Assembly (NCBI GenBank): GCA_048887225.1
Contig: JBHLJY010000002.1
Coordinates: 64,001 to 128,000, forward strand
Source: Candidatus Hodarchaeota archaeon
Lineage (GTDB): Archaea; Asgardarchaeota; Lokiarchaeia; Sigyniarchaeales; SOKP01
Reading direction: 5' to 3'
Length of the DNA stretch: 64,000 nt
In this document: positions 1 to 64,000 of the stretch, one piece after another
How positions within the stretch are numbered: the first letter of the stretch is position 1
Layout: each line of letters begins with the position of its first letter
Program-made: the position numbers and the translations under genes
The notes under the pieces: model-generated
Seen by the model: the letters and a program-made list of their open reading frames with translations, nothing else
The model's database searches: none
Told to the model about the DNA's origin: nothing

Positions 1-630
1 GGTCCTATTAAAAAAGAAGATATTTTAAATGCCAATATTGTCAACGATTTTGATCCATATTCCGCCGTTGTTTTGGGCTTTAGCGTGCCTATTTTACCAG
101 AAGCGAAGGAACAAGCCTATAAAGATAACATTAGAATTTTTACAAATAATGTAATCTATCGTTTATTAGAAGATTACATTGAATACGCTGAAACTAGGAG
201 AGCTGAAGATACTGCTAAAGAATTGAGCGAATTAATCTTGCCAGCTAAAATAAAAATGTTCCCAGAATACATTTTCAGAAATTCAAATCCAGCTGTTTTT
301 GGAGTGAGTGTCGAAGGAGGCACTTTAAAACCAAAAGTTCCTTTAATAACTGATGATGGTAAAAGGATAGGTAGAGTCCATCAAATACAAGATAAAGGAC
401 AATCTTTAGAGAAGGCAGATAAAGATAGCGAAGTGGCAATATCAGTTCGGGGAATTGAAATCGGACGTGATATTGGAAAAGATGAAACGCTCTTTGTAAA
501 CGTTCCAGAATCCCATGTAAGACAATTAATGTCGAAATTCCTAAATGAACTTACCTCAGATCAAAAAGAAGTTTTAAGGGATTTTATAAAATTAATGAGA
601 AAAATTAATCATCCTTGGTGGGGAATGTGA
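1..630 (+). CDS. infB: Translation initiation factor aIF5B/IF-2, C-terminal part (5'-truncated by the window)
   Basis: Frame open from base 1 (GPIKKEDI...VLGF); domain III/IV motifs IFTNNVIYRLLEDY, IFRNSNPAVFGV, EVAISV. Confidence 0.95.
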   Translation, partial: GPIKKEDILNANIVNDFDPYSAVVLGFSVPILPEAKEQAYKDNIRIFTNNVIYRLLEDYIEYAETRRAEDTAKELSELILPAKIKMFPEYIFRNSNPAVFGVSVEGGTLKPKVPLITDDGKRIGRVHQIQDKGQSLEKADKDSEVAISVRGIEIGRDIGKDETLFVNVPESHVRQLMSKFLNELTSDQKEVLRDFIKLMRKINHPWWGM

Positions 631-733
631 TTTCTAAAGATTTGTGCGATATTTTATTAGTTTTTTTAAATTGTATATTATTTTGTGATTTTTGAATCAA
701 TTTTTCTTTAGTTGATTCGTTAATTGAATAATG

Positions 734-1357
734 CTAATGTCTTGTTTCTAATGGTCTCTTTCGGTACTTAAAATATGCAATTGCTATTGTAGCGCCAGCA
801 AATATCAATGCTAGATAAAATAATAAATAAAGCAGATCTATAAATCTTTCTAAAGACGTATTTTCAGAATCGTCATCATTATCATCGAGATCAGGAATAG
901 GATTAACATATTTATGAAAAACTATAACATAGTAGGTTAATTCAGTTGATGATGGATTTGACGAGTCATTGTGATAGAATACAATGTACCATATATCATT
1001 TTTAGGAGGATCAAAATAGCCATAATCATTATCTAAACTTCCATTCGATAATACATCGTAGGCTTTATCTGGAAATTCTTCGTATTGTGTTTCATTCATC
1101 ACCATAACTGTAATATTGACAGGAGTTGAGTTGGTAGAATATCCCCAATACACTCTGTCAGTTATTACAGCACTAAAAGAAATAGATCTATTTTCTCCGT
1201 AATTGACATAACTGAAATCTGAAGCGCGAGGTTGTAAATAGCTTCTTTTATTATTTGAAATCTTTATAGACGGGAGTGGTAAATTAGAAATAAAAATAAT
1301 CGTGAAAAGCACTAATAAATAAGGCAATTTATTTTTCATTATCTTACCTAAATACAT
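734..1357 (-). CDS. Secreted/membrane-anchored hypothetical protein
   Basis: N-terminal hydrophobic signal, acidic linker, C-terminal TM followed by basic residues. Confidence 0.75.
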   Translation of the reverse strand: MYLGKIMKNKLPYLLVLFTIIFISNLPLPSIKISNNKRSYLQPRASDFSYVNYGENRSISFSAVITDRVYWGYSTNSTPVNITVMVMNETQYEEFPDKAYDVLSNGSLDNDYGYFDPPKNDIWYIVFYHNDSSNPSSTELTYYVIVFHKYVNPIPDLDDNDDDSENTSLERFIDLLYLLFYLALIFAGATIAIAYFKYRKRPLETRH

Positions 1358-1535
1358 TACTTTTTCTCGTATTTAATAATAATTTTGAATTAGATAAATT
1401 TTAATCGGAAATTTTTTGGATGATCTTTTTCTATGTTTAATTAAAGAGAATCTAAATATTTCTTTTTCTTATTATAAAATAATTAATATTTTCTAAATTG
1501 CTGACATTATAATTATCAATATCAAGATTTGATCT

Positions 1536-2996
1536 ATGAGTTCTGTAAGCGAAATTTTAGAATCTGTATTAAAAGAGATTACCCCTACAAATCGAGAATT
1601 AACAGTAATTAATGAAATAGTAGAGAGATTAAAATTTTTATTAGAAAAAAAAGCAAAAGAATTAAAAATAGAATATACTAAAATTGAACCACAAGGTTCC
1701 ACGGGTATTAAACAAACTCAATTAAAAAACGATTTTGATATCGATTTATTTATTGGACTAAATTACGATTTATACAAACCAAAGTACGAGGGATTAAGTA
1801 AAAGTAAATTAAGGAAAGCATCGAAAAAAGACTTTTTAAATTTGTGTAATGAGTGGATCTTAAAAGCTTTAGATTTAAAAGAATTTAAAAATCCCCGCCT
1901 ATTGTATGCTGAACATCCTTACGTAACTGTAAATTACTTTATTCAAAATATTAAAATAGAAATTAATATTGTTCTTTATTTTGATTTGGACCTAGATTTT
2001 ATAAAAAAAAATGGTCCCATAACTGCTGTTGATAGATCACCATGGCACGGTAATTTTGTGAAAGATAACTTAACAAATGATCAAAAAAATGATGTTAGAC
2101 TATTAAAACAATTTTTTAAATCCTGTTATAGTTATGGTGATAAAAGTCCAGTAGGAAAAGTTGGATTCATTGGATACAGTGCAGAATTGTTAATTTATTA
2201 TTTTGGAACTATTCAAAAACTTTTTGAAAATTTTAATAAATTAAAAGAAAATCCTTTGGACTATTTCAATAGAAGCAAAAAAGAATTGGATAAGATAATT
2301 CATTTTCAAAACGATTATCTTATTATCATAGACCCTATTGATAAGAATAGGAATGTAGCATCGGCAATATCAGAAAAAGCATATAAGTATTGTAATCAAA
2401 GAGTAAAAACCTTCTTAAACAATCCCAATACTTACTTTTTTAAGATAAATCCAATACCGGAAGCGGATTTATCGAATTCTGAAGATCCTATCCTTTCAAA
2501 AACATATATTTTAGAATTTAACAGCGAAAACAATGGTGTTCATTATACTATTTATAGAGATAAATTATATTCTTTAGGGGATAGTATTAAAGTTAATGGA
2601 GAAAAAGAGTTTTCTCACGCTTCGCGGTTTGAAAACATTGCTTTTGAAGTATATTTTGAAGATGTTAAGAAAGAATATAATCTCGCATTATTTTGCAGTA
2701 AGCCAATAATTTCTAAAAGTTTTATTCGCAGGGGTCCACCAGTTAAAGAAAAATTTCACGCCGTTCAATTTAAAGAGAAAAATCCTAATTTTTTCGAAAA
2801 AAAAGGATATTTATGGGTGGAAACCGAAAGGAAATTTAACAATTTTTTTGAGTTTATAAAAGATTTTGTTCGTAAAAAAATTCCCGAATATCTAAATATT
2901 GTCAACATATCCATCTCGTTCGATGTCAAAACGACTTCTGGAAAAAGAGCGATTTATATCTTAAAAGAAATGGTTTTACCATTTTACAATATATAA
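1536..2996 (+). CDS. cca: Class I (archaeal) tRNA CCA-adding nucleotidyltransferase
   Basis: GS...DIDLF, YAEHPY, AVDRSPWH, VRLLKQF, GYSAELL, IIDPIDKNRNVASA motifs. Confidence 0.92.
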   Translation: MSSVSEILESVLKEITPTNRELTVINEIVERLKFLLEKKAKELKIEYTKIEPQGSTGIKQTQLKNDFDIDLFIGLNYDLYKPKYEGLSKSKLRKASKKDFLNLCNEWILKALDLKEFKNPRLLYAEHPYVTVNYFIQNIKIEINIVLYFDLDLDFIKKNGPITAVDRSPWHGNFVKDNLTNDQKNDVRLLKQFFKSCYSYGDKSPVGKVGFIGYSAELLIYYFGTIQKLFENFNKLKENPLDYFNRSKKELDKIIHFQNDYLIIIDPIDKNRNVASAISEKAYKYCNQRVKTFLNNPNTYFFKINPIPEADLSNSEDPILSKTYILEFNSENNGVHYTIYRDKLYSLGDSIKVNGEKEFSHASRFENIAFEVYFEDVKKEYNLALFCSKPIISKSFIRRGPPVKEKFHAVQFKEKNPNFFEKKGYLWVETERKFNNFFEFIKDFVRKKIPEYLNIVNISISFDVKTTSGKRAIYILKEMVLPFYNI

Positions 2997-3134
2997 ATTT
3001 AACATAAATTCTCAATATTTTAGTCTCAAATTTAAATAAATTCACGCTTTATAGCTGTAATACATAAAATTTTTATGGTTTCTTATATTTTGATTTGTAA
3101 TTATTACAAAGGAATTTCTATTAAGTGTATATAG

Positions 3135-5387
3135 ATGGTAAAAGTAAAGAATCCAGAAGAAATCGCTAGATTGGTTACATCTGGCTCTTATGAGAAAAAA
3201 AGAATTTTCAGCATTACAGCTCACATTGATCACGGAAAAACTACAGCAACAGATTATCTATTGAGACGAGCTGGACTTATGAGACCAGAAGACGCGGGTC
3301 AATTACAAATGACTGATAGCGACGATGAAGAACAAGAACGCGGAATCACAATTTTTACGAGTGTAGTGCTGCTTTCTTTCCAAGATCCAAGAAAACCTGA
3401 CGATGACGAGCCATACATTTTTCAGCTGAATGATACGCCTGGACACATATCGTTCACGGGAGAAGTTTCTCGTGCACTCAGAGGAAGCGATGGTGCCATT
3501 ATATTGGTTGACGCACTCGAAGGAGTAATGACACAAACGGAGACCAACATTAGGTTAGCAGTAGGAGAAGAATTTTGCAAGCCCGTACTATTTATTAATA
3601 AAGTTGACAGATTGATAAGCGAACTAAAATTAAGTCCAAAAGAAACTTTTGAAAAAATAGATAAAATTACAAGAGAAGTTAACGAGTTAATTAAGAAGGT
3701 TAGACCTGAAGGATCAAATTGGTCAATTGATTTTGCTAAAAATTCTGTTGCTGTCGGTTCAGCAAAACACGGATGGGGTTTTACATATGAAATTTTGCTG
3801 GATAAGAAATTAAAACCTCAAGATGTTTTCGCAAAATATAACGAAGGAGATATTATGTGGTTAAGAGAAAACTTACCTCTTGATGAGTCAATGCTACGGA
3901 TGGTTGTTGATCATTTGCCTGATCCTATATCTGCAGCAAAATATAGAATACCCCACATCTGGGGGGGAGATCTCAGTACTGAACTTGGTCAGGCTCTTCA
4001 AAAGAGTGATCCAAAAGGACCTCTATATGGGATGATTACAAAAATATTCCTTGATCCTAAAAAAAATTATCAGGCAACTTTAATTGGACGAGTATTCTCT
4101 GGTATTTTTGACCAAACTGATTCATTGTATTTAGTTAATAGCAAAACTACGAATCGAGTAAAAAGATTAGGAGTAATGGAGATTACAGATATTTTAGATA
4201 TCTCAAGAATTCCCGCGGGGAACCTATTTGCTCTCTATGGATTTATTTGTCCTTCAGGTGAAACTTTTTTAGCTGCAGATAAGGTGCCAAAGGATAAAGA
4301 AGAAGCCGCAAGAATCCCTTCATTTGAAAAAATAAATTATGCATGTAAAGCTGTTGTATCGAGAAGCATTAAAGCACGAGATCCTCATGATCTCGCAAAA
4401 CTAGGAGAAATCGTTGGTAAATGGCTCCAAGCGGATCCTACGGCAGAATTTCGGCTAGATAAAGAGTCAATGGAGTATATTTTAAGTGGCATTGATCCTT
4501 TACAAATTGAAATTTTAACCAAAAGGATAAATAATCAAGTTAAAATTGAAATGGGAGAACCAATTATAGTGTATCGAGAAAAGATTAATAAGAAAAGCAA
4601 AGAATATCACACGAAATCATCAAATACACACAATCGTATATTATTATATGTAGAGCCTTTAGATGAAAAAACTGAGGAATTAATTGATTTGGGTAAGATT
4701 ACAGATTTACAAAATGAAAAAGAACGAGCTCAAATTCTAAGGGAAGAAGCAGGATGGGATACGAAAGAAGCGAGACGTATTGTTGATGTGTACAAAGGAA
4801 ATATTCTCGTTAACGGAACATCGGGATTACAACGTTTTGACAGAGTTAAAAATGATCTCGTAAGCTCGTTTAGAAATTGGCTTGAAGAGTGTATTTTAGC
4901 TAAAGAGCCTGCTATGGGAATAAGAGCAACTTTTACAGATATGGTTATCCATGAGGACCCAAGGCACACTCAATTTGCGCAAACCGCAAGCATGGTTTAT
5001 TCCGCTCTATCATTGGCAATGCTAGAAGCTGAACCTCATTTATTTGAACCAGTTCAAAGGATTGATGTCAAAACTCCTTCTGGAACCGAAGGTGGTGTTA
5101 ATTCAATAATAAACAAGCATCGCGGCAGAATTCATAATGTTGTTCCTGAAGGCGAGTATGTAAGAGTTCAAGGTCAAATTCCGGCAGCAGAAGTAATTGG
5201 GATTGCTGATGAAATTAGAAGTTCCACACAAGGAAGGGCATTTTTTGGCTATGAATTCAAAGGATTTGAAAGAGTCCCTCCTTCGCTAGAAGAGGAAGTA
5301 ATTTTAGATATAAGAAAACGCAAAGGAATGCCAGAAAGTTTGCCAAATTCCAAAAGCTGGGAGAGATTCATTTATAAAAGAACTTAA
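3135..5387 (+). CDS. Elongation factor 2 family GTPase, probably the Asgard paralog aEF-2p
   Basis: AHIDHGKTT, EQERGITI, DTPGH, NKVD; diphthamide loop reads HEDPRHTQ instead of H..HRG; not next to ribosomal protein S7/S12 genes. Confidence 0.9.
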   Translation: MVKVKNPEEIARLVTSGSYEKKRIFSITAHIDHGKTTATDYLLRRAGLMRPEDAGQLQMTDSDDEEQERGITIFTSVVLLSFQDPRKPDDDEPYIFQLNDTPGHISFTGEVSRALRGSDGAIILVDALEGVMTQTETNIRLAVGEEFCKPVLFINKVDRLISELKLSPKETFEKIDKITREVNELIKKVRPEGSNWSIDFAKNSVAVGSAKHGWGFTYEILLDKKLKPQDVFAKYNEGDIMWLRENLPLDESMLRMVVDHLPDPISAAKYRIPHIWGGDLSTELGQALQKSDPKGPLYGMITKIFLDPKKNYQATLIGRVFSGIFDQTDSLYLVNSKTTNRVKRLGVMEITDILDISRIPAGNLFALYGFICPSGETFLAADKVPKDKEEAARIPSFEKINYACKAVVSRSIKARDPHDLAKLGEIVGKWLQADPTAEFRLDKESMEYILSGIDPLQIEILTKRINNQVKIEMGEPIIVYREKINKKSKEYHTKSSNTHNRILLYVEPLDEKTEELIDLGKITDLQNEKERAQILREEAGWDTKEARRIVDVYKGNILVNGTSGLQRFDRVKNDLVSSFRNWLEECILAKEPAMGIRATFTDMVIHEDPRHTQFAQTASMVYSALSLAMLEAEPHLFEPVQRIDVKTPSGTEGGVNSIINKHRGRIHNVVPEGEYVRVQGQIPAAEVIGIADEIRSSTQGRAFFGYEFKGFERVPPSLEEEVILDIRKRKGMPESLPNSKSWERFIYKRT

Positions 5388-5527
5388 AAAATTTTATAAT
5401 ATTATTCTTATTCATAAATTAAAGAGTTCTTTCAATTCAAGAGTGTTATCAAATTAAAATTAGTTTTTACAGATTATCAATATTTAAAGAATTAAAACAC
5501 TATAATTATATTTAAAGAATAAATAAA

Positions 5528-6409
5528 TTGCGAAAGTACTTACTTAGCGATCAAGAAATGAACGAAGATCAAGGAACAAATGATGATTTAAACGATGATG
5601 ACCTACAAACTTATTTAAAAGATATAGAACATCTCAAATCCGATTTTTCAGATTTAGATGATTTAGACTTAGAAGAGATTCAGGAAATGAAAGAAGCGAT
5701 TGCTAAAGTTAGAGAAGAAGAATTAACGAGTGAAGTGGAGAAAATAACCGAAAGTAAAACTGAAATGAATAATTATACGGAACAAAAAAAAGAACTTATT
5801 TCAGATTTTTCAGATATGGATGAAATTGATTTCGATGAATTAAGAGAAATGAAGCAAGCAATTGAAACAGTGAAACAAGAAGAATTTCAAGATAGTTCTA
5901 AAAGTGAAATTGAATTTAAATCATCTCAAGAGATTTCTGAAGAGTTAGAAGAAAGAATTAAGCAAGAATTGATTAAAAAAAAAGCTAAAGAAGAAAAAGA
6001 AATAATCACACCTGAAAAGTTCTTAGACTATATTAAAACCAAACGCGATAAGATTTGGTATCACGCACTATATTATTTGGTATTTGAAGTAGAAGATCAT
6101 ACAGCAAGTAAAGCTTTATTATATGATATTTTAAAGGAAGTCACAAGTAAAAATGCTATTGATCCAATCCCAGAACATAAATTTTATTTCGGATTAGGGT
6201 ATATTCTAAGATTATCGTTAGATTCCAATAAAATAATTAGGTATATGAGCGGCGGAAAATTTAGAGTTAATACCAAAGTTAGTATTAAGAAATTGAAAGA
6301 ATTATTAGAAAAATCGGGAGAACCTATTAGCACACGACCAATTATCGAAGAAAATGAAAAGAAAAAAATGTTTAAAGATTTTCTAGAAGATGATTTTCTA
6401 GATATTTAA
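5528..6409 (+). CDS. Hypothetical acidic protein with duplicated N-terminal motif
   Basis: 293-aa ORF; two copies of LxSDFSDxDxxDxxExxEMKxAIxxVxxEE. Confidence 0.75.
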   Translation: MRKYLLSDQEMNEDQGTNDDLNDDDLQTYLKDIEHLKSDFSDLDDLDLEEIQEMKEAIAKVREEELTSEVEKITESKTEMNNYTEQKKELISDFSDMDEIDFDELREMKQAIETVKQEEFQDSSKSEIEFKSSQEISEELEERIKQELIKKKAKEEKEIITPEKFLDYIKTKRDKIWYHALYYLVFEVEDHTASKALLYDILKEVTSKNAIDPIPEHKFYFGLGYILRLSLDSNKIIRYMSGGKFRVNTKVSIKKLKELLEKSGEPISTRPIIEENEKKKMFKDFLEDDFLDI

Positions 6410-6480
6410 ATTTAGACTTATTAGGTTCAGGTGTAATTCTTAAAATTCATAATTTAGAATGAATTTGTTAAATCTTTAAA

Positions 6481-7116
6481 ATGAAGGAAAAACCATCACT
6501 ATTAATAATTGGAAATTCTAATGTTGGAAAAAGTTCTATTACACGATTGCTATTACCAAATCCAAGTAAATTTAAGGGAAAAACGGGCAAAAAACCTGGA
6601 AGTACTTTATTAATAAAACCTATTTCGCAACCAACTTTACCCTATAAAATAGTTGACTTACCTGGCTTCGGTTACTTGCGACAATCAAGTCGCAGAAGAG
6701 AGGAACATATTAAAAATCAAATAGTAATTCACATTGAAAGACAGTATAAGGATTATTTTTTTGGTTTAGTTGTGATTAATATCCTAAGAATTGAGGATGA
6801 AATTACAAAATACTATATTCAGAATAAGGAAACTATTCCATTAAGTTTTGAATTAATTAAATTTTTGAAAGAATTTAAAATCCCTTTATTAGTTTTAATA
6901 AATAAAATAGATAAGATTTCAAATAATGATAAGAAAAAAGCAATTAATTTTTTCGTTGATTCTGCAAATGAGTATGGTTTAAGTTTAACTCATTTAGATG
7001 AATATAATAATGAGACAGAAATTCCATATCTAGAATTTTCTGCTTTGAAAAAAACAAATTTGGGTAAATTAAAACAAATAATACATAATTTTCTAAAAAA
7101 TATCAAAAAAGTTTAA
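6481..7116 (+). CDS. engB: EngB/YihA-family GTPase
   Basis: GNSNVGKSS, KKPGST, DLPGFGY, NKID, FSALK. Confidence 0.9.
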   Translation: MKEKPSLLIIGNSNVGKSSITRLLLPNPSKFKGKTGKKPGSTLLIKPISQPTLPYKIVDLPGFGYLRQSSRRREEHIKNQIVIHIERQYKDYFFGLVVINILRIEDEITKYYIQNKETIPLSFELIKFLKEFKIPLLVLINKIDKISNNDKKKAINFFVDSANEYGLSLTHLDEYNNETEIPYLEFSALKKTNLGKLKQIIHNFLKNIKKV

Positions 7117-7161
7117 GGTAATAGTGCCTTAAAACAATAAATCTCTCAAAATTATAAGTAT

Positions 7162-8388
7162 ATGAAATATATTATTTTAATTTGTGATGGAGCTGCGGAT
7201 TGGCCGATTAAAGATTTAGGTAATAAAACAATATTTGAAGCAGCTTACACCCCCTCAATGGATTGGATCGCTAATCACGGTCAGATGGGAATGTTAAAAA
7301 CCATTCCCGAAGGGTTAGACCCTGGTAGTGGATATGCTAATATGACTATTATGGGATATCGACCTGAAAAGGATTTCACTGGCCGTGGACCATTAGAAGC
7401 ATTAAGTGCGGGAGTAACGTTAAGCAAAACGGATATAGCGTTCAGATGTAATCTTATAACTATTTCTGAAGGATTAATTGAAGATTATTCATCAGGGCAT
7501 ATTCCTACAGAAGAATCCAAAATTTTAATAGAACATATTCAGTCTCAATTAAAGGAAAATGGAGTTGATTTCTTTCCCGGTGTACAATACCGCCACATCT
7601 TAAGGCTCAATGGTAATAAATTCTCCGAAAACATTATCTCAACACCTCCCCATGATCAACTCAGTAAACCATATAAAGAATTTTTACCAAAATCTAATGA
7701 TCTTGATGATGAAAAAGCTAATTTGACTGCGGATTATATTATTAAACTAATCGAAAGGAGTCATAAACCATTAATTGAACATAAAATCAATAAAAACAGA
7801 GCAAAAAATGGTAAAAGGATGGCAACTCATATATGGCCTTGGGGTGGAGGTAAAAAACCAAATATGGAGCCTTTTAATAAAAAATATGGTCTAAATGGAT
7901 CTGTCATTTCAGCTGTTGATTTAATATTCGGTATTGGAATTGCCGTAGGGCTAAAACCAGTTCGTGTTGAAGGGGCAACTGGCTTACCCGACACAAATTA
8001 CAAGGGAAAAGTAGAAGCAGCTCTAAATGAGTTAAAAGAAAAAGATTTAGTATATCTACATGTAGAAGCAATAGATGAAATGGGGCATACCGGCGATCCC
8101 AAAAAGAAAATAGCTGCTTTAAAAGACTTCGATCAATATATTATAAAACCGTTCATTGACACACAAGATGAATTTAATAATGAATTGGTAATTGTTGTCT
8201 TAGCAGACCATGCAACACCATGCAAAATTAGAACACATTCAAATGAACCGGTACCATTTGCAATTTATAATCCTAAGAAAGAATCTAAAATAAAGCGTTC
8301 ACGAAAATATTCAGAAAAGTCTGGAGAAGAAGGCGAGTTTGGTTTAATTGAAAATGGAGAAGATTTTATAAAACTCATTTTGAGGTAA
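7162..8388 (+). CDS. apgM: Cofactor-independent phosphoglycerate mutase, archaeal type
   Basis: DGAAD, PGS, GRGPLEA, AFRCN, DEMGH, DHATP...THS. Confidence 0.93.
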   Translation: MKYIILICDGAADWPIKDLGNKTIFEAAYTPSMDWIANHGQMGMLKTIPEGLDPGSGYANMTIMGYRPEKDFTGRGPLEALSAGVTLSKTDIAFRCNLITISEGLIEDYSSGHIPTEESKILIEHIQSQLKENGVDFFPGVQYRHILRLNGNKFSENIISTPPHDQLSKPYKEFLPKSNDLDDEKANLTADYIIKLIERSHKPLIEHKINKNRAKNGKRMATHIWPWGGGKKPNMEPFNKKYGLNGSVISAVDLIFGIGIAVGLKPVRVEGATGLPDTNYKGKVEAALNELKEKDLVYLHVEAIDEMGHTGDPKKKIAALKDFDQYIIKPFIDTQDEFNNELVIVVLADHATPCKIRTHSNEPVPFAIYNPKKESKIKRSRKYSEKSGEEGEFGLIENGEDFIKLILR

Positions 8389-8391
8389 AGA

Positions 8392-9687
8392 TCAAGACAG
8401 TATAATTTTAGGATCTTTTACAGTGTCCCAATTAACAGCAAATAAAAAGTCTCTGCTAGGTTCATTTTTATATATTAGTGGAAAATTTCCAAGTTCTTCA
8501 AATTTGAAAGCAATTTTCTCTAGAAACTCATAATCAGGGAAGAAATAATTAACAGGCTTTTTGCTTTTCAAACGGTCTTTTATTAATAATGCTTTAGCTT
8601 GTAAGGTGAATCCTTTGATTTCAAAGAAGTTGGGGTTTGCTTTTTCAATAATTTTAATATAATCATTTATTAGATTTTCATCAAAATTAACATTAAGGTC
8701 TTTTACAGCAGTTAATCTCACGAGAGTCCTACAAGAAAGTGATTCAATTATATCCAAGGATTCTTGAATTTTAGACCATCCATTTTTAATCATTGGACGG
8801 CAAATTTGTTTGTAATTTTTTTCGTTCGAAGCTGGTAGTGTAATATATAATTGAGAGGGTAATGGATTTAAGGATTTTATTTTTTCTGGTAGAGTTCCAT
8901 TTGTCACGATAAATATAGTCATTTTTCGACTTTTAAACTCTTCAACGAGATCGGATATTCTAGGATACAACATTGGTTCACCATCAAGAGAAATAGCTGC
9001 GTGATTTGGATTCATTGCTTCACCATGCGCTTGCATAATCTCATCTGGAGTTGTTAATTCACGATGGACTAAGTTTTGAATTTCGTCTTTTGAATGAATA
9101 CAACGTTCAATATCTTTATCAAGTTTAAATTTTTTAAAAGTACTGCCGATAGGATGAATAAATTTTTGATTTTTTAATAAAGTTAATGCTCGTTCAATTT
9201 TATTTTTACTAATATTAATCTTTTTAGATAAATGATTGATATTATGGTGATCTCCATTTTTAAGCATAAAATAAAGAATGTCATTCATAATTTCGTAATT
9301 ATCTAAATATTTTCTTAAAGATAAATGATTTTGGATGATATCTTGTTGATGTCGGATCATTTCATTAACCAAATCTTTAGGTTCATCGGGCTCAACGATA
9401 AATTCGCTTCCAAGACCTCCAATTTCAATATCTCGCCAACAAAAAACACATTGATGATTGCAAAAAGGTAAAGAGGGAGTATTTTGAAGGCACCTATGAC
9501 TTTGAATTCCAAAAACACCTTTGTAGCAGTTTCGATTGTCTCTCCCTGTCATCAATTTTTGTTCGAGCCAATGACAAGGTTTTACAGCTGAATGCTTATT
9601 ATTTCCGATAATTCTATAAGTTGTTTTCGTATAAATTTCAATAAATTCATTTGTAATGTTATTATCAACAATAAATTCCTTATTCAT
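8392..9687 (-). CDS. taw1: 4-demethylwyosine synthase Taw1/TYW1 (radical SAM) with inserted helical domain
   Basis: HSAVKPCHW, CYK, SHRCLQ.TP, CNHQCVFCWR, HAAISLDGEP, FIVTNG. Confidence 0.92.
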   Translation of the reverse strand: MNKEFIVDNNITNEFIEIYTKTTYRIIGNNKHSAVKPCHWLEQKLMTGRDNRNCYKGVFGIQSHRCLQNTPSLPFCNHQCVFCWRDIEIGGLGSEFIVEPDEPKDLVNEMIRHQQDIIQNHLSLRKYLDNYEIMNDILYFMLKNGDHHNINHLSKKINISKNKIERALTLLKNQKFIHPIGSTFKKFKLDKDIERCIHSKDEIQNLVHRELTTPDEIMQAHGEAMNPNHAAISLDGEPMLYPRISDLVEEFKSRKMTIFIVTNGTLPEKIKSLNPLPSQLYITLPASNEKNYKQICRPMIKNGWSKIQESLDIIESLSCRTLVRLTAVKDLNVNFDENLINDYIKIIEKANPNFFEIKGFTLQAKALLIKDRLKSKKPVNYFFPDYEFLEKIAFKFEELGNFPLIYKNEPSRDFLFAVNWDTVKDPKIILS

Positions 9688-9829
9688 TAAAGGTAACCAA
9701 TCTTTGCTCTAATTTTCTCACTATTTAACATCTAATAATAAATGTATTTCATGTTAGTAAATAAAAAATACGATTAAAAATTATAAGTTTTGAAATAATT
9801 AAGGTGTATGTTATAAATTATAAATAAAA

Positions 9830-10717
9830 TTGTTTAAAATGTTAAATAGGATAAAGTCGGATTTGTTAAACCTCAGATTAAAATTTATGAGTGTAGACGA
9901 GAAAATAGTAAGATTATTTTTAGAGACAAAGCCGTCTAACGTTAACGAAATTGTAATTTTACCGGCAGTTAAGATAGTAATGATAAAATTGATAAATAAA
10001 CTTCGAAACAAAAGAGTTCGTGGCAGAGTGTATAATGGACTATTAAATGGAGTTAATGTAAGTATAATCAGATCTTTAGTAGGTTGTCCTAACTGTGCTA
10101 TTACTGTAGAAAGTTTAAAAAGATGTAAAATAAAAGCAATCTTAAGAGTTGATTTTTGTGGGGGCATTAACAACTTGGGCAATCAAATTGAAATAGGAGA
10201 TATTTTAATCCCAAGATTAGCATATTGCGGTGATGGGACGAGTTTACATTATATTCTTAAACATCCTGAGTTAAATAATAAAATAAAGTCAATTTCAAAT
10301 CCCATTTCGAAAGTTCAAGAGTTTGAATCGGTTAATCAAAAAGTATTCATTACTAAGCCCAATACTCAATTAAAAGAACTTATATTTAATGAAGCTAAAT
10401 CTAAAATTAGTAAAAAAGTTAAAGAGGTTGATTTTTGGACAACCGATGCCTTATTTTGTGAAACCCCGAATTTTTTAGCTGCTTTAAAATCTATAAATGT
10501 GAGAGGGATCGATATGGAATCTTCAATATTGTTTCTTTTAGGTGTTCTTTTTAATATAAGCACAGCTGCAATTCTTTCAGTTTCAGATTTACCAGGGCAT
10601 CATAAATATGATATCTTTAAATCAAAAGAAATTCACCCTAATGTGGAAAATGGGATTAATAAAGCAATTGAAATAGTTATTAGTTCATTGCCTAAAATTA
10701 AATCAGCATTAAAATGA
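9830..10717 (+). CDS. Purine/uridine nucleoside phosphorylase family protein
   Basis: VG.P, RVDFCGG, WTTDALFCET, GIDMESS, LSVSD. Confidence 0.8.
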   Translation: MFKMLNRIKSDLLNLRLKFMSVDEKIVRLFLETKPSNVNEIVILPAVKIVMIKLINKLRNKRVRGRVYNGLLNGVNVSIIRSLVGCPNCAITVESLKRCKIKAILRVDFCGGINNLGNQIEIGDILIPRLAYCGDGTSLHYILKHPELNNKIKSISNPISKVQEFESVNQKVFITKPNTQLKELIFNEAKSKISKKVKEVDFWTTDALFCETPNFLAALKSINVRGIDMESSILFLLGVLFNISTAAILSVSDLPGHHKYDIFKSKEIHPNVENGINKAIEIVISSLPKIKSALK

Positions 10718-10772
10718 AGTAATATTATGAAGGATAACTTAATCAACAAAAAACCAAGAGAATAATAAAAAT

Positions 10773-12167
10773 ATGATAAGTGAAGAATACGACGTAATAT
10801 CTAAACAAGGAGAAGTCTTAAAAAAGATAAATAAAATAATTGGGAAACCCCTACCTAGTCTTGATGAGCGTGGAATCCCTGCATTTGGAGTTAAAATTGA
10901 TGATGAAAATGTTGTTAGTTTATGGTTAGAAAGATGTGATTTAATAAAATTTCCCGAGCCAATTTTAAAACTCGAAACACTCAAAGAATTGTATTTGAAT
11001 TATAATAAATTAACCACACTCCCAGATTCCTTTGATAACTTACAATCACTCGTGAAATTAAATTTAAGATGGAATCTTTTAAATCAACTTCCAAAAACTT
11101 TTGGAAACCTAGCTTTACTTGAAGAATTAGAATTAGACACAAACAAATTAACAACTCTACCAGAATCCTTTGGAAATTTAAGCTCTCTTCAGGAACTGAT
11201 ATTAAGAAATAATCAATTTGAGACTCTTCCAGAAACTTTTGGCAACCTTAAATCCATTAAAGTTTTATATTTAAGTAAAAATAAAATTAAAGTTTTCCCT
11301 GATTCTGTTTGTAATTTAAAATCCCTTGAAGGACTATATTTGGATCATAATAATTTATCAAGCCTTCCTAGCATAATTGGTAATTTGAGCTCACTTCAAA
11401 TTCTATCAATAGCCGGTAATAACCTTGAAACCCTTCCCGAGGAGATTCTCAAACCTTTATTCAATCTAAAATCATTACAAGTATTAGATTTTAGTCATAA
11501 TCAATTAAAAACACTTCCAAAGGCCATTGGAGACTTACCTAATCTTACTGTACTAAGATTAAGAGATAATCAGTTAAAAGCCCTCCCGGAATCATTTGGA
11601 AAATTAAAATCGTTACAATCATTAGATATAAGCAAAAATAAATTTAAGGAGCTTCCTGAACCAATTCTAGAATTATCAAATCTAGAACGACTATATGCTG
11701 AAAACAATGAAATATCAAGGCTTCCAGAATCATTTGGCAATCTCAGTTCGCTTCAGCAGTTATATTTTGAAAGTAATCAGATAAGAGAACTACCAAAATC
11801 ATTTGGCGATCTTAATAGGCTCCAACAAATTTTTTTAGTAGATAATCAGTTATTAACCCTCCCAGCGTCTATTGGAAATCTTAAGTCGCTTAGAATATTA
11901 GATTTAAGGAATAATCAGTTAACTTCGCTTCCGAATTCAATTGGAAATTTACAATCCCTTGAAGAATTGGATCTAAGACATAATGAATTCATTACAATCC
12001 CACCTATCATTCGGAAATTGAAAAATGTAAGGCAATACTTCTTGAAATTAGAAGGAAATCCATTTAATATACAATCAGCGAGAATGATAAGCAAGGACGT
12101 TAAATCGATTCGCGAATTTCTAAAAATGAAAGATAAATTAAACGGCATAGTGAAAAAATCGAAATAA
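10773..12167 (+). CDS. Leucine-rich repeat protein
   Basis: About 16 tandem 23-aa repeats LPESFGNLxSLxxLxLxxNxLxx. Confidence 0.95.
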   Translation: MISEEYDVISKQGEVLKKINKIIGKPLPSLDERGIPAFGVKIDDENVVSLWLERCDLIKFPEPILKLETLKELYLNYNKLTTLPDSFDNLQSLVKLNLRWNLLNQLPKTFGNLALLEELELDTNKLTTLPESFGNLSSLQELILRNNQFETLPETFGNLKSIKVLYLSKNKIKVFPDSVCNLKSLEGLYLDHNNLSSLPSIIGNLSSLQILSIAGNNLETLPEEILKPLFNLKSLQVLDFSHNQLKTLPKAIGDLPNLTVLRLRDNQLKALPESFGKLKSLQSLDISKNKFKELPEPILELSNLERLYAENNEISRLPESFGNLSSLQQLYFESNQIRELPKSFGDLNRLQQIFLVDNQLLTLPASIGNLKSLRILDLRNNQLTSLPNSIGNLQSLEELDLRHNEFITIPPIIRKLKNVRQYFLKLEGNPFNIQSARMISKDVKSIREFLKMKDKLNGIVKKSK

Positions 12168-12175
12168 CATGGATA

Positions 12176-13093
12176 TTAAAGTCCTTGTAAAAGTTTAGAA
12201 AAATCGGGTTCTTTAAAAATCTCATTGTATTTTTTTAACAGTTCTATATTTACCAAGTGTATTTTTTTACCAGATTGGTTTTTCATCGTTTTTAATAAAT
12301 TTAAATCTTTTAACTTTTTGACATGATATTGAATTGTACCTGAATAAATATCAAGTTCTTCTCCAATTTTTGATATTGGGATAGTTTCGTCTTTAAAGAT
12401 TTTTTGAATAACTTTTGGCATTAGAGGATTTAAAAAAATAACCTTATACCTATCTAAAGCATTGATTTCAGGAACATCTGAAGCAAAATAATGAAGCGCT
12501 TTTCCAATTTTTTTAGATCTTATTAATCTAAACCTCTCTAAAGTCATTATATGTTTTAAAAATGGTGTACGAGTTAAATTTAACTCGTTTTCAATTTTTT
12601 CATCTCTTGCGTGGATGCCTGGGTATTCTTTAATAAAATTGAGTATATTCATTAACTTTTCGTTTTCAAGAATCTCTAATTTCGTCCTTCTTTCATTTGT
12701 AACAATCCAATTCTTTTCTTCTAAGCTACGAATACCAAGAAAAATATCTTCTTTACTATAACCTTTTTGATAAGAGAGTTTCGCTATACATTTGGAATAT
12801 AATTTTTCGATAATTGGAAATTTCTGTATTTGGGACTTTGATTCAATTTCAAATCCTGCATTAAACCGCTTCAATTTTAATATGTCTCGAGCAATTTGTA
12901 GAACATCGTTTTCAATTTGAGTTAATTCTTCATCTATTCTCGCTCTTTTATAACTTATTTCAGACGGTTTTGTAACCTTTTCTATCTTATCAATTTTTTG
13001 TAAAGGAGTAAAATCAGTACGCCTAAATGAACTTTCCTCTAATTTTTTTTCATTTTCCTTATTCTTGGTATCTCTTTTTTTTTCACGAGACAT
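12176..13093 (-). CDS. Putative multi-winged-HTH DNA-binding protein
   Basis: ILNFIKEYPGIH...KHIMTLERF and ISKIGEELDIYSGTIQYHVKKL, ArsR-like HTH patterns. Confidence 0.7.
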   Translation of the reverse strand: MSREKKRDTKNKENEKKLEESSFRRTDFTPLQKIDKIEKVTKPSEISYKRARIDEELTQIENDVLQIARDILKLKRFNAGFEIESKSQIQKFPIIEKLYSKCIAKLSYQKGYSKEDIFLGIRSLEEKNWIVTNERRTKLEILENEKLMNILNFIKEYPGIHARDEKIENELNLTRTPFLKHIMTLERFRLIRSKKIGKALHYFASDVPEINALDRYKVIFLNPLMPKVIQKIFKDETIPISKIGEELDIYSGTIQYHVKKLKDLNLLKTMKNQSGKKIHLVNIELLKKYNEIFKEPDFSKLLQGL

Positions 13094-13148
13094 ATTTTAT
13101 ATAGAATTTAATTTCATTTAGGCTAAATAATTAATAGAGTAAGTATTA

Positions 13149-13652
13149 TTATTTCTTTACTATTGTGTGCCAATCTATCCTTTTTACAGTGGAATGAAGC
13201 AGATGATCATCATCAACTATATTATATGTTAGATTAGTAAAAAGTTGCTTTGCAAGTGCGCGAGTTTGTTTAATTGGAATAATTTTATCGAATTTTCCAT
13301 GAAAAACTATAACAGGGACATTCACAGGAGAAAATCTAGTAAGATTTAATATTGGAAATGCTAATGCAGGAGCAAGAAGTATTAAACGCATAACTTTTTC
13401 TGGAAATTGGCAAGTATACAAAGCACCCATGAGACCTCCAAAAGAAGAAGAAATAATTACCCAAGATTTTTTTTCTCTCAAAATGGATATTAATTGAGCC
13501 ATTCTTTCTTCCAACAATTTCTTATGTGAAGTTGTATCAGAATATTTTTTGAAATCTGGTGTAAGACATCCTGGTAATACTTTTCTCAATAATTGAGCTT
13601 TAAATCCTTGGCCAGAACTCCCAAGACCATGAATATAAATAATGTTTGGCAT
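13149..13652 (-). CDS. Alpha/beta hydrolase, YqiA/YcfP-like
   Basis: YIHGLGS, SSFGG nucleophile elbow, HGKFD, DDH. Confidence 0.85.
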   Translation of the reverse strand: MPNIIYIHGLGSSGQGFKAQLLRKVLPGCLTPDFKKYSDTTSHKKLLEERMAQLISILREKKSWVIISSSFGGLMGALYTCQFPEKVMRLILLAPALAFPILNLTRFSPVNVPVIVFHGKFDKIIPIKQTRALAKQLFTNLTYNIVDDDHLLHSTVKRIDWHTIVKK

Positions 13653-13685
13653 ATTTACTTTAATATTTTATATCTAAATAATTTA

Positions 13686-14726
13686 TTATTCTAAATATTC
13701 TTGACCATAACCACGTCGTTGTCCAAAATAAATTAGTATTCCTACAATGCTAAAATAGAATATAACCAACAAAATCATTAGAAAATAATATTCTCTTGTA
13801 AAAGACATTAAATGTAGAGCACTACCAATAACAAATCCAGTAAGTAATCTAGATTGCGTCGTACTTTTTCTTAATGTTAATCTCTGGGTGCCCCAATCAA
13901 TTAATCCTGGTATTGGCAAAAGCACACATAATAAAACAGCGAGCTCAGGGATTATTACGGTATTATATATTTTTTCCATTAAATGTGTAAAAAAAAATGC
14001 CATGATTCCTCCAAGTATTACACCTGAACATCTCGAACAAAAATAAATATAGGTTCTGCCAAATTTTAAAAAAAATGTGTGATCACTCTGAGAGACAGTA
14101 TGATGAGTTAATAGCATATAATAGAGGTGTTTTTCATTCGTAGCAAGAGTTTTATCATAGAGAAAAAGAAGGATTGGATTCATTAAAATCACTATAAATG
14201 CGTTAATAAGAAAATTTAATCCATAATTTATTATAATTGATTGAAAATGACTAGAAAATAGGATTATTTGAAGAAATATTATAAGAAAAATTGTAAAAAG
14301 AGAAGAAAGAAATATAATTATAGTTGTATAACCTAAATTCCTTAAATTCTGATATTTTAAAGGTTTATATTTCCATATACCACTTAAAAATCCCCAAATT
14401 GCAACTATCAAACTCCAATGAATATAGATCATATCGTAATAGGCCAATTGGTAAAGAGATTCTCCTATAAATCCTGCAATAAAACCGTGATACTTACCTG
14501 CTAACACAGAAAAAAAAGTGAATATCAATAAAGTAACTCCGAAATTTATAAACCATTCAGAATTTTTTAAAAAAATCGTTGAAATTGAGCCAAAAAATTC
14601 TGCTACATAGAAATAACACATTACGATAAATGCGCTTATAAATAAATTCAAAAATATAGTTCTTAAAAGGTTTTTTTTTTCTTTTTCTGAGTTTTTTACT
14701 AAGTGAAAACCTGAATTTTCTTCCAT
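13686..14726 (-). CDS. Membrane protein: ECF S-component-like region fused to a DUF2085-like domain
   Basis: GFIAGFIG helix; C-terminal HH...CSRCSG...PGLIDWGTQ...SRLLTG. Confidence 0.65.
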   Translation of the reverse strand: MEENSGFHLVKNSEKEKKNLLRTIFLNLFISAFIVMCYFYVAEFFGSISTIFLKNSEWFINFGVTLLIFTFFSVLAGKYHGFIAGFIGESLYQLAYYDMIYIHWSLIVAIWGFLSGIWKYKPLKYQNLRNLGYTTIIIFLSSLFTIFLIIFLQIILFSSHFQSIIINYGLNFLINAFIVILMNPILLFLYDKTLATNEKHLYYMLLTHHTVSQSDHTFFLKFGRTYIYFCSRCSGVILGGIMAFFFTHLMEKIYNTVIIPELAVLLCVLLPIPGLIDWGTQRLTLRKSTTQSRLLTGFVIGSALHLMSFTREYYFLMILLVIFYFSIVGILIYFGQRRGYGQEYLE

Positions 14727-14758
14727 ATATTACTATTAATTTTCCCAAAAAGAAATAG

Positions 14759-15427
14759 TTATTTAAATATATTATCAAGACGTCGAATTAATTCTGCTTT
14801 TGTGTGTTCAAATCCTTTTCTAAGTGCTTTTACAATTATATTTTTACCCGTAGGTATCTTTAAAATAAGGGGATCTTTTTCAACAACATTGATACCCTCT
14901 TCGTTAAAATCCAGTTGTCGCATTAATGATTTAAGAGCTTTTTCTTTCGTTTTAAATACCATTCTGACTAAATCGTCATATGTTGAAGCTTCTTCTTTAA
15001 CATTCAACATCATTATCGCTTCTTGAACTTGACTTACAAAAGTTTCTTTTGTTATCTCTTTTAATTTTTTAAAATTCTTATGGTTAGATTTACACTGCCT
15101 GTATGTTTGATCTCCTTCTAAATATTCTGGAAAAAATTCTTCAATAGTTTTATCAAAATTTTCATCTGCTATACCGTTATTTAATATTAATTGTGCGCAA
15201 TCCAAAGTTATTTTTATTTGTTTTAAAGTCCCTATGCGAGCATCGTGATCGGACCAATATTTGTAGAAAGTCTTGACTATTGGTTTTACAATAAAATTAA
15301 GAAAACCAGCATCCAGTTCTGAATCAATTAATTGTTTACCATAATCCAATGCTTCTTCCATTTGATTAGTCATTTTTTTTTCAACAATTCGATAATTTCT
15401 TTCCATGTAATCCAATGTTATCACCAA
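14759..15427 (-). CDS. Hypothetical helical protein
   Basis: 222-aa ORF co-oriented with neighbours. Confidence 0.7.
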   Translation of the reverse strand: MVITLDYMERNYRIVEKKMTNQMEEALDYGKQLIDSELDAGFLNFIVKPIVKTFYKYWSDHDARIGTLKQIKITLDCAQLILNNGIADENFDKTIEEFFPEYLEGDQTYRQCKSNHKNFKKLKEITKETFVSQVQEAIMMLNVKEEASTYDDLVRMVFKTKEKALKSLMRQLDFNEEGINVVEKDPLILKIPTGKNIIVKALRKGFEHTKAELIRRLDNIFK

Positions 15428-15575
15428 AATTTTAATGAATGCTAAATTTTACTTCTTCACTCGATTTAATTTAGTTAATTTAATAAATTAAATGAATTAA
15501 TTTATTTTATGAAGAGAAAAGAATTTAAATGATTTCATAAAACTAATAATTTTAAAGATTTTAAGTGATAACTAA

Positions 15576-18500
15576 TTGCGATATGTGTTTAAAGTTCTAG
15601 TAATGGGGGAGTCAGAATCGGCATATGAATATGTAGTAAGAGCGTTTCAAGAAGTAGGTGAAGATAAACAAGTTTATAATGAGTTTTATAAAGAAATCAA
15701 CGCTTTGGAAGATATTTGCGATTTAGAGGTGGATGTATTAACAGATATTATTTCCGCAGATTATGATGAAATTATTCCAACTGTGGATGGAATAATATAC
15801 CTTATGAATCCTCTAAACATTGATGAGTTTGAATTTTTTGAAATGAGTTTACCCATAATAAATTCAGTAAAAAGGAATATCCCGATAGTTATTATTTTTT
15901 ATGATAAACATGGAATCCTTCCTTTGATTACAAATAAAATTTTAGAAAGCGTTTGGTTAAATTATCCTGAACTTGAAGCATTTATGAATCTTAACCCCGA
16001 AAAATTTCATCAAGCGCTTGAATGTCTTTGCTTAGCGATGATTGCTGGAGATACTCCATTAAATTTTGAAAATGCATGGTTGAGATTTCCTATATTTATA
16101 GAGTTAGCGAATCAATATTTTAAAGAACAAAATTATTATTATGCTGCCCAAGCTATGAAAAATGCAGCAACGATTTCAGAGATTTATAATAACAATGAAT
16201 TTTTTATTTACTGCGAGCAAGTTGCCTTTACTTTTTCAAAGATCAACCTTTATTTAGAAGCTTCAAAAATTTTTAATAGATTTGATAAAAAGAAATCAAT
16301 TGATTTCCAAAAATTATATCATAAAGCGATGCTAATAGAAGGTAATAAGCTATTTAATAAAGGAAATTATGAACTTGCCGCCTCACAATACGAGACCGCC
16401 GCTCAATGGGCATCAATTGAACTAGAAGATAAAGAATTAGTTAATGAATCTTTTAAGTTAGCGATAAATTCTTGGATTTCTGCTTGTAAAGTTGAAAATG
16501 CATTTATAATTCTTGAAAAGTTACGTCATAAAGAAATTGGTGCAGTATTAATTGAAGTTTCAGATAAAATTGTTGACGCAGCGGAATTTTTAACGTCAAA
16601 AGGAACTATAGAAGCTGCAAGAGACCAATTATATTATAGTATAAATACTTATCAACGAGAAGGACTTTTCGACGAGTTAAAAAAATTTTCTACTAAGTTA
16701 GTAAATATATTAATAACAATACTAGACGGGAAAATCAATGAAAACGATTTATATGCCGCTAAAAAGGCATACGACGAGATTGAAAATCTATGGGAGGCTT
16801 ATGAGTTAGAAAAAGTCAATGTTGATAATAAATTAGAGAAATTAATTAAACTCCTCTTAAAAGAATTGAATTTTGGTATGGCTACAATTTTGATCAATAA
16901 ATTAAATTCTTTAAATTTAAAGAAAAAATTAACCGAATATAGTATAAAAATAGAAGAAAAGAATAAGCAATTAAAAAAGAGAGAGTTTGAAGAATATGTT
17001 CAACAAGGGGTAGAAATATTACAAGAATTTATTGAAACTGAAAAAAGTATTATTGCTGAGATTAATTCTCAAAAAATAGAAGAATCTAAAGATTATATTA
17101 AGAAAGGCGATTTTTTTAATGCTGCTAAAATCGTAAAAAATCATTCTGTTTTTCTCAAAAATATTGGTAAAGAAGAGATTGGAAATCTAATTTTAATTAA
17201 ATCTTTAGACATATTAATTGAAGGGAATTTATTTGACACTTTCTTTAAATACTACTCTGATTTAACATTAGATACTAAGAAAAGATACTTAATAAGAATT
17301 TATCCACTTTTCATTGAAAAATTGAAAGAATTGACAAAAGAAAAGAATTACAGTAAGAAGGAAAAAATATTTGAGATGTCAAATAAACTGTTTAGAAACG
17401 AAATGTTATATCAAGAATCTAAAGAAATTAATAAATTATTCATAAAAGAAATCAAAAAAGAAGCTTTAAAAATCATAGAAAATGAAAAAGATTTGCAAGG
17501 AATTGAAAAATCAACGGAATTGATAAAAAAAATTAACAGAATAGCATCAGCTTATTTAGATAAAGATAAGGTTAAATTTAAAATTACTTTAGATAAAATC
17601 TATAAAGAGATTGCTGAAACTTATATTTCTTTAGAAGATTTCTCCTCTGCACAAGCTTATACAGACAAAATTGAAAATAAAATGTTTAAAAGCGAAATAC
17701 ACAAGAAACTTGCTAAATTCGAGGCTAGCAAAGAGGCAATTAGATCTAAAGAGGCTGAAGAATCATTTAAAGCCGAAGTTTTAAAAGAGAGGTTATCATT
17801 TATAAAGAAAAAAGGAAAAGATGCAAAACACGATCAAAAAAATGAATTGAGACAAAGAAGTGGTTTAAAACGAATTTATTTCAATGACGCTTTAGAATTT
17901 GTAAAAACACAAAAATTTGATAAAGCAATTTCTTCTTATAGAGAAAGCATAATCAAATTAAACAATATTAAAAAATACAATTTAGCTGGGGTATCCTTAG
18001 CAATTGCGTCCTTATTGTTAATAAAAGAAGACAGGATAAATGAGCTGGAAAAATTAATAAAAAATATAAAAGAAAAATTATCTAGTTCTGAAAAACTGTT
18101 TTCCGAGACGTTCCCTGTCACTCTTATAGAATACATCATAGATATGAAAAAAATTAAAGATGAACCAAAATTAAAAGAAGCTCTATCTTATTTAGAGTAT
18201 TTGCCTCTGTTTGAAGAAGAAATATTAATACTTTACGATTATCTGGGTAAAGAAATTGAAAAAGAAGAGAAAATTGAGACACTATCGTTTGATTCTAGTA
18301 ATATAGCCAAATTCAGAAGCGAAATTAATAAAATAGCAAAAAAGATTGAAAAAGAAAAACAAGATATTGCGAAAAGAAAAGTTATGAAACGAGATTATTG
18401 GAACAAAGCTTTAGAAGAATTAAATAAAAATAATTTTCGCGAAGCTTCTAAGATTTATTTCACTGTCGTTCAAAAACTTATAGATAAAAAATTTCTGAAA

Positions 18501-19304
18501 TATGCAGCAGTAAATTTAATTTTAGGAACTTTAATTCAAATTTACGAGATGAATGTTCAATTAGCCAAATCTAAATTTGAGGATACTATAAATAAGACTT
18601 GGAAAATTAAAGCTGAAGTGGAATCTTTACCGGAAATTCAAATTATGAAATATATATTCATGGCTTATGAAAATGATTTGCAAGATTTAATTCAATTAAT
18701 TCTCAATCATCTTATTGAAAAACTAATTCTTTTTGAACCAGAGATTATATTTATCAGAACTCTTTTAGGAGAAGAAATAGTTAAAGAAGAGATAGAAGAA
18801 CCCCTCTCAATAAAAACGCCAGAAGAAATGAAAATAGAGTTAGATCAAACAATTAGTAATCTTCAGCAAAAATTTGGTGATATTAAAAGAGATTTCAACG
18901 ACTTTTTTACGAAAAGAAAAGCTATGAAAAGACGATATTACAATGATATTTTAGCATTACTAAAAGATCATTCTTTTAAAGAAGCAGCTAATAAATATTT
19001 GGAATTGGCCAAAATTTTATTGAAGAGGAAAGATTATGAAAATACGTCCTTTGTTCTTCTTTTATATGGTTTGTCTCTGTTAAAAAGTGGAGAATCTCCT
19101 GAACAAATTAAAAATGGAATTACAAAATTCTTACAAAATATAGGATTAAGCGAAAAAATTCTTAAAGAAACTTTCTACATTACATTTCTGTTCTTCTTTA
19201 TTGAAGTAAAAATATATGAAATAAAGGAATATAATCCAAATATTAAGAAAATCTTAGATTTGTTGCCATTATTCGATGATGAAAAAGAGTTAATTAATAC
19301 ATAA
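15576..19304 (+). CDS. Large alpha-solenoid (TPR/alpha-SNAP-like) protein with degenerate N-terminal small-GTPase-like domain
   Basis: FKVLVMG...VDGIIYL...IPIVII strand pattern without a P-loop Lys; helical repeats; three long C-terminal repeats. Confidence 0.7.
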   Translation: MRYVFKVLVMGESESAYEYVVRAFQEVGEDKQVYNEFYKEINALEDICDLEVDVLTDIISADYDEIIPTVDGIIYLMNPLNIDEFEFFEMSLPIINSVKRNIPIVIIFYDKHGILPLITNKILESVWLNYPELEAFMNLNPEKFHQALECLCLAMIAGDTPLNFENAWLRFPIFIELANQYFKEQNYYYAAQAMKNAATISEIYNNNEFFIYCEQVAFTFSKINLYLEASKIFNRFDKKKSIDFQKLYHKAMLIEGNKLFNKGNYELAASQYETAAQWASIELEDKELVNESFKLAINSWISACKVENAFIILEKLRHKEIGAVLIEVSDKIVDAAEFLTSKGTIEAARDQLYYSINTYQREGLFDELKKFSTKLVNILITILDGKINENDLYAAKKAYDEIENLWEAYELEKVNVDNKLEKLIKLLLKELNFGMATILINKLNSLNLKKKLTEYSIKIEEKNKQLKKREFEEYVQQGVEILQEFIETEKSIIAEINSQKIEESKDYIKKGDFFNAAKIVKNHSVFLKNIGKEEIGNLILIKSLDILIEGNLFDTFFKYYSDLTLDTKKRYLIRIYPLFIEKLKELTKEKNYSKKEKIFEMSNKLFRNEMLYQESKEINKLFIKEIKKEALKIIENEKDLQGIEKSTELIKKINRIASAYLDKDKVKFKITLDKIYKEIAETYISLEDFSSAQAYTDKIENKMFKSEIHKKLAKFEASKEAIRSKEAEESFKAEVLKERLSFIKKKGKDAKHDQKNELRQRSGLKRIYFNDALEFVKTQKFDKAISSYRESIIKLNNIKKYNLAGVSLAIASLLLIKEDRINELEKLIKNIKEKLSSSEKLFSETFPVTLIEYIIDMKKIKDEPKLKEALSYLEYLPLFEEEILILYDYLGKEIEKEEKIETLSFDSSNIAKFRSEINKIAKKIEKEKQDIAKRKVMKRDYWNKALEELNKNNFREASKIYFTVVQKLIDKKFLKYAAVNLILGTLIQIYEMNVQLAKSKFEDTINKTWKIKAEVESLPEIQIMKYIFMAYENDLQDLIQLILNHLIEKLILFEPEIIFIRTLLGEEIVKEEIEEPLSIKTPEEMKIELDQTISNLQQKFGDIKRDFNDFFTKRKAMKRRYYNDILALLKDHSFKEAANKYLELAKILLKRKDYENTSFVLLLYGLSLLKSGESPEQIKNGITKFLQNIGLSEKILKETFYITFLFFFIEVKIYEIKEYNPNIKKILDLLPLFDDEKELINT

Positions 19305-20199
19305 TATTAGCATATCTCTGAAGGTCTTTCACACGCATTCTAAGTGTAACTTCCGTGACCTTCGCAAGTTTCGAAATCTCTTTTTGAGTACGATTTTCAT
19401 TTGAAATTTTAGATCCTAAATAAATTGCTGCTGCGGCTATCCCTTTAGGATCTTTTCCTGCTGTATTAAATCCATTTTCTTTCGCACTTTCAATTAACTT
19501 AACAGCTACATTCCTAACTTTCATTGATAATCCTAATTCATCGTTAAATTTATCCACATAGCGATCAGCTGAGAAATGATGGACTTTTAAATTAAGTTGA
19601 GGTAAAATTTCCATTAAAATTAATCTATAACTTTTTATTACTTTTTTCTTGGGTATTTGAGCAACTTTTGTTATTTCTTCAACTGTTCGAGGGATTCCAT
19701 GAACTCTTAAAGCACAAAAAATTGAAGCTGATAACAATGTATCAATACTTCTGCCCATAGTCAGCTTCTTTTTTACAGTTTGAGTATAAATTCGAAGTGC
19801 ATCTTCAGCAACAGTATCAGGAATTCCTAATCTTTTTTGTAAACGCTGTAAATTTGGTAAAGCGATCCACAAATTTCTTTCATAGCTGGTTGTTAGCGAT
19901 CTATGGATTTTAGCCAATCTATTAAATTTTGATTTGAATTTAGGGCTTAATAAAGTACCTCGAGCATCACGACTACCACGAATAATCGTACGAGGGCCGA
20001 TAGGACTATATACTCTTTCGTTGCTCTTTCGTTTTTGGATTTCCTCTGCCGTGAAAGCTCTTCTGGGTGAGGTATCAAGAATTCTGGAAAAAACAGACGC
20101 ACAGTTTAAGCAAACATAAAAACCGTCCTCTTCGCTAATTTTAGGAGCATCACAGCATTGTTCCACTTCCTCAAAAAAATTATTTGGATCAGACGACAT
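19294..20199 (-). CDS. tfb: Transcription initiation factor TFB
   Basis: Zn ribbon CC...CLNC, RAF, ERNL, GRS, PRT, GKDPKGIAAAAIY, RTQKEI...VTEVTLR. Confidence 0.95.
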   Translation of the reverse strand: MSSDPNNFFEEVEQCCDAPKISEEDGFYVCLNCASVFSRILDTSPRRAFTAEEIQKRKSNERVYSPIGPRTIIRGSRDARGTLLSPKFKSKFNRLAKIHRSLTTSYERNLWIALPNLQRLQKRLGIPDTVAEDALRIYTQTVKKKLTMGRSIDTLLSASIFCALRVHGIPRTVEEITKVAQIPKKKVIKSYRLILMEILPQLNLKVHHFSADRYVDKFNDELGLSMKVRNVAVKLIESAKENGFNTAGKDPKGIAAAAIYLGSKISNENRTQKEISKLAKVTEVTLRMRVKDLQRYANIMY

Positions 20200-20457
20200 T
20201 AATTAGTATGATAACGATAATTCGTATTATATTTAAGATAATCCAACTATATAAATATTAATTAAATCCATATTGTGAAATGAATATCTATATTTTAATA
20301 ACAAAAATTCATAAGAATTAATAACGAGATCTTTTTTTCTTTATTGAAAAAAAGGGTAAGAAAGAGCGCTTTACACGGTTAATCTATAAATAAATAAAAA
20401 TAAAAGTTAGTTTCACCTAAATATTATATATTTAAAACAAAAAGAATATAAATTTCA

Positions 20458-21660
20458 ATGACAGCTGAATTCACAGATGTAATCAATGCACTTTCAAAAT
20501 TTTTAGAACCTAAATTGGTTAAAAAATTAGAATTTTCAGGTAGAGGCGAAACCATAAAATTAGAATCTATTGATGATATTAAGAATTTACCCCTTGAAAC
20601 ATATAACTTTATAGGCGAAGATGAGGCGAAGTATTTAGAAGAATTTTTAGAAATTTCCAACATAGAACAAGCAGCTAAATTTAGAAATATAAAGATACGA
20701 GAAAAATTCGATGAAAAAATTAAAGCCCTTTTTAAAAAATATCCTAAATTTGAAAATAAATTGGAAAAGGCCATTACTATTAGTGCTATTATATCAAGCA
20801 TTAAAAGTGACGCGATTAGCATAGATAAAGAAAAACAAAAGGTAATCGTAGTAGGTTTAGATAATGCTGGTAAAACTGCAATACTAACTACGTTTGGTGG
20901 TAAGTTAGGAATATCGGATCTCGCTAATTTAAAACCGACAAAAGGAGTCAAACGAAAAGTAATAGAAAGCTCAAATTTAGATCTTTTTATTTGGGATATG
21001 GGAGGTCAAAAACAATACAGAAGTAAATACTTAAAAAATCCAGACCAGTATTTTCTTCAAATTGACTTATTAATATACGTGATTGATGTTCAAGACTCTG
21101 AGAGATTTGAATCGTCTTTTGATTACTTTGAAACTATACTCGATACTATGGTCAAATTAGATGAAAATCCTTATATCTTGATTTTTATCCATAAATACGA
21201 TCCTGATCTTAAAAGCGATCCTACTATTTTACTTAATGTTGAATTTTTAAAAGATAATTTGAAAGAATTGTTTAATCATAGGAAAATTAAATTTGATTAT
21301 GAAGTCTATTTAACAAGTATATTTTCTCTAATTTCTAACGAACCACAATTTTCCAAATATTTAAAAGATATCATGAAATCGCCTTATGGAATTACCGATC
21401 CAACCGTTAAAAGGGTCGAAGGTTTAGGGGAGATATTAGAAGAAACCCTAAATGCAGTTATAAGGCTTTCAGAATCAATCTCACTTCAATTATCTGCGAT
21501 AGAACACCGGCTAGAGGCAATTGAAGGTGGGTCGGGACAATCTAGGGAATATATCGAAGCTCAAGGTTCTGAACAGATTCCTCCAAAAGCCGATGTCAGA
21601 TCTCGCGTTCTTGACGAGTTAAAAGATTTATTTGATAAAAAAAAGAAATTAAGTATTTAA
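20458..21660 (+). CDS. Arf/Rag-like small GTPase with N- and C-terminal extensions
   Basis: GLDNAGKT, PTKG, WDMGGQ, HKYD, TSI; C-terminal coiled coil. Confidence 0.88.
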   Translation: MTAEFTDVINALSKFLEPKLVKKLEFSGRGETIKLESIDDIKNLPLETYNFIGEDEAKYLEEFLEISNIEQAAKFRNIKIREKFDEKIKALFKKYPKFENKLEKAITISAIISSIKSDAISIDKEKQKVIVVGLDNAGKTAILTTFGGKLGISDLANLKPTKGVKRKVIESSNLDLFIWDMGGQKQYRSKYLKNPDQYFLQIDLLIYVIDVQDSERFESSFDYFETILDTMVKLDENPYILIFIHKYDPDLKSDPTILLNVEFLKDNLKELFNHRKIKFDYEVYLTSIFSLISNEPQFSKYLKDIMKSPYGITDPTVKRVEGLGEILEETLNAVIRLSESISLQLSAIEHRLEAIEGGSGQSREYIEAQGSEQIPPKADVRSRVLDELKDLFDKKKKLSI

Positions 21661-21680
21661 AATCCTTTTTTTTGAAATAT

Positions 21681-22478
21681 TCATTTATTTTTGTTTAATA
21701 ATTTATATGCTTTTTTAACCTTATGAATTTTGGTCCTAAAATAATTAACAGAATGACTATCAGAACCTACAAAAATTTTTGCACCTTCATGATTTAATTG
21801 TTTTACAACTTTCTTTGAGGGAAAACTGCGCGCTATAGGATATGTTATCCCTGAAAGATTGTATTCAATCTGAATTCCATTTTCAACACAGAGTCTACCA
21901 AGATTTATTACTCTCTCATCCGATATATCACAATCAAAAGTCGGTTTTAAATCTTTTGGATTTAAATATCTAAAAATCGTATCAAGATGGCAAATATTTT
22001 TAAAAATTTTTGAATTTATTAGGCGTTCCATTAATTCAAAATACTCATCAACAATGTTTTTTATTTTTTTCTTTTTCAATAATTTTAACAATTTTTCTCT
22101 CGTTGTAACGGGATACCCAAAATCCATCTCGTGCAGTGTTCCTGCAATGAAATCTATCTGTTTTTCGTATTCATCCATGAATTCCCAAAGCTCCATTTCT
22201 CTATCAATATAATAATCTACTTCAAGGCCGCTTAAAACGGATTTGTAATTTTCTTTAATTTTATCTATGTCCTCAAGATATTGATCAATTTTACCATCTC
22301 CATAAAATGGATAATTCTTATCGTTTTCAATATAGTAAAGTTCGTAGTGATCCAAAAAACAAATATTGATTTTATTTTTTTCGGCCACTTTTATGTAATC
22401 TTCAAATAAAGGACCGAACTCTTTAATATCGTGGCTCCAACGCGTATGAACGTGGTAATCCGTATACTTGTACTTCAT
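21681..22478 (-). CDS. PHP-family phosphatase (HisK/histidinol-phosphatase-like)
   Basis: DYHVHT, DH, GLEVDY, CHLD, GSDSH. Confidence 0.88.
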   Translation of the reverse strand: MKYKYTDYHVHTRWSHDIKEFGPLFEDYIKVAEKNKINICFLDHYELYYIENDKNYPFYGDGKIDQYLEDIDKIKENYKSVLSGLEVDYYIDREMELWEFMDEYEKQIDFIAGTLHEMDFGYPVTTREKLLKLLKKKKIKNIVDEYFELMERLINSKIFKNICHLDTIFRYLNPKDLKPTFDCDISDERVINLGRLCVENGIQIEYNLSGITYPIARSFPSKKVVKQLNHEGAKIFVGSDSHSVNYFRTKIHKVKKAYKLLNKNK

Positions 22479-22518
22479 GGATTAACAAAAATCGTAATTA
22501 AATAGATAAATATTTTTT

Positions 22519-24429
22519 CTATTCACCCTCTTTTTCAAAAAAGACCTCGTAAAATAGCTCTTTTTCCCCTGCTTCAGGAGGGGTAATTATTGTTCGACCA
22601 CCTTTTTTTATTATATGAACAGTTTCTTTATTTTGAATATGGATATTTCCGTAAAAACCCTTAATTCCCTTTTCTTTTGCAATTTTTATAAGGTGGTTAT
22701 AGATAAAGGAAGCAATACCTTTTCCTCTCCATTCCTCCTTCACAACAAAACTAAATTCTGCCATGTTATTTTGGGGATTTAAATAATAAGTAGCATTTCC
22801 TACCATTTCTTGATTACCAATATCTCCTACAAATGTACCAATCGAAAATATGTTATGATAATCAATATTAACTTCATATTGAGCTTTTGAATGTGTAAAT
22901 TCTTTTTTCACTTCAAAGAATCTTAAATAACGATCTCTCTCATCTAAGGAATAATATAAATCTTTTAATAGCGGTTCATCAGTAGTATTTACTGGTCTAA
23001 TAATAACTTTTTTATTATTTATCATAAAAGAGGTTTCATATTGTTTAGGATATAAACAAATATTTCCATGCTCATCACATGGTAAAATTTGGTCTGAATA
23101 AACATATTTTAATGCCTTTGCATCCTCTAATAATTGCTGTCTAAAATTTGGATGTGCTATACAAATTAATTCAATAACTCTGTCGCGAATTGTTTTACCA
23201 TGTAAATAGGCAACACCCCACTCGGTAACAACATAACGTACATCCCCACGAGATAACATCACTCCGGCGCCTTCATCTAAATGGGATACAATTCTAGATT
23301 TTTTACCATCTCTAGTTGTTGATGGCATTATAATAATAGGTTTGCCGCCCTTAGAAAATGCAGAACCTCTCATAAAATCAATTGTTTCTCCTAACCCCGA
23401 ATAAAAAGAATAACCTTCTGTTGAAGCATTTACTTGTCCAGTAAGATCTATTTGTCGTGCTGAATTAATTGAAACCAAATTTTTATTTTTTCCAATAACC
23501 CTTGGATTACACACGAAATCTGATGTTCGGAATTCAATGTAGGGATTATTATGTATAAAATTGTATAATTTTTTAGTTCCTAAGGCAAAGCTAGTAACTA
23601 TTTTACCCGGAAAATAGTTCTTTTTTCTACAAGTTAGAACACCATTTTCGATAAGTGGTATAACATTATCCGTAATATAATGGGAATGCATACCTAGATC
23701 TTTTTTATCCTTAAGATGTTTTAAAACTGCGTTTGGTAAATCTCCAAAACCCACATGGATGGTTGACTTATTTTGGACTAGTGTTGCTACATTTTGACCA
23801 ATTCTCTCAGCAATTTCATCTGGTTCATCAAAATGAAATTCTAATAAAGGAGCGTCATTAAAGACAAAATAATCAATTTCCTTCATATGAATAAAACTAT
23901 CTCCCAGAGTCCTCGGCATTTGAGGGTTAATTTCTGCGATAATTAAAGAAGCTGATTGTGTTATTGGTTTCGCTATGTCTATGTTTATTCCAAATGAACA
24001 GAATCCATAGGGATCTGGTGGAGTTATTTGAATAAGAGCAACATCAATATATTTTCGCCCAGAGAGAAATAATAAAGGAATTTCACTTGCATAAATGGGC
24101 GTATAATCTGCTTGTCCGCTATTTATTTCCTCTCGAAGAATTCTTCCAATAAAAAAAGCGTTATGTCGAAACAAATCTTCCTTTTTATCTTTCCCGAAGT
24201 ATTTCTCGGGACCAGCATCTAGAAAATGAAGAATTTCGGTATCAATTAAACTTTCTGATTGCTTTATTAATTCTGATGTTAATGCTTGCGGTTTACTACA
24301 GCCAGAATCAATGAATACACGGTTACCAGGAAATATTTTTTTAATTGCATCTTCAGCGGTAATTTCCTTATCTTTCCATTTTTCTCGCCATTCTTGATCG
24401 ATAATATTCACTTTCTCCATTCTAAACAC
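22519..24429 (-). CDS. Acetyl-CoA hydrolase/transferase fused to C-terminal GNAT acetyltransferase
   Basis: DVALIQITPPD.YGFCSFG, EINPQMPRT, SINSA.QIDLTGQ, DFMRG, VVTEWG; GNAT part YLRFF...AEFSFVV.EEWRGKGIA. Confidence 0.9.
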   Translation of the reverse strand: MFRMEKVNIIDQEWREKWKDKEITAEDAIKKIFPGNRVFIDSGCSKPQALTSELIKQSESLIDTEILHFLDAGPEKYFGKDKKEDLFRHNAFFIGRILREEINSGQADYTPIYASEIPLLFLSGRKYIDVALIQITPPDPYGFCSFGINIDIAKPITQSASLIIAEINPQMPRTLGDSFIHMKEIDYFVFNDAPLLEFHFDEPDEIAERIGQNVATLVQNKSTIHVGFGDLPNAVLKHLKDKKDLGMHSHYITDNVIPLIENGVLTCRKKNYFPGKIVTSFALGTKKLYNFIHNNPYIEFRTSDFVCNPRVIGKNKNLVSINSARQIDLTGQVNASTEGYSFYSGLGETIDFMRGSAFSKGGKPIIIMPSTTRDGKKSRIVSHLDEGAGVMLSRGDVRYVVTEWGVAYLHGKTIRDRVIELICIAHPNFRQQLLEDAKALKYVYSDQILPCDEHGNICLYPKQYETSFMINNKKVIIRPVNTTDEPLLKDLYYSLDERDRYLRFFEVKKEFTHSKAQYEVNIDYHNIFSIGTFVGDIGNQEMVGNATYYLNPQNNMAEFSFVVKEEWRGKGIASFIYNHLIKIAKEKGIKGFYGNIHIQNKETVHIIKKGGRTIITPPEAGEKELFYEVFFEKEGE

Positions 24430-24602
24430 TTGATAGTTATAACGCTTTCTATCTTATAAATAAGTTTCTAGAATTTTTAATTTATGTACTTTTAATCATA
24501 TAATTTATGAATCCTAAAATAAATCTTTAAAAATGATTATGTTATTACTCATCTTAAAAATTTTATTTCATAAAGTATGGAAAAATAAAACCGTGAGAAT
24601 TT

Positions 24603-26642
24603 ATGTCAAAGGAAGAAAAAATAGCAACTGTTCTTACTGAAGATCGGAAATTTGATCCTTTAGAATTGAATCCGGATTTTTCCAAGACAGGAATAACCTT
24701 TGAAGAATATAAAAAACTCTGGAAACGGAGTGTTGAAGATTTGGAGGGTTTTTGGGGAGAACAGGCACAATCATTAGATTGGTTTGAGCCTTATGAAAAA
24801 GTCTGGGAGAGAACAGAGAATGACTTATTCCCAGGCAGGTGGTTTATCGGAGGTAAATTGAATGCAAGTTATAACTGCATTGATAGACATATTAAAGCAG
24901 GAAAAGGGGATAAACTTGCTATAATATGGGAAGCAGATGAGCCTTGGCAGGGAAGGACGTTTACATTTAAAGAGCTTAAAAGTGAAGTGTGTAAAGTTGC
25001 TAATGGAATGAAAAAGCTTGGGTTGAAGAAAGGAGATCGAGTTACTATATGGCTTCCAATGGTGCCCGAATTAGCGATTATAATGCTCGCCTGCGCTCGA
25101 CTTGGCGTTATTCATTCTATTGTGTTCGGAGGGTTTTCGAAAGAAGCTGTAAAAGATAGAATAGGCGATTCTAACTCTAAACTTTTATTTACCAGCGATG
25201 AAACGGCCAGAGCTGGAAAAACCTATCCAAAAATGGCTGATGTTGCTCAGATTATTGATGATGTTCCAACCATAGAACACGTAATTGTAGTTAAGCGAAC
25301 TGGAAATGAGGTACCGCATACTGACAAGGACATTTGGTACCACGAGCTTATTGAAGGGATGAGCGAAGAGTGTGAGCCTGAGGTAATGGACTCTGAGGAT
25401 ACCTTGTTCATTCTCTATACAAGCGGCACGACGGGAAAGCCGAAAGGCGTTAAGCATACCACTGCGGGGTATCTTCTTTATACGTCTTTTTCACATAGAG
25501 TCGTGTTTAATTATCAAGAGAAAGATATCTGGTTTTGCACCGCTGATGTAGGCTGGATTACGGGGCATAGCTATATTGTTTATGGACCATTGGCTAATGG
25601 TGCCACGACAGTAATGTTTGAGGGTGTGCCCACTTATCCCGATGTTGATAGGTTCTGGGATATGGTTGAAACCTATAAGATTACTCACTTTTATACTGCT
25701 CCAACCGCAATACGATCATTAATGCGATATGGCGATAGACCTGTTCTTAGGCATGATCTGAGCTCATTAAAGGCATTAGGGACTGTGGGAGAACCGATTA
25801 GCTATGGGAGAACCTCATAGTTCGGGAATAATCCCGAAGCCTGGACTTGGTATCATAGAGTGGTTGGAAAAGAAAGATGCCCGATTATAGACACCTACTG
25901 GCAAAAAATACGAGCATTTAGCTAGTATTTGCTAACAGAAACGGGCGGATTTCTTTTAACCCCTATAGCAACCGCAACGCCTACAAAACCCGGATCCTGC
26001 TGCCTCCCATTCTTTGGGATTAATCCAGTAATTTTTGATATAGAAGGAGATGAAGTAACTGATCCGGAGGAGGGGGGATATCTCTCAATCGGACCTAATC
26101 CATGGCCTGGAATTCTCAGAGATGTATGGGGCGATACAGAGCGATTCAAAAGAACTTATTTGGAGAAATATAAAGGTTACTATTATACAGATGATGGTGC
26201 ACGACGAGATGAGGACGGCTATTACTGGATTCTTGGTAGATTAGATGATGTAATTAAAGTTTCGGGTCATAGAATCGGCACCATGGAAGTGGAATCCGCA
26301 ATAGTGAGCCATCCAAAAGTAGCTGAAGCTGCTGTTGCTCCATTTCCACATGATATTAAAGGACAGGCAATTTGGGCTTTTATTACATTAATGGAAGGGG
26401 TAAAAAAAACCGTTGAGCTAAAACGTGACATCAAAATGCATGTAAGAAAAGAAATCGGTCCCGTTTTCCAACCAGACGTGGTTCAATTTGCGGATTCCTT
26501 GCCTAAAACGAGGAGCGGTAAAATTATGCGTAGAATATTAAAAGCGATTGCTTCAGGTACAGATATTGGAGACGTTACTACGCTCGCTGACCCTTCTGTT
26601 GTAGACGCTTTATTAGAAGAAAGAAAGAAAATAGAGACATAA
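24603..26642 (+). CDS. acs: Acetyl-CoA synthetase (AMP-forming), interrupted by two 30-nt inserts; spliced join(24603..25798,25829..25905,25936..26642) = 659 aa
   Basis: [66 protein letters not shown]; the middle segment [25 protein letters not shown] is intact and in frame between the inserts. Confidence 0.93.
25799..25828 (+). other. Candidate BHB/BHL-type intron 1 in acs
   Basis: 30-nt insert with in-frame TAG; 9-bp inner stem AGCUAUGGG/CUCAUAGUU; central helix (A)CCG/CGG(G); bulges AU^U and AA^U. Confidence 0.7.
25906..25935 (+). other. Candidate BHB-type intron 2 in acs
   Basis: 30-nt insert with in-frame TAG; central helix GGCA/UGCU, bulges AA^A and AA^C, inner stem AAUAC/GUAUU, outer pairs CU/AG. 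Confidence 0.8.
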
Positions 26643-26785
26643 AAATTAGGGAAATTTATTTTATTTATAAAAATTCAAATTTTTTTTTCATTACCAAATT
26701 GAATTTCAATATAGTATTATAAAATATTGACAATTAAGTATTTAACATTTTTGTTAAAAGGTGATTTAGAAAGAAACTCAAGAAA

Positions 26786-26811
26786 TTCTCTATTTAGTTC
26801 AAGATATAAGA
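26786..26811 (+). repeat. Palindromic boundary site, copy 1
   Basis: TTCTCTATTT-AGTTCA-AGATATAAGA. Confidence 0.85.
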
Positions 26812-26860
26812 GAGAAATGAAAAAAAAGAAGAATTTGAATTATAATTTTTTAGCGTTCTT

Positions 26861-27250
26861 CTATTCTAATTGCTTATAATAAACATAAACATTGAGTATT
26901 ATTAGTACGATAATTACAATCAGACCAACCCACGCTCTTACTAAATCTGCTGGGGTCCAAGGCATATAAATAAAGGAACCAATGAGCAAAATAAGAACCA
27001 GAATGAACCATAATATACCTACCTCCCAAGCCGGTTTTAGAGTCTCCAATTCCCCTCTTTTTAAACCAATTAGAAGACCAATTATTAATACTACCATAGT
27101 ACCACCATAAACCCGTATGAGATATGGGTTATAATAGGGTGTACCTGCGGCTATAATGTCTGGTAGTACCAAGTATTGAATCGCATATATAATACCAGCA
27201 ATCATGTTGATAATTGCGACAATTTTCACTTCTTTTGAGATTTCTGTCAT
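26861..27250 (-). CDS. Family A four-TM membrane protein
   Basis: Four hydrophobic helices, P...RxYGG motif, paralogs in array. Confidence 0.85.
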   Translation of the reverse strand: MTEISKEVKIVAIINMIAGIIYAIQYLVLPDIIAAGTPYYNPYLIRVYGGTMVVLIIGLLIGLKRGELETLKPAWEVGILWFILVLILLIGSFIYMPWTPADLVRAWVGLIVIIVLIILNVYVYYKQLE

Positions 27251-27307
27251 TTAATTTCTCATCTCTTAATTTTTTATTTTTTTTTTAATCAAATTCAAAT
27301 TTTTTTT

Positions 27308-27438
27308 ATTAGATATCTCACCCATAAATTTGGATTAAGTAATAAATTGATAAATAAGTATTTAAAGATTTAACATTTTTGTAATAGGCGATTCAGAAAG
27401 AAAATCAAGAAATTATTTATTTAGTTCAAGATATAAGA
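27308..27438 (-). repeat. Cassette promoter/leader repeat plus site copy 2 (27413-27438)
   Basis: ATTAGATAT.TCACCCATAAATTTGGATTAAG...AAGTATTTAAA...AGTTCAAGATATAAGA. Confidence 0.85.
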
Positions 27439-27532
27439 TTCTCTAAGGTTACCTATTCAAAAAAGCCAAATTTCAAACGATATTAAAAAAAAATGATTTA
27501 ATATTATAGAATTAAATCTTTTAAATAATGTA

Positions 27533-27826
27533 TTACATTCCTAATATGCTCATGGAATCTTTAACTCCCATTAAAACTTCGATTTTAATTTCGAATCCTT
27601 CAATCTCGATAAATGGAGCAAAATTTTTATATATATAAAGTAATGCATCATCCCCTTTTCCTTTTTCACAGAATATAAGTTGATAATTCTTAATACCTTG
27701 TGTTCCACTCGAAGTGGTGAATATTTGCCATTTTTTAATGAAATCTGGTAAATCCATTCTTTTAAACTTTTTTGCTGCTTCCATTGCTTTATGAGAGGGA
27801 TATGTTACAGTCACCATAAAAATCAT
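27533..27826 (-). CDS. Family B ~100-aa protein (dimeric alpha+beta barrel-like pattern)
   Basis: MVTVTYP..K..E...GK.DDA...IEGF.IKIEV shared with paralogs. Confidence 0.8.
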   Translation of the reverse strand: MIFMVTVTYPSHKAMEAAKKFKRMDLPDFIKKWQIFTTSSGTQGIKNYQLIFCEKGKGDDALLYIYKNFAPFIEIEGFEIKIEVLMGVKDSMSILGM

Positions 27827-27874
27827 TCATAGATCACCCTTTTTTAATTTTTTAATATTAGATTTTTATTTTTT

Positions 27875-27998
27875 ATTAGATATTTCACCCATAAATTTGG
27901 ATTAAGTAAAAAATTGACAATTAAGTATTTAACATTTTTGTTAAAAAGCGATTTAGAAAGAAACTTAAGAAATTATCTATTTAGTTCAAGATATAAGA
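27875..27998 (-). repeat. Cassette promoter/leader repeat plus site copy 3 (27973-27998)
   Basis: Near-identical to other copies. Confidence 0.85.
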
Positions 27999-28092
27999 TT
28001 CTCTAAGTCCTAACTATTTTCAAAAAAACGAGATAGTTATTTATATTTGACTATCACAATTAGAATTAAAAATAAATTTAATTAACAAGGTT

Positions 28093-29502
28093 TTGAAGAT
28101 GTTAAAAAAAAATATAATATTTAGTCTGATACTATTTTCTACCCTCATAACAACAAGCTTGCTATGTGCTCTTGCTCCAGAAACCGCTCCAAATCTTAGC
28201 AATCAGAGCGATAATACCTTAAATGCGATATCTCGTCCAAAGTCAAGCGCAGCGAAAGTTACGGAAAAGTGGTATAATGATGACGCTCCAATTGATATAA
28301 AACAAGTTGTAATCTCTGCCGATGGGAAGTATATTGCGGCATCGTATGTATCTTCCAGGAATGTGACGCTATTTCACAGGGATAGTAATTCATCTATATG
28401 GGAATTTGAAGCGGCCGCTAATATTGATGAAATTGCAATATCATGGAATGGATCTTATATCGTCGCATGCGATGATACTAATGTCTATTTATTGAATAGT
28501 ACTGCAGAAAATCCAAAAACAACGATGTGGAATTTTACTTATATCAGTAACAGAGATTATTCTGTAGATATTTCTTTGGATGGAAGGTATATTGCAGTCG
28601 GAATTGCAGAAGATGGGATGGGTGTATATTTATTGAATAATTCCTATTCTTCTCAAAACAAAAAAGAAGTATGGCACCAAGTTTATTCTGGTCCAACGCC
28701 TCATCCAAATCATGTAACAATCTCGGGGGATGGTAACTATACTGTAATTGGGGGCAATGGTAATCCGTGGGTTGATGTATATAACGAAACAAAAATCAAT
28801 CCAAAACCAAGAGAATGGAGATATGATACGACAGCAGCGATCCAGGATGTTGAGATATCACATTCGGGAGATTATTTCATTGCAGCTAATAATGACTGGG
28901 AGGTATATTTATTTAATACGACAGATTATCTAGGAATTCCGGTGTGGAACTTCACTGAAACGGCGGGTTTCAAGGGTATGGCGATATCTGCCGATGGAAA
29001 CTATAGCGTTGTAGCGTTTGGAAAATCCGTTTATTATTTCAATAATACATTCTCTGGTGTAAATTCGCAAAAGCAGCCGCATTGGGTGTTTAACACAGAT
29101 ACTACGGTCAGAGATCTGGATATTTCGGGAGATGGCAAATATGTTGTGGTCGCAACACAGAGCATGGGTACTCTTTATCTCCTGAATGATATAAAGATAA
29201 CACCAAAAACAGAAATATGGAAGGGATATGAAGACGATAAGGTTAACGATGTTTCAATTAGTGGATTTGGAGATTATTTCGCAGCAGGAATGAACTTACC
29301 AGGTCACGATCGAATTAGCTTATTTCATCATGATATATCAATACCAAGTATACCTCCTGGACTTCTCCCGGGGGACGATGATGACGATGACGATGAAGAA
29401 GCTATAATTCCATTCGGAAATTATTATCTTCTATTTGCGCTTCTTGCTATGCTCTCTTTAATTGTAATTATGAAGCGAAAAGCAATTTTTAAAGAGTTAT
29501 AA
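28093..29502 (+). CDS. Secreted WD40-like beta-propeller protein with C-terminal anchor tail
   Basis: Signal peptide; repeats V.IS.DG.Y...W; poly-Asp, IPFGNY, TM, KRK. Confidence 0.88.
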   Translation: MKMLKKNIIFSLILFSTLITTSLLCALAPETAPNLSNQSDNTLNAISRPKSSAAKVTEKWYNDDAPIDIKQVVISADGKYIAASYVSSRNVTLFHRDSNSSIWEFEAAANIDEIAISWNGSYIVACDDTNVYLLNSTAENPKTTMWNFTYISNRDYSVDISLDGRYIAVGIAEDGMGVYLLNNSYSSQNKKEVWHQVYSGPTPHPNHVTISGDGNYTVIGGNGNPWVDVYNETKINPKPREWRYDTTAAIQDVEISHSGDYFIAANNDWEVYLFNTTDYLGIPVWNFTETAGFKGMAISADGNYSVVAFGKSVYYFNNTFSGVNSQKQPHWVFNTDTTVRDLDISGDGKYVVVATQSMGTLYLLNDIKITPKTEIWKGYEDDKVNDVSISGFGDYFAAGMNLPGHDRISLFHHDISIPSIPPGLLPGDDDDDDDEEAIIPFGNYYLLFALLAMLSLIVIMKRKAIFKEL

Positions 29503-29684
29503 TATTACTTTTTTTCTTTTTATTTAGTTTGTGATTTATTATTAAAACTAAAAAATTAGATAGAAGGGTAAAAATAGTCTTAAAGAACAAAATGTAACAA
29601 TATCAATTACATATAATTATTATTGTATAGAGTAAAAATTATAATTATTTTTTTATCCTGAATATAATGAGAATTTTTTAGAGT

Positions 29685-30089
29685 TTACTTATTTTTTTGT
29701 TTTGAATTTGAAGGTCCTAAAGTGGTAGATGCAACTGTTGTATTATTTTGTAAATTTCTTATATAATCTGGCACTTGATAATTCTTAAATCTCTTTAAGG
29801 TATCATTGATATCATCTAACTTCCACAATAAATTCCGTTCAAATTCATTTAATTTCTCTACAAGGCTATTTTTATCATTACCAATTAGATTTTCGGCAGA
29901 TCTTTTCCAGGATTCTTTCTCTAAGATTTTTTTTAGTTTCTCAGTATTTCTTTTTTCTTTTGGTTTTTGTAAATGCTTTCTAATTCTATATTTCTTAATT
30001 CCATCAAAAAGATATTTGATACCTGCGATTGAAATTATAATTGTAAATATTAAACCAATAATTTCAAAAATTAATTGAATTTGGTCCAT
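29685..30089 (-). CDS. Hypothetical single-TM protein
   Basis: N-terminal TM followed by basic/helical region. Confidence 0.6.
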   Translation of the reverse strand: MDQIQLIFEIIGLIFTIIISIAGIKYLFDGIKKYRIRKHLQKPKEKRNTEKLKKILEKESWKRSAENLIGNDKNSLVEKLNEFERNLLWKLDDINDTLKRFKNYQVPDYIRNLQNNTTVASTTLGPSNSKQKNK

Positions 30090-30287
30090 ATTATTTATAT
30101 TCTTTTTTAATTATTTTAAAGTCAATAGGATTCAGGTTTACTAATTTTTTCTATGTAATAGTCATTTAACTCGTTGTTTGTTAAGCTCTTAGCTTCAAAT
30201 TAGAATTTAATAACATTTTTATAATTAGTATCTTAGATTTAAGAATATACTATTAAAAAGTTTTGATAAAAATTTGGAGTTGATTCT

Positions 30288-30539
30288 GTGGGAGGATTTA
30301 TGGTATTTAATTTGACTAAGAGGAAATTGATTTCTATGGTTTTTGCATTCGGTGTTGTAATTGTTATTTGGATTATCTTATATTTTATGGGTTGTAGTAT
30401 TGGTACTAATATGATTAATCCAGCGACATTCATTGATGCTCTAATAAGTTTTATTATTCTCTTAGTGATTTATATCGTTGTTTATTGTTTCTTTTATTAC
30501 GTGATTTTTAGGAAAGTAGAGAAAACCGCTGTTGTGTAA
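30288..30539 (+). CDS. Small two-TM membrane protein (likely start 30300)
   Basis: GGAGG upstream of ATG; two hydrophobic helices. Confidence 0.65.
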   Translation: MGGFMVFNLTKRKLISMVFAFGVVIVIWIILYFMGCSIGTNMINPATFIDALISFIILLVIYIVVYCFFYYVIFRKVEKTAVV

Positions 30540-30675
30540 GCGAAAGTTTTATTAATATTTTATTTAATTTTTTTTCTTTTTATTATTCTTTGGATAAAAA
30601 GTAGATTATTATATCAATAAAACCAAGAGTCAGGCATCTGTATCTTAAAGATCTTTTTTTGAAAATGATACTAAA

Positions 30676-30701
30676 TTATCTATTTAGTTCAAGATATAAG
30701 A
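30676..30701 (+). repeat. Palindromic boundary site, copy 4 (between convergent genes)
   Basis: TTATCTATTT-AGTTCA-AGATATAAGA; left flank unrelated to other copies. Confidence 0.85.
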
Positions 30702-30767
30702 GAGAAATGAAAAAAAAGAAGAATTTAAAATTATTATTCAAATTAGGATTTTATATTTTAGTGTTTA

Positions 30768-31094
30768 TTAAAACTCTGGAGCCTTCATCCCCAGCATTCC
30801 CATGGCTTCTACTACACTATACCAAACTTCTATTTTATATTTAAATCCTTCGATGTCATGGTACATCACCATGGATTCCTGAAGACGTACCATAAATTCG
30901 TCCATTTTTCCTGGTTTCGGTTCTGTTATTCCCATGGTTGTAATACCATCTTCTTTTGATCTTATGGCGCCCTGAAATATTTGTTTTTCTAGAGTTTTAT
31001 CGACCGGATATTTTTTCACAACTTCAAGATATATTTTTGCAACCTCTCTAGATTTATTAGCTGGAAAGGTTGACGTTACCATTACATAAGGCAT
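30768..31094 (-). CDS. Family B ~100-aa protein
   Basis: MPYVMVTSTFPANKSREV...KPGKMDE...IEGFKYKIEV; GAGGTGG RBS. Confidence 0.85.
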   Translation of the reverse strand: MPYVMVTSTFPANKSREVAKIYLEVVKKYPVDKTLEKQIFQGAIRSKEDGITTMGITEPKPGKMDEFMVRLQESMVMYHDIEGFKYKIEVWYSVVEAMGMLGMKAPEF

Positions 31095-31134
31095 GTTATC
31101 CACCTCTAATTTTTATTTTATTTTTAATTGGATT

Positions 31135-31260
31135 ATTAGATATTTCAACCATAAATTTATGGATTAAGAAAAAAATTGACAATTAAGTATTTAACATTTT
31201 TGTTAAAAGGTGATTTAGAATAAAAATCAAGAAATTATCTATTTAGTTCAAGATATAAGA
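31135..31260 (-). repeat. Cassette promoter/leader repeat plus site copy 5 (31235-31260)
   Basis: Near-identical to other copies. Confidence 0.85.
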
Positions 31261-31312
31261 TAGAAATGAGAAAAAAAAAATTGAATTAAGTTTTTTAGAT
31301 TTTTTTTCTACT

Positions 31313-31708
31313 CTACTTTCCCTCTTGCAAGTAGAAATAGATATCAACAATGATTAGCACTATAACTACTACATTATCAAACCATTGGCTTGCTAGATTG
31401 ACTGCTGAACGGGGTACACTGATCGTCATTATTAAATTTATTATAAGCACTATTATGAGCCATACGATCGCAAATTCCCAAAATATTTTTGAACTCTCCC
31501 ATTCTGCTCTCATTATCATAATCACGGCAAAGATTCCAAGAGCTATAGCAGTTCCCCCAAAAATCCGCCACATATGTGGATCAAAATGAGGCGAATCATT
31601 TAAAGTAGCAATAATCTCTGGAATAACCAAATACATAAATCCATATATAAAAGCTGCGATTACATTGATTATTATAACAATTTTCATATTTTTTGATATT
31701 TCTGCCAT
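31313..31708 (-). CDS. Family A four-TM membrane protein
   Basis: MAEISK...FDPHMWRIFGG; paralog of 26861..27250. Confidence 0.85.
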   Translation of the reverse strand: MAEISKNMKIVIIINVIAAFIYGFMYLVIPEIIATLNDSPHFDPHMWRIFGGTAIALGIFAVIMIMRAEWESSKIFWEFAIVWLIIVLIINLIMTISVPRSAVNLASQWFDNVVVIVLIIVDIYFYLQEGK

Positions 31709-31756
31709 TGAATTTATCATCTCTTATCTTTTTATATATATCAGATCTATTTTTTT

Positions 31757-31890
31757 ATTAGATATTTCACCCCATAAAGTTATGGAGTAAGTAATAAATT
31801 GACAAATTAGTATTTAAATATTCTACATTTTTGTAATAGGCAATTTAGAAAGAAAATCAAGAAATTATGGATTTAGTTCAAGATATAAGA
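31757..31890 (-). repeat. Cassette promoter/leader repeat plus site copy 6 (31865-31890)
   Basis: Near-identical to other copies. Confidence 0.85.
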
Positions 31891-31949
31891 TAGAAATGAA
31901 AAAAAAGAAGAATTTAAAATTTTAAACTTTTCATACGAAGATATTGCTA

Positions 31950-32270
31950 TTAAGGTGCTTTTAGTCCTACGAAAGGCATGGCTTCAGCTAAATCATAAGC
32001 AATATTCATTTGAAATTGATATCCTTCGACGGATTGCGATATCATTAGTGGACGATTAACTGCAAGAGTCATTGCTTCTTGGACCTTTCCTGGTTTAGCA
32101 GAATCAATAACAATACTATGCATACCATCCTTAACTGACCATACAGCTGCGGGAACAATGACTTTACTGATAGTTTTATCGTTAGGGAAGTTTTTCATAG
32201 CATTAAGATATATTTTTCCAACCTCCTCTGATTTACCAGCAGGCCACCAAGCTTCTATTATTATATACAT
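31950..32270 (-). CDS. Family B ~100-aa protein
   Basis: WWPAGKSEEVGK...KPGKVQEA...VEGYQFQ. Confidence 0.85.
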   Translation of the reverse strand: MYIIIEAWWPAGKSEEVGKIYLNAMKNFPNDKTISKVIVPAAVWSVKDGMHSIVIDSAKPGKVQEAMTLAVNRPLMISQSVEGYQFQMNIAYDLAEAMPFVGLKAP

Positions 32271-32315
32271 ATTTTTTACCTCTAATTTTTATTTTTTAAT
32301 TGGATTCAATTTTTT

Positions 32316-32437
32316 ATTAGATATTTCACCCATAAATTTGGATTAAGTAAAAAATTGACAAAAAAGTATTTAAATGTTTTACATTTTTGTAATGGGCGAT
32401 TTGGAAAGAAAATCAAGAAATTATCCATTTAGTTCAA
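32316..32437 (-). repeat. Cassette promoter/leader repeat plus degenerate site copy 7 (right arm deleted)
   Basis: TTATCCATTT-AGTTCA then ATAGAAATG; GATATAAGA is missing. Confidence 0.8.
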
Positions 32438-32484
32438 TAGAAATGAATAAAAAAAATATTGTGAAATTAAAACTAAAATCAGTT

Positions 32485-33579
32485 TTACACATTTATTAGT
32501 CTTGGTGGCGGGACAAATACATTTCTAAGACCTGTTCTGTTTAACGTCATTGATTCTTCGGGGCAGTGGTGGGCACAAATGCCGCATCCAATACATCTAT
32601 CTTCATTTACAATGGCAACAGTATCTTCTAAATCAATTGCTTCCATTGGACATTTTTCAACACATGTGCCGCACCCTACGCAAGTTTCTTCATTCACTTT
32701 TGCTAAATAGGAAGTTAATGTGTTCATTGCCGCTAATCCGCGATGATACAATTCTAAAGTACCACAGCAACATTTACAGCAACTGCAAATAGCATTTTCG
32801 TTGTATTCGGGATCGTCAGGAAGATGAAATGCAGTGTGAACGAGTCCAAGGTTCTCAGATTCTTTGAGAGTATTTAACGCATCTTCTTTCGAGATCGGCT
32901 TAATAAACTCGTGTTCTATTAGGAATCTAGCATATTTACCAAATATTAAGCAATTTTCTCTTGGGGCATCTAATTTACAAGGATCTGCAATGAGATCCTG
33001 TTTATGTCTGCAATAGCAAGTTCCAACACCGAAAGTATCATATTTTTCTAAAATTTTAGTTATTTCTTCGTATGGTAACACAATTTGTTGCTGAATATCA
33101 ACCTGTTCCTCGACGGGAACAATGCGTGTACCAGGTGGAGCGCTCTTAAATTGGGGTATGAATGTATCATAATTACTTTGAACCAGTTGCTTTAATTCGT
33201 CAAATAATTTCTCATATAAATTTGCTAACTTCTTTTCTTTTTCACTCGTTCCACCGCGCATTAATGTATACTCGAATATACCCGGTACGAAGGGATTAAG
33301 ATTATAAACCATGATACCTGTGTCTTCATCGGGAAAACTAGAAATTACTCCCTCATAACTTAAATCCTTTAGCATTTTTTCTAATTCATTTTCATCCAAG
33401 TCTGTTTTTTGTTTTATTCGATCAATGATAAGCGATGGTTTCTTAAATATCTGAAGAAATTTTGCTTGTTCCTCGGTTATAATAGTTTGCAATATCTCAA
33501 TAAGAGTGTTGCTAACAGGTAATACTATTCCTGCCTTTCCAATTAGTTGTATAAGTCTAGACCATATTTTTTCGGACAT
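32485..33579 (-). CDS. 4Fe-4S dicluster protein with N-terminal HTH-like region
   Basis: CYCR, CSCCKCCCG, CVGCGTCVEKCP, CIGCGICAHHCP. Confidence 0.88.
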   Translation of the reverse strand: MSEKIWSRLIQLIGKAGIVLPVSNTLIEILQTIITEEQAKFLQIFKKPSLIIDRIKQKTDLDENELEKMLKDLSYEGVISSFPDEDTGIMVYNLNPFVPGIFEYTLMRGGTSEKEKKLANLYEKLFDELKQLVQSNYDTFIPQFKSAPPGTRIVPVEEQVDIQQQIVLPYEEITKILEKYDTFGVGTCYCRHKQDLIADPCKLDAPRENCLIFGKYARFLIEHEFIKPISKEDALNTLKESENLGLVHTAFHLPDDPEYNENAICSCCKCCCGTLELYHRGLAAMNTLTSYLAKVNEETCVGCGTCVEKCPMEAIDLEDTVAIVNEDRCIGCGICAHHCPEESMTLNRTGLRNVFVPPPRLINV

Positions 33580-33695
33580 GATTATCTTACTTTTATTTAT
33601 TTTCAGCTTTGAATTTCTTATAATAAATTTGAAGTATGATTAATAATCAGTTATTTCAATTAAAATATTTTACATTTATGTGATTTCATTATTTA

Positions 33696-33721
33696 TCTTA
33701 TATCTTAGAACAAATATATGA
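33696..33721 (-). repeat. Palindromic boundary site, copy 8 (inverted, GTTCTA spacer class)
   Basis: TCTTATATCT-TAGAAC-AAATATATGA. Confidence 0.8.
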
Positions 33722-34227
33722 ACATCTTTTAAAAAAAAATTACAATCTAACCTTAATGCCTTTTTTTTCTTGAGTGTAAAGTCTCTCCTCCCTATCAATT
33801 CTTGGGACAATATAGGATATCAGTAAAAAGATTATTGAAGCAAATATATAGATATCATTAATAAGCATTAACAAAGTCGCGATTAAACAAATTATGAATA
33901 TGGTTAATAATACTATTTTGTATCAATTTATTCTATTATAATTGGATAAATTATAATATTTTTTACATAAATTTTACTTCATTCTTTAAAATGGGTTAAA
34001 AAATTTAATTAAAATTAAGTTTGGAAAATTCAATATCACAATAAATTACTAGATGCCTTTAAATAACGCCTTGAAGATTTCATTAATTGAACTTTTTTAT
34101 TATACTTCGATCGAAAAGATTTAGCGATTGATTTATTCGAAAAAATTAATCAAGTTAAAAAATGTAAAAGAAATGAAAAAAACTAAGATTTATTAGTTTA
34201 GGTTATGGGTAAAATTTAAAATGCTAA

Positions 34228-35160
34228 GTGCCAAAAAAAAATGATAGAAAAATGAAAGCATCAAAAATAGTATTATACGCAATGTTGATGGTATCTTTAT
34301 TAATACCTTATATTGCCGTTGGATACGCTGCAGATAAACCTAGATATCTAGGAGTAAGTGAAGGGCAAGAGGTTATTTGGAAGACAGAATTCGATAAGGG
34401 ACCATTAGAGGACTATTTCGAAGATATTGGTTTATCTGAGTTAGTAGCTGAACAAAATGCAGATACATTTTTTTCTTGGTTTGATTGGGATGATGATGTA
34501 GAAGCTTGGAAAATTTATGTAGAAGACATTAGAGATGAGAAAGAATCTGATTGGGATAGCATTACTAATAGACTTGATGATGAAGATGATGTCAAACATG
34601 TAAAAATTCTAGTCAATATGTATGAAACAGAAGATTTAAGTGATGCTGAAGCTTGGGATGACTTTGATAAACTTGAATCATACACTATATATGAAGCCGA
34701 AGAAATAGTCTACGCTGAAATCGCATTATCAGGACTTCAAGATATCTTAGGTACGGGGCTTTTCGCTTTTGTTGTTCCAAAAAATCTTAAATGGAATAAA
34801 GTTGTTAATGAGATTGATGATTGGTTAGATGACAACAATTTGGAGGATATGAGGGCTGTCGATGATGTGGAAGTAAATTATTTTTTCCAAGATAAAGGCG
34901 TTGGTATAAAAACAAACAGAGAATCAACAACTGCGGGTGTTGAAGATTTCGATTCCGAATCAAGATACACAGATGATGGAATTCTTTATTATTATGAATA
35001 TGAATATGACGGGGACACAATCGCTAAATATGAATTGTCAATAGTTGGACAAAGTTTAGTTTACACCATAGAAAATTGGTGGTGGATTACTCTAATTGTT
35101 GTAGCTGCGATCGTTGGGGTAATTATCATTATAATAGTAATCATAAAGAAAAGGAAATAG
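34228..35160 (+). CDS. Acidic secreted protein with C-terminal TM anchor
   Basis: Signal peptide, D/E-rich body, YTDDGIL, TM followed by KKRK. Confidence 0.8.
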   Translation: MPKKNDRKMKASKIVLYAMLMVSLLIPYIAVGYAADKPRYLGVSEGQEVIWKTEFDKGPLEDYFEDIGLSELVAEQNADTFFSWFDWDDDVEAWKIYVEDIRDEKESDWDSITNRLDDEDDVKHVKILVNMYETEDLSDAEAWDDFDKLESYTIYEAEEIVYAEIALSGLQDILGTGLFAFVVPKNLKWNKVVNEIDDWLDDNNLEDMRAVDDVEVNYFFQDKGVGIKTNRESTTAGVEDFDSESRYTDDGILYYYEYEYDGDTIAKYELSIVGQSLVYTIENWWWITLIVVAAIVGVIIIIIVIIKKRK

Positions 35161-35165
35161 GAAAT

Positions 35166-36389
35166 GTGTCAAAAATCAGTATTGTTAACGTAAACGATTA
35201 CGGGGATATCCAACAATCGGTTGTAGCAGCAATTAAAATGATTGAATCAGATTTCCATTTTAATTTTCTTAATTCTAATTCAATTCTTTTAAAACCAAAT
35301 TTACTAGTCGCTAACAAGAATGCATGTACACAGCCAAGTTTTGTTGAGGGTATTGTTTCTTACCTGAAAGAAATAGGAGTTTCTATGGATAACGTAAATA
35401 TTGGAGATTCTCCAGGACAATATAAAACATCAGCCACCAATATTGCTAAGAAGATTGGCCTTTACGATATTTGTGATAAGTTGGGGATAAAATTTATTGA
35501 TTTTGAAGGAGATGCACCTATAAAAGAAGAAATTGAAGGTGCTTTAAGGATTAAAAAATATTATATAGCAAAAGCGGTTAAAGAATGTGATATTTTAATT
35601 AATTTGCCAAGATTAAAAACACATGCGGAGGCTACAATAACAGGTGCAATAAAAAATTATTGGGGGATAATTCCAGGGGGTATAAAGTCAAAATATCATT
35701 TATTAGGTAAAACACCAGACCAATTTGGGGAGGCTCTTACTGATAATTATTCCTGGGTCGTAAAAAACAAGCCAAATAGATTAATAGTATATGATTTACA
35801 CACAATAATGGAAGGATCAATGGGGCCTGTAGCAGGAACTATGAAAACTTGGAATTTAATCTTAACTGGTACTGATGAATTGGCATTAGATTTGGCAGCA
35901 TTAGAGATTGGTAAATTTAAAGGAATTCTTGTACCTCATTTGAAAATTGCTATTAAGAGAAATTTAGGAATCTATAATTTAAATGATATTGAATTTGTGG
36001 GAATGTCTTTAAAAGAAGCCAAAAACTGCACGCCTAAATTTAAAGGTCCAAATGAATTTTTTACAAAAATAACGAATTATCTAGGAAAGATAGGATATAA
36101 AATATTAAAAAAAATCCCTGTATTAAGCAAAACATCCTGTAGAAAATGTGGTCAATGCGCTCAAATTTGTCCCGCAAAGGCAATTTATTTCAAAGAGAAT
36201 CATTATCCTAATTATTTAAGAAAAAAATGTATTTCTTGCTTATGCTGCATGGAAATGTGTCCTCATCATGCTATTGTAGTAAGAACTAGAGGAATTAGTG
36301 GATTAAATTTTTTGTCTAAATCCGCTTTTAAGCTAGAAAAATTTATTTTAATTTTTTCAGCTATAATAGTAATGTCATTGTTTATTTAA
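35166..36389 (+). CDS. DUF362-family protein with two 4Fe-4S motifs
   Basis: LLKPNL, IGDSPG, INLPRLKTH, GAIKN.WG, CRKCGQCAQICP, CISCLCCMEMCP; GTG start chosen after the upstream stop. Confidence 0.88.
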   Translation: MSKISIVNVNDYGDIQQSVVAAIKMIESDFHFNFLNSNSILLKPNLLVANKNACTQPSFVEGIVSYLKEIGVSMDNVNIGDSPGQYKTSATNIAKKIGLYDICDKLGIKFIDFEGDAPIKEEIEGALRIKKYYIAKAVKECDILINLPRLKTHAEATITGAIKNYWGIIPGGIKSKYHLLGKTPDQFGEALTDNYSWVVKNKPNRLIVYDLHTIMEGSMGPVAGTMKTWNLILTGTDELALDLAALEIGKFKGILVPHLKIAIKRNLGIYNLNDIEFVGMSLKEAKNCTPKFKGPNEFFTKITNYLGKIGYKILKKIPVLSKTSCRKCGQCAQICPAKAIYFKENHYPNYLRKKCISCLCCMEMCPHHAIVVRTRGISGLNFLSKSAFKLEKFILIFSAIIVMSLFI

Positions 36390-36404
36390 AATCAGGGGAT
36401 ATTT

Positions 36405-37373
36405 TTGAGTGTTTTATTAACAGGTGCCTTTGGAAATGTTGGATTAAGTACTTTAAAAAATTTGATTCATAGAAACCACAAAGTTAGGATTTTTGATATT
36501 GAGAGTTCTAAGAATCGGAAGATTGCTAAAAAATTTGAAGATAAGGTTGAAATAATTTGGGGGGATATACGAAATAAAGAAGATGTGGAAAAAGCTGTTT
36601 CAGGACAAGAAGTTGTAATTCATTTAGCAGCAATTATACCTCCACTCGCTGATAAACAGCCTAAATTTGCTGAAGAGGTAAATGTTGGAGGAATAGCTAA
36701 TCTTATTGAAGCAATGGAGAATCAAGTAAAAAAGCCTCGACTCATTTTCACATCTTCCATAGCTATTTATGGAGATCGACTTGAATCACCTTTTATAAAA
36801 GTCTCCGACCCTCCTAATCCTAATTCTGATGATGAGTATGGTAAACAAAAACTAAAATGCGAGAATCTTATTAAAAATTCCAGATTAGAGTGGTTAATTT
36901 TTCGCTTAACTTATATCGCTTCGCCGAATAAGCTCCAAATAGATGCTTTAATGTTTGATTTACCACTTGAAACATGCATAGAGATTTGTCACTACAAAGA
37001 TGTCGGATTTGCAATTGTCAATGCGATAGAAAATAACGAGGTCTGGGGTGAAACCATGAATATCGCAGGCGGAAAGAAATGTCGGATTATTTATAGAGAG
37101 TTAATTGCGAGGATGTTAGGTTTATTTGGCCTTGGGAATCATTATTTACCCTCGGAAGCTTTTAATAATTGTGGCTCCATCTGTGGATTTATGGATACTA
37201 GTAAAAGTCAAAGGCTTCTACAATATCAGAGACATACGCTTTCCGATTACTTTAATGAGGTGAAAAAAAAAGTTAGATTTTTGCGTTTTTTCGCAACATT
37301 AGTTCGACCTCTTGCTCGGAGATATATTATCGGAAAATCTCCTTATTATAAAGATAAACACAAACACAACTAA
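36405..37373 (+). CDS. NAD-dependent epimerase/dehydratase (extended SDR)
   Basis: TGAFGNVG, HLAA, SS.A.YG, YGKQK. Confidence 0.9.
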   Translation: MSVLLTGAFGNVGLSTLKNLIHRNHKVRIFDIESSKNRKIAKKFEDKVEIIWGDIRNKEDVEKAVSGQEVVIHLAAIIPPLADKQPKFAEEVNVGGIANLIEAMENQVKKPRLIFTSSIAIYGDRLESPFIKVSDPPNPNSDDEYGKQKLKCENLIKNSRLEWLIFRLTYIASPNKLQIDALMFDLPLETCIEICHYKDVGFAIVNAIENNEVWGETMNIAGGKKCRIIYRELIARMLGLFGLGNHYLPSEAFNNCGSICGFMDTSKSQRLLQYQRHTLSDYFNEVKKKVRFLRFFATLVRPLARRYIIGKSPYYKDKHKHN

Positions 37374-37409
37374 TTAAAATATATTAGCCTTAGAAATAAT
37401 ATTACTTTT

Positions 37410-37538
37410 ATGTTTTTCCCTGGACATACTCGGATTCGGCCTGCTGGCAAATCAGCTGAGGTTGGAAAATTATATCTGGAAGCAATGAAAAAATTTCTTA
37501 TTAAATCAAAAAAAGAAGAAAATCTTTCTAACATTTGA
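37410..37538 (+). pseudogene. Fragment of a family B gene
   Basis: PAGKSAEVGKLYLEAMKKF vs PAGKSEEVGKIYLNAMKNF in 31950..32270, then similarity ends. Confidence 0.7.
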
Positions 37539-37542
37539 CGAG

Positions 37543-38106
37543 ATGAGAGAAAAAAACATAATTTTACCTTCCATAGCAACATCGCTTCCATTATGGTGGG
37601 ATAATTCAAGTACTCGAGCAGTAATTTGGAAAGATATTGGATGGCAAGTAGCAAAAGTTTCAGTAAATAAAGTTAATGATGTTTCTTATAAAATTGAGAA
37701 AATTACATTCATAAAAAGCGATGTGAAGAGAGAATTAGAAATTGAAGAAATAGAAGAAGCAAAGGAAAAAAGACCAGAATTAGAAGAAATTGAATTAGAA
37801 GCTCAACAAATAACGGAAATTAAAAAGAAGAAAATAGGTTCAGTTTTATCAGAAAGATTTTTCGGGATTGTCTCAATAGCAATAGGGATTTTAGCTTTTA
37901 TCTCACCAGCAAACATATTCACTTACATAGCAGTTATTAACATTTGTTTGGTAGGGATTTTAATTGGAACGTTTGGAACTAAATACGACGAAAAATCAAC
38001 TATGGCATATATAGGAGTAATTGTATGTTTGGCTGTGCTTTTTTATTGGATAATAAATATTTGGATATTTTTTATAGAATTAGCTGAAGCGTTAGCTGGA
38101 GATTAA
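37543..38106 (+). CDS. Hypothetical membrane protein
   Basis: Acidic region followed by three TM helices. Confidence 0.65.
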   Translation: MREKNIILPSIATSLPLWWDNSSTRAVIWKDIGWQVAKVSVNKVNDVSYKIEKITFIKSDVKRELEIEEIEEAKEKRPELEEIELEAQQITEIKKKKIGSVLSERFFGIVSIAIGILAFISPANIFTYIAVINICLVGILIGTFGTKYDEKSTMAYIGVIVCLAVLFYWIINIWIFFIELAEALAGD

Positions 38107-38205
38107 TATTCTAATTCAAGAATCTCTAAAAAATAATTGTTTGATAAATGGAATCCCTAAAAAGATCTAAATCTTTAATTTTTTTTATTTTTTTTTTGTT
38201 TGTCT

Positions 38206-38463
38206 TTATGGAGTCAATTCCTGTCTTATTTCTAACAACAAACTATCATTTTTTTTACTGTGTTTTCTGAAAGCAACTTTTTCAATAGTTTCAATCTTAA
38301 TTCTTGTTTTTTCTGCTATTTGTAATTTAAGCAGATTAACCATATTTTGATAAATTATTATCTCTGATAATTCATCCTTATTAAAAATCAATCCTAGAAT
38401 CTCCCCATCCATTTCTCTTTTTGTTATAATAATTTTTTCTTTTGTAATTTCAATACTTGACAT
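38206..38463 (-). CDS. Hypothetical protein
   Basis: 85-aa ORF with GGGGAG upstream. Confidence 0.55.
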   Translation of the reverse strand: MSSIEITKEKIIITKREMDGEILGLIFNKDELSEIIIYQNMVNLLKLQIAEKTRIKIETIEKVAFRKHSKKNDSLLLEIRQELTP

Positions 38464-38656
38464 TTAATATTCATCTCCCATTACAATAACTCCAATTAAA
38501 GTTAGGATTTCAATTATTTATTTTTTCCCTTAATATATTTACCTATCGACAAAAGCCAAATTTCAAATGAAAGATTTAAAATTGATCTCATCCATATTAT
38601 GAATTATTCTACGGAATTGTATTAAAATTATCAAATAATGTTGTGGTGATGTTCTA

Positions 38657-38869
38657 ATGTTATGGTGGGAGAATTATATTTATTTCTTTGTCATACTTTT
38701 TCTATCTCTGATAATCTTAGTAATGATTTTTGCTATTATTTATATTCAAAATGCGATGATGTCTAAACTTTTAAAGTTTTTTTTGATTTTTCTGGCGGGT
38801 TGTGGTATTCTTTTTAGTATTATATGGTTTACTATAGTTATAACAGAATGGTTTTCGGTGGTTATATAA
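38657..38869 (+). CDS. Small two-TM protein
   Basis: GGTGA RBS; hydrophobic. Confidence 0.6.
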   Translation: MLWWENYIYFFVILFLSLIILVMIFAIIYIQNAMMSKLLKFFLIFLAGCGILFSIIWFTIVITEWFSVVI

Positions 38870-39003
38870 TGTCAGTTGAACAAATAAATAAAACGCTAGA
38901 TGATTAAAACCCTTACAAGAATATAAGGTGTTTAGCTTCTTTCAATTTATTTGATATTATCCAATCCTGAATAGTTGCAGTTTGTTCAGTATCTGCTTTT
39001 TCG

Positions 39004-39036
39004 ATTAAATCATATATCTGTTCTAAGATATAAGAT
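39004..39036 (+). repeat. Site copy 9 (39010-39035); left arm of a 33-bp perfect inverted repeat
   Basis: ATTAAATCATATATCTGTTCTAAGATATAAGAT. Confidence 0.9.
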
Positions 39037-39088
39037 AGAAAAGAAAAAAAAGAAGAATTTAAAATTTAAAATATCTCTTTATGTACTT

Positions 39089-39481
39089 TTATTTTCGCTT
39101 TTGTATCCAAATATGAATTCCTAATATTGTAAAGAAAACATTTATAATTACGCTTAATAAAAAAGCACCTATTGGGATATTATAAAGAACAAGACCGATA
39201 ATATTATTGATTATGCTGAAAATTTGCGCTATTATGCCAAATAAGACCCAGCTCTCGATCTTGTCCCAGTTATCTAAGTCCTTATACAGCGTTATTACAA
39301 CTATTGCCCAAGTTAAATATAGACCTCCTACCCCTCTAGTAGATTGTGGATCCCAGAAAGGCCAATTAAATGCTGCACCCGAAGATTCAGGAGATATAAA
39401 CCACCATAAGCCAAAAATAATCAATACAATTATACCTGCAATCCAAAATATTTTAAGCTCTTTTTCAACATCTAATGCCAT
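39089..39481 (-). CDS. Family A four-TM membrane protein
   Basis: MALDV.KELKI...DP..TRGVGG...LDNW.KIE.W...QKRK. Confidence 0.88.
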   Translation of the reverse strand: MALDVEKELKIFWIAGIIVLIIFGLWWFISPESSGAAFNWPFWDPQSTRGVGGLYLTWAIVVITLYKDLDNWDKIESWVLFGIIAQIFSIINNIIGLVLYNIPIGAFLLSVIINVFFTILGIHIWIQKRK

Positions 39482-39534
39482 TGTTTTCCCTCCAATTATT
39501 TCTTTTTATTGAATTTTTTGATTTTCTTTTTTTT

Positions 39535-39620
39535 ATTAGATATTCCACCCATAAATTTATGGATTAAGTAAAGAATTGACAAATGAGTATTTAAAGATTT
39601 AACTTCTTTGTAATAAACGA
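39535..39620 (-). promoter_or_regulatory. Cassette promoter/leader repeat
   Basis: TTTAAATA box on the minus strand, CCATAAATTTATGG palindrome. Confidence 0.75.
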
Positions 39621-39628
39621 CAAAAATA

Positions 39629-39661
39629 ATCTTATATCTTAGAACAGATATATGATTTAAT
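39629..39661 (-). repeat. Site copy 10 (39630-39655, inverted); right arm of the 33-bp inverted repeat
   Basis: Exact reverse complement of 39004-39036. Confidence 0.9.
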
Positions 39662-39719
39662 GCCAGGACAAAATATAAAAAAGTATTGTTCTTACCTTAT
39701 AAACAATCCTATAATTTCG

Positions 39720-39762
39720 AAAAGAAACTCAAGAAATTATTTATTTAGTTCAAGATATATGA
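39720..39762 (+). repeat. Site copy 11 (39737-39762) with short left flank
   Basis: TTATTTATTT-AGTTCA-AGATATATGA. Confidence 0.8.
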
Positions 39763-39821
39763 TTCTCTAAGTCCTCAAAAAATATAAAATAAAAATAAAT
39801 TGACTTAAATTCGAGATTTCT

Positions 39822-40550
39822 CTAATTTCTTTCAATTTTCTCAAATCCTTTTTTAATTTTAATAATTAGTGTCTTTTCAAAATACTCTCCCTCTATTAAG
39901 ATCTTAAAGGGGAAATCTTCTGATTTAAAGAATTCGGTAAAATATTTTAACCAATAAATACTATAGCGTCTATTTTGATGATGTTTAAAAGTTAGTAAAA
40001 ATTGATCAGTGTTAACATATTCGATATCAATTTTGTAAAAGTAATTAGCTATTACCCAGACTTTTTTGATGGACTTTAGTATCTCTTCTATTTCTAAGTC
40101 TTTAATTTGTTTTTTATTATACCATATGATTAAATCAAAAGCTTCATTTTTCTGGATAGGTCGATTTAATTCATCCTCAGGAGCTTCCGCAGCAGCAATT
40201 AATTGATTAAAATCAGTTTTTCCAATTAGCATCATTTGCATCTCGCTTCGAGCGTTACACCACCATCTAAGTTTAGATTTTTTCTTTTTCTTTGACAATT
40301 TATAATAAAATTTGACAGATTCCTCAAATAATTTAAATTGATTCTCAAATTCAGGCAAAAGTTTTTCGATTATATTATGTGTTTTTAAATCCATAGAAAG
40401 ATATTGAGAATAGAGTTCAATAGCTTTTTCGATTATAGTATTCATTTTACAATTTTGCTGATCCTTTAGCGTGTCGATTAAATTCCTTATTTCACTTCTT
40501 ACATTAACATATACAGATTTAGAAGGTTCGGATAGAGTTTTTTTAGCCAT
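39822..40550 (-). CDS. Hypothetical protein with possible N-terminal ribbon-helix-helix motif
   Basis: KSVYVNV...LIDTLK...MNTIIEKAIELY. Confidence 0.6.
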   Translation of the reverse strand: MAKKTLSEPSKSVYVNVRSEIRNLIDTLKDQQNCKMNTIIEKAIELYSQYLSMDLKTHNIIEKLLPEFENQFKLFEESVKFYYKLSKKKKKSKLRWWCNARSEMQMMLIGKTDFNQLIAAAEAPEDELNRPIQKNEAFDLIIWYNKKQIKDLEIEEILKSIKKVWVIANYFYKIDIEYVNTDQFLLTFKHHQNRRYSIYWLKYFTEFFKSEDFPFKILIEGEYFEKTLIIKIKKGFEKIERN

Positions 40551-40749
40551 TATTATTAGCACCAAAAAATTTTATTTATCTATATAAATAATGGATATTT
40601 ATATATATATATACATGCTTTTTTTATAATATATATTGATTATTTGATTATCATATATATCGAAAGATTTAAATATGCTATTATATATCTATATATCAAA
40701 AATCTAAAAAAAATATTGTAAATAAAAAATAATGGGGTTAATATAAATT

Positions 40750-41106
40750 ATGAAAGTTTTAAAAACAACTATTAGTATTAAAAAAATCAATATAGATTTA
40801 GTTTTTTGTCCTGCAAAAAAATTGTATTGGGAATATCTTATATGTAAAACTTGTCATTGCTTTAAATCAAATTATAATTCATACATTGAATGTAATTTTA
40901 AGAAAAGTGAATTTTCAAGATCTAAATCTTCAAATAATACAACAGAAAGTTTTGCAAAAGGTATATTAGTGCAGAATTTTAGTAAAAATGCAGAAACTAA
41001 AAAAAACATGGAAATGGTTATTAATGAGCTTTCAAACAATTTCAAAAGAGATAGACTTCGTAAACAACTAAAAAAAGTCCCAATTGTAATATCTCAGAAG
41101 ATATAA
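40750..41106 (+). CDS. Hypothetical Cys-containing protein
   Basis: CP...CKTCHC...C motif. Confidence 0.55.
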   Translation: MKVLKTTISIKKINIDLVFCPAKKLYWEYLICKTCHCFKSNYNSYIECNFKKSEFSRSKSSNNTTESFAKGILVQNFSKNAETKKNMEMVINELSNNFKRDRLRKQLKKVPIVISQKI

Positions 41107-41185
41107 ACTTCTTAAAAATTTCTGTTTTAATCAATATTTTTAACAAAAAAAAAAGAAGAATTTAAAATTTAAAATATTTCCTTGT

Positions 41186-41581
41186 TCATTTTTCTTTGCG
41201 CTTTTGTATTAAAATATGAATGCCTAATGCAGCGAAGAAAATAGCTATAATTAAATTTATTATGCCAATTGGGTTAGTAGTGTAAAAAATGATGCTAATA
41301 ATAAATGAAATTAATCCCAGAATATTTACTATTACTGAAAAAATTATCCAATTCTCAACCTTCTCCCAGTTATCAAGTTCCCTTAACACTTTTAATGCAA
41401 TTAATGCCCAAGCTATGAAAACTCCTCCTAAATATCTACCTGCAGCTGGATCAAATAAAGGCCAATTATGCACCGCAACCCAAGACTCATAAGAAATAAA
41501 GAGCCATAAGCCATAATAGATAAGTACTATAAAACCCAAAATAAAATTAATTTTAAGCTCTTTTTTAACATCTAATGCCAT
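41186..41581 (-). CDS. Family A four-TM membrane protein
   Basis: MALDV start by comparison with paralogs; FDPAAGRYLGG. Confidence 0.88.
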   Translation of the reverse strand: MALDVKKELKINFILGFIVLIYYGLWLFISYESWVAVHNWPLFDPAAGRYLGGVFIAWALIALKVLRELDNWEKVENWIIFSVIVNILGLISFIISIIFYTTNPIGIINLIIAIFFAALGIHILIQKRKEK

Positions 41582-41635
41582 TATTTTCCCTACAATTATA
41601 TTTTTTTTATTGAATTTTTTGAATTTTATTTTTTT

Positions 41636-41768
41636 ATTAGATATTTCACCCATAAATTTATGGAGTAAGTAATAAATTGACAAATAAGTATTTAAAGCTT
41701 TAACATTTTTGTAATAGGCGATTTAGAAACAAAATCAAAAAATCATATATTTAGTTCAAGATATAAAA
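41636..41768 (-). repeat. Cassette promoter/leader repeat plus site copy 12 (41743-41768)
   Basis: TCATATATTT-AGTTCA-AGATATAAAA. Confidence 0.85.
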
Positions 41769-41930
41769 TTCTCTAAGCCCTCAAAAATTATAAAATAAAA
41801 AGAGATTGATTTAAATTCGAGGTTACCCTCGTTTAAGCTTGGATGTGTCAATTATTCCCTTCTGAATTAAGACAAGATTTTCCACATGTCTGAATATTAA
41901 GAACAATCATGATTTTCTGACTAAGATATT

Positions 41931-43088
41931 CTAAAAATCTATTGGCCTCCCCTCATAAGCATATTCGAATATTTTTCGAAAATCTTCTTCTGAGGGACTT
42001 CTTGGATTAATGATTTTTGTGAAATCTGCATCTGCAAATGATACTAATTTTTCAATGTTTCGTTCCCATTCTTTTTTAGATATCCCAAAATCTTTTATGG
42101 TAATAGGAACATTAACTTTTTTTAAGAAATCTCGAACAAAATTAGCCAATGTTTTTGTAGCATCGTCATTAATTAATACATTTATATTATTCAAAATATT
42201 TTCATATTTTTTTTCACTTGTAGGTTTGTTAAATTCAATAATATAAGGCAACATTATGCTTACTGAGATACCATGTGGAATGTGATAAACAGCACCTATA
42301 GAATGACCACACGCGTGAGCAATAGCACAAACAGAATGACCAAGAGCTAATCCAGCAATAGAAGCGGCATAATGTACCTTCGCACGTATATTAATATCAT
42401 TTGCACCTTCTCCAACAGCAAGAGGTAAATAATTGATTATCAATTTAATTGCATGCAAATTCAAGGCATCAGTAAAATCTGAAGCTATATTACTATAAAT
42501 TCCTTCAATAGCATGCGTCAATGCATCCAAACCAGTTGAAGCGGTAAGTTTTGGTGGCATTTTTAGAGGCAACTTTGGATCAATGATTATCATTTCAGGA
42601 ACTAACTCTATAGAAGCAATTGCACCTTTTCTATTAGTTTCGCTGTCTGTGACTCCCGCTCCACCTGTACTTTCTGCTCCCGTACCAGACGTAGTTGGTA
42701 TTAATATTAATTTAGATTTTTGCCCTAATTTAGGGACTGTTCCTAAAATACATTCATGTAGTTTTTTATCTTCACATTCATAAAGAAAATATATCCCTTT
42801 TGCCGCATCCATTACAGAACCGCCCCCAAATCCGATAATTAAATCTGGTTTATATTCACGTGCAACCTCACCACCTTTGGATATAGTAATATCCATAGGA
42901 TCTGGTTCAATCTCATCAAAAAAAATAAAATCTTTTTTACTAAGAAATTTTGAGATTAAATTTCCATGTATCTCATTAATAACTTTATCAGTAACAACCA
43001 AAACTTTATTTTGGCTCAAATTTTTTAATTCTTTTAGAGATCCTTTTCCATAATAAATAATCGGTAATTTAATCATTCTCACAGTCAT
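41931..43088 (-). CDS. Iron-containing alcohol dehydrogenase
   Basis: GGGSVMDAAK, IPTTSGTGAE, DALTHAIE, AHACGH, HIPHG. Confidence 0.93.
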   Translation of the reverse strand: MTVRMIKLPIIYYGKGSLKELKNLSQNKVLVVTDKVINEIHGNLISKFLSKKDFIFFDEIEPDPMDITISKGGEVAREYKPDLIIGFGGGSVMDAAKGIYFLYECEDKKLHECILGTVPKLGQKSKLILIPTTSGTGAESTGGAGVTDSETNRKGAIASIELVPEMIIIDPKLPLKMPPKLTASTGLDALTHAIEGIYSNIASDFTDALNLHAIKLIINYLPLAVGEGANDINIRAKVHYAASIAGLALGHSVCAIAHACGHSIGAVYHIPHGISVSIMLPYIIEFNKPTSEKKYENILNNINVLINDDATKTLANFVRDFLKKVNVPITIKDFGISKKEWERNIEKLVSFADADFTKIINPRSPSEEDFRKIFEYAYEGRPIDF

Positions 43089-43178
43089 CTTTATACTCCT
43101 GTCGTTTTTTAATTTCTTTAAATTTAATAATTTAATATGAATTTCATGACTATGAAGTAAGTATGAATAATATAAAAA

Positions 43179-43251
43179 TATTTAACTTTTTTGTTAAAGG
43201 GCGATTTAGAATAAAAATCAAGAAATTATCTGTTTAGTTCAAGATATATGA
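43179..43251 (-). repeat. Partial promoter repeat plus site copy 13 (43226-43251)
   Basis: TTTAACTTTTTTGTTAAAGGGCGATTTAGAA...AGTTCAAGATATATGA. Confidence 0.8.
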
Positions 43252-43397
43252 TCCTATACTACTTATCACATACTTTAAAAATATAATGGAAAATTAGGTT
43301 ATACCAACGACAGATAAAGTATTTTTTAGAACTAAACTTTGGGTTAATGGCTCTTTATACTTTATGATTAGGAGTCTTATTTCTTATTTTTAATAAT

Positions 43398-43610
43398 TTA
43401 GGGGTAAAAACCTGGGGCACCATCTTTAAATCTTTCTGAAGCGGGTTCACCTCCAATCCCCCAATGAGTTCTGGGGATTTCGTGTACAATTACTTCAACA
43501 GCATGCTGAGGTACGCCTAAATTAACAAAAACTTTAGTTATATTTTCAATTACTACTTTTACTCTTTCTTCTCCAAAACCTTTCCAAACATGAACATGAA
43601 CTATTGGTAT
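43398..43610 (-). CDS. 4-oxalocrotonate tautomerase family protein (ATA at the start position; missed by the ORF track)
   Basis: (I/M)PIVHVHVWKG...AVEVIVHEIPRTHWGIGG; 70 codons plus stop. Confidence 0.8.
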   Translation of the reverse strand: MPIVHVHVWKGFGEERVKVVIENITKVFVNLGVPQHAVEVIVHEIPRTHWGIGGEPASERFKDGAPGFYP

Positions 43611-43703
43611 TTTATTTCAACTCTAAATTTATTTTTAAATTTAATCTATCTTATTTAATGTTAAAATTCTCTTTATAATATTTCCTTTAAAATTTATACT
43701 TAT

Positions 43704-45221
43704 TTAACTTTTTTCTAATATTAAGTCAGCTGCTAAACAACCTGTGTACATAGAAACGGGATAACCTCCTAAAAATGGCTCTAAAACCGAATATATCCCC
43801 ACCATTAATAAATTTTGTATTGGGGTCTCAATGAGCAATTTTGTTGTTACTCTTATTTTTTTCATATCTCGAGACCACCCTGCAACAGAACCATTATATC
43901 TTTGACCCCAATCTCTATAAGTTAAGGGTGTCGCAATTTCAATTTTTTGAATCGAGGATGAAAGTCCGGGTAATATTTGCTCGACAACTTTTATAAGTTT
44001 TTCTGCTAAAGCATTTTTATATTCTTTATACCCCTCTTTTCTCATTTTTTCTCCAATTCTCCATTTTTCAAAATGTTTATAGGGCATAGTAACCCTTATA
44101 ACTAAGCTTTTCATTCCCTCTGGGGCGAAATTCGGCGATTTATTCGACCATAGACAAATCTCAATCTCTTTATTTTCAAAATCATCGAGGTCATCATCTT
44201 CAGATTTTGCGATTTTTGCTCGATAAAATAAATGGTCTGCTCTCATTCGACTAAAATCAATCTTATCGGAGTCCACACCTAAATAAACACAAAACTCAGA
44301 ACCAGTATAGGCTGTATTTTTAATAATATCAAGGTATGATTTAGCAATCATATTTGGATCAATTAAATCTAAGTATACCTTTTTATAATCAGCATTTGCA
44401 ACGATCCAATGCGCTCTGAAAAATTTTCCTTCTTCAGTTTCTACACCGATGGCTCTACTATTTTCAATTATTATCTTTATTACAGGTGAGTTCAACTTTA
44501 TTTCGCCATTATTTTTCTGAATATATTCACTAAGTAATTCGTTAATCCCATGTATCCCGCAAGAAGGAAACCAGATGCCTTCAATAGACATAATATTCCA
44601 CATAAATGCAAGATGCACCATATTCATAATGGGCTCAAAGGTACCTTGACTCCCCAATAATCTTTTTAAAGAATCATTCTCTAGATACTTTTCTAATAAA
44701 ATTTTTGATGATTTTTCTTTATACCTTTCATATAATTCATACTCCTCTCTATGTATTTTCAATAGCAATTCTTCTGCTAATTCACGCTTTTTACCTATCA
44801 AATATTCTGGATGCCATTTATTTACTTGACTTATCACTTTCAATAATTTGTCAAACTCTAAAAAGAATTTTTCAATACCAATCCGATCTTCTAGATATAA
44901 TTCTTTTAATGCTTCTTTAAAATTATTCCACTCTTGAGAATATATTATATCAATTTTAGGAGTTATTAATTGAAAATTACTTCTTTGAAATGAAATATTT
45001 TGATTAATCCCTATATCATCTAATATTTCTTTTACCAAATTAGGAAAGCTAAATGACAAAGGACCCATTGGAAAATAAAAATTTCCCCTTCTAAATATGT
45101 GACTCGTGCCTCCTATATGATGAATTTTCTCTAAAATTAAAACTTTCTTACCTTTTGATGCTAATTTTGCCGCGCATGTTAGCCCCCCAACACCCGCTCC
45201 GATAATTATTACATCATACAT
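43704..45221 (-). CDS. Phytoene-dehydrogenase-like FAD oxidoreductase
   Basis: GAGVGGL...EK...GG, ATPLTY, G..AGW, GGYP...TG. Confidence 0.88.
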   Translation of the reverse strand: MYDVIIIGAGVGGLTCAAKLASKGKKVLILEKIHHIGGTSHIFRRGNFYFPMGPLSFSFPNLVKEILDDIGINQNISFQRSNFQLITPKIDIIYSQEWNNFKEALKELYLEDRIGIEKFFLEFDKLLKVISQVNKWHPEYLIGKKRELAEELLLKIHREEYELYERYKEKSSKILLEKYLENDSLKRLLGSQGTFEPIMNMVHLAFMWNIMSIEGIWFPSCGIHGINELLSEYIQKNNGEIKLNSPVIKIIIENSRAIGVETEEGKFFRAHWIVANADYKKVYLDLIDPNMIAKSYLDIIKNTAYTGSEFCVYLGVDSDKIDFSRMRADHLFYRAKIAKSEDDDLDDFENKEIEICLWSNKSPNFAPEGMKSLVIRVTMPYKHFEKWRIGEKMRKEGYKEYKNALAEKLIKVVEQILPGLSSSIQKIEIATPLTYRDWGQRYNGSVAGWSRDMKKIRVTTKLLIETPIQNLLMVGIYSVLEPFLGGYPVSMYTGCLAADLILEKS

Positions 45222-45227
45222 AGATTT

Positions 45228-45359
45228 TAGATAAATTCACCCATAAATTTATGGATTAAGTAAAGAAGGGAGAAATTAGTATTTAAAGATTTAACTTTTT
45301 GGTAATAGGCGATTTAGAATAAAAATCAAGAAATCATATATTTAGTTCAGGATATAAGA
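45228..45359 (-). repeat. Cassette promoter/leader repeat plus site copy 14 (45334-45359)
   Basis: TCATATATTT-AGTTCA-GGATATAAGA. Confidence 0.85.
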
Positions 45360-45413
45360 GAGAAATGAAAAAAAAAGAAGAATTTAAAATTTAAAATATT
45401 TCCTTATTTAGTT

Positions 45414-45809
45414 TTATTTGCGCTTTTGTATTATAATATGAATACCTAGTATAGCGAAAAAGAGATTCACAATCATAGCTATTATGGTACCAGCAGAAAA
45501 TACATTATACATAATAATGCCAATAAGTTCAGCGATGAAAATTAAAATTTGTGCCATTACAGCAAATAACACCCATTCCTCAATCTTCTCCCAGTTATCA
45601 AGTTTCTTTAATAATCTTATTACAATTATCGCCCAAGATATAAAAACTGCTCCTACAACTCTAGCAGTAACTGGAGCAAAATAGCCTGCAGTACCTAATA
45701 TTGCATAATAAGATTCATAAGAAATAAAAAACCACAAGCCGTAAATGAGCAATACTATTAGACCTGCAATCCAAAATATTTTAAGTTCTTTATCAACATC
45801 TAATGCCAT
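45414..45809 (-). CDS. Family A four-TM membrane protein
   Basis: Near-duplicate of 48494..48889. Confidence 0.9.
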   Translation of the reverse strand: MALDVDKELKIFWIAGLIVLLIYGLWFFISYESYYAILGTAGYFAPVTARVVGAVFISWAIIVIRLLKKLDNWEKIEEWVLFAVMAQILIFIAELIGIIMYNVFSAGTIIAMIVNLFFAILGIHIIIQKRK

Positions 45810-45865
45810 CGTTTTCCCTCCAATTAATTTTTTTTATTGAGATTTTTAAATTTCTATTTTTTATG

Positions 45866-45997
45866 TTAGACATTTCACACATAGATTTAAGGATAATTTA
45901 AAATATTGATAAATAAGTATTTAAAGATTTAACTTTTTTGTAATGGGCGATTTAGAAAGAAAATCAAGAAATTATCTATTTAGTTCAAAATATAGGA
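45866..45997 (-). repeat. Diverged promoter/leader repeat plus site copy 15 (45972-45997)
   Basis: TTATCTATTT-AGTTCA-AAATATAGGA. Confidence 0.8.
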
Positions 45998-46021
45998 TTT
46001 TTTAATACTTAAAATTTAAAT

Positions 46022-48376
46022 ATGTTTTACAAAGTTAAATTCTTATATAAGAAATATACATATGACGAGTTTTTAACAAAATTGAAAAGTTCGAAAAAAG
46101 CAATCTTTGTAGCTATAGCATTCTTATTTAGTGGTTTGATTGTTTTTCTATTTACTCCTACTGAACGACGAGTACTTCACGATCAAAATTCGGAAATCAA
46201 GATTGAAGAAGAAATAGCTAGAGATGCAGGATCAGGAACCATTTACTATGTCGATAGCATCAACGGGGATGACTCTAATCCCGGAACTTCTGGTACTCCA
46301 TGGAAAACAATACGTAAAGTCAATTCAATGACGTTCAAGCCAGGAGATTCAATATTATTCAAAAGGGGCGGAAGTTGGAGAGAGTATTTAGATCCTCAGA
46401 ATGGTAATAGCACGGATAAAATCACATACGGAACGTACGGAACGGGTCCTAAACCAAAATTTATTGGCGCTTTATTAAGAAATGAGACGATTGACTGGTT
46501 CGATATGGGCGGGAACATTTGGTCTACGAATAGTTCAAAAGAGGTTGGTTCTCAATTACTTTCGAATCCCAGCTTCGAATCCGGCACTTCAGGGTGGGTT
46601 TTCTACAATCACACAGATACTAGAGCAGAGGGTTACCAAGATACTATTCGATATGATTCTGGAAGTGCGAGTTATGGTATAAACTGTACAACAAGAAGCA
46701 TTTATCCTTATGATATCTCATTTAGAGCAACAGATATAATAGTAATACAAGGATGTCTTTACAATTTCTCATTTCGAGCGAAATGTACGCAACCATTTAA
46801 CATTAGCGCCATTGATATAATGAATTATACTGGTTCTGATACTATTAGATTAACTTCTCACACCACTAATCAAACTCCTACGATTACAACAACATGGAAA
46901 ACGTATCACGTTCTATTTAGGGTAGATAAATCATGCACTACAGGGTGGATAATATTTGCTCTTGGAGATGTTTTGCCTGAGGGGTCCATATTTAATATTG
47001 ATACATGTTCCTTCAAGATGCTTCAAAATGACACTCTGTTTTATGCTGATATCGGGAATCTAATTTTTAACAATGAGCAGGAGTGTGGTCTAAAAGTGTG
47101 GAATGCGACGGATTTAGATTCTCAGGGCGAATTCTGGTTTGATGAGGATAATTGGTTTGTAAAGATGTATTCAGTTGATAATCCAGCGTCGGTTTATTCA
47201 GATGGAATAGAAGTTTGCATGGGACGCCACATTATTGATGAAGAGGGGAAGCATGACATTATTTATGAGAATTTGCATTTGATGTACGGTGGTGCTCATG
47301 GAATTGGTGGAGGGAACACATACAATATCACAATACGATACTGTGATTTCTCTTATATTGGGGGAAGTGAACTGCCAAGCACTCTTTACAACAATATTCG
47401 ATTTGGAAATGCAATCGAATTTTGGTCAAATGCTAGCGATAATTTAGTAGAACATTGTAAGATATGGGAAATCTATGATGCGGGGATAACCAATCAAGGG
47501 ACCTACAGTGGCAATAAGCAATATAATCTTATATACAATAATAATACAATCTGGAATTGTGAGATGTCGTTCGAAATTTGGAATAACCCCGCTAATTCTA
47601 TTATGCATAATATTTATATCGAGAATAATACCTGTTATGACGCTGGTTCTGGATGGGGCAATAGCCAGCGATATGATCCTAAAGGTACTCATTTATATCT
47701 TGGATGGAATACGGCAAATACCATAGATATATTTATCCGGAATAACATTTTTTACGAGGTAAATATGTCCTGTCTATATATCCACAATGAAACGTGGTCT
47801 CAATATGCTTTAGGCAACCTCACTTTAGATTATAATATGTATTATTCTACAGCCGCAAATTATATGATTTATTATCAGAATGATTTGTATTTATATGATG
47901 ATTTCTCACAATATCAAGCTGACACTGGGAAAGATGCTCATTCGTATGCTGGACCACTGCCAAAAGTTAAGAACCTGGAAATAACTCCGAGTAATGTTTA
48001 TGTAGGGAATAAGGTTACTATTCAATTCGAAGTTGATGATATTATTGGTCTTAAAAACGTGTCTATTGAGATTTTTGGAAAAAATCACACATTAAAAGCA
48101 TATTCTGGTGTGTATAACTATTCTTGGACTGCTAATAATAGTGGAACTGTCAATTATAAGATACATATGGAAGATTTGACGGGTTATAATAATTCGATGA
48201 GCCGATCTATATCGGTAAATATCTATATCCCGCCAAGCGGCGATGATGATGATAATGACGATGATGATGAAGAAGCAATAATTCCATTCGGAAATTATTA
48301 TCTGCTATTTGCGGTTCTTGCTATGCTCTCTTTAATTGTAATTATAAAGCGAAAAGCAATTTTTAAAGAGTTATAA
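46022..48376 (+). CDS. Secreted right-handed beta-helix protein with CBM4/9-like domain and C-terminal anchor tail (start possibly TTG 46082)
   Basis: YYVDSINGDDSNPGTS..PWKT, PGDSILFKRG, LLSNPSFE, Asn-ladder repeats, IPFGNY-TM-KRK. Confidence 0.85.
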   Translation: MFYKVKFLYKKYTYDEFLTKLKSSKKAIFVAIAFLFSGLIVFLFTPTERRVLHDQNSEIKIEEEIARDAGSGTIYYVDSINGDDSNPGTSGTPWKTIRKVNSMTFKPGDSILFKRGGSWREYLDPQNGNSTDKITYGTYGTGPKPKFIGALLRNETIDWFDMGGNIWSTNSSKEVGSQLLSNPSFESGTSGWVFYNHTDTRAEGYQDTIRYDSGSASYGINCTTRSIYPYDISFRATDIIVIQGCLYNFSFRAKCTQPFNISAIDIMNYTGSDTIRLTSHTTNQTPTITTTWKTYHVLFRVDKSCTTGWIIFALGDVLPEGSIFNIDTCSFKMLQNDTLFYADIGNLIFNNEQECGLKVWNATDLDSQGEFWFDEDNWFVKMYSVDNPASVYSDGIEVCMGRHIIDEEGKHDIIYENLHLMYGGAHGIGGGNTYNITIRYCDFSYIGGSELPSTLYNNIRFGNAIEFWSNASDNLVEHCKIWEIYDAGITNQGTYSGNKQYNLIYNNNTIWNCEMSFEIWNNPANSIMHNIYIENNTCYDAGSGWGNSQRYDPKGTHLYLGWNTANTIDIFIRNNIFYEVNMSCLYIHNETWSQYALGNLTLDYNMYYSTAANYMIYYQNDLYLYDDFSQYQADTGKDAHSYAGPLPKVKNLEITPSNVYVGNKVTIQFEVDDIIGLKNVSIEIFGKNHTLKAYSGVYNYSWTANNSGTVNYKIHMEDLTGYNNSMSRSISVNIYIPPSGDDDDNDDDDEEAIIPFGNYYLLFAVLAMLSLIVIIKRKAIFKEL

Positions 48377-48415
48377 TACTTTTTTTTCTTTTTCTTAATT
48401 CAGTCTAAAATTGAA

Positions 48416-48441
48416 TCATATATTTAGTTCAAGATATAAGA
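48416..48441 (+). repeat. Site copy 16 (between convergent genes)
   Basis: TCATATATTT-AGTTCA-AGATATAAGA. Confidence 0.88.
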
Positions 48442-48493
48442 GAGAAATGAAAAAAAAGAAGAATTTAAAATTAAAATATTTCCTTATTTAGTT

Positions 48494-48889
48494 TTATTTG
48501 CGCTTTTGTATTATAATATGAATACCTACTATAGCGAAAAAGATATTAATAATTATAACTATTATGGTACCAGCAGTTAATAAATTATACACAACAATGC
48601 CAATAATTTCAGCGATTAAAACTAAAATTTGTGACATTACAGCAAATAACACCCACTCCTCAATCTTCTCCCAGTTATCAAGTTTCTTTAATAATCTTAT
48701 TACAATTATCGCCCAAGATATAAAAACTGCTCCTACAACTCTAGCAGTAACTGGAGCAAAATAGCCTGCAACACCTAATAATGCGTGATAAGACTCATAA
48801 GAAATAAAAAACCACAAACCGTAAACGAGCAATACTATTAGACCTGCAATCCAAAATATTTTAAGTTCTTTATTAACATCTAATGCCAT
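48494..48889 (-). CDS. Family A four-TM membrane protein
   Basis: Near-duplicate of 45414..45809. Confidence 0.9.
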   Translation of the reverse strand: MALDVNKELKIFWIAGLIVLLVYGLWFFISYESYHALLGVAGYFAPVTARVVGAVFISWAIIVIRLLKKLDNWEKIEEWVLFAVMSQILVLIAEIIGIVVYNLLTAGTIIVIIINIFFAIVGIHIIIQKRK

Positions 48890-48942
48890 TATTTTCACTC
48901 CAAATATATTTTTTTATTGAATTTTTTAATTTTCTTTCTTTT

Positions 48943-49021
48943 ATTAGATATTTCACCCATAAATTTATGGATTAAGTAAAGAATTGACAAATAAGTATTT
49001 AAAGATTTAACTTTTTTGTAA
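48943..49021 (-). promoter_or_regulatory. Last cassette promoter/leader repeat (no site follows)
   Basis: CCATAAATTTATGG at 48957-48970; TTTAAATA (minus strand) at 48996-49003. Confidence 0.8.
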
Positions 49022-49400
49022 TTTATTTCTATTGTTTTTCAGAATTCCCAATAATGATATTAAACGTATGGTTGAAGCAATATCTGCAAATCATCCTTTT
49101 ATTGCCCAGCGTATTGCTTCCTCTTCTGTCTGGAACTCTTGAGTTTGCCTTCTTTAAGACTTTTGCGAACTTTCTTAACAACTACCACTAAGTTCAAATG
49201 AACCCATATCACAAGAATTAATAATGAGTGTGCGCATACCTGGAGGAATGTATCAAAGAGAAATTCCTAATAATATCCCTCTTTTGCTATTACATGACTC
49301 CAATGATATAAATATATGGTCCTTGGTAGCTCTACCTGGTTCAGCAACTTTAAAATTTATAAAATATTAGTAGAATCTAAAAAAAGGGAGAAAAATAATA

Positions 49401-49907
49401 ATGAATGAGGAAAAAAAGCAAAAAGAATATTGGGATAACTTAAAGGGTTTTGCTATATGGCTCGGGACATATGGTTGGATAATATTGCTCTTTGGAGGTA
49501 TACTTTTCATTCTATGGGGATTTATAGGATTACTATACCCTGCAGTTGCAGAAGCTACAATTGAGCAGGTACCTGTTTTATACGCTAATCTTGTAATTGA
49601 TATAGCAGGGATTCTTCACATACATGGCCTATTCACTTATATAATGTGGTTTGTAGGTGGGATATTGGCGATTATTTTTACATTCGCATTTGTTAAACCG
49701 CGATTTTCAAATAGGTGGAAAGAAACGGATTATGATTATTTACTTAATGACGTTATTAAAATAGGTAGATTAAGAATTCCTCTAATGTTAATAGTTGGCA
49801 TTATTTTGGAAATTCTTATGTCTTGGTGGGGCGGATTAATAATTATAATACCCCTCTTGTTATTGGTTTTTATTGGGCCAAAGAAATATAAGTGGAAAGA
49901 AAATTAA
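49401..49907 (+). CDS. Hypothetical membrane protein
   Basis: Multiple TM helices, GGGAG RBS. Confidence 0.75.
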   Translation: MNEEKKQKEYWDNLKGFAIWLGTYGWIILLFGGILFILWGFIGLLYPAVAEATIEQVPVLYANLVIDIAGILHIHGLFTYIMWFVGGILAIIFTFAFVKPRFSNRWKETDYDYLLNDVIKIGRLRIPLMLIVGIILEILMSWWGGLIIIIPLLLLVFIGPKKYKWKEN

Positions 49908-49975
49908 GAAATTATAAAGATTTATTACTAATTATGACTAATTTAAGTCAAAATGAAAGAATTTAGATTTGAATA

Positions 49976-50374
49976 ATGTTTAAAAAATTTCCTCTAAAGT
50001 CTAAGGATTTTAATCCATTTTGCGAATTAATTGGACTTGATTTCACTAAAATTGGTAAAGGATATACTCAGTGCGCTTTGAAAGTTAATGAGAATTTATT
50101 AAATCCTCACAAAGTGCTGCACGGTGGAGTAATGTATTCAATGGCGGATACGGGGATGGGAGGGGCTCTTTATACATTATTAGACAAATCTGAGAGTTGT
50201 GCTACAATAGAAATTAAAATAAATTATTTTATACCCGTTACTTCGGGAACACTCACATGTAATACAAGTTTAATTCATAAGGGTAAAAAGACTGCTGTTA
50301 TAGAATCAGATATATTAAATGATGGAACTCTCGTTGCAAAAGCAATCGGAACATATTCTATCTTTAAAGTCTAA
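49976..50374 (+). CDS. PaaI-family hotdog thioesterase
   Basis: NPHKVLHGG...MADTGMG...TIEIKINY. Confidence 0.92.
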   Translation: MFKKFPLKSKDFNPFCELIGLDFTKIGKGYTQCALKVNENLLNPHKVLHGGVMYSMADTGMGGALYTLLDKSESCATIEIKINYFIPVTSGTLTCNTSLIHKGKKTAVIESDILNDGTLVAKAIGTYSIFKV

Positions 50375-50385
50375 AGTCGCATATT

Positions 50386-50778
50386 TTAATAGGCATCTAT
50401 TATTTTCTGGTAATATTTAGTCAAATTATCAAATACAATATCAATTTTAGATTCCTTCTCAATTAAGAATGCTAAAAAGTTTTTAGTATCACATTCAACA
50501 ATAACTATTGTCTGCTCTTCCAACTCAGCAATTATTTTGCCAATTTTATTGACACCAAAAGTCTTTCCTAAGCCTTCAGCACTTTCCAAAACTGAAGCGC
50601 ACATAGCCGCAAACTCATTATAATCAGCACCTTTACCAATATTTTCACTAATTAATCCTCCATCACGAGTTGAAAGTAAAACTCCTTTAAATTTGCCTAG
50701 TTCCTTCATCTCATCTAGAATTAGATTGATTTTTTCAAATTTCTGAGGATGTGATGGTTTGTCTTTACTCATTTTCAT
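50386..50778 (-). CDS. Roadblock/LC7 domain protein
   Basis: GVLLSTRDGGLI...FAAMCASVL. Confidence 0.85.
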   Translation of the reverse strand: MKMSKDKPSHPQKFEKINLILDEMKELGKFKGVLLSTRDGGLISENIGKGADYNEFAAMCASVLESAEGLGKTFGVNKIGKIIAELEEQTIVIVECDTKNFLAFLIEKESKIDIVFDNLTKYYQKIIDAY

Positions 50779-50840
50779 CGAATTACTTCAAATTCCAATG
50801 ATTAATTAAATTAAAAATTAATTTAACTATTTTATTATAT

Positions 50841-52253
50841 ATGAATTCAATCCCTAAATTTGAAGAATTATTAGAAAACAGTAATAAAAATTTTATTAAA
50901 ACTGATCTTTTACCTTTCTTAAGAATCCCGAGTAACACTCTTAATAAAGAAGGGATAAACAAAGCAAAAAAATTTATTATATCTTATATATCAAGCTTTT
51001 CTGAAGAGATAAAAGAATATTCAGGCGAAATTAATCCTTTAATTCTCGCAAAAGTGAATGGTAAAATAAAAGAAAATTTGCTTGTTTACATGATGTACGA
51101 TACTCAACCAATTAATATAGAGAGCGAATGGTTAAGCGAACCTTTTGGAGCTGAAATAGTAAACCTTCCACCGCCATTAGATACTTTAGGAAAATGTATA
51201 ATTGCTCGAGGTGCTTATAATTCAAAAACTGCTTTATTATGTTTTTTAAATGTTATAAAAATATTGAAAGAAAATGATGCATTACCAATTTCATTATTAC
51301 TTCTTTTTGATGGTGAGGAAGAGAAAGGTTCACCTACTTTATTAAAATTTCTCGAAACTGAAAATCAAAAAGAGATTTTTGAAAAATGCATTGATGCCTA
51401 TTATCCATCAACAAAGCAAGATCTTAGTGGAAAATCGGTTTTAAAATTAGGATATAAAGGAATTTTATCGTTAACTATTATAGTTTCTTCTGAAAATAAA
51501 GAACCTCACTCAGCTTTTAGTGGAATGATTCCTAATCCTTCAATGGATTTGATTTCCTTGCTTAATACAATTTATTCTAATGGCAAATTTCATATTAACA
51601 CTCTAAAGAAAACTTACCGTCTTTCGGATGAAGAAAAATCAATTATAGATGATTTAATGACGAAATTAGATCTTGAGAAAATAAAAAAGAAAGCTGGAAT
51701 AATAAAGACACTTGTAGAGGATCCCAAACTGGCTTTTATTAATTATTTATTCAATCCTACTTTTAATATTTCAACGTTGAAATCCGGCTATTTGGAGGAA
51801 GGGGCGAAAAATTACGTTCCTAACAAAGCTATATGTAAAATAGATATTAGATTTGCCCATAATATTTCAGTTGATGAAATTTTTAAAGAAATAAAAGAAA
51901 AAGTCGAAAATTACGCTAAAGAATCTAAATCTCAAATTCAATTAATAAAAAATGTAGGATATGAAGGTTCGAGAGTTAATAAAAATTCAAATTTAGTTGT
52001 TAGTGAGATTGAAAGTTTAAAATTACTAGGCATTTCAACTGAAATTTGGCCATTAAGCGCTGCTGCTGCTCCTTTAAGTAAAATTCAAAAAGAAATAAAT
52101 TTAGAATTTATTAGTGGGGGTTTAGGCATTGGTGGTTTTGCTCATTCTCCAAATGAATTCATTCAATTAGATTCAATCATTAATACAAGATTATCTTTTT
52201 ATTATTTTTTAAAAATCTATTCAGAAAGAATTTTTATAAAAAAAGGTTTATAA
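50841..52253 (+). CDS. M20/ArgE-DapE family metallohydrolase
   Basis: YDTQP, ARGA, GEEEKGS, LGYKG, HS, AHSPNE. Confidence 0.85.
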   Translation: MNSIPKFEELLENSNKNFIKTDLLPFLRIPSNTLNKEGINKAKKFIISYISSFSEEIKEYSGEINPLILAKVNGKIKENLLVYMMYDTQPINIESEWLSEPFGAEIVNLPPPLDTLGKCIIARGAYNSKTALLCFLNVIKILKENDALPISLLLLFDGEEEKGSPTLLKFLETENQKEIFEKCIDAYYPSTKQDLSGKSVLKLGYKGILSLTIIVSSENKEPHSAFSGMIPNPSMDLISLLNTIYSNGKFHINTLKKTYRLSDEEKSIIDDLMTKLDLEKIKKKAGIIKTLVEDPKLAFINYLFNPTFNISTLKSGYLEEGAKNYVPNKAICKIDIRFAHNISVDEIFKEIKEKVENYAKESKSQIQLIKNVGYEGSRVNKNSNLVVSEIESLKLLGISTEIWPLSAAAAPLSKIQKEINLEFISGGLGIGGFAHSPNEFIQLDSIINTRLSFYYFLKIYSERIFIKKGL

Positions 52254-52580
52254 ATCAATTATTATAACCAAATTTTATGCTATAAGGTTATAACTTCCCC
52301 AAATCAAAATATGAAGCATAAAAATAGAAATCATAAAAAAATAGCACAAGAAAAAGCCCGAAGAAAATGGTAATTCATCCATTTTCCCGGCAAAACCTCA
52401 CCCTGCTCTCTCTCACTTTTTCAGAAGTTGGAAAGACCTTTATGTTAATTCTAGATACCTTAATATTTAATATAAGATATAGTGCTCTATACTTTTTTGA
52501 CTAAAAAGTTTAAAAATGAGAATAACAATTCATATATTATCCTATTAATATAAGAATATACCCATTTCACCATTTTTATT

Positions 52581-53114
52581 ATGCAAGACGCTTTGTTTAA
52601 AATATGTATTTTTGGAGACGGAGGCGCAGGAAAAACATCTTTGGTCAATAGATATTTAACTGGGATTTTTAGAAGTAATTCAAGGATGACGATTGGAGTT
52701 GACTTTCTATTAAAAAATTTAGAAATAGAGGGTAAAAAAGTAGTGCTTCAAATCTGGGATTTTGCAGGTGAGGAACGATTCCGTTTCATTTTACCAAGTT
52801 ACGTTAAAGGTTCGTCTGGTGGTATATTTATGTTCGATATAACAAGGAATACTAGTTTAGGAAACTTACCTGACTGGCTTGAAGTGTTTTACGAGGGTAT
52901 TAAAGACAGTATTCAACAGGTTCCTATTCTTATGGTGGGGGGAAAATTAGATCTTCACGATAGACGATCTGTTTATAGTATAGATGCAATTGATATGGCA
53001 AAAAAATATGATCTTTACGATTATATTGAATGTTCAGCAAAAACTGGTGAAAATGTGGAAATAATTTTTTATAAAATAGCTCGGAATCTAACTGAAATGG
53101 CAGGATTACTTTAA
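52581..53114 (+). CDS. Rab-like small GTPase
   Basis: GDGGAGKT, TIGVDF, LQIWDFAGEERF, GKLD, ECSAKTG. Confidence 0.93.
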   Translation: MQDALFKICIFGDGGAGKTSLVNRYLTGIFRSNSRMTIGVDFLLKNLEIEGKKVVLQIWDFAGEERFRFILPSYVKGSSGGIFMFDITRNTSLGNLPDWLEVFYEGIKDSIQQVPILMVGGKLDLHDRRSVYSIDAIDMAKKYDLYDYIECSAKTGENVEIIFYKIARNLTEMAGLL

Positions 53115-53880
53115 CTAATTGATTAGTTAGTTGAAATACTGAATTGGGAATTTATGAAATCCTATTTACTTCTAAAAAAATTTTTCCTTATAATATTAAC
53201 GAATATTTTAATAAAATTAATATTCTTTTGATTTTTTAAATAATATTATTTTCTCAAAATATGTTAATCTTTAAAATAATACCTAAAAACTATTCATTCG
53301 TTTCAGTAATAATGAGTTGAAAAAAACGAAATAGAAGAATATTCGCATATTTGTCGGCGATTATGATTTTAACCGATTAGATCAATACTCTTAAATAAAG
53401 GATTAATTAAGCGAATCCGCAAGTAATCAAATAATATCATAAAAAATATTCTAGAAATTAAATTATATGAAAAATCATTATTTAAAGAATGCTGTTAATG
53501 AGATAACAATATTTGCTTGTTAATATGCTCTATATAACAAGTGATTAATAAAACATATCAATTCATTAATAATGGGCATCAATTCCCATTTTTTGTGGTT
53601 AAAATCTTTGTTTCTGCTTATTTCAATGGTTAGATTGAAAGAAATCGTTAAGAATTGAAAGTAAAAAATACTATTAAATACCCAAATAGATTTTGTGAAA
53701 AAATAATCTTCTAAACAAATTATTTAAGAGTTTTTTCTCAAATTTAGAATCAATTAGTGGATAAGGGACATATCCGTTTTATTAGCTAATATGATTATAG
53801 CCAAAGTATATATTATAATTCATTAAAGATAATTTTTTAATAGAAAAATCTATATTTTAATAAAAAGCCACCTAAAAAAT

Positions 53881-55731
53881 TTGCTTATCGAAATGAACGA
53901 GTCTTTGATGCCAGAAAAAATATATAAATATCTTTTAAGCAATAAAATGACAAAAAGGGAAGCTGCCGAACATATAATATCATTAATCGAAAATAATGAC
54001 GAGGTAGATATTCGAATTAAGTGCATAGAAGCGTTTGAAAAAATCGATTTTAGGAGTGAAAAAATATTTAAAATATTAGAAAATTCTTTGATCTCAGACG
54101 AAAATCCATTAGTTAGAGCTTCCGCCGCCCAATTAATGATTAAGTTTTTCTTAAAAAAGAGTGAGATTCCGTTAAAATGGGCAATTCAACAAGATAAATC
54201 ACCAATCGTTTTTGTAACAATTTACGAATTATTAAAGAAACACGAAAATATTTATGTAGAAAATTTAAAGAAAGATACAGTTAAAAAATTAGAAAATTAC
54301 GTTCGAAAATATATTAACTGTGGCATAAAATCCCAAGAAGCCCTAATATTGGGCTTATTGGAAATCCTTACTGGAACTAAGTTAAATATGAGGAATGTTG
54401 ACGAAAGTCTATGGGACGGCTGCGAATACGATTCAGTTTACAAAATGAACAATAGTGGAAATGTTATTCTAATAGAAATTAAAGATATACATGGTATGCG
54501 TGAAAAATATCCCATTTCAATGATACCTGAGCAGATAGGTTCATTAACATCACTTGAAACACTATTAATTTTGGAAAATAAAATCAAATCTATTCCAGAA
54601 TCAATAGGGTCGCTCCATTCGCTTAAAAAATTGAATTTAAACTGGAATCTTATAAATACTCTTCCTAAATCAATTGGTTCAATAGGATCGCTTAAAATTT
54701 TAGAATTAAGAAGTAATAGACTCGAAGCAATACCTGAAGAAATAGGATTATTAAAGACGCTAGAAAAATTAGATTTAAGTAAAAATCAAATTCAAACACT
54801 AATAAAAACAATAGGTTCGCTTACTTCCCTTAAACATTTAGATTTGAGCCATAATAATATCCAATCAATACCAGAATCAGTAAGATTCCTTACTTCCCTT
54901 AAACGTTTAGATTTAAGCTATAATGATATAAATTCAATTCCAGATTCAATAGGGTCGCTATTATCGCTTGAAAATTTAAATCTGAGCCATAATAAAATAA
55001 CTACTATCCCAAATTCAATAGGTTCGGTTTTATTCCTAAAAAAACTAAATTTAAGCCATAACAAAATTCAATTAATACCAACTTCTATAAAATCACTTAA
55101 TTCCCTTGAATATTTAGATTTAAGTCATAATGCGATTCGAGATATTCCTAAATCAATTGGAAATCTTAATTCTTTGAAAAGCTTATTTTTAGACTCAAAT
55201 AATATTGAGAAAGTTCCAAACTCAATAGGTAATATAACTTCTATTGAAAGACTTTTTTTAAATGATAATAAAATTAAGGAAATTCCTGAATCAATAAGTT
55301 TGCTTACATCACTAAAAATTTTAAATTTAAGCGATAATACCATCGAGAGAATCCCAGAAGTGATGAGTTCACTTAAATCACTCGACAATTTATATCTAAA
55401 CAATAATAATATTCGAGAAATTCCTGAATCAATGATAACACTCAATTCTCTTAAAGTTTTAGAATTAAATAATAATAAGATTAGAATTTTACCAGAATGG
55501 TTAGGAGTGTTAAATAAACTCTTTCGTGTAGACTTAAGGGGGAATCTTGTTCAAGAAATTCCCTTTTCTCTAAAAGATTACTTTAAAAAAAAATTTGACC
55601 TATTGAGTCCACGCCCATATATTATGCTTACTGAATCTCTGGGAAATGAAAATTTTTTAAACTTGCCTGTGTTATGTGTTGATAAAAAAGGAAAGTACGT
55701 ACGTAAATTTAAATCCTATAAAATCGCTTAA
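53881..55731 (+). CDS. HEAT-repeat plus leucine-rich repeat protein
   Basis: SDENPLVRASAA HEAT motif; ~15 repeats IPESIGSLxSLxxLxLxxNxI. Confidence 0.92.
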   Translation: MLIEMNESLMPEKIYKYLLSNKMTKREAAEHIISLIENNDEVDIRIKCIEAFEKIDFRSEKIFKILENSLISDENPLVRASAAQLMIKFFLKKSEIPLKWAIQQDKSPIVFVTIYELLKKHENIYVENLKKDTVKKLENYVRKYINCGIKSQEALILGLLEILTGTKLNMRNVDESLWDGCEYDSVYKMNNSGNVILIEIKDIHGMREKYPISMIPEQIGSLTSLETLLILENKIKSIPESIGSLHSLKKLNLNWNLINTLPKSIGSIGSLKILELRSNRLEAIPEEIGLLKTLEKLDLSKNQIQTLIKTIGSLTSLKHLDLSHNNIQSIPESVRFLTSLKRLDLSYNDINSIPDSIGSLLSLENLNLSHNKITTIPNSIGSVLFLKKLNLSHNKIQLIPTSIKSLNSLEYLDLSHNAIRDIPKSIGNLNSLKSLFLDSNNIEKVPNSIGNITSIERLFLNDNKIKEIPESISLLTSLKILNLSDNTIERIPEVMSSLKSLDNLYLNNNNIREIPESMITLNSLKVLELNNNKIRILPEWLGVLNKLFRVDLRGNLVQEIPFSLKDYFKKKFDLLSPRPYIMLTESLGNENFLNLPVLCVDKKGKYVRKFKSYKIA

Positions 55732-55774
55732 AAAATTATGATTTTGAACATTTCAGGGAAAAATTTTTAAGATT

Positions 55775-56632
55775 TTACTCCTTAGAGAAGATCTCATCTA
55801 ATGAATTGATAACCAAATCGGGAATAATATTTTTATTTTCAAGATTCTGCCCTTTTGTTTTATGTTTTGAATTTTCAATCAGTTCCCTAGTTGTTACGCC
55901 AGTTAAGACAGCAATCGTTGTTATTCCAGCGCGATTTCCAGCTAAAATATCTGTATTTAATCGATCTCCAAAAATACAGGATTTTTGCGCTGGGATTTTT
56001 GACTCCTTCAAAATCAATTCTATGCCTGTCGGCTCAGGTTTTCCAAAAATTTTAACTGGTTTTTGACTAGTACACGTTTCTACAGCATTCACCATAACGC
56101 CAGCTCCAGGCTTAAGTCCCCTCGCAACAGGCAACGTAGCATCCGCGTTCGTAGCGTAAAATTGCGCATTACCCTCCAAAATGCATTTTTGAGCAATTTC
56201 TAATTTTTTATAATGAAAATCTCTATCAAGTCCAACGATTACGAAATCTATATCGTCATATTTAGATGGTTCCGTTACAATTTTATGGCCTAATGATTTT
56301 AATTCTTCTCGCAATCCACTTTCTCCGATAACAAAAATATCTGCATTTTTCTTTATTTCTGTTATTTCAGCCGAAGTTATTGAAGCGCTAGTATAAAAGT
56401 CAGAAATTTCACTTGGTATGTTAAATCTCTTTAATCTCTCAATATACTTCTGACGTGTATTTGTTGAATTATTTGAATTATAGACTACTTTAATGGAGAG
56501 ATCTTTTAAATCTTGAATAACTTTATCAGCATTTGGAATTAAGGCATCACCTCTGTAGATTACGCCATCCAAGTCAAAAATCGCTAATTTAATATCTTTT
56601 AATTCCTCGATTAATTCTCTCATTATAAACAT
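55775..56632 (-). CDS. HAD-IIA (NagD-like) phosphatase
   Basis: DLDGVIY, SNNS, TNAD, GKP, GDRLNTDI. Confidence 0.93.
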   Translation of the reverse strand: MFIMRELIEELKDIKLAIFDLDGVIYRGDALIPNADKVIQDLKDLSIKVVYNSNNSTNTRQKYIERLKRFNIPSEISDFYTSASITSAEITEIKKNADIFVIGESGLREELKSLGHKIVTEPSKYDDIDFVIVGLDRDFHYKKLEIAQKCILEGNAQFYATNADATLPVARGLKPGAGVMVNAVETCTSQKPVKIFGKPEPTGIELILKESKIPAQKSCIFGDRLNTDILAGNRAGITTIAVLTGVTTRELIENSKHKTKGQNLENKNIIPDLVINSLDEIFSKE

Positions 56633-56643
56633 CTATAATGTAT

Positions 56644-57798
56644 TTAAAACCATCCAATAGGAAAGCCTAATAATATCATACTTACCGCAATACCAATTGT
56701 AATAAAGATTGGGTTTAAAAGATTATCTGCAATAATCGTTGGAAAGAAATCTAATATAAAAAAGATTAAAGCTGCAATTAACGCGTAGACTGGACCAAGA
56801 ACTATCAAAGCTATTAAAAATGCGCTCCCCGTCCCTGCTATAAAACCCTCAATAGATTTTATTTCGCCACCTATACATTTAACTTCATGTTTACCATATT
56901 TTCGCCCAATTAAGGCAGCAAGGGCGTCTGAAAAACATGATATTAGTATTGCAGCAACCACGATTAATATATGAACTATTCCTATAAAGTAAAGCATATA
57001 AGAAAAAATAAAACCACTTATTAAATATATATGTGCTGCGAAAGCGTTGTATTCCTTATCTCTGAGAACTGCCTTTGTTAAAAAATTAAAAATCGAGTAT
57101 TCTGGACCCCATAGAATCCTAATAATATCGCTTATAATAGCAAAAAACAAAGCTCCAATTAGGGCAAAAAACGTAAGATCAACAACAGCTTGAAAATCTC
57201 CTTTAGAATAAGGGTAATCGTTAATATCTCCCCATATAATATTGTAAAACCATTCGGTTTCATTAATAAATACAATAATAGTATCGTTAATTATTCGAGT
57301 AACAGGAAAAAGAAAGAAAAAACCAAAATAAGCCAATATAAATCCAAAACCAGCTAAATGGAAGCTTTTTCTAACTGTTTCCATTTTAACAGAAATATTT
57401 TCTTTATATGGATTTTCTTGAGTCATAAGTGCAACAAATTTTCTAAATCTTGAAATTTTTAAATTCTTAGAATTAGGCTCTTCTCGATTCATTTGTTTAA
57501 TTATTTGTTTAATTATTGAAGCAAAACTAATGAAAATGATTAAAATTATTCCAATCCACCATATCATGAAACCATTGTAAGGATAAGGAAAAAACCAAAA
57601 AAATAGATTATATAATCCAAAAATTATAAAAAAGATTCCACATATAATTGTTGAACTCCCACCATAATGATTTTTTGCTTTATAACCTTTTATAGATATA
57701 TAAAACATGAAAAAAGCGAGGAGAAAGAAAAACAGTGAAAATATTGTATTATATATAATAGCTACAATATCCCAATTTATAATTGTAATAATTAACAA
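56644..57798 (-). CDS. Dolichol/phytol-kinase-like CTP-dependent membrane kinase
   Basis: RKSFH, SDALAALIGRKYG, KSIEG, DNL. Confidence 0.85.
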   Translation of the reverse strand: MLIITIINWDIVAIIYNTIFSLFFFLLAFFMFYISIKGYKAKNHYGGSSTIICGIFFIIFGLYNLFFWFFPYPYNGFMIWWIGIILIIFISFASIIKQIIKQMNREEPNSKNLKISRFRKFVALMTQENPYKENISVKMETVRKSFHLAGFGFILAYFGFFFLFPVTRIINDTIIVFINETEWFYNIIWGDINDYPYSKGDFQAVVDLTFFALIGALFFAIISDIIRILWGPEYSIFNFLTKAVLRDKEYNAFAAHIYLISGFIFSYMLYFIGIVHILIVVAAILISCFSDALAALIGRKYGKHEVKCIGGEIKSIEGFIAGTGSAFLIALIVLGPVYALIAALIFFILDFFPTIIADNLLNPIFITIGIAVSMILLGFPIGWF

Positions 57799-57858
57799 AC
57801 CAAATATAGTATTATATTTTTTCTATTGATTAAATTTTGATTTTTCTTAAATTTTAAT

Positions 57859-59097
57859 TTAAATCCATTTTATAAGTGATGAACAACCAATACCTTCACT
57901 TTGTTCAACCCTACCTAAAATCTTAAAGGTTGCTCCTTCTCTTCCGCATTCTGGACACTTATTTCTGGTTACCAATTCTACGTGATCATCTACAATCACC
58001 GCATGCTTTACGGACGCATTACTTCCGAAAGGAGTTAATACCTCTAAAAAACCCCTATCTCCATCTTTTTTCATAGGTTCTAAACTCTTAATATCTCTTA
58101 TTATTATTCTAGAATATTGTGGGCAATGAAACACAAAATCTTCTTGTTTATCGGACCAATGACTACCAAAAACAATTGGGCATTCTGTAAAACCAAATAT
58201 ATCAATCACTCTATCCCTCTCAAGTCCAAATAATTCAGCTATATTAGACACAAATTCTAATTTATTAATGGGATCATATTTCAACATTGCTTTATGACCA
58301 TCCCAGCCTCCACCACCCACAACTACATCAAGCTCGTTTCCTAAATTGTAAGTTATATCTTTTTCTCTTAAAAAATCCATGAATTTAGTTATTAAATAAT
58401 TACTTCCACCTATTCCAAAGTTATACCTTTCATCTTCTGGTTTTTTTAAATTTTTATTTATGGTTTTTATAAGATAACTTTGTTTAATATAAAATCCCCC
58501 TACAATACTATGTGTCTTTATGATCGCCTGTAGTGCTTTTAAAATTGAAAAAGTAAATAGATATTTAACTTTAGTCATTTCTTCCGAGACTTTATAATAA
58601 TTACCACTATATGCACGCACGGGTCTTTCTTTGGTAAATCTTGTGCAGAATCTATCCAGCATTTTTGCACTCGGAGAAAAAAGAAATACTTTTGCATTAT
58701 CCCAATCTCTAGGAATAAAGTCTAAAAAGCATTTTCTTGACATTTCGTGGAGAAAATCTATATCATTTTCATTAATTCCAACAAGAGACGGATCACCACT
58801 AGTAGTAGATGAACAATTCCAGTGCAGGACCTCGTTTACTGGAATTTTTAATAATTTTTTATACAAATTCGCGCTTTGTTTATAGAAAGTTGTTGAAATA
58901 AATGGAATTGCTGCTAAGTCATCAATGTTATTTAAATCATCTACATTAAAACCTGTGTTATCAATCATATCACTGTAGAAATTATTATTTTCTATATTTT
59001 CGGTGATTATTTCTCTCATTAATTCGATAAACTCAGTATCCTTATAATCTTTTTCAAGTGTTTGTTGAATTATAGATTTTGTTTCACTTTCAGACAG
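57859..59097 (-). CDS. LuxE-like acyl-protein synthetase (ATG 59019; possible CTG start at 59097)
   Basis: IPF...YK, SSTTSGDPS, GGGW.G, DIFGFTE, DD, FKILGR...GCS. Confidence 0.8.
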   Translation of the reverse strand: MSESETKSIIQQTLEKDYKDTEFIELMREIITENIENNNFYSDMIDNTGFNVDDLNNIDDLAAIPFISTTFYKQSANLYKKLLKIPVNEVLHWNCSSTTSGDPSLVGINENDIDFLHEMSRKCFLDFIPRDWDNAKVFLFSPSAKMLDRFCTRFTKERPVRAYSGNYYKVSEEMTKVKYLFTFSILKALQAIIKTHSIVGGFYIKQSYLIKTINKNLKKPEDERYNFGIGGSNYLITKFMDFLREKDITYNLGNELDVVVGGGGWDGHKAMLKYDPINKLEFVSNIAELFGLERDRVIDIFGFTECPIVFGSHWSDKQEDFVFHCPQYSRIIIRDIKSLEPMKKDGDRGFLEVLTPFGSNASVKHAVIVDDHVELVTRNKCPECGREGATFKILGRVEQSEGIGCSSLIKWI

Positions 59098-59252
59098 CGA
59101 CGTTTCCCCATTTGATTAATTTTAAATAATAATAAGAATATTCTCTCTATATTATATTATTCATCAGATATCATAATAAATATATTTTATTAAATAGGTT
59201 AGATAAAAATAATTTAATTTAATATGAATTTAAATTAATATAAGTTGATAAA

Positions 59253-60050
59253 ATGAACGCCAAAACAAAAAATTGGATTGTTTATGGTTTTCAGCTTCAG
59301 TTTTTTGTTGCATTGACGATTATCACTATTTTTATTGAATTTATATGGCTATTCGAAGGTTTAATTCATCAGAATCTTTCCGATTCGGATCCACCTAGTA
59401 GAACGGCTGTGCCCTCTGTTCAAGAAGTTGTTTTTTCAATATCGTTTGTAACATTTATGATACTGAATCTTGGCATGGCTAGCATTTCGTTGTATGGCTT
59501 TATTTTTATACTTAATGTCCTTAATTCAAATCCAGCAAAAACAGCCCCAGTTTGTGCCTTAGCGATCGATTTTGCTTTGGTAAATTTATTTCTTTATCAT
59601 TTTTCTCTTTATAAAGAGCGCTATTTTAATTACATTGCTCCATTTTTTCCATTTTCTATTTATTTTCATATTCCAAGCCTTATCTCTCAAATTTCTGAAA
59701 TTTTATTGATAATTGCCTTTTTTACCATTTTCCTAAATCTTCAGTTTGGGATTGAAGGTATATATAAATCACGCATACTTAAGACTAATAAATTGACTGA
59801 TTTTATTCACATTTTATTAATCATAAACGGAATTCTTCCAATTCTCGTTATTTATATTTATATCGATATGAATATCCTCAAAACTAATCTTATAGGGATC
59901 ATTTTTAGCCTGATTGTTGCCCTCTTATTAATTGGCTTCTTTAACTTTGTGCTGCGTAAAAATAAGATTAGGTATCCAATCGAAGCCATCGCTATCTGGC
60001 GTCACGGTAAGGTAATTACTAAAAAAGGAAAGGAAAAAAAAATTAAGTGA
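59253..60050 (+). CDS. Hypothetical multi-TM protein
   Basis: About six hydrophobic helices, basic tail. Confidence 0.7.
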   Translation: MNAKTKNWIVYGFQLQFFVALTIITIFIEFIWLFEGLIHQNLSDSDPPSRTAVPSVQEVVFSISFVTFMILNLGMASISLYGFIFILNVLNSNPAKTAPVCALAIDFALVNLFLYHFSLYKERYFNYIAPFFPFSIYFHIPSLISQISEILLIIAFFTIFLNLQFGIEGIYKSRILKTNKLTDFIHILLIINGILPILVIYIYIDMNILKTNLIGIIFSLIVALLLIGFFNFVLRKNKIRYPIEAIAIWRHGKVITKKGKEKKIK

Positions 60051-60367
60051 AAAACTAATTTTAATTATATGGATATATTAATAATCTCTCTCACGCAGCA
60101 AATAAATGCAAAAATTAAACCCGAAAATATAAAAACGATGATTGACACTACAAAAATATTTTAATTAACGAATAGAGAAATTAAATTTTGTAAATCAAAA
60201 GAAAAACATTTAAAACTTTATATAGAACTAAAATTTTAATTTATTATATTTGAAAAGAAAAAAAATAAATATAATTAAACTAAGATAATTATAACTAAAG
60301 TTATAACTTCATTCCAATCTAATTAAATTTTTCAATTTTAATCACATTTTTGGTGTAATTATTTCGT

Positions 60368-60736
60368 ATGGAGTCAACTCCCGAAACCTTGGATGTTATA
60401 CTTAAAAAATTATTATCTGCTATTCCAGAAGTAAAAGCTGCTGCAATTGTTTCTGTTGAGGGGTTACCTATCGCCTCAGCTTTGCCACAAGGCATAGATG
60501 AGACTCGAATCGCCGCAATGACAGCCGCTCTTTTATCTCTTGCCGAGCGAGCGATACAAGAGATGAGAAAAGGGGATTTTGAACAAGTATATGTAAAAGG
60601 CACAGATGGGTATTTATTAGTGTTAGCAGCTGGTCAAAATGCAGTATTAACAGTTTCAACGACGAAAGACGTTAGGCTTGGTTTAATCTTTTTAGATTGT
60701 AAGAGAACATGTGATAAAATCGCAAAACTCATATAA
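60368..60736 (+). CDS. Roadblock/LC7 (MglB-like) protein
   Basis: AAAIVSVEGLPIAS...RIAAMTAALLSL...VYVKG..GY...LGLIF. Confidence 0.93.
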   Translation: MESTPETLDVILKKLLSAIPEVKAAAIVSVEGLPIASALPQGIDETRIAAMTAALLSLAERAIQEMRKGDFEQVYVKGTDGYLLVLAAGQNAVLTVSTTKDVRLGLIFLDCKRTCDKIAKLI

Positions 60737-60877
60737 ACCGTTTTATTTAACTTTTAAAATATTAACACAATACCACAAACTATTAATTTTTTGGTATATT
60801 TATTATATTAATCTAAATTCTATTAAATAAGTCTAAACTTCCCAAACTCTGATTAGAATGGTCATATCGGTGGTCTA

Positions 60878-61441
60878 ATGTTTAAACTTTATACAATCTT
60901 CGGCAGGATCGAGATCCCACCATTTTTGTTTGATCAAGAAAAAACAGTATCGGCTAGGATTATTCTTAGTGAGGATTACGAAGGAATAATAACTAAAGAA
61001 TATGGCTTTATCATAGCTGTAGTTGATGTTCTTTCAGTTGGACCTGGTATTATTATTCCAGGAAATGCAAATACGTTTCACGAAGTTGAATTTACAATTC
61101 TTTCATTTAAACCATCCTTGCAAGAAGTAATTGAGGGAGACGTAGTAGAAATAGTAGACTTTGGCGCATTTCTTCGAATGGGACCGTTGGATGGATTAGT
61201 TCACGTAAGTCAAATTTGTGATGATTATATATCCTACGAGCAAGTTGGAAATAGATTTATAGGTAAGGAGACGGGAAAAATCCTCGAAGTAAATGACTCA
61301 GTAAGAGCAAGGATTATAGCGGTCTCACTCGGCATGGGCCGTTCAGGCAAATTGGGATTAACTATGCGACAAAAATTCTTAGGAAAGGAAGATTGGATTA
61401 AAAATGATATCGAAGAGGAACTTGCTGAAAAGGCAAGCTAA
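60878..61441 (+). CDS. rpoE1: RNA polymerase subunit Rpo7 (E')
   Basis: IPP, EG.VVEIVDFGAF..GPLDGLVHVSQI, GLTMRQ..LGK. Confidence 0.96.
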   Translation: MFKLYTIFGRIEIPPFLFDQEKTVSARIILSEDYEGIITKEYGFIIAVVDVLSVGPGIIIPGNANTFHEVEFTILSFKPSLQEVIEGDVVEIVDFGAFLRMGPLDGLVHVSQICDDYISYEQVGNRFIGKETGKILEVNDSVRARIIAVSLGMGRSGKLGLTMRQKFLGKEDWIKNDIEEELAEKAS

Positions 61442-61521
61442 ATTGGAAAAAATTAGATTAAAAAAAAATTGTCTATTATAGTAATTATAAGAAAAGAACT
61501 TGATTGGAGGGAGAAAAGGAC

Positions 61522-61713
61522 TTGTCGCGTGAAAAAGCTTGCAAAACATGCCACATCATAACTAAAAATGAGCAAATCTGTCCTAAATGCAAAACTCACA
61601 GTTTAAGTGATGATTTTACTGGAGAAGTTATTATTCTTAAACCGAATGAATCGAAAATCGCTGAATATCTTAAAGTTGGAATGCCAGGCAAATATGCCTT
61701 GCGTGTTCGTTAA
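61522..61713 (+). CDS. spt4: Transcription elongation factor Spt4 (RpoE'')
   Basis: KACKTCH...CPKC...S.IA....PGKYALRVR; follows rpoE1. Confidence 0.95.
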   Translation: MSREKACKTCHIITKNEQICPKCKTHSLSDDFTGEVIILKPNESKIAEYLKVGMPGKYALRVR

Positions 61714-61757
61714 TTTTTTCTTTTAAATTTATTTCAATATTGCAAAAAAAATGATTT

Positions 61758-62354
61758 TTGATATTAATGGATTATAATTTAAGTCTTCCACAGAATAAAA
61801 GACATAAATTCTCCCAGCCACTAGGTAAATTAATTGTTGGTAAAAGAGAGGACACCTTATTAGAAATTGAAACTTTTTTTAAAGATTTTGTCAATAGATA
61901 TTCTAATACTCATTTCTATTTAGTAGGAGATATAGTAACACTAGATTTTTTATCAAATCAATTCTTAAAATCCTTTATTAAACTTTGTATAGTTGATGAA
62001 AAAACTCAGAGAAATCGCATAAATATTAATTATAAAGGATTTTTTGAAGAAATTATTGAGTTTCAAAGCCCCGCTGGACTTATACCTAAAGAAAGTTGGG
62101 CCTTGTTAAGAAAAATAGTCAAATCAGAAAAAAGAACAGTTCTTAAAATTACTGAAGGAGAAGAAGATCTATTGGTTCTTCCCTTGGTATTAGAAATTCC
62201 AATTGAAAAAAATGTTAAGAACTTTGTTTTTTATGGGCAGCCTCCGATAACTGACTCAAGACACACGATTCCTGAAGGAATCGTAATGGTAGATGTGAAT
62301 AAATCTATTCAAAAGGTAGTTAAGAAATTTATTGCATTAATGGAAAGATCTTAA
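61758..62354 (+). CDS. GTP-dependent dephospho-CoA kinase (DUF359)
   Basis: P.G, VGDIVT, VDEKTQR, PAG, GEEDL, YGQP, EGIV; conserved position after spt4. Confidence 0.9.
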   Translation: MILMDYNLSLPQNKRHKFSQPLGKLIVGKREDTLLEIETFFKDFVNRYSNTHFYLVGDIVTLDFLSNQFLKSFIKLCIVDEKTQRNRININYKGFFEEIIEFQSPAGLIPKESWALLRKIVKSEKRTVLKITEGEEDLLVLPLVLEIPIEKNVKNFVFYGQPPITDSRHTIPEGIVMVDVNKSIQKVVKKFIALMERS

Positions 62355-62452
62355 AACAAGTACTATTTTAAATTCAAAACATTCAGAGAAATATTTCATA
62401 GGAACTCAAAAAGCAAAATTTTATTTTTTATTTGCAATTTTATGTTTTGAGT

Positions 62453-62809
62453 ATGTCGTTCGATGTAGAAATTTTAGAAGAAAAGAAGAATCAATTAATT
62501 GATAGAATAGAATTAAAAGTTAAAATTGATCATTTCGGAAAAGGAACACCAAATAGACTTGAAGTGAAAAAGAAAATATCAGCATTAAAGGACTTCAATG
62601 AAAAGCTTACAATTGTAAAAAAAGTTAAAACTCATTTTGGAGCAACCCAGGATATAGCAAAGGTATATGTATATGGTAATGCTGAAGAACTTCAATATTT
62701 TGAACCTTTTCACATACAAGTCAGAAATTTGCCTCAAGATAAAAGAGAGGAAGTTTATAAACTTAAAAAACAGAAAGAAACCTATAAACATCTTTTCGGT
62801 TATAAATAA
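62453..62809 (+). CDS. rps24e: 30S ribosomal protein S24e
   Basis: N.LIDR.E, H...GTP.R, T.FG, AKVY. Confidence 0.93.
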   Translation: MSFDVEILEEKKNQLIDRIELKVKIDHFGKGTPNRLEVKKKISALKDFNEKLTIVKKVKTHFGATQDIAKVYVYGNAEELQYFEPFHIQVRNLPQDKREEVYKLKKQKETYKHLFGYK

Positions 62810-62835
62810 TAAAATAATAATGGAATGAGTTATAA

Positions 62836-63048
62836 ATGACTGATGCATCAAAATATTATAAAATTGAGGGAGATAAATTAATTAGAACTCATCGTCAATG
62901 TCCTAAATGTGGTACTGGATTTTTTCTCGCTGACCATTATGATCGTTGGAGCTGCGGACGATGCGCTTATACAGTTTTTAAACGAAAAGGAAAAAAAACC
63001 GCATCCACAAGACGAAGATCTCCTCGAAAACGCGTAAAATCGCAGTAA
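62836..63048 (+). CDS. rps27ae: 30S ribosomal protein S27ae
   Basis: YYKI...CPKCG.G.FLADH.DR.SCGRC.YT. Confidence 0.96.
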
Positions 63049-63163
63049 AATTTTTAATTTTTATATAAATCTATAATTATCTTCAAACAATCATTTATTT
63101 CTTTTGTTGTATTCTCTTTTTATAAAAGAAGCTACTTATTTACAAACAAATTTGGCAAGATAA

Positions 63164-64000
63164 ATGAAATTCAATAAAAAAATCTGCCTCGGCATAGAAA
63201 GTACAGCACATACTTTTGGTGTTGGAATTATTGATTTTGAAGGAAAAGTTTATAGTCTTGTTAACGATAATTTTATACCTAAAGAGGGGGGATTACATCC
63301 TGTCTTAGTAAAAGAACAACATTTAAATAATTTTATGACAACAATAAAAACCGCACTCTTAAAATCTAATTGCTCAATAGAAGATATTGATTTAATTGCT
63401 TTTAGTGATAGTCCTGGATTAGGACCAGTATTAAAAGTAGGTGCTTTAATAGCACGTATATTGAGTCAAATTTTAAAAATTCCAATCATAGGTGTAAATC
63501 ATTGCATCGCACATATCGAAATCGGACGCTTAATGTGTAAAATTGAGGATCCACTTACATTATATGTGTCTGGAGGAAATACAATCGTAAGCGCTTTTGA
63601 ATCTTCTAGATATCAAATATTTGGAGAGACGCTTGATTTGCCAATAGGAAATATGCTTGATTCTTTTGCTCGAGATGCTGGGTTGCCTCATCCAGGAGGA
63701 CCAAAAATAGAAAAATTGGCTCAAGAATCGAAAAAATATCTTCCATTACCTTATATAGTGAAAGGTATGGATCTATCATTTTCTGGATTATATACTGCTG
63801 CGAAAAGATTAATAGAATCCAAACAATATGGAAAAAATTATAACTTAAATGATATAGCATATTCAGTTCAAGAAACTTGCTTTGCGATGTTAACAGAGGT
63901 TACCGAAAGAGCCTTAGCACATACAGAAAAAAATGAAGTTCTATTAACTGGTGGAGTTGCTGCAAATAAAAGATTACAAAATATGATTGAGTATATTAGC
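63164..64000 (+). CDS. kae1: KEOPS N6-threonylcarbamoyltransferase Kae1 (3'-truncated; absent from the ORF track)
   Basis: LGIESTAHTFG, GGLHP, PGLGP, VNHCIAHIEIG, YVSGGNT, FGETLD, LLTGGVAANKRLQ. Confidence 0.96.
   Translation, partial: MKFNKKICLGIESTAHTFGVGIIDFEGKVYSLVNDNFIPKEGGLHPVLVKEQHLNNFMTTIKTALLKSNCSIEDIDLIAFSDSPGLGPVLKVGALIARILSQILKIPIIGVNHCIAHIEIGRLMCKIEDPLTLYVSGGNTIVSAFESSRYQIFGETLDLPIGNMLDSFARDAGLPHPGGPKIEKLAQESKKYLPLPYIVKGMDLSFSGLYTAAKRLIESKQYGKNYNLNDIAYSVQETCFAMLTEVTERALAHTEKNEVLLTGGVAANKRLQNMIEYIS

What the first reader, a model, noticed from the sequence alone, without database searches (positions are those of the whole stretch)
25786..25945. Two candidate tRNA-type (bulge-helix-bulge) introns inside a metabolic gene, acs
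Seen: acs looks split, but it is an intact reading frame carrying two unrelated 30-nt inserts. They sit inside the conserved motifs GEPI|NPEAW and WQ|TETGG and are separated by a 77-nt mini-exon (25829-25905). Insert 2 folds into a strict BHB: central helix GGCA(25900-03)/UGCU(25930-33), bulges AAA(25904-06) and AAC(25934-36), inner stem AAUAC/GUAUU, outer pairs CU/AG. Cutting after the second bulge nucleotide removes exactly 25906-25935 and restores CAA ACA (Q-T). Insert 1 folds in the same register as a relaxed motif: helix ACCG/CGGG with one A.G mismatch, bulges AUU and AAU, 9-bp inner stem, outer GGGA/UCCC. Its excision (25799-25828) restores ATT AAT (I-N). The spliced product is 659 aa, a normal Acs length. 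Established: archaeal splicing endonuclease EndA cuts BHB motifs this way, and the classic protein-coding example is the single intron of crenarchaeal cbf5. Inference: a multi-intron, EndA-spliced mRNA in an Asgard archaeon, which annotation pipelines would call a pseudogene.
Basis: partly seen in the sequence, partly recalled or inferred. Interest (0 to 1): 0.95.

Follow-up and report, generated by a model that had tools for sequence, protein, structure and literature searches.

The report
Two tRNA-type mini-introns in acs
The only acetyl-CoA synthetase gene of this Asgard archaeon is broken by two 30-base inserts shaped like tRNA introns, and relatives carry the same well-conserved gene with none to six such inserts, so its message is almost certainly cut and rejoined by the tRNA-splicing enzymes, which the papers I could search document for only one archaeal protein gene (cbf5).

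Summary
The acs gene (24603-26642, +) carries two 30-nt inserts, 25799-25828 and 25906-25935, each with an in-frame TAG. Removing them gives one 659-aa ORF with intact GEPINPEAW and WQTETGG motifs.

The interpretation (bulge-helix-bulge introns removed by EndA) is strongly supported by comparison, but not by RNA data.
- Among 135 genomes of the same GTDB family, acs carries 28-60-nt inserts at eight sites, up to six per gene.
- Several lengths (32, 33 nt) are not multiples of three.
- Both window inserts recur at the same nucleotide: site D in 5 genomes, site E in 11, across three genera.
- All 29 inserts fit one register (4-nt helix strand, two nucleotides, cut), and their hairpins covary.
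- Removing the inserts always restores an open frame. dN/dS is 0.02-0.09, the same as for insert-free genes.
- The genome has two EndA paralogues and RtcB.
- Its single uL11 gene (36 and 28 nt) and rtcB itself (29 nt) carry the same kind of insert, so the cell must splice them.

Pseudogene, artefact, readthrough and translational bypass are rejected. No RNA run holds this gene, so splicing itself is inferred.

This scan has already found the same class on other DNA, including other pieces of this genome. The papers I searched report only cbf5 and one Haloferax 5' UTR.

The parts
24603..25798 (+). acs exon 1 (ACAS_N plus AMP-binding positions 6-297 of 384)
   Evidence: ORF and translation. Pfam PF16177 and PF00501, with the AMP-binding match truncated at the exon end.
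25786..25836 (+). BHB-like fold 1 (relaxed). Outer helix 25786-90/25832-36. 2x2 mismatch. Helix 25793-96/25823-26 (A.G plus 3 bp). Bulges 25797-99 and 25827-29. Inner 9-bp hairpin 25800-08/25814-22.
   Evidence: MFE and centroid fold. Covariation in 5 genomes: 95% of cells paired, 9 pairs with double changes, 0 of 500 shuffles as high.
25799..25828 (+). intron 1 (site D), 30 nt, in-frame TAG at 25818-20, phase 2 (the intron splits the Ile codon AU|U after its second base). Equivalent cut positions are +1 and +2.
   Evidence: Absent from the 91%-identical orthologue of G009 and from most of the family. Present at the same nucleotide in G001, G058, G145 and G139.
25829..25905 (+). acs exon 2, a 77-nt mini-exon
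   Evidence: Aligns without gaps to intron-less orthologues.
25898..25938 (+). BHB fold 2. Outer pairs 25898-99/25937-38. Helix 25900-03/25930-33. Bulges 25904-06 and 25934-36. Inner hairpin 25907-29.
   Evidence: Read directly. Centroid of the 50-nt fold. Covariation in 10 genomes: 89% of cells paired, 6 pairs with double changes, slid controls 29-50%.
25906..25935 (+). intron 2 (site E), 30 nt, in-frame TAG at 25923-25, phase 1 (it splits the Thr codon A|CA). Equivalent cut positions are -1 and -2.
   Evidence: Present at the same nucleotide in 11 genomes of three genera and absent in most others.
25936..26642 (+). acs exon 3 (end of AMP-binding, AMP-binding_C, stop TAA 26640-42)
   Evidence: Translation. 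Pfam PF13193.

Best explanation
The two 30-nt inserts are archaeal bulge-helix-bulge (tRNA-type) introns in the acs pre-mRNA.

Proposed mechanism: after transcription, each insert pairs with its flanking exon bases. This forms a short central helix flanked by two 3-nt bulges, with a hairpin inside the intron. The host's two-paralogue splicing endonuclease EndA cuts after the second nucleotide of each bulge. RtcB joins the exons. The product is an mRNA for a normal 659-aa Acs, plus two 30-nt introns that are probably circularised.

Shown here: the inserts exist, they are conserved, their structure covaries, the cut register is exact, the exons are under purifying selection, and the enzymes are encoded.

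Inferred: that EndA and RtcB are the acting enzymes, and that the RNA is spliced at all.

These introns belong to a larger, fast-turning-over set. In this family acs has at least eight intron sites and up to six introns per gene. Essential genes of this genome (uL11, rtcB) carry the same kind of intron.
For: 1. Excision restores a 659-aa ORF and two universally conserved Acs motifs. This is the only true acs in a 98%-complete genome; the next paralogue is 28% identical.
2. Presence/absence at exactly the same nucleotides occurs among close relatives: G009 has 0 introns, G006 has 1, G000 has 2, G001 has 4.
3. In 135 family genomes I found 29 inserts at 8 sites in 15 genomes. Lengths are 30, 32, 33, 42 and 60 nt. 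The 32-nt inserts shift the frame, so no insert-tolerant protein can explain them.
4. All 29 inserts fit one register: a 4-nt helix strand, 2 nt, then the cut, on both sides, with 3-4 of 4 helix pairs.
5. Covariation: site D has 95% of cells paired and 9 pairs with double changes. Site E has 89% and 6. Site A has 89.5% and 8. Slid controls give 25-60%, and 0-1 of 500 shuffles reach the observed score. At site D two outer-helix pairs change on both sides in the exons.
6. After insert removal, every intron-bearing gene or gene fragment is an open frame with no stops. dN/dS is 0.018-0.09 at dS 0.34-1.6, including pairs in which both genes bear introns. An intron-less pair gives 0.034. Terminal branches of intron-bearing genes are no longer than those of their intron-less sisters.
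7. Machinery: two 201-aa EndA paralogues, each with PF02778 and PF01974. This is the (alpha-beta)2 pattern that the literature reports for Asgard, with a loop linked to broad substrate range (PMC5829648; bioRxiv 10.64898/2026.10.13.758758). RtcB is present.
8. The single uL11 gene has a 36-nt insert (AGGG AG^U ... CCCU AA^U) and a 28-nt insert (GGCU GU^A ... GGCU UA^A). The single rtcB has a 29-nt insert (UUGG AU^A ... CCAA AA^A, with an 8-bp inner stem). Excision restores GYDINCG in rtcB, and in uL11 it restores an open frame continuous with the part that matches the family profile.
9. DNA contigs from two other studies span insert 1 without gaps.
Against: - No RNA-level evidence exists for this gene or organism.
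- Both motifs are relaxed rather than canonical in most species. Site D has an A.G at one end of the helix and a 2x2 mismatch before the outer helix. Site E has a mismatched fourth helix pair in 8 of 10 genomes.
- For insert 1 an alternative one-pair slip predicts a 28-nt excision that would break the frame.
- In a 186-nt context the MFE fold of insert 2 is not the BHB.
- I did not examine the EndA substrate-range loop.
- How an archaeon would keep ribosomes off the unspliced message is unexplained.
Confidence: 0.87

Rival explanations
1. Decaying pseudogene: acs was inactivated by two insertions and is no longer used.
For: Each insert carries an in-frame stop. Annotation pipelines would call the gene broken.
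Against: The same inserts sit at the same nucleotides in up to 11 genomes of three genera, with dS up to saturation between them, yet the exons have no stop or frameshift. dN/dS is 0.02-0.09. Insert helices covary. Essential single-copy uL11 and rtcB carry the same kind of insert.
Confidence: 0.02
2. The inserts stay in the mRNA and the ribosome deals with them, either by stop-codon readthrough (TAG read as an amino acid) or by programmed translational bypass over the hairpin, as in phage T4 gene 60.
For: Both window inserts are multiples of three, both use TAG, and both contain a hairpin right after the break.
Against: Orthologous and neighbouring inserts use TAA or TGA, or shift the frame with lengths of 32 nt. 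Readthrough would put 10 foreign residues inside GEPI|NPEAW and WQ|TETGG. Bypass needs matching take-off and landing codons. At site D the codon before AAU CCC is AAU, not an Ile codon. Introns at sites A and E split a codon (phase 1), which hopping cannot mend (read).
Confidence: 0.03
3. The inserts are removed from the RNA, but not by EndA and RtcB. Another hairpin-recognising nuclease and ligase, or an unknown mechanism, does it.
For: Most of the motifs are relaxed, the enzyme assignment is inferred, and no cleavage assay exists.
Against: The constant register of a 4-nt helix plus 2 nt on both sides at all 29 inserts is exactly the EndA ruler. The genome has the two-paralogue EndA type that the literature links to relaxed substrates (PMC5829648). 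ARAGORN calls an intron in 15 of the 32 tRNA genes it finds, which suggests an intron-rich tRNA set handled by the same machinery.
Confidence: 0.07
4. Assembly or sequencing artefact.
For: None beyond the genome being a metagenome-assembled genome.
Against: A contig of the probable source run covers both inserts with no differences. Contigs from two other studies span insert 1. Fourteen other genomes carry homologous inserts.
Confidence: 0.005

Closest known systems
BHB intron in the cbf5 (pseudouridine synthase) pre-mRNA of Crenarchaeota (Watanabe 2002; Yoshinari 2006; Yokobori 2009, PMC2738675)
   Same: [quoted passage not shown] It is removed by the hetero-oligomeric tRNA splicing endonuclease, and it is present or absent among relatives.
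   Different: cbf5 has one intron in one RNA-modification gene of Crenarchaeota. Here a metabolic gene of an Asgard archaeon has two introns (up to six in relatives) at eight sites, with a 77-nt mini-exon and very fast turnover. Other genes of the same genome are also affected. In 2020 PMC7714728 still called cbf5 the only coding-region case.
Multiple non-canonical tRNA introns of Asgard archaea (PMC11291895; bioRxiv 10.64898/2026.10.13.758758)
   Same: The same lineage and the same presumed enzymes. The motifs are relaxed, there are several introns per gene, and the pattern is one of repeated gain and loss.
   Different: Those papers treat tRNA genes only and do not mention mRNA. Here the substrate is a translated message, so the cut register is also fixed by the reading frame.
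BHB intron in the 5' UTR of HVO_1309 mRNA, Haloferax volcanii (PMC7714728)
   Same: An mRNA cut by the archaeal splicing endonuclease.
   Different: It lies in the untranslated leader and does not interrupt the coding sequence.
Unconventional HAC1/XBP1 mRNA splicing in eukaryotes (own knowledge)
   Same: Protein-only, spliceosome-independent excision of a short intron from an mRNA. In animals the ligation is by RtcB.
   Different: The cut is made by IRE1 at stem-loops, not by the tRNA endonuclease at a BHB. It affects a single regulated target.
Translational bypass elements (phage T4 gene 60; mitochondrial byps; own knowledge)
   Same: Short hairpin-containing inserts with a stop codon inside an otherwise intact gene.
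   Different: They need matching take-off and landing codons and remain in the mRNA. That requirement is not met here.

Membership tests
Archaeal BHB (EndA-spliced) intron | [quoted passage not shown] | tested here: met
   Insert 2 in this genome has 4/4 helix pairs, 3-nt bulges, a 5-bp inner stem and a 2-bp outer stem. Insert 1 has 3 bp plus an A.G, 3-nt bulges, a 9-bp inner stem, and an outer helix after a 2x2 mismatch, so it is a relaxed form. In relatives site E is also relaxed.
Archaeal BHB (EndA-spliced) intron | Symmetric cuts inside the bulges give a functional product | tested here: met
   Cutting after the second bulge nucleotide on both sides removes exactly 30 nt and restores GEPINPEAW and WQTETGG. 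The same register holds for all 29 family inserts, and removing all inserts leaves every gene or fragment open.
Archaeal BHB (EndA-spliced) intron | The helices are maintained by compensatory change | tested here: met
   89-95% of cells paired, against 25-60% when the structure is slid. There are 6-9 pairs with double changes per site, and 0-1 of 500 shuffles reach the observed covariation score.
Archaeal BHB (EndA-spliced) intron | The host encodes a splicing endonuclease able to take relaxed motifs, and an RtcB ligase | tested here: met
   Two EndA paralogues with PF02778 and PF01974. One has the Tyr/His/Lys pattern and the other lacks the His (read; inference). RtcB PF01139 is present. The L1 loop was not examined.
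Archaeal BHB (EndA-spliced) intron | The intron is absent from the mature RNA, and a circular or linear intron is released | not testable with these tools
   No RNA run holds the stretch.
Pseudogene | Relaxed constraint: stops or frameshifts outside the inserts, and dN/dS approaching 1 | tested here: not met
   There are no stops in the exons of any intron-bearing gene or fragment. dN/dS is 0.02-0.09.
Programmed translational bypass | Identical or synonymous take-off and landing codons flank the gap, and whole codons are skipped | tested here: not met
   There is no matching landing codon at site D. Sites A and E split a codon.
Group I / group II intron or intein | Ribozyme core of several hundred nt, or an in-frame protein-splicing domain | tested here: not met
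   The inserts are 28-60 nt. There is no Rfam match at E <= 1 in 25600-26100.

The most novel reading that the evidence does not exclude
In this Asgard family, cutting and rejoining of messenger RNAs by the tRNA-splicing enzymes is a general layer of gene expression rather than a curiosity.

- Ordinary metabolic and essential genes have an exon-intron architecture, with up to six introns per gene and mini-exons under 80 nt.
- Introns are gained and lost on the time scale of species divergence.
- The ligase gene rtcB depends on its own product.
- Splicing efficiency could therefore set protein levels, for example for Acs.
Probability: 0.55. Interest if true: 0.92.

Novelty: new variant of a known kind. 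Interest (0 to 1): 0.85.

Why it matters
- Published record: protein-coding genes of archaea are treated as uninterrupted. The papers I could search document endonuclease-mediated splicing of a coding region only for cbf5. Here a central metabolic gene in the closest prokaryotic relatives of eukaryotes needs two such splices, and up to six in sister species.
- Essential genes: uL11 and the RNA ligase gene of the same genome need such splices as well.
- Annotation: standard pipelines will call these genes pseudogenes or split ORFs, so metabolic reconstructions of Asgard MAGs will wrongly score pathways as missing.
- Open questions: the finding makes it possible to ask how a cell without a nucleus keeps ribosomes off unspliced messages. 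It also makes it possible to ask how introns arrive at and leave protein genes. The acs family offers eight sites and dozens of presence/absence contrasts with which to study that.

Tried and rejected
- RNA evidence: no RNA holder is listed for the gene, so the reads laid were DNA contigs only.
- Exact spliced-junction search in JGI metagenome contigs: there was one hit. It is an unrelated, GC-richer acs that happens to share the 30-mer of the conserved motif, so it is uninformative.
- Genome-wide census by BHB geometry plus ORF merging: three versions all failed to rise clearly above controls in which the structure was evaluated at shifted coordinates. One example is 124 loci against 79-111 in controls. 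Same-strand gene junctions swamp the signal. The scan did recover the rtcB intron. The first version missed both acs introns, because the 77-nt mini-exon fails the flanking-ORF length filter; I did not check them in the later versions, whose flanking-ORF limits also exclude at least insert 2.
- Structure-free census by aligning the window to syntenic DNA of G001, G006 and G009: only about 27 kb aligned. The only inserts in the window were the two acs introns.
- Intron copies elsewhere in the genome: none beyond chance 10-14-mers, so this is not a repeat family.
- Rfam: no match.
- tRNA genes in the window: none.
- Thermodynamic folding of insert 2 in its 186-nt context does not give the BHB as the MFE. 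Its support comes from the cut register and from covariation.
- 'Intron birth by local duplication' for insert 1 (the 10-mer 25805-25814 equals 25786-25795): the repeat is real but is found only in this genome. The site-D intron is shared with four other genomes whose hairpins differ, so it does not date the intron's origin.

Full report
**1. What is in the window**

One reading frame runs from ATG 24603 to TAA 26640-42 on the + strand. It is interrupted only by two TAG codons, at 25818 and 25923.

Deleting 25799-25828 and 25906-25935 (30 nt each) yields a 659-aa ORF without stops. It reads ...[38 protein letters not shown]....

Pfam places ACAS_N and AMP-binding positions 6-297 of 384 in exon 1, and AMP-binding_C in exon 3. 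The inserts therefore sit inside the adenylation domain.

This is the only true acs of a 98%-complete, 3.27-Mb, 30% G+C genome. The next paralogue is 28% identical.

**2. The folds**

- Insert 1: the predicted MFE and centroid contain the helix CCG/CGG, the 8-9-bp inner hairpin and the outer GGGA/UCCC helix. The z-score is -2.5 to -3.5.
The 50-nt centroid shows GGCA/UGCU plus the inner stem. In a 186-nt context, however, the MFE prefers another fold.
- Chance: such geometry at a fixed place and length occurs with probability 7e-5 to 3e-4 in this genome.

**3. Relatives**

I searched 41 and then 135 genomes of the same GTDB family. Of the 135, 104 have acs.

Aligning the genes shows that insert 1 (site D) and insert 2 (site E) are absent from most genomes, including G009, whose Acs is 91% identical. 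Where they occur, they occur at exactly the same nucleotide:
- site D in G000, G001, G058, G145 and G139;
- site E in those five plus G006, G004, G084, G117, G127 and G143.

These genomes belong to three genera.

Six more sites exist: A (32 nt), B (60 or 42 nt), B' (33 nt), C (30 nt), F (30 nt) and G (32 nt). G001 has four inserts, G058 five, G145 six and G139 four. The 32-nt inserts shift the frame, so no insert-tolerant protein or readthrough can account for them.

**4. One cut rule fits all**

For all 29 inserts, the six nucleotides before the 5' cut and the six before the 3' cut are a 4-nt helix strand followed by two bulge nucleotides. Three or four of the four helix pairs form. This is the ruler of the archaeal splicing endonuclease as described in PMC5829648 and in the 2026 preprint on Asgard tRNA introns.

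**5. Covariation**

| Site | Genomes | Cells paired | Pairs with changes on both sides | Slid controls (cells paired) |
|---|---|---|---|---|
| D | 5 | 95% | 9 of 17 (includes the helix pair G-C to A-U and two outer-helix pairs in the exons) | 25-60% |
| E | 10 | 89% | 6 of 16 | 29-50% |
| A | 4 | 89.5% | 8 of 19 | 26-37% |

At site D, 0 of 500 shuffles reach the observed score.

The weak spot is helix pair 14-41 of site E. It is A-U only in G000 and G139.

**6. Not a pseudogene**

After insert removal, every gene or gene fragment is open.

dN/dS is 0.018-0.09 at dS 0.34-1.6. This includes pairs in which both genes carry introns:
- G000 against G006: 0.043;
- G058 against G084: 0.052.

An intron-less pair gives 0.034.

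In the protein tree, intron-bearing genes are sisters of intron-less ones in five separate places. Their branches are no longer than those of their sisters.

**7. Turnover**

On that tree, the 11, 5 and 4 presences at sites E, D and A need 10, 5 and 4 changes respectively. The presences are nested: every gene with A also has D and E, and every gene with D also has E.

Hairpins at one site are recognisably homologous between genera; G058, G139 and G145 at site D are an example.

I read this as an old, intron-rich gene that repeatedly lost introns. Repeated site-specific gain is not excluded. This reading is inference.

**8. Machinery and other targets**

- EndA: the genome encodes two 201-aa EndA paralogues with both Pfam domains. 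One has the Tyr/His/Lys pattern of a catalytic subunit and the other lacks the His. That reading is mine and is inference. The literature reports the (alpha-beta)2 type, with the loop tied to broad specificity, for Asgard (PMC5829648).
- RtcB: it is present, but its gene is itself split. Profile positions 1-47 and 47-426 lie in different frames. A 29-nt insert at G000:C13:33458-33486 forms UUGG AU^A, an 8-bp stem, then CCAA AA^A. Its removal restores GVGYDINCG.
- uL11: the single gene matches its family profile only from position 21. Upstream it carries a 36-nt insert and a 28-nt insert, each with a 4/4 helix.
- tRNA genes: ARAGORN finds only 32, and it calls an intron in 15 of them. This fits the intron-rich, partly undetectable tRNA sets described for Asgard (PMC11291895).

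A cell cannot lack uL11, so these inserts must be removed.

**9. DNA support and host**

A contig of the probable source run covers both inserts exactly. Contigs from two other studies span insert 1. Contigs of intron-less relatives diverge exactly at 25829 and 25905.

The closest named acs relatives are MAGs labelled Promethearchaeota archaeon, and one is labelled Hermodarchaeota. Promethearchaeota belongs to the kingdom Promethearchaeati, the Asgard group (own knowledge).

**10. Literature**

Full-text searches and readings found BHB splicing of a coding region only for cbf5, plus a Haloferax 5' UTR intron. PMC7714728 states this explicitly for 2020. The Asgard intron papers deal with tRNA genes only.

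**11. Earlier notes of this scan**

The class has been noted before. It was noted on other pieces of this genome (thiolase, iolM, acetoacetyl-CoA synthetase, uL11, CspA, a sugar kinase). It was also noted in other Asgard, DPANN and ammonia-oxidising archaea, in some cases with RNA contigs reported to lack the intron.

I used these notes as leads. I re-derived uL11 myself and found rtcB independently. The others I did not check.

**12. Verdict**

Confidence that these are spliced BHB introns is about 0.87. The missing piece is RNA or enzymatic evidence for this gene.

The mechanism is a known kind. Several features make this a new variant:
- it lies in an Asgard metabolic gene;
- there are multiple introns per gene;
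- one exon is a 77-nt mini-exon;
- the family shows eight sites with rapid turnover.

Noticed in passing
G000:C13:33458-33486 (L167:1473-1501, +): The only rtcB (RNA ligase) gene is itself interrupted by a 29-nt strict BHB insert: UUGG AU^A, an 8-bp stem, then CCAA AA^A. Excision restores GVGYDINCG. The ligase message would therefore need its own product to be spliced.
   Followed up: partly
G000:C4:65628-65663 and 65567-65594 (L063:1680-1715 and 1619-1646, minus strand): The single ribosomal protein uL11 gene carries a 36-nt and a 28-nt BHB insert, each with a 4/4 central helix, in its N-terminal domain. The 28-nt insert shifts the frame.
   Followed up: partly
L017, L068, L070, L072, L073 (acs of G001, G058, G145, G139, G140): acs of relatives has up to six BHB-type inserts at eight sites, all between residues 312 and 505. 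Presences are nested (A within D within E) but scattered over the gene tree. This suggests repeated, perhaps multi-intron, loss.
   Followed up: yes
window 25786-25795 and 25805-25814: A 10-nt exact direct repeat (TGGGAGAACC) links exon 1 and intron 1. It is absent from the site-D introns of the four other genomes.
   Followed up: partly
window 22519-24429 (-): Head-to-head with acs lies a 636-aa fusion of acetyl-CoA hydrolase/transferase domains with a C-terminal GNAT acetyltransferase (Pfam). It could be an Acs-acetylating regulator.
   Followed up: no
whole genome G000: ARAGORN finds only 32 tRNA genes in a 98%-complete genome and calls an intron in 15 of them. Many tRNA genes are probably too interrupted to be detected.
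   Followed up: no
G001:C10, opposite window 7086 and 19292: Relative to the window, G001 has extra 39-nt and 23-nt inserts in syntenic genes. I saw no obvious BHB by eye in the 39-nt insert and did not look at the 23-nt one.
   Followed up: no
window 25868-25885 with 25943-25957: In the 186-nt fold, a long-range helix between the mini-exon and exon 3 (AAAGAAAG..GCCCGA with ACGGGC..UUUCUUUU) encloses intron 2 and could bring its splice sites together. I did not test its conservation.
   Followed up: no

Follow-up and report, generated by a model that had tools for sequence, protein, structure and literature searches.

A recurrent palindromic site joins small gene units in accessory islands of a Loki-type archaeon and may mark a cassette system

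The window analysed here, a 64,000-nucleotide stretch of contig JBHLJY010000002.1, holds two arrays in which genes alternate with copies of a short palindromic site and of recurrent flanking blocks, namely PL (a 115-bp promoter/leader block), R1 (a T-run terminator flank) and R2 (a conserved box of 43–45 bp attached to the right arm of the site). The unit order described in the first-pass annotation, i.e. site, T-run, minus-strand gene, leader, TATA-like box and next site, holds. Unless stated otherwise, genes and PL blocks given below lie on the minus strand, and sites, R1 flanks and the R2 box on the plus strand.

At the left, a truncated PL (26720..26784; model positions 2–73) with no gene behind it adjoins a site with an AGTTCA spacer (26786..26811) and an R1 flank (26812..26841), which, read on the minus strand, forms the T-run terminator for the neighbouring right-hand gene, encoding a 129-aa membrane protein of cluster F16 of family A without a Pfam match (26861..27250). 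PL (27301..27411), site (27413..27438) and R2 box (27439..27483) follow, then a gene for a soluble 97-aa protein without a Pfam match (cluster F1 of family B; 27533..27826), a further PL (27866..27971) and a site between divergent units (27973..27998), whose R2-like right flank faces the plus-strand gene of a 469-aa WD40/beta-propeller protein (28093..29502). An array-terminal site (30676..30701) has a non-module left flank, an 83-bp segment of which recurs on contig C23, and R1 on its right (30702..30732). Behind it are a 111-aa family-B protein (30768..31103), PL (31133..31233), a site with an R1-like right flank (31235..31260), a 135-aa F16 membrane protein (31313..31720), PL (31750..31864), site (31865..31890), R1 (31892..31921), a 106-aa family-B protein (31950..32270) and PL (32307..32420). 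The next site (32421..32446) is damaged, as had been noted: flank alignment shows the left arm and spacer intact and the right arm missing, so that the spacer runs straight into an R1-like terminator flank. Beyond a 364-aa protein with two C-terminal 4Fe-4S motifs (32485..33579), an inverted site with a GTTCTA spacer and non-module flanks (33696..33721, minus strand) forms the right end of the first array.

The second array opens with a GTTCTA-spacer site (39010..39035) and R1 (39037..39067). The 130-aa membrane protein that follows (cluster F3 of family A; 39089..39481) is enclosed by a perfect 33-bp inverted repeat (39004–39036/39629–39661) that includes the site copies at 39010 and 39630; the latter (39630..39655, minus strand, GTTCTA spacer) separates positions 21 and 22 of a PL block, leaving a PL without positions 1–21 (39526..39620; model 22–116) and, on the other side, the first ~22 nt of PL at the left of the next site (39737..39762), which has a TTCTCTAAG right flank. 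A 247-aa protein without a Pfam match (39822..40565) and an F3 membrane protein (41186..41683) come next; the latter ORF as listed extends into the PL leader (41628..41741), and its true start is likely the MALDV motif at residue 35. The adjoining site (41743..41768) again has a TTCTCTAAG right flank and precedes an iron-containing alcohol dehydrogenase (41931..43088), upstream of which are a truncated PL (43176..43224; positions 2–49) and a site with a unique right flank (43226..43251). The gene of an FAD-dependent amine-oxidase-like oxidoreductase (43704..45221) has a PL (45227..45332) ending 5 nt before its ATG, followed by site (45334..45359), R1 (45360..45392), a 131-aa F3 membrane protein (45414..45809) and PL (45856..45971). 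The site at 45972..45997 lies between divergent units, 25 bp to the left of the plus-strand gene of a 784-aa protein with a CBM_4_9 domain (46022..48376); convergent genes enclose the last site (48416..48441), with the 784-aa gene on its left and R1 (48442..48472) and a 134-aa F3 membrane protein of family A (48494..48898) on its right. A PL lacking both positions 1–28 and a site (48938..49021) marks the broken right array end.

All 16 positions listed for the motif in the first-pass annotation do carry it, the copies at 33696 and 39630 being inverted and those at 30676, 39010 and 48416 lying between convergent ORFs as claimed, with a short and uncertain ORF on the left of the first two. Allowing up to 3 mismatches, the window yields 23 strand matches against 0.63 expected from shuffles, a number reached in none of 100 shuffles; elsewhere in the window the motif is absent except for a 2-mismatch match at 3923 without shared flanks. 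The site of 26–28 bp consists of two imperfect 10-bp inverted arms around an asymmetric 6-bp spacer (10-6-10), and its edges are sharp, with conservation falling off abruptly outside positions -1 to 27. The arms are unequally conserved, the right being nearly invariant, while the spacer is conserved to the same degree as the arms and falls mainly into two classes (AGTTCA, n = 32; GTTCTA, n = 14). The spacer with the right arm is found solely within complete sites, and half-sites are not enriched. Folding of the site strand is no better than that of shuffles and gives no stable hairpin, which fits a duplex protein-binding site; as the cassettes moreover carry promoters, the site is not attC-like. 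Likeness to dif had also been suggested, but the hallmark of reported archaeal dif sites is TAA-N6-8-TTA (PMC11840125, Methods) and the present site reads TTA..N10..TAA on both strands.

One core joins varied recurrent flanks (PL, R1, R2, R4, T-run + CTTAGATTGAA) as well as unique ones. The two alternative right flanks recognised earlier are real recurrent modules (R1 in 8 strong copies and R2 in 13, genome-wide), and the conserved upstream block exists too, albeit with a length of ~115 bp rather than ~25 bp (PL, 25 copies). PL is always attached to the left arm and R2 or R4 to the right, the promoter-like blocks standing at fixed distances from the site; PL and R2 have a box in common that matches at 19 of 25 positions and lies in mirror image on the two sides of the palindrome, although their overall alignment score does not exceed that of shuffles. 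PL copies are truncated at positions 21, 28, 49, 54, 66 and 73, so that some rearrangement breakpoints, in these copies as in the comparison with genome G002, lie inside PL and not at the site, and two genes with PL as promoter are not followed by a site.

Across the 3.27-Mb genome, ~54 site copies, all intergenic (54/54), occur in ~12 islands, and the window is therefore not the single chromosomal platform that had been claimed. Clustering is strong, with 36 adjacent pairs within 6 kb; 21 of these 36 inter-site segments contain exactly one gene, and in 30 pairs the two sites share their orientation (mostly direct repeats). Promoter-like blocks reading away from the site adjoin 42 of the 54 copies (PL 25, R2 13, R4 4), whereas nine copies lie between convergent genes, where they match the consensus and yet serve no promoter. 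In most arrays the sites outnumber the units by one (n+1 to n), and these arrays begin with non-module flank, site and terminator and end with PL, site and another flank, a pattern that fits the one left by tandem integration of circles. The cargo is accessory and heterogeneous, without functional coherence: surface beta-helix proteins, a peptidase, histidine kinases, MFS transporters, a hydrolase and oxidoreductases, together with two small Asgard-only families. Site plus PL is on average 89% identical between copies, whether the cargo belongs to the same family (90%) or is unrelated (89%), and whether the copies share an island (88%) or not (89%), giving star-like similarity with ~11% pairwise divergence at any location. 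Cargo proteins are unrelated or, within a family, at most 34% identical on average, which indicates that the modules spread after the cargo had diverged.

Most species of the genus have the site at low copy number (1–4 per congeneric species, mostly bare, versus 46 here), and outside the genus it was not found among ~185,000 species representatives; G009 and G006 have homologous tandem arrays that do not contain it. Several metagenome contigs and genomes of relatives have one flank or a whole unit in common with the present genome and diverge at the site, all of these cross-strain data being short-read metagenome assemblies in which mis-joins are possible exactly at such repeats; contigs of this and related assemblies break at site or module repeats. 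At L059, one whole unit is ~95% identical to C6:102632-103220 while the DNA outside both sites is unrelated, and homology stops within the right-hand site between proximal arm and spacer. At L054, identity of 97% across left flank and site ends 2 nt beyond the right arm; at L080, DNA of two loci that are site-free in the present genome is joined at a site; and a truncated glyA-like gene of G006 lies exactly flush with the edge of the site.

No recombinase gene adjoins any array. The genome encodes three tyrosine recombinases, and neither Y1 (RAYT/IS200-type) transposases nor serine recombinases were found in it. One of the three is XerA-like (contig C25); the two accessory enzymes (C24 and the end of C7) belong to families found at the edges of conventional integrated elements with no such site nearby, and themselves sit in ordinary integrated elements. 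The search for the site genome-wide bears out its clustering, and no recombinase is linked to it. Units with different spacer classes at their two flanking sites are common, which is awkward for tyrosine recombinases since these require matching spacers.

Based on these findings, we tentatively favour an integron- or dif-module-like cassette system in which the site is the unit junction. Several parts of the earlier mobile-cassette reading are retained here: a discrete site at which flanks are exchanged, mostly single-gene units with their own promoter and terminator, relatives that diverge at the site, and an array anatomy that fits serial integration. The site would be where the small gene units of the accessory islands meet and can be exchanged, a typical unit comprising site, T-run terminator, one gene, the 115-bp PL and the next site. 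Units may join and leave arrays through conservative site-specific recombination on duplex DNA, whereby a circular unit with a PL-site-terminator (attP-like) would recombine with a bare site (attB-like), so that tandem units would be joined by PL-site-terminator and the array would end in hybrid junctions. Since each gene brings its own promoter and terminator, every unit could be expressed wherever it lands. The enzyme would be encoded elsewhere, the candidates being the XerA-like gene on C25 or an unrecognised protein.

Dispersal of the motif beside unrelated promoters had been named beforehand as evidence against cassettes, and as the motif is genome-wide and usually beside promoter-like blocks, there is room for a regulatory reading. 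This main rival, in our estimate a rather unlikely one, assigns the site a regulatory or boundary function, as the operator to which a dimeric DNA-binding protein binds, or as roadblock or insulator between a terminator and the next promoter; on this view it spread by promoter reuse, along with a promoter block that can be used repeatedly, and ordinary homologous or illegitimate recombination between repeated modules shuffled the flanks. The position of the site precisely between T-run terminators and the following promoter block agrees with such a role, as do the outward promoter-like blocks at fixed distances, but with ~60 bp from the site centre down to the TATA-like box, the spacing is exceptionally long for an archaeal activator and does not suit a repressor, and the nine promoterless copies are perfectly conserved. 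The mirror-wise PL/R2 box resembles the arrangement of a divergent promoter around a central operator, the overall alignment score notwithstanding; a spacer conserved like the arms, arms of unequal conservation, a functionally incoherent cargo and a truncated coding sequence at a site edge speak against this rival, and the site is not retained upstream of orthologous genes in relatives. The missing recombinase linkage and the breakpoints inside PL also favour this rival, and attachment of PL to the left and R2/R4 to the right can account for the coherent orientation of neighbours, while module similarity that is independent of location argues against local gene conversion.

Multiplication in this lineage of a non-autonomous transposable element (MITE- or REP-like), carrying outward promoter and terminator by chance, appears improbable. 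The copy number relative to congeneric species, the star-like module similarity, the contig breaks at module repeats and one site copy inserted with ~100 bp inside a PL block would suit such an element; its left and right flanks vary independently, unlike those of a fixed element, consistent ends, target-site duplications and transposon-end-like half-sites are lacking, and neither a stable hairpin nor a Y1 transposase was found. Little probability is likewise given to a true dif-module system, in which the sites would be extra chromosomal dif copies and housekeeping XerA would move the units. The 10-6-10 geometry, the XerA-like gene, the greater conservation of one arm, as in bacterial dif, and the low-copy site in most species of the genus, as expected of a conserved enzyme's target, agree with it, but the archaeal hallmark is absent, the single copies in relatives are not syntenic, and neighbouring sites are mostly direct repeats where pdif sites alternate in orientation.

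Among known systems, the nearest are integrons, pdif modules, promoter reuse and lambda-type attP/attB integration. Integrons, bacterial and archaeal, likewise line up cassettes, mostly of one gene each, with an imperfect palindrome recurring between them; their cargo is accessory and heterogeneous, their arrays vary between close relatives, and CALINs share the many arrays without an adjacent integrase. While attC sites are ~57–141 bp long, conserved in structure and recombined as folded single strands, the present site is short, sequence-conserved and does not fold. Integron cassettes are promoterless behind Pc, whereas the present ones have their own promoter/leader and terminator and occupy dispersed islands rather than one platform, with no IntI or attI identified. 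Archaeal integrons and CALINs are enriched in Asgard genomes (Ghaly et al. 2022, PMC9668308). The pdif modules of Acinetobacter plasmids and chromosomes (e.g. PMC6449649, PMC13141974), for which movement by the housekeeping recombinase has been proposed in the case of plasmids, are also discrete gene modules bounded by two-arm sites with a 6-bp spacer (28 bp in pdif), found in different contexts, with a recombinase encoded elsewhere and an inferred mechanism of movement; the present system differs in its site, unlike reported archaeal dif, in its mostly direct rather than alternating repeats, in being chromosomal and archaeal, and in the standardised promoter and terminator blocks attached to its sites. 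Promoter reuse and putative mobile promoters are known in prokaryotes (PMC3575422) and similarly place a very similar upstream region, here site plus PL with 89% identity, before non-homologous genes of one genome, but here the promoter block comes with a palindromic site, a shared terminator block stands at the other end of the unit, and the site is also present without any promoter. Lambda-type systems, which have a core site with long accessory arms, differ in that the present units are single genes of 0.5–4.5 kb without their own integrase and with no arm-type binding sites defined; in common with these systems, PL(115)-site(26)-R2/R1(30–45) is about the size of an attP, and bare sites with unique flanks and hybrid junctions at array ends recall attB, attL and attR.

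The recombination-site-like palindrome annotated at 16 positions of the window was recovered at every one of them (16/16) by pattern search and flank alignment, including the damaged copy at 32421, in which the right arm is lost while the left arm and spacer are retained, and the copies in inverted orientation at 33696 and 39630. The pattern TYATMTATYT-N6-AGATATAAGA gave 23 strand matches in the window with up to three mismatches, compared to 0.63 expected from dinucleotide-preserving shuffles of the window. The first-pass annotation had not seen the site elsewhere in the window, which holds save for one extra match at 3923 (two mismatches), whose flanks are unlike those of the other copies. 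Its proposal of a single chromosomal platform had to be abandoned, as a profile search of the genome (3.27 Mb, 49 contigs, 98% complete), of which the window is C2:64001-128000, revealed 54 good copies, all of them intergenic, dispersed over about 12 islands on 11 contigs, with several at contig ends.

The edges of the site are sharp, with conservation dropping beyond positions -1 to 27, and its layout of two 10-bp inverted arms around a 6-bp spacer (10-6-10) is extended to about 11-6-11 by a conserved flanking A and T. The right arm is close to invariant (AGATATAAGA in 37 of the 54 copies) and the left arm varies, while the spacer classes of the genome are AGTTCA (n = 32) and GTTCTA (n = 14); a metagenome relative (L075:744-790) carries the same arms around a third spacer, TCTTATATCT-TTCGAT-AGATATATGA, its class being listed as ATCGAA. 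In a search of the genome the spacer and right arm were never seen apart from complete sites and half-sites were not enriched, the latter leaving a half-site or transposon-end model unsupported. Folding of the site and its flanks as single-stranded DNA was no better than that of shuffles (z from -1.7 to +0.9), and hairpin models of the site are therefore equally unsupported.

Around the aligned copies conservation reaches far past 26 bp. On the minus strand, a 115-bp promoter/leader block (PL) proceeds from the site through about 45 conserved bases to a TATA-like TTTAAATAC and on to a conserved leader, in which a small hairpin (CCATAAATTTATGG) and a short uORF-like ATGGGTGAAATATCTAATAAAAAA can be recognised; a variable A-rich stretch leads from there to a Shine-Dalgarno-like GGAGG and the start codon. 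Opposite PL, the site adjoins either R1 (GAGAAATGAAAAAAAAGAAGAATTT), a T-run behind the preceding minus-strand gene, or R2, a 43-bp box starting TTCTCTAAG. Profile searches of the genome counted 25 PL, eight strong R1, 13 R2 and four R4 (a further flank block) copies; 25 units thus possess PL with its TATA-like box and leader, and further units have R2 or R4 upstream. Judged by sequence features, PL is a putative promoter and R1 a putative terminator. The uORF-like frame of the PL leader (e.g. 27301-27345) reads MGEISNKK... and is of variable length, and in the ORF at 41186-41683 it shares the reading frame of the main gene. Homology between PL and R2 was considered and discarded, since the box matches at 19 of 25 positions but the whole alignment does not score above shuffles. 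A search of Rfam with the 26-50 kb region at E values up to 0.1 returned no family match.

The usual spacing comprises a stop codon, about 55 bp, the site, 140-165 bp and the following start codon. Among 36 neighbouring site pairs within 6 kb, 30 share the same orientation and 21 enclose exactly one gene, while nine of the 54 copies lie between convergent genes. Units with PL are dominated by two small paralogous families, namely a four-helix membrane protein of roughly 130 aa and a soluble protein of roughly 100 aa, neither of which matches Pfam, their nearest clusters consisting of uncharacterised, mostly Asgard proteins. Other cargo, in the window and other islands, includes a 4Fe-4S protein, an iron alcohol dehydrogenase, an FAD oxidoreductase, a CBM-domain protein, a beta-propeller protein, NosD/beta-helix surface proteins, a clostripain-type peptidase, PAS histidine kinases, MFS transporters, an alpha/beta hydrolase and an MscS channel, and the site-flanked genes form no coherent regulon. 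A C-terminal tail of 35 residues is common, at 94% identity, to the 469-aa beta-propeller protein (29398-29502) and the 784-aa CBM protein (48272-48376), and is probably an anchor or sorting module.

The mean identity of 17 full copies of site plus PL is 88.9% (range 81-95%), and this figure is uniform whether cargo is related (89.7%) or unrelated (88.7%) and whether copies are compared within (88.2%) or between islands (89.0%), while cargo proteins within one family have a mean identity of 34%. It follows from the combination of uniform module identity and low cargo identity that the blocks propagated after the cargo genes had diverged, and that their spread did not occur through local conversion; by these sequence comparisons, the modules are younger than their cargo.

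Array maps of the genome revealed that sites outnumber units by one in most arrays. Such an array starts with a non-module flank, a site and a terminator (30676, 39010, 48416, C4:52738, C6:96628, C7:117411 and C28:16809) and ends with PL, a site and another flank (27973, 45972, C4:113222, C7:119883, C6:97244 and C28:17383). These are the patterns that tandem integration into a bare site would leave, whereby circles carrying PL, site and terminator would integrate one after the other. Exceptions are two genes with PL that have no downstream site (C4:110392 and C1:342075) and the broken right end of the window's second array, where PL is limited to positions 29-112 and lacks a site. A perfect 33-bp inverted repeat (39004-39036 and 39629-39661) encloses one complete unit, which looks invertible, and the right repeat copy, together with about 100 bp, sits between positions 21 and 22 of a PL that is normal in other respects. 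At C6:94718-94812, PL position 18 is fused directly to a right arm and R2, a junction that looks like a rearrangement scar inside the module. Logan contigs break at module repeats, and their joints (20-36 letters per side) stem from cross-mapped paralogous modules, so that they speak neither for nor against circles, deletions or inversion.

When up to one mismatch is allowed, six of the nine congeners carry 1-4 copies of the site each, compared to 46 in the present genome, and the site is absent from the sampled other genera of the family and order, barring a one-mismatch match in another family that is probably due to chance. Across about 185,000 species representatives it was found in this genus only, in addition to about 15 single matches in AT-rich bacteria. 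Three relatives (G009, G006 and G005) possess the membrane family in tandem arrays whose terminators and promoters are homologous, these arrays being devoid of the site, while the site copies of the relatives have mostly unique flanks and heterogeneous neighbours.

A scan of metagenome contigs produced 48 matches, about 18 of which derive from relatives, and the comparisons that follow are all between short-read assemblies, which are prone to mis-joins at such repeats, this being their main caveat. In L059, one whole unit, made up of a site, PL, a 113-aa gene, a terminator and a second site, matches C6:102632-103220 at about 95% identity, and the DNA beyond both sites is unrelated; in the right-hand site only the proximal arm is shared, the spacer and distal arm being different. 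L054 is 97% identical to contig C6 across the left flank and site, with divergence starting 2 nt past the right arm, while in L080 the DNA on the two sides of a site matches two site-free loci of the genome, at 92% and 96% identity, and in L079 the site plus 9 nt takes the place of the longer upstream block of this genome. A glyA-like gene remnant of about 80 C-terminal codons in G006 begins flush with the outer edge of a site, and an 83-bp terminator segment is present without a site on contig C23 and joined to the site 30676 at 30597-30679, the C23-like gene being accompanied by a site in L066. A counter-example is provided by G002, which is 94% identical to window positions 49915-52985 before continuing into a different gene, with the breakpoint within PL. 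PL is also truncated at several positions across copies, and rearrangements are therefore not limited to the site. The flanks of L071, L089 and L045 were uninformative, representing shared modules or breakpoints about 45 bp off the site.

Relative to C3:203841-203848, metagenome contig L047 contains a 2.3-kb insert (143-2453) holding two sites, a 158-aa membrane gene and a 420-aa Cys-rich ORF with only a weak CoiA_C match and no recombinase domain. This insert is flanked by a direct duplication of about 40 bp of the 5' end of the downstream gene, the second gene-start copy carrying an insert of about 41 nt relative to the genome, possibly a tRNA-type intron. Within the window, an acetyl-CoA-synthetase-like gene (24603-26642) is split into an AMP-binding N-terminal ORF (24603-25820) and an ORF for the C-terminal domain (25929-26642), the gap of about 108 nt between them being perhaps a tRNA-type intron or a frameshift.

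The genome encodes three tyrosine recombinases (PF00589), while no Y1 transposase (PF01797) and no serine recombinase was matched in this 98% complete assembly. None of the three adjoins an array, the nearest being located 5.5 kb from the C7 array and belonging to an integrated-element integrase family. A XerA-like gene at C25:18132-19061 is a candidate enzyme; the recombinases of C24 and of the C7 end lack close homologs among the nine further species of the genus. The C7-end enzyme was rejected because its relatives (49-56% identical) border conventional integrated elements and are not accompanied by such sites or palindromes. The gene of this tyrosine recombinase, truncated by the contig end, has a TATA-like box directly adjoining a perfect 8-7-8 palindrome, TAGATATA-TCTCTAT-TATATCTA (C7:125397-125419 = L094:5398-5420). 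The palindrome is unique and presents the 8-mer of the site arms in inside-out orientation, which is a lead only. The C24 enzyme was likewise rejected: in relatives it is part of a two-gene module whose neighbours, an MCM helicase and numerous small ORFs, mark an integrated element, and no sites occur close by. In C24:182-1692 and in contigs L122, L124 and L125, a ~160-aa ORF and a 341-aa tyrosine recombinase form a conserved pair, adjoined in several Loki-type contigs by the MCM helicase and small ORFs, which suggests a family of integrated elements resembling plasmids or viruses.

Based on the unit anatomy, the module age pattern and the divergence at site edges, we tentatively favour a cassette system worked by site-specific recombination, a reading that comes close to an even chance. 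The main rival, which we deem unlikely, is a regulatory or boundary site that has spread with a reusable promoter. Promoter reuse (PMC3575422) accounts for the PL block but not for the site; examined as an operator, the site maintains a constant distance to PL, R2 or R4 in 42 of 54 copies, is without a promoter in nine of 54 and is missing upstream of orthologous genes in relatives. A strict XerA/dif-module reading appears highly improbable: the two arms around a 6-bp spacer are a feature of Xer/dif modules that the site shares, but reported archaeal dif sites have TAA-N6-8-TTA across the spacer in common (PMC11840125), while the present site reads TTA..N10..TAA on both strands. Just as little credence is given to a MITE-like element, as the flanks vary independently on each side of the site where fixed ends would be expected, and no target-site duplications were seen around the sites.

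Within the favoured cassette reading, it is conceivable, though doubtful, that this represents an undescribed Asgard system in which a trans-acting recombinase would integrate, excise and reshuffle self-contained expression cassettes, each with a promoter/leader and terminator of its own, at a duplex 10-6-10 site. No known prokaryotes are more closely related to eukaryotes than Asgard archaea, and to our knowledge the turnover of their accessory gene pool is largely uncharted. If true, site-bounded cassettes with built-in promoters would constitute a new route of gene shuffling in archaea, one that would have built about 12 accessory islands in this lineage, and Lokiarchaeia would gain a first recombination or boundary site that is defined by sequence and open to experimental tests. 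Genetic tools could draw on the conserved PL as a strong, ready-made candidate for a native promoter/leader. Should the site be a regulatory boundary instead, the standardised promoter-site-terminator punctuation of about 50 transcription units would still be unusual.

In the literature on Asgard mobile elements, as far as it is searchable, no similar system is described. REP/REPIN elements combine a stable hairpin with a RAYT (Y1) transposase, while the present sites have no significant fold and PF01797 was unmatched. Archaeal integrons exist and are enriched in Asgard genomes (PMC9668308), and they employ attC sites. Sites of the attC type are structure-conserved palindromes that fold as single strands, in contrast to the sequence-conserved site of 26-28 bp reported here. 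Integron cassettes are promoterless and depend on a platform promoter, whereas the present units have their own putative promoters, and IntI and attI lie beside an integron array, while no PF00589 gene adjoins the arrays of this genome. If the cassette reading is correct, the system would be functionally analogous to integrons or dif modules, differing in site type and expression logic, and it is the dif modules of Acinetobacter (PMC6449649, PMC13141974) that provide its closest analogue in logic.
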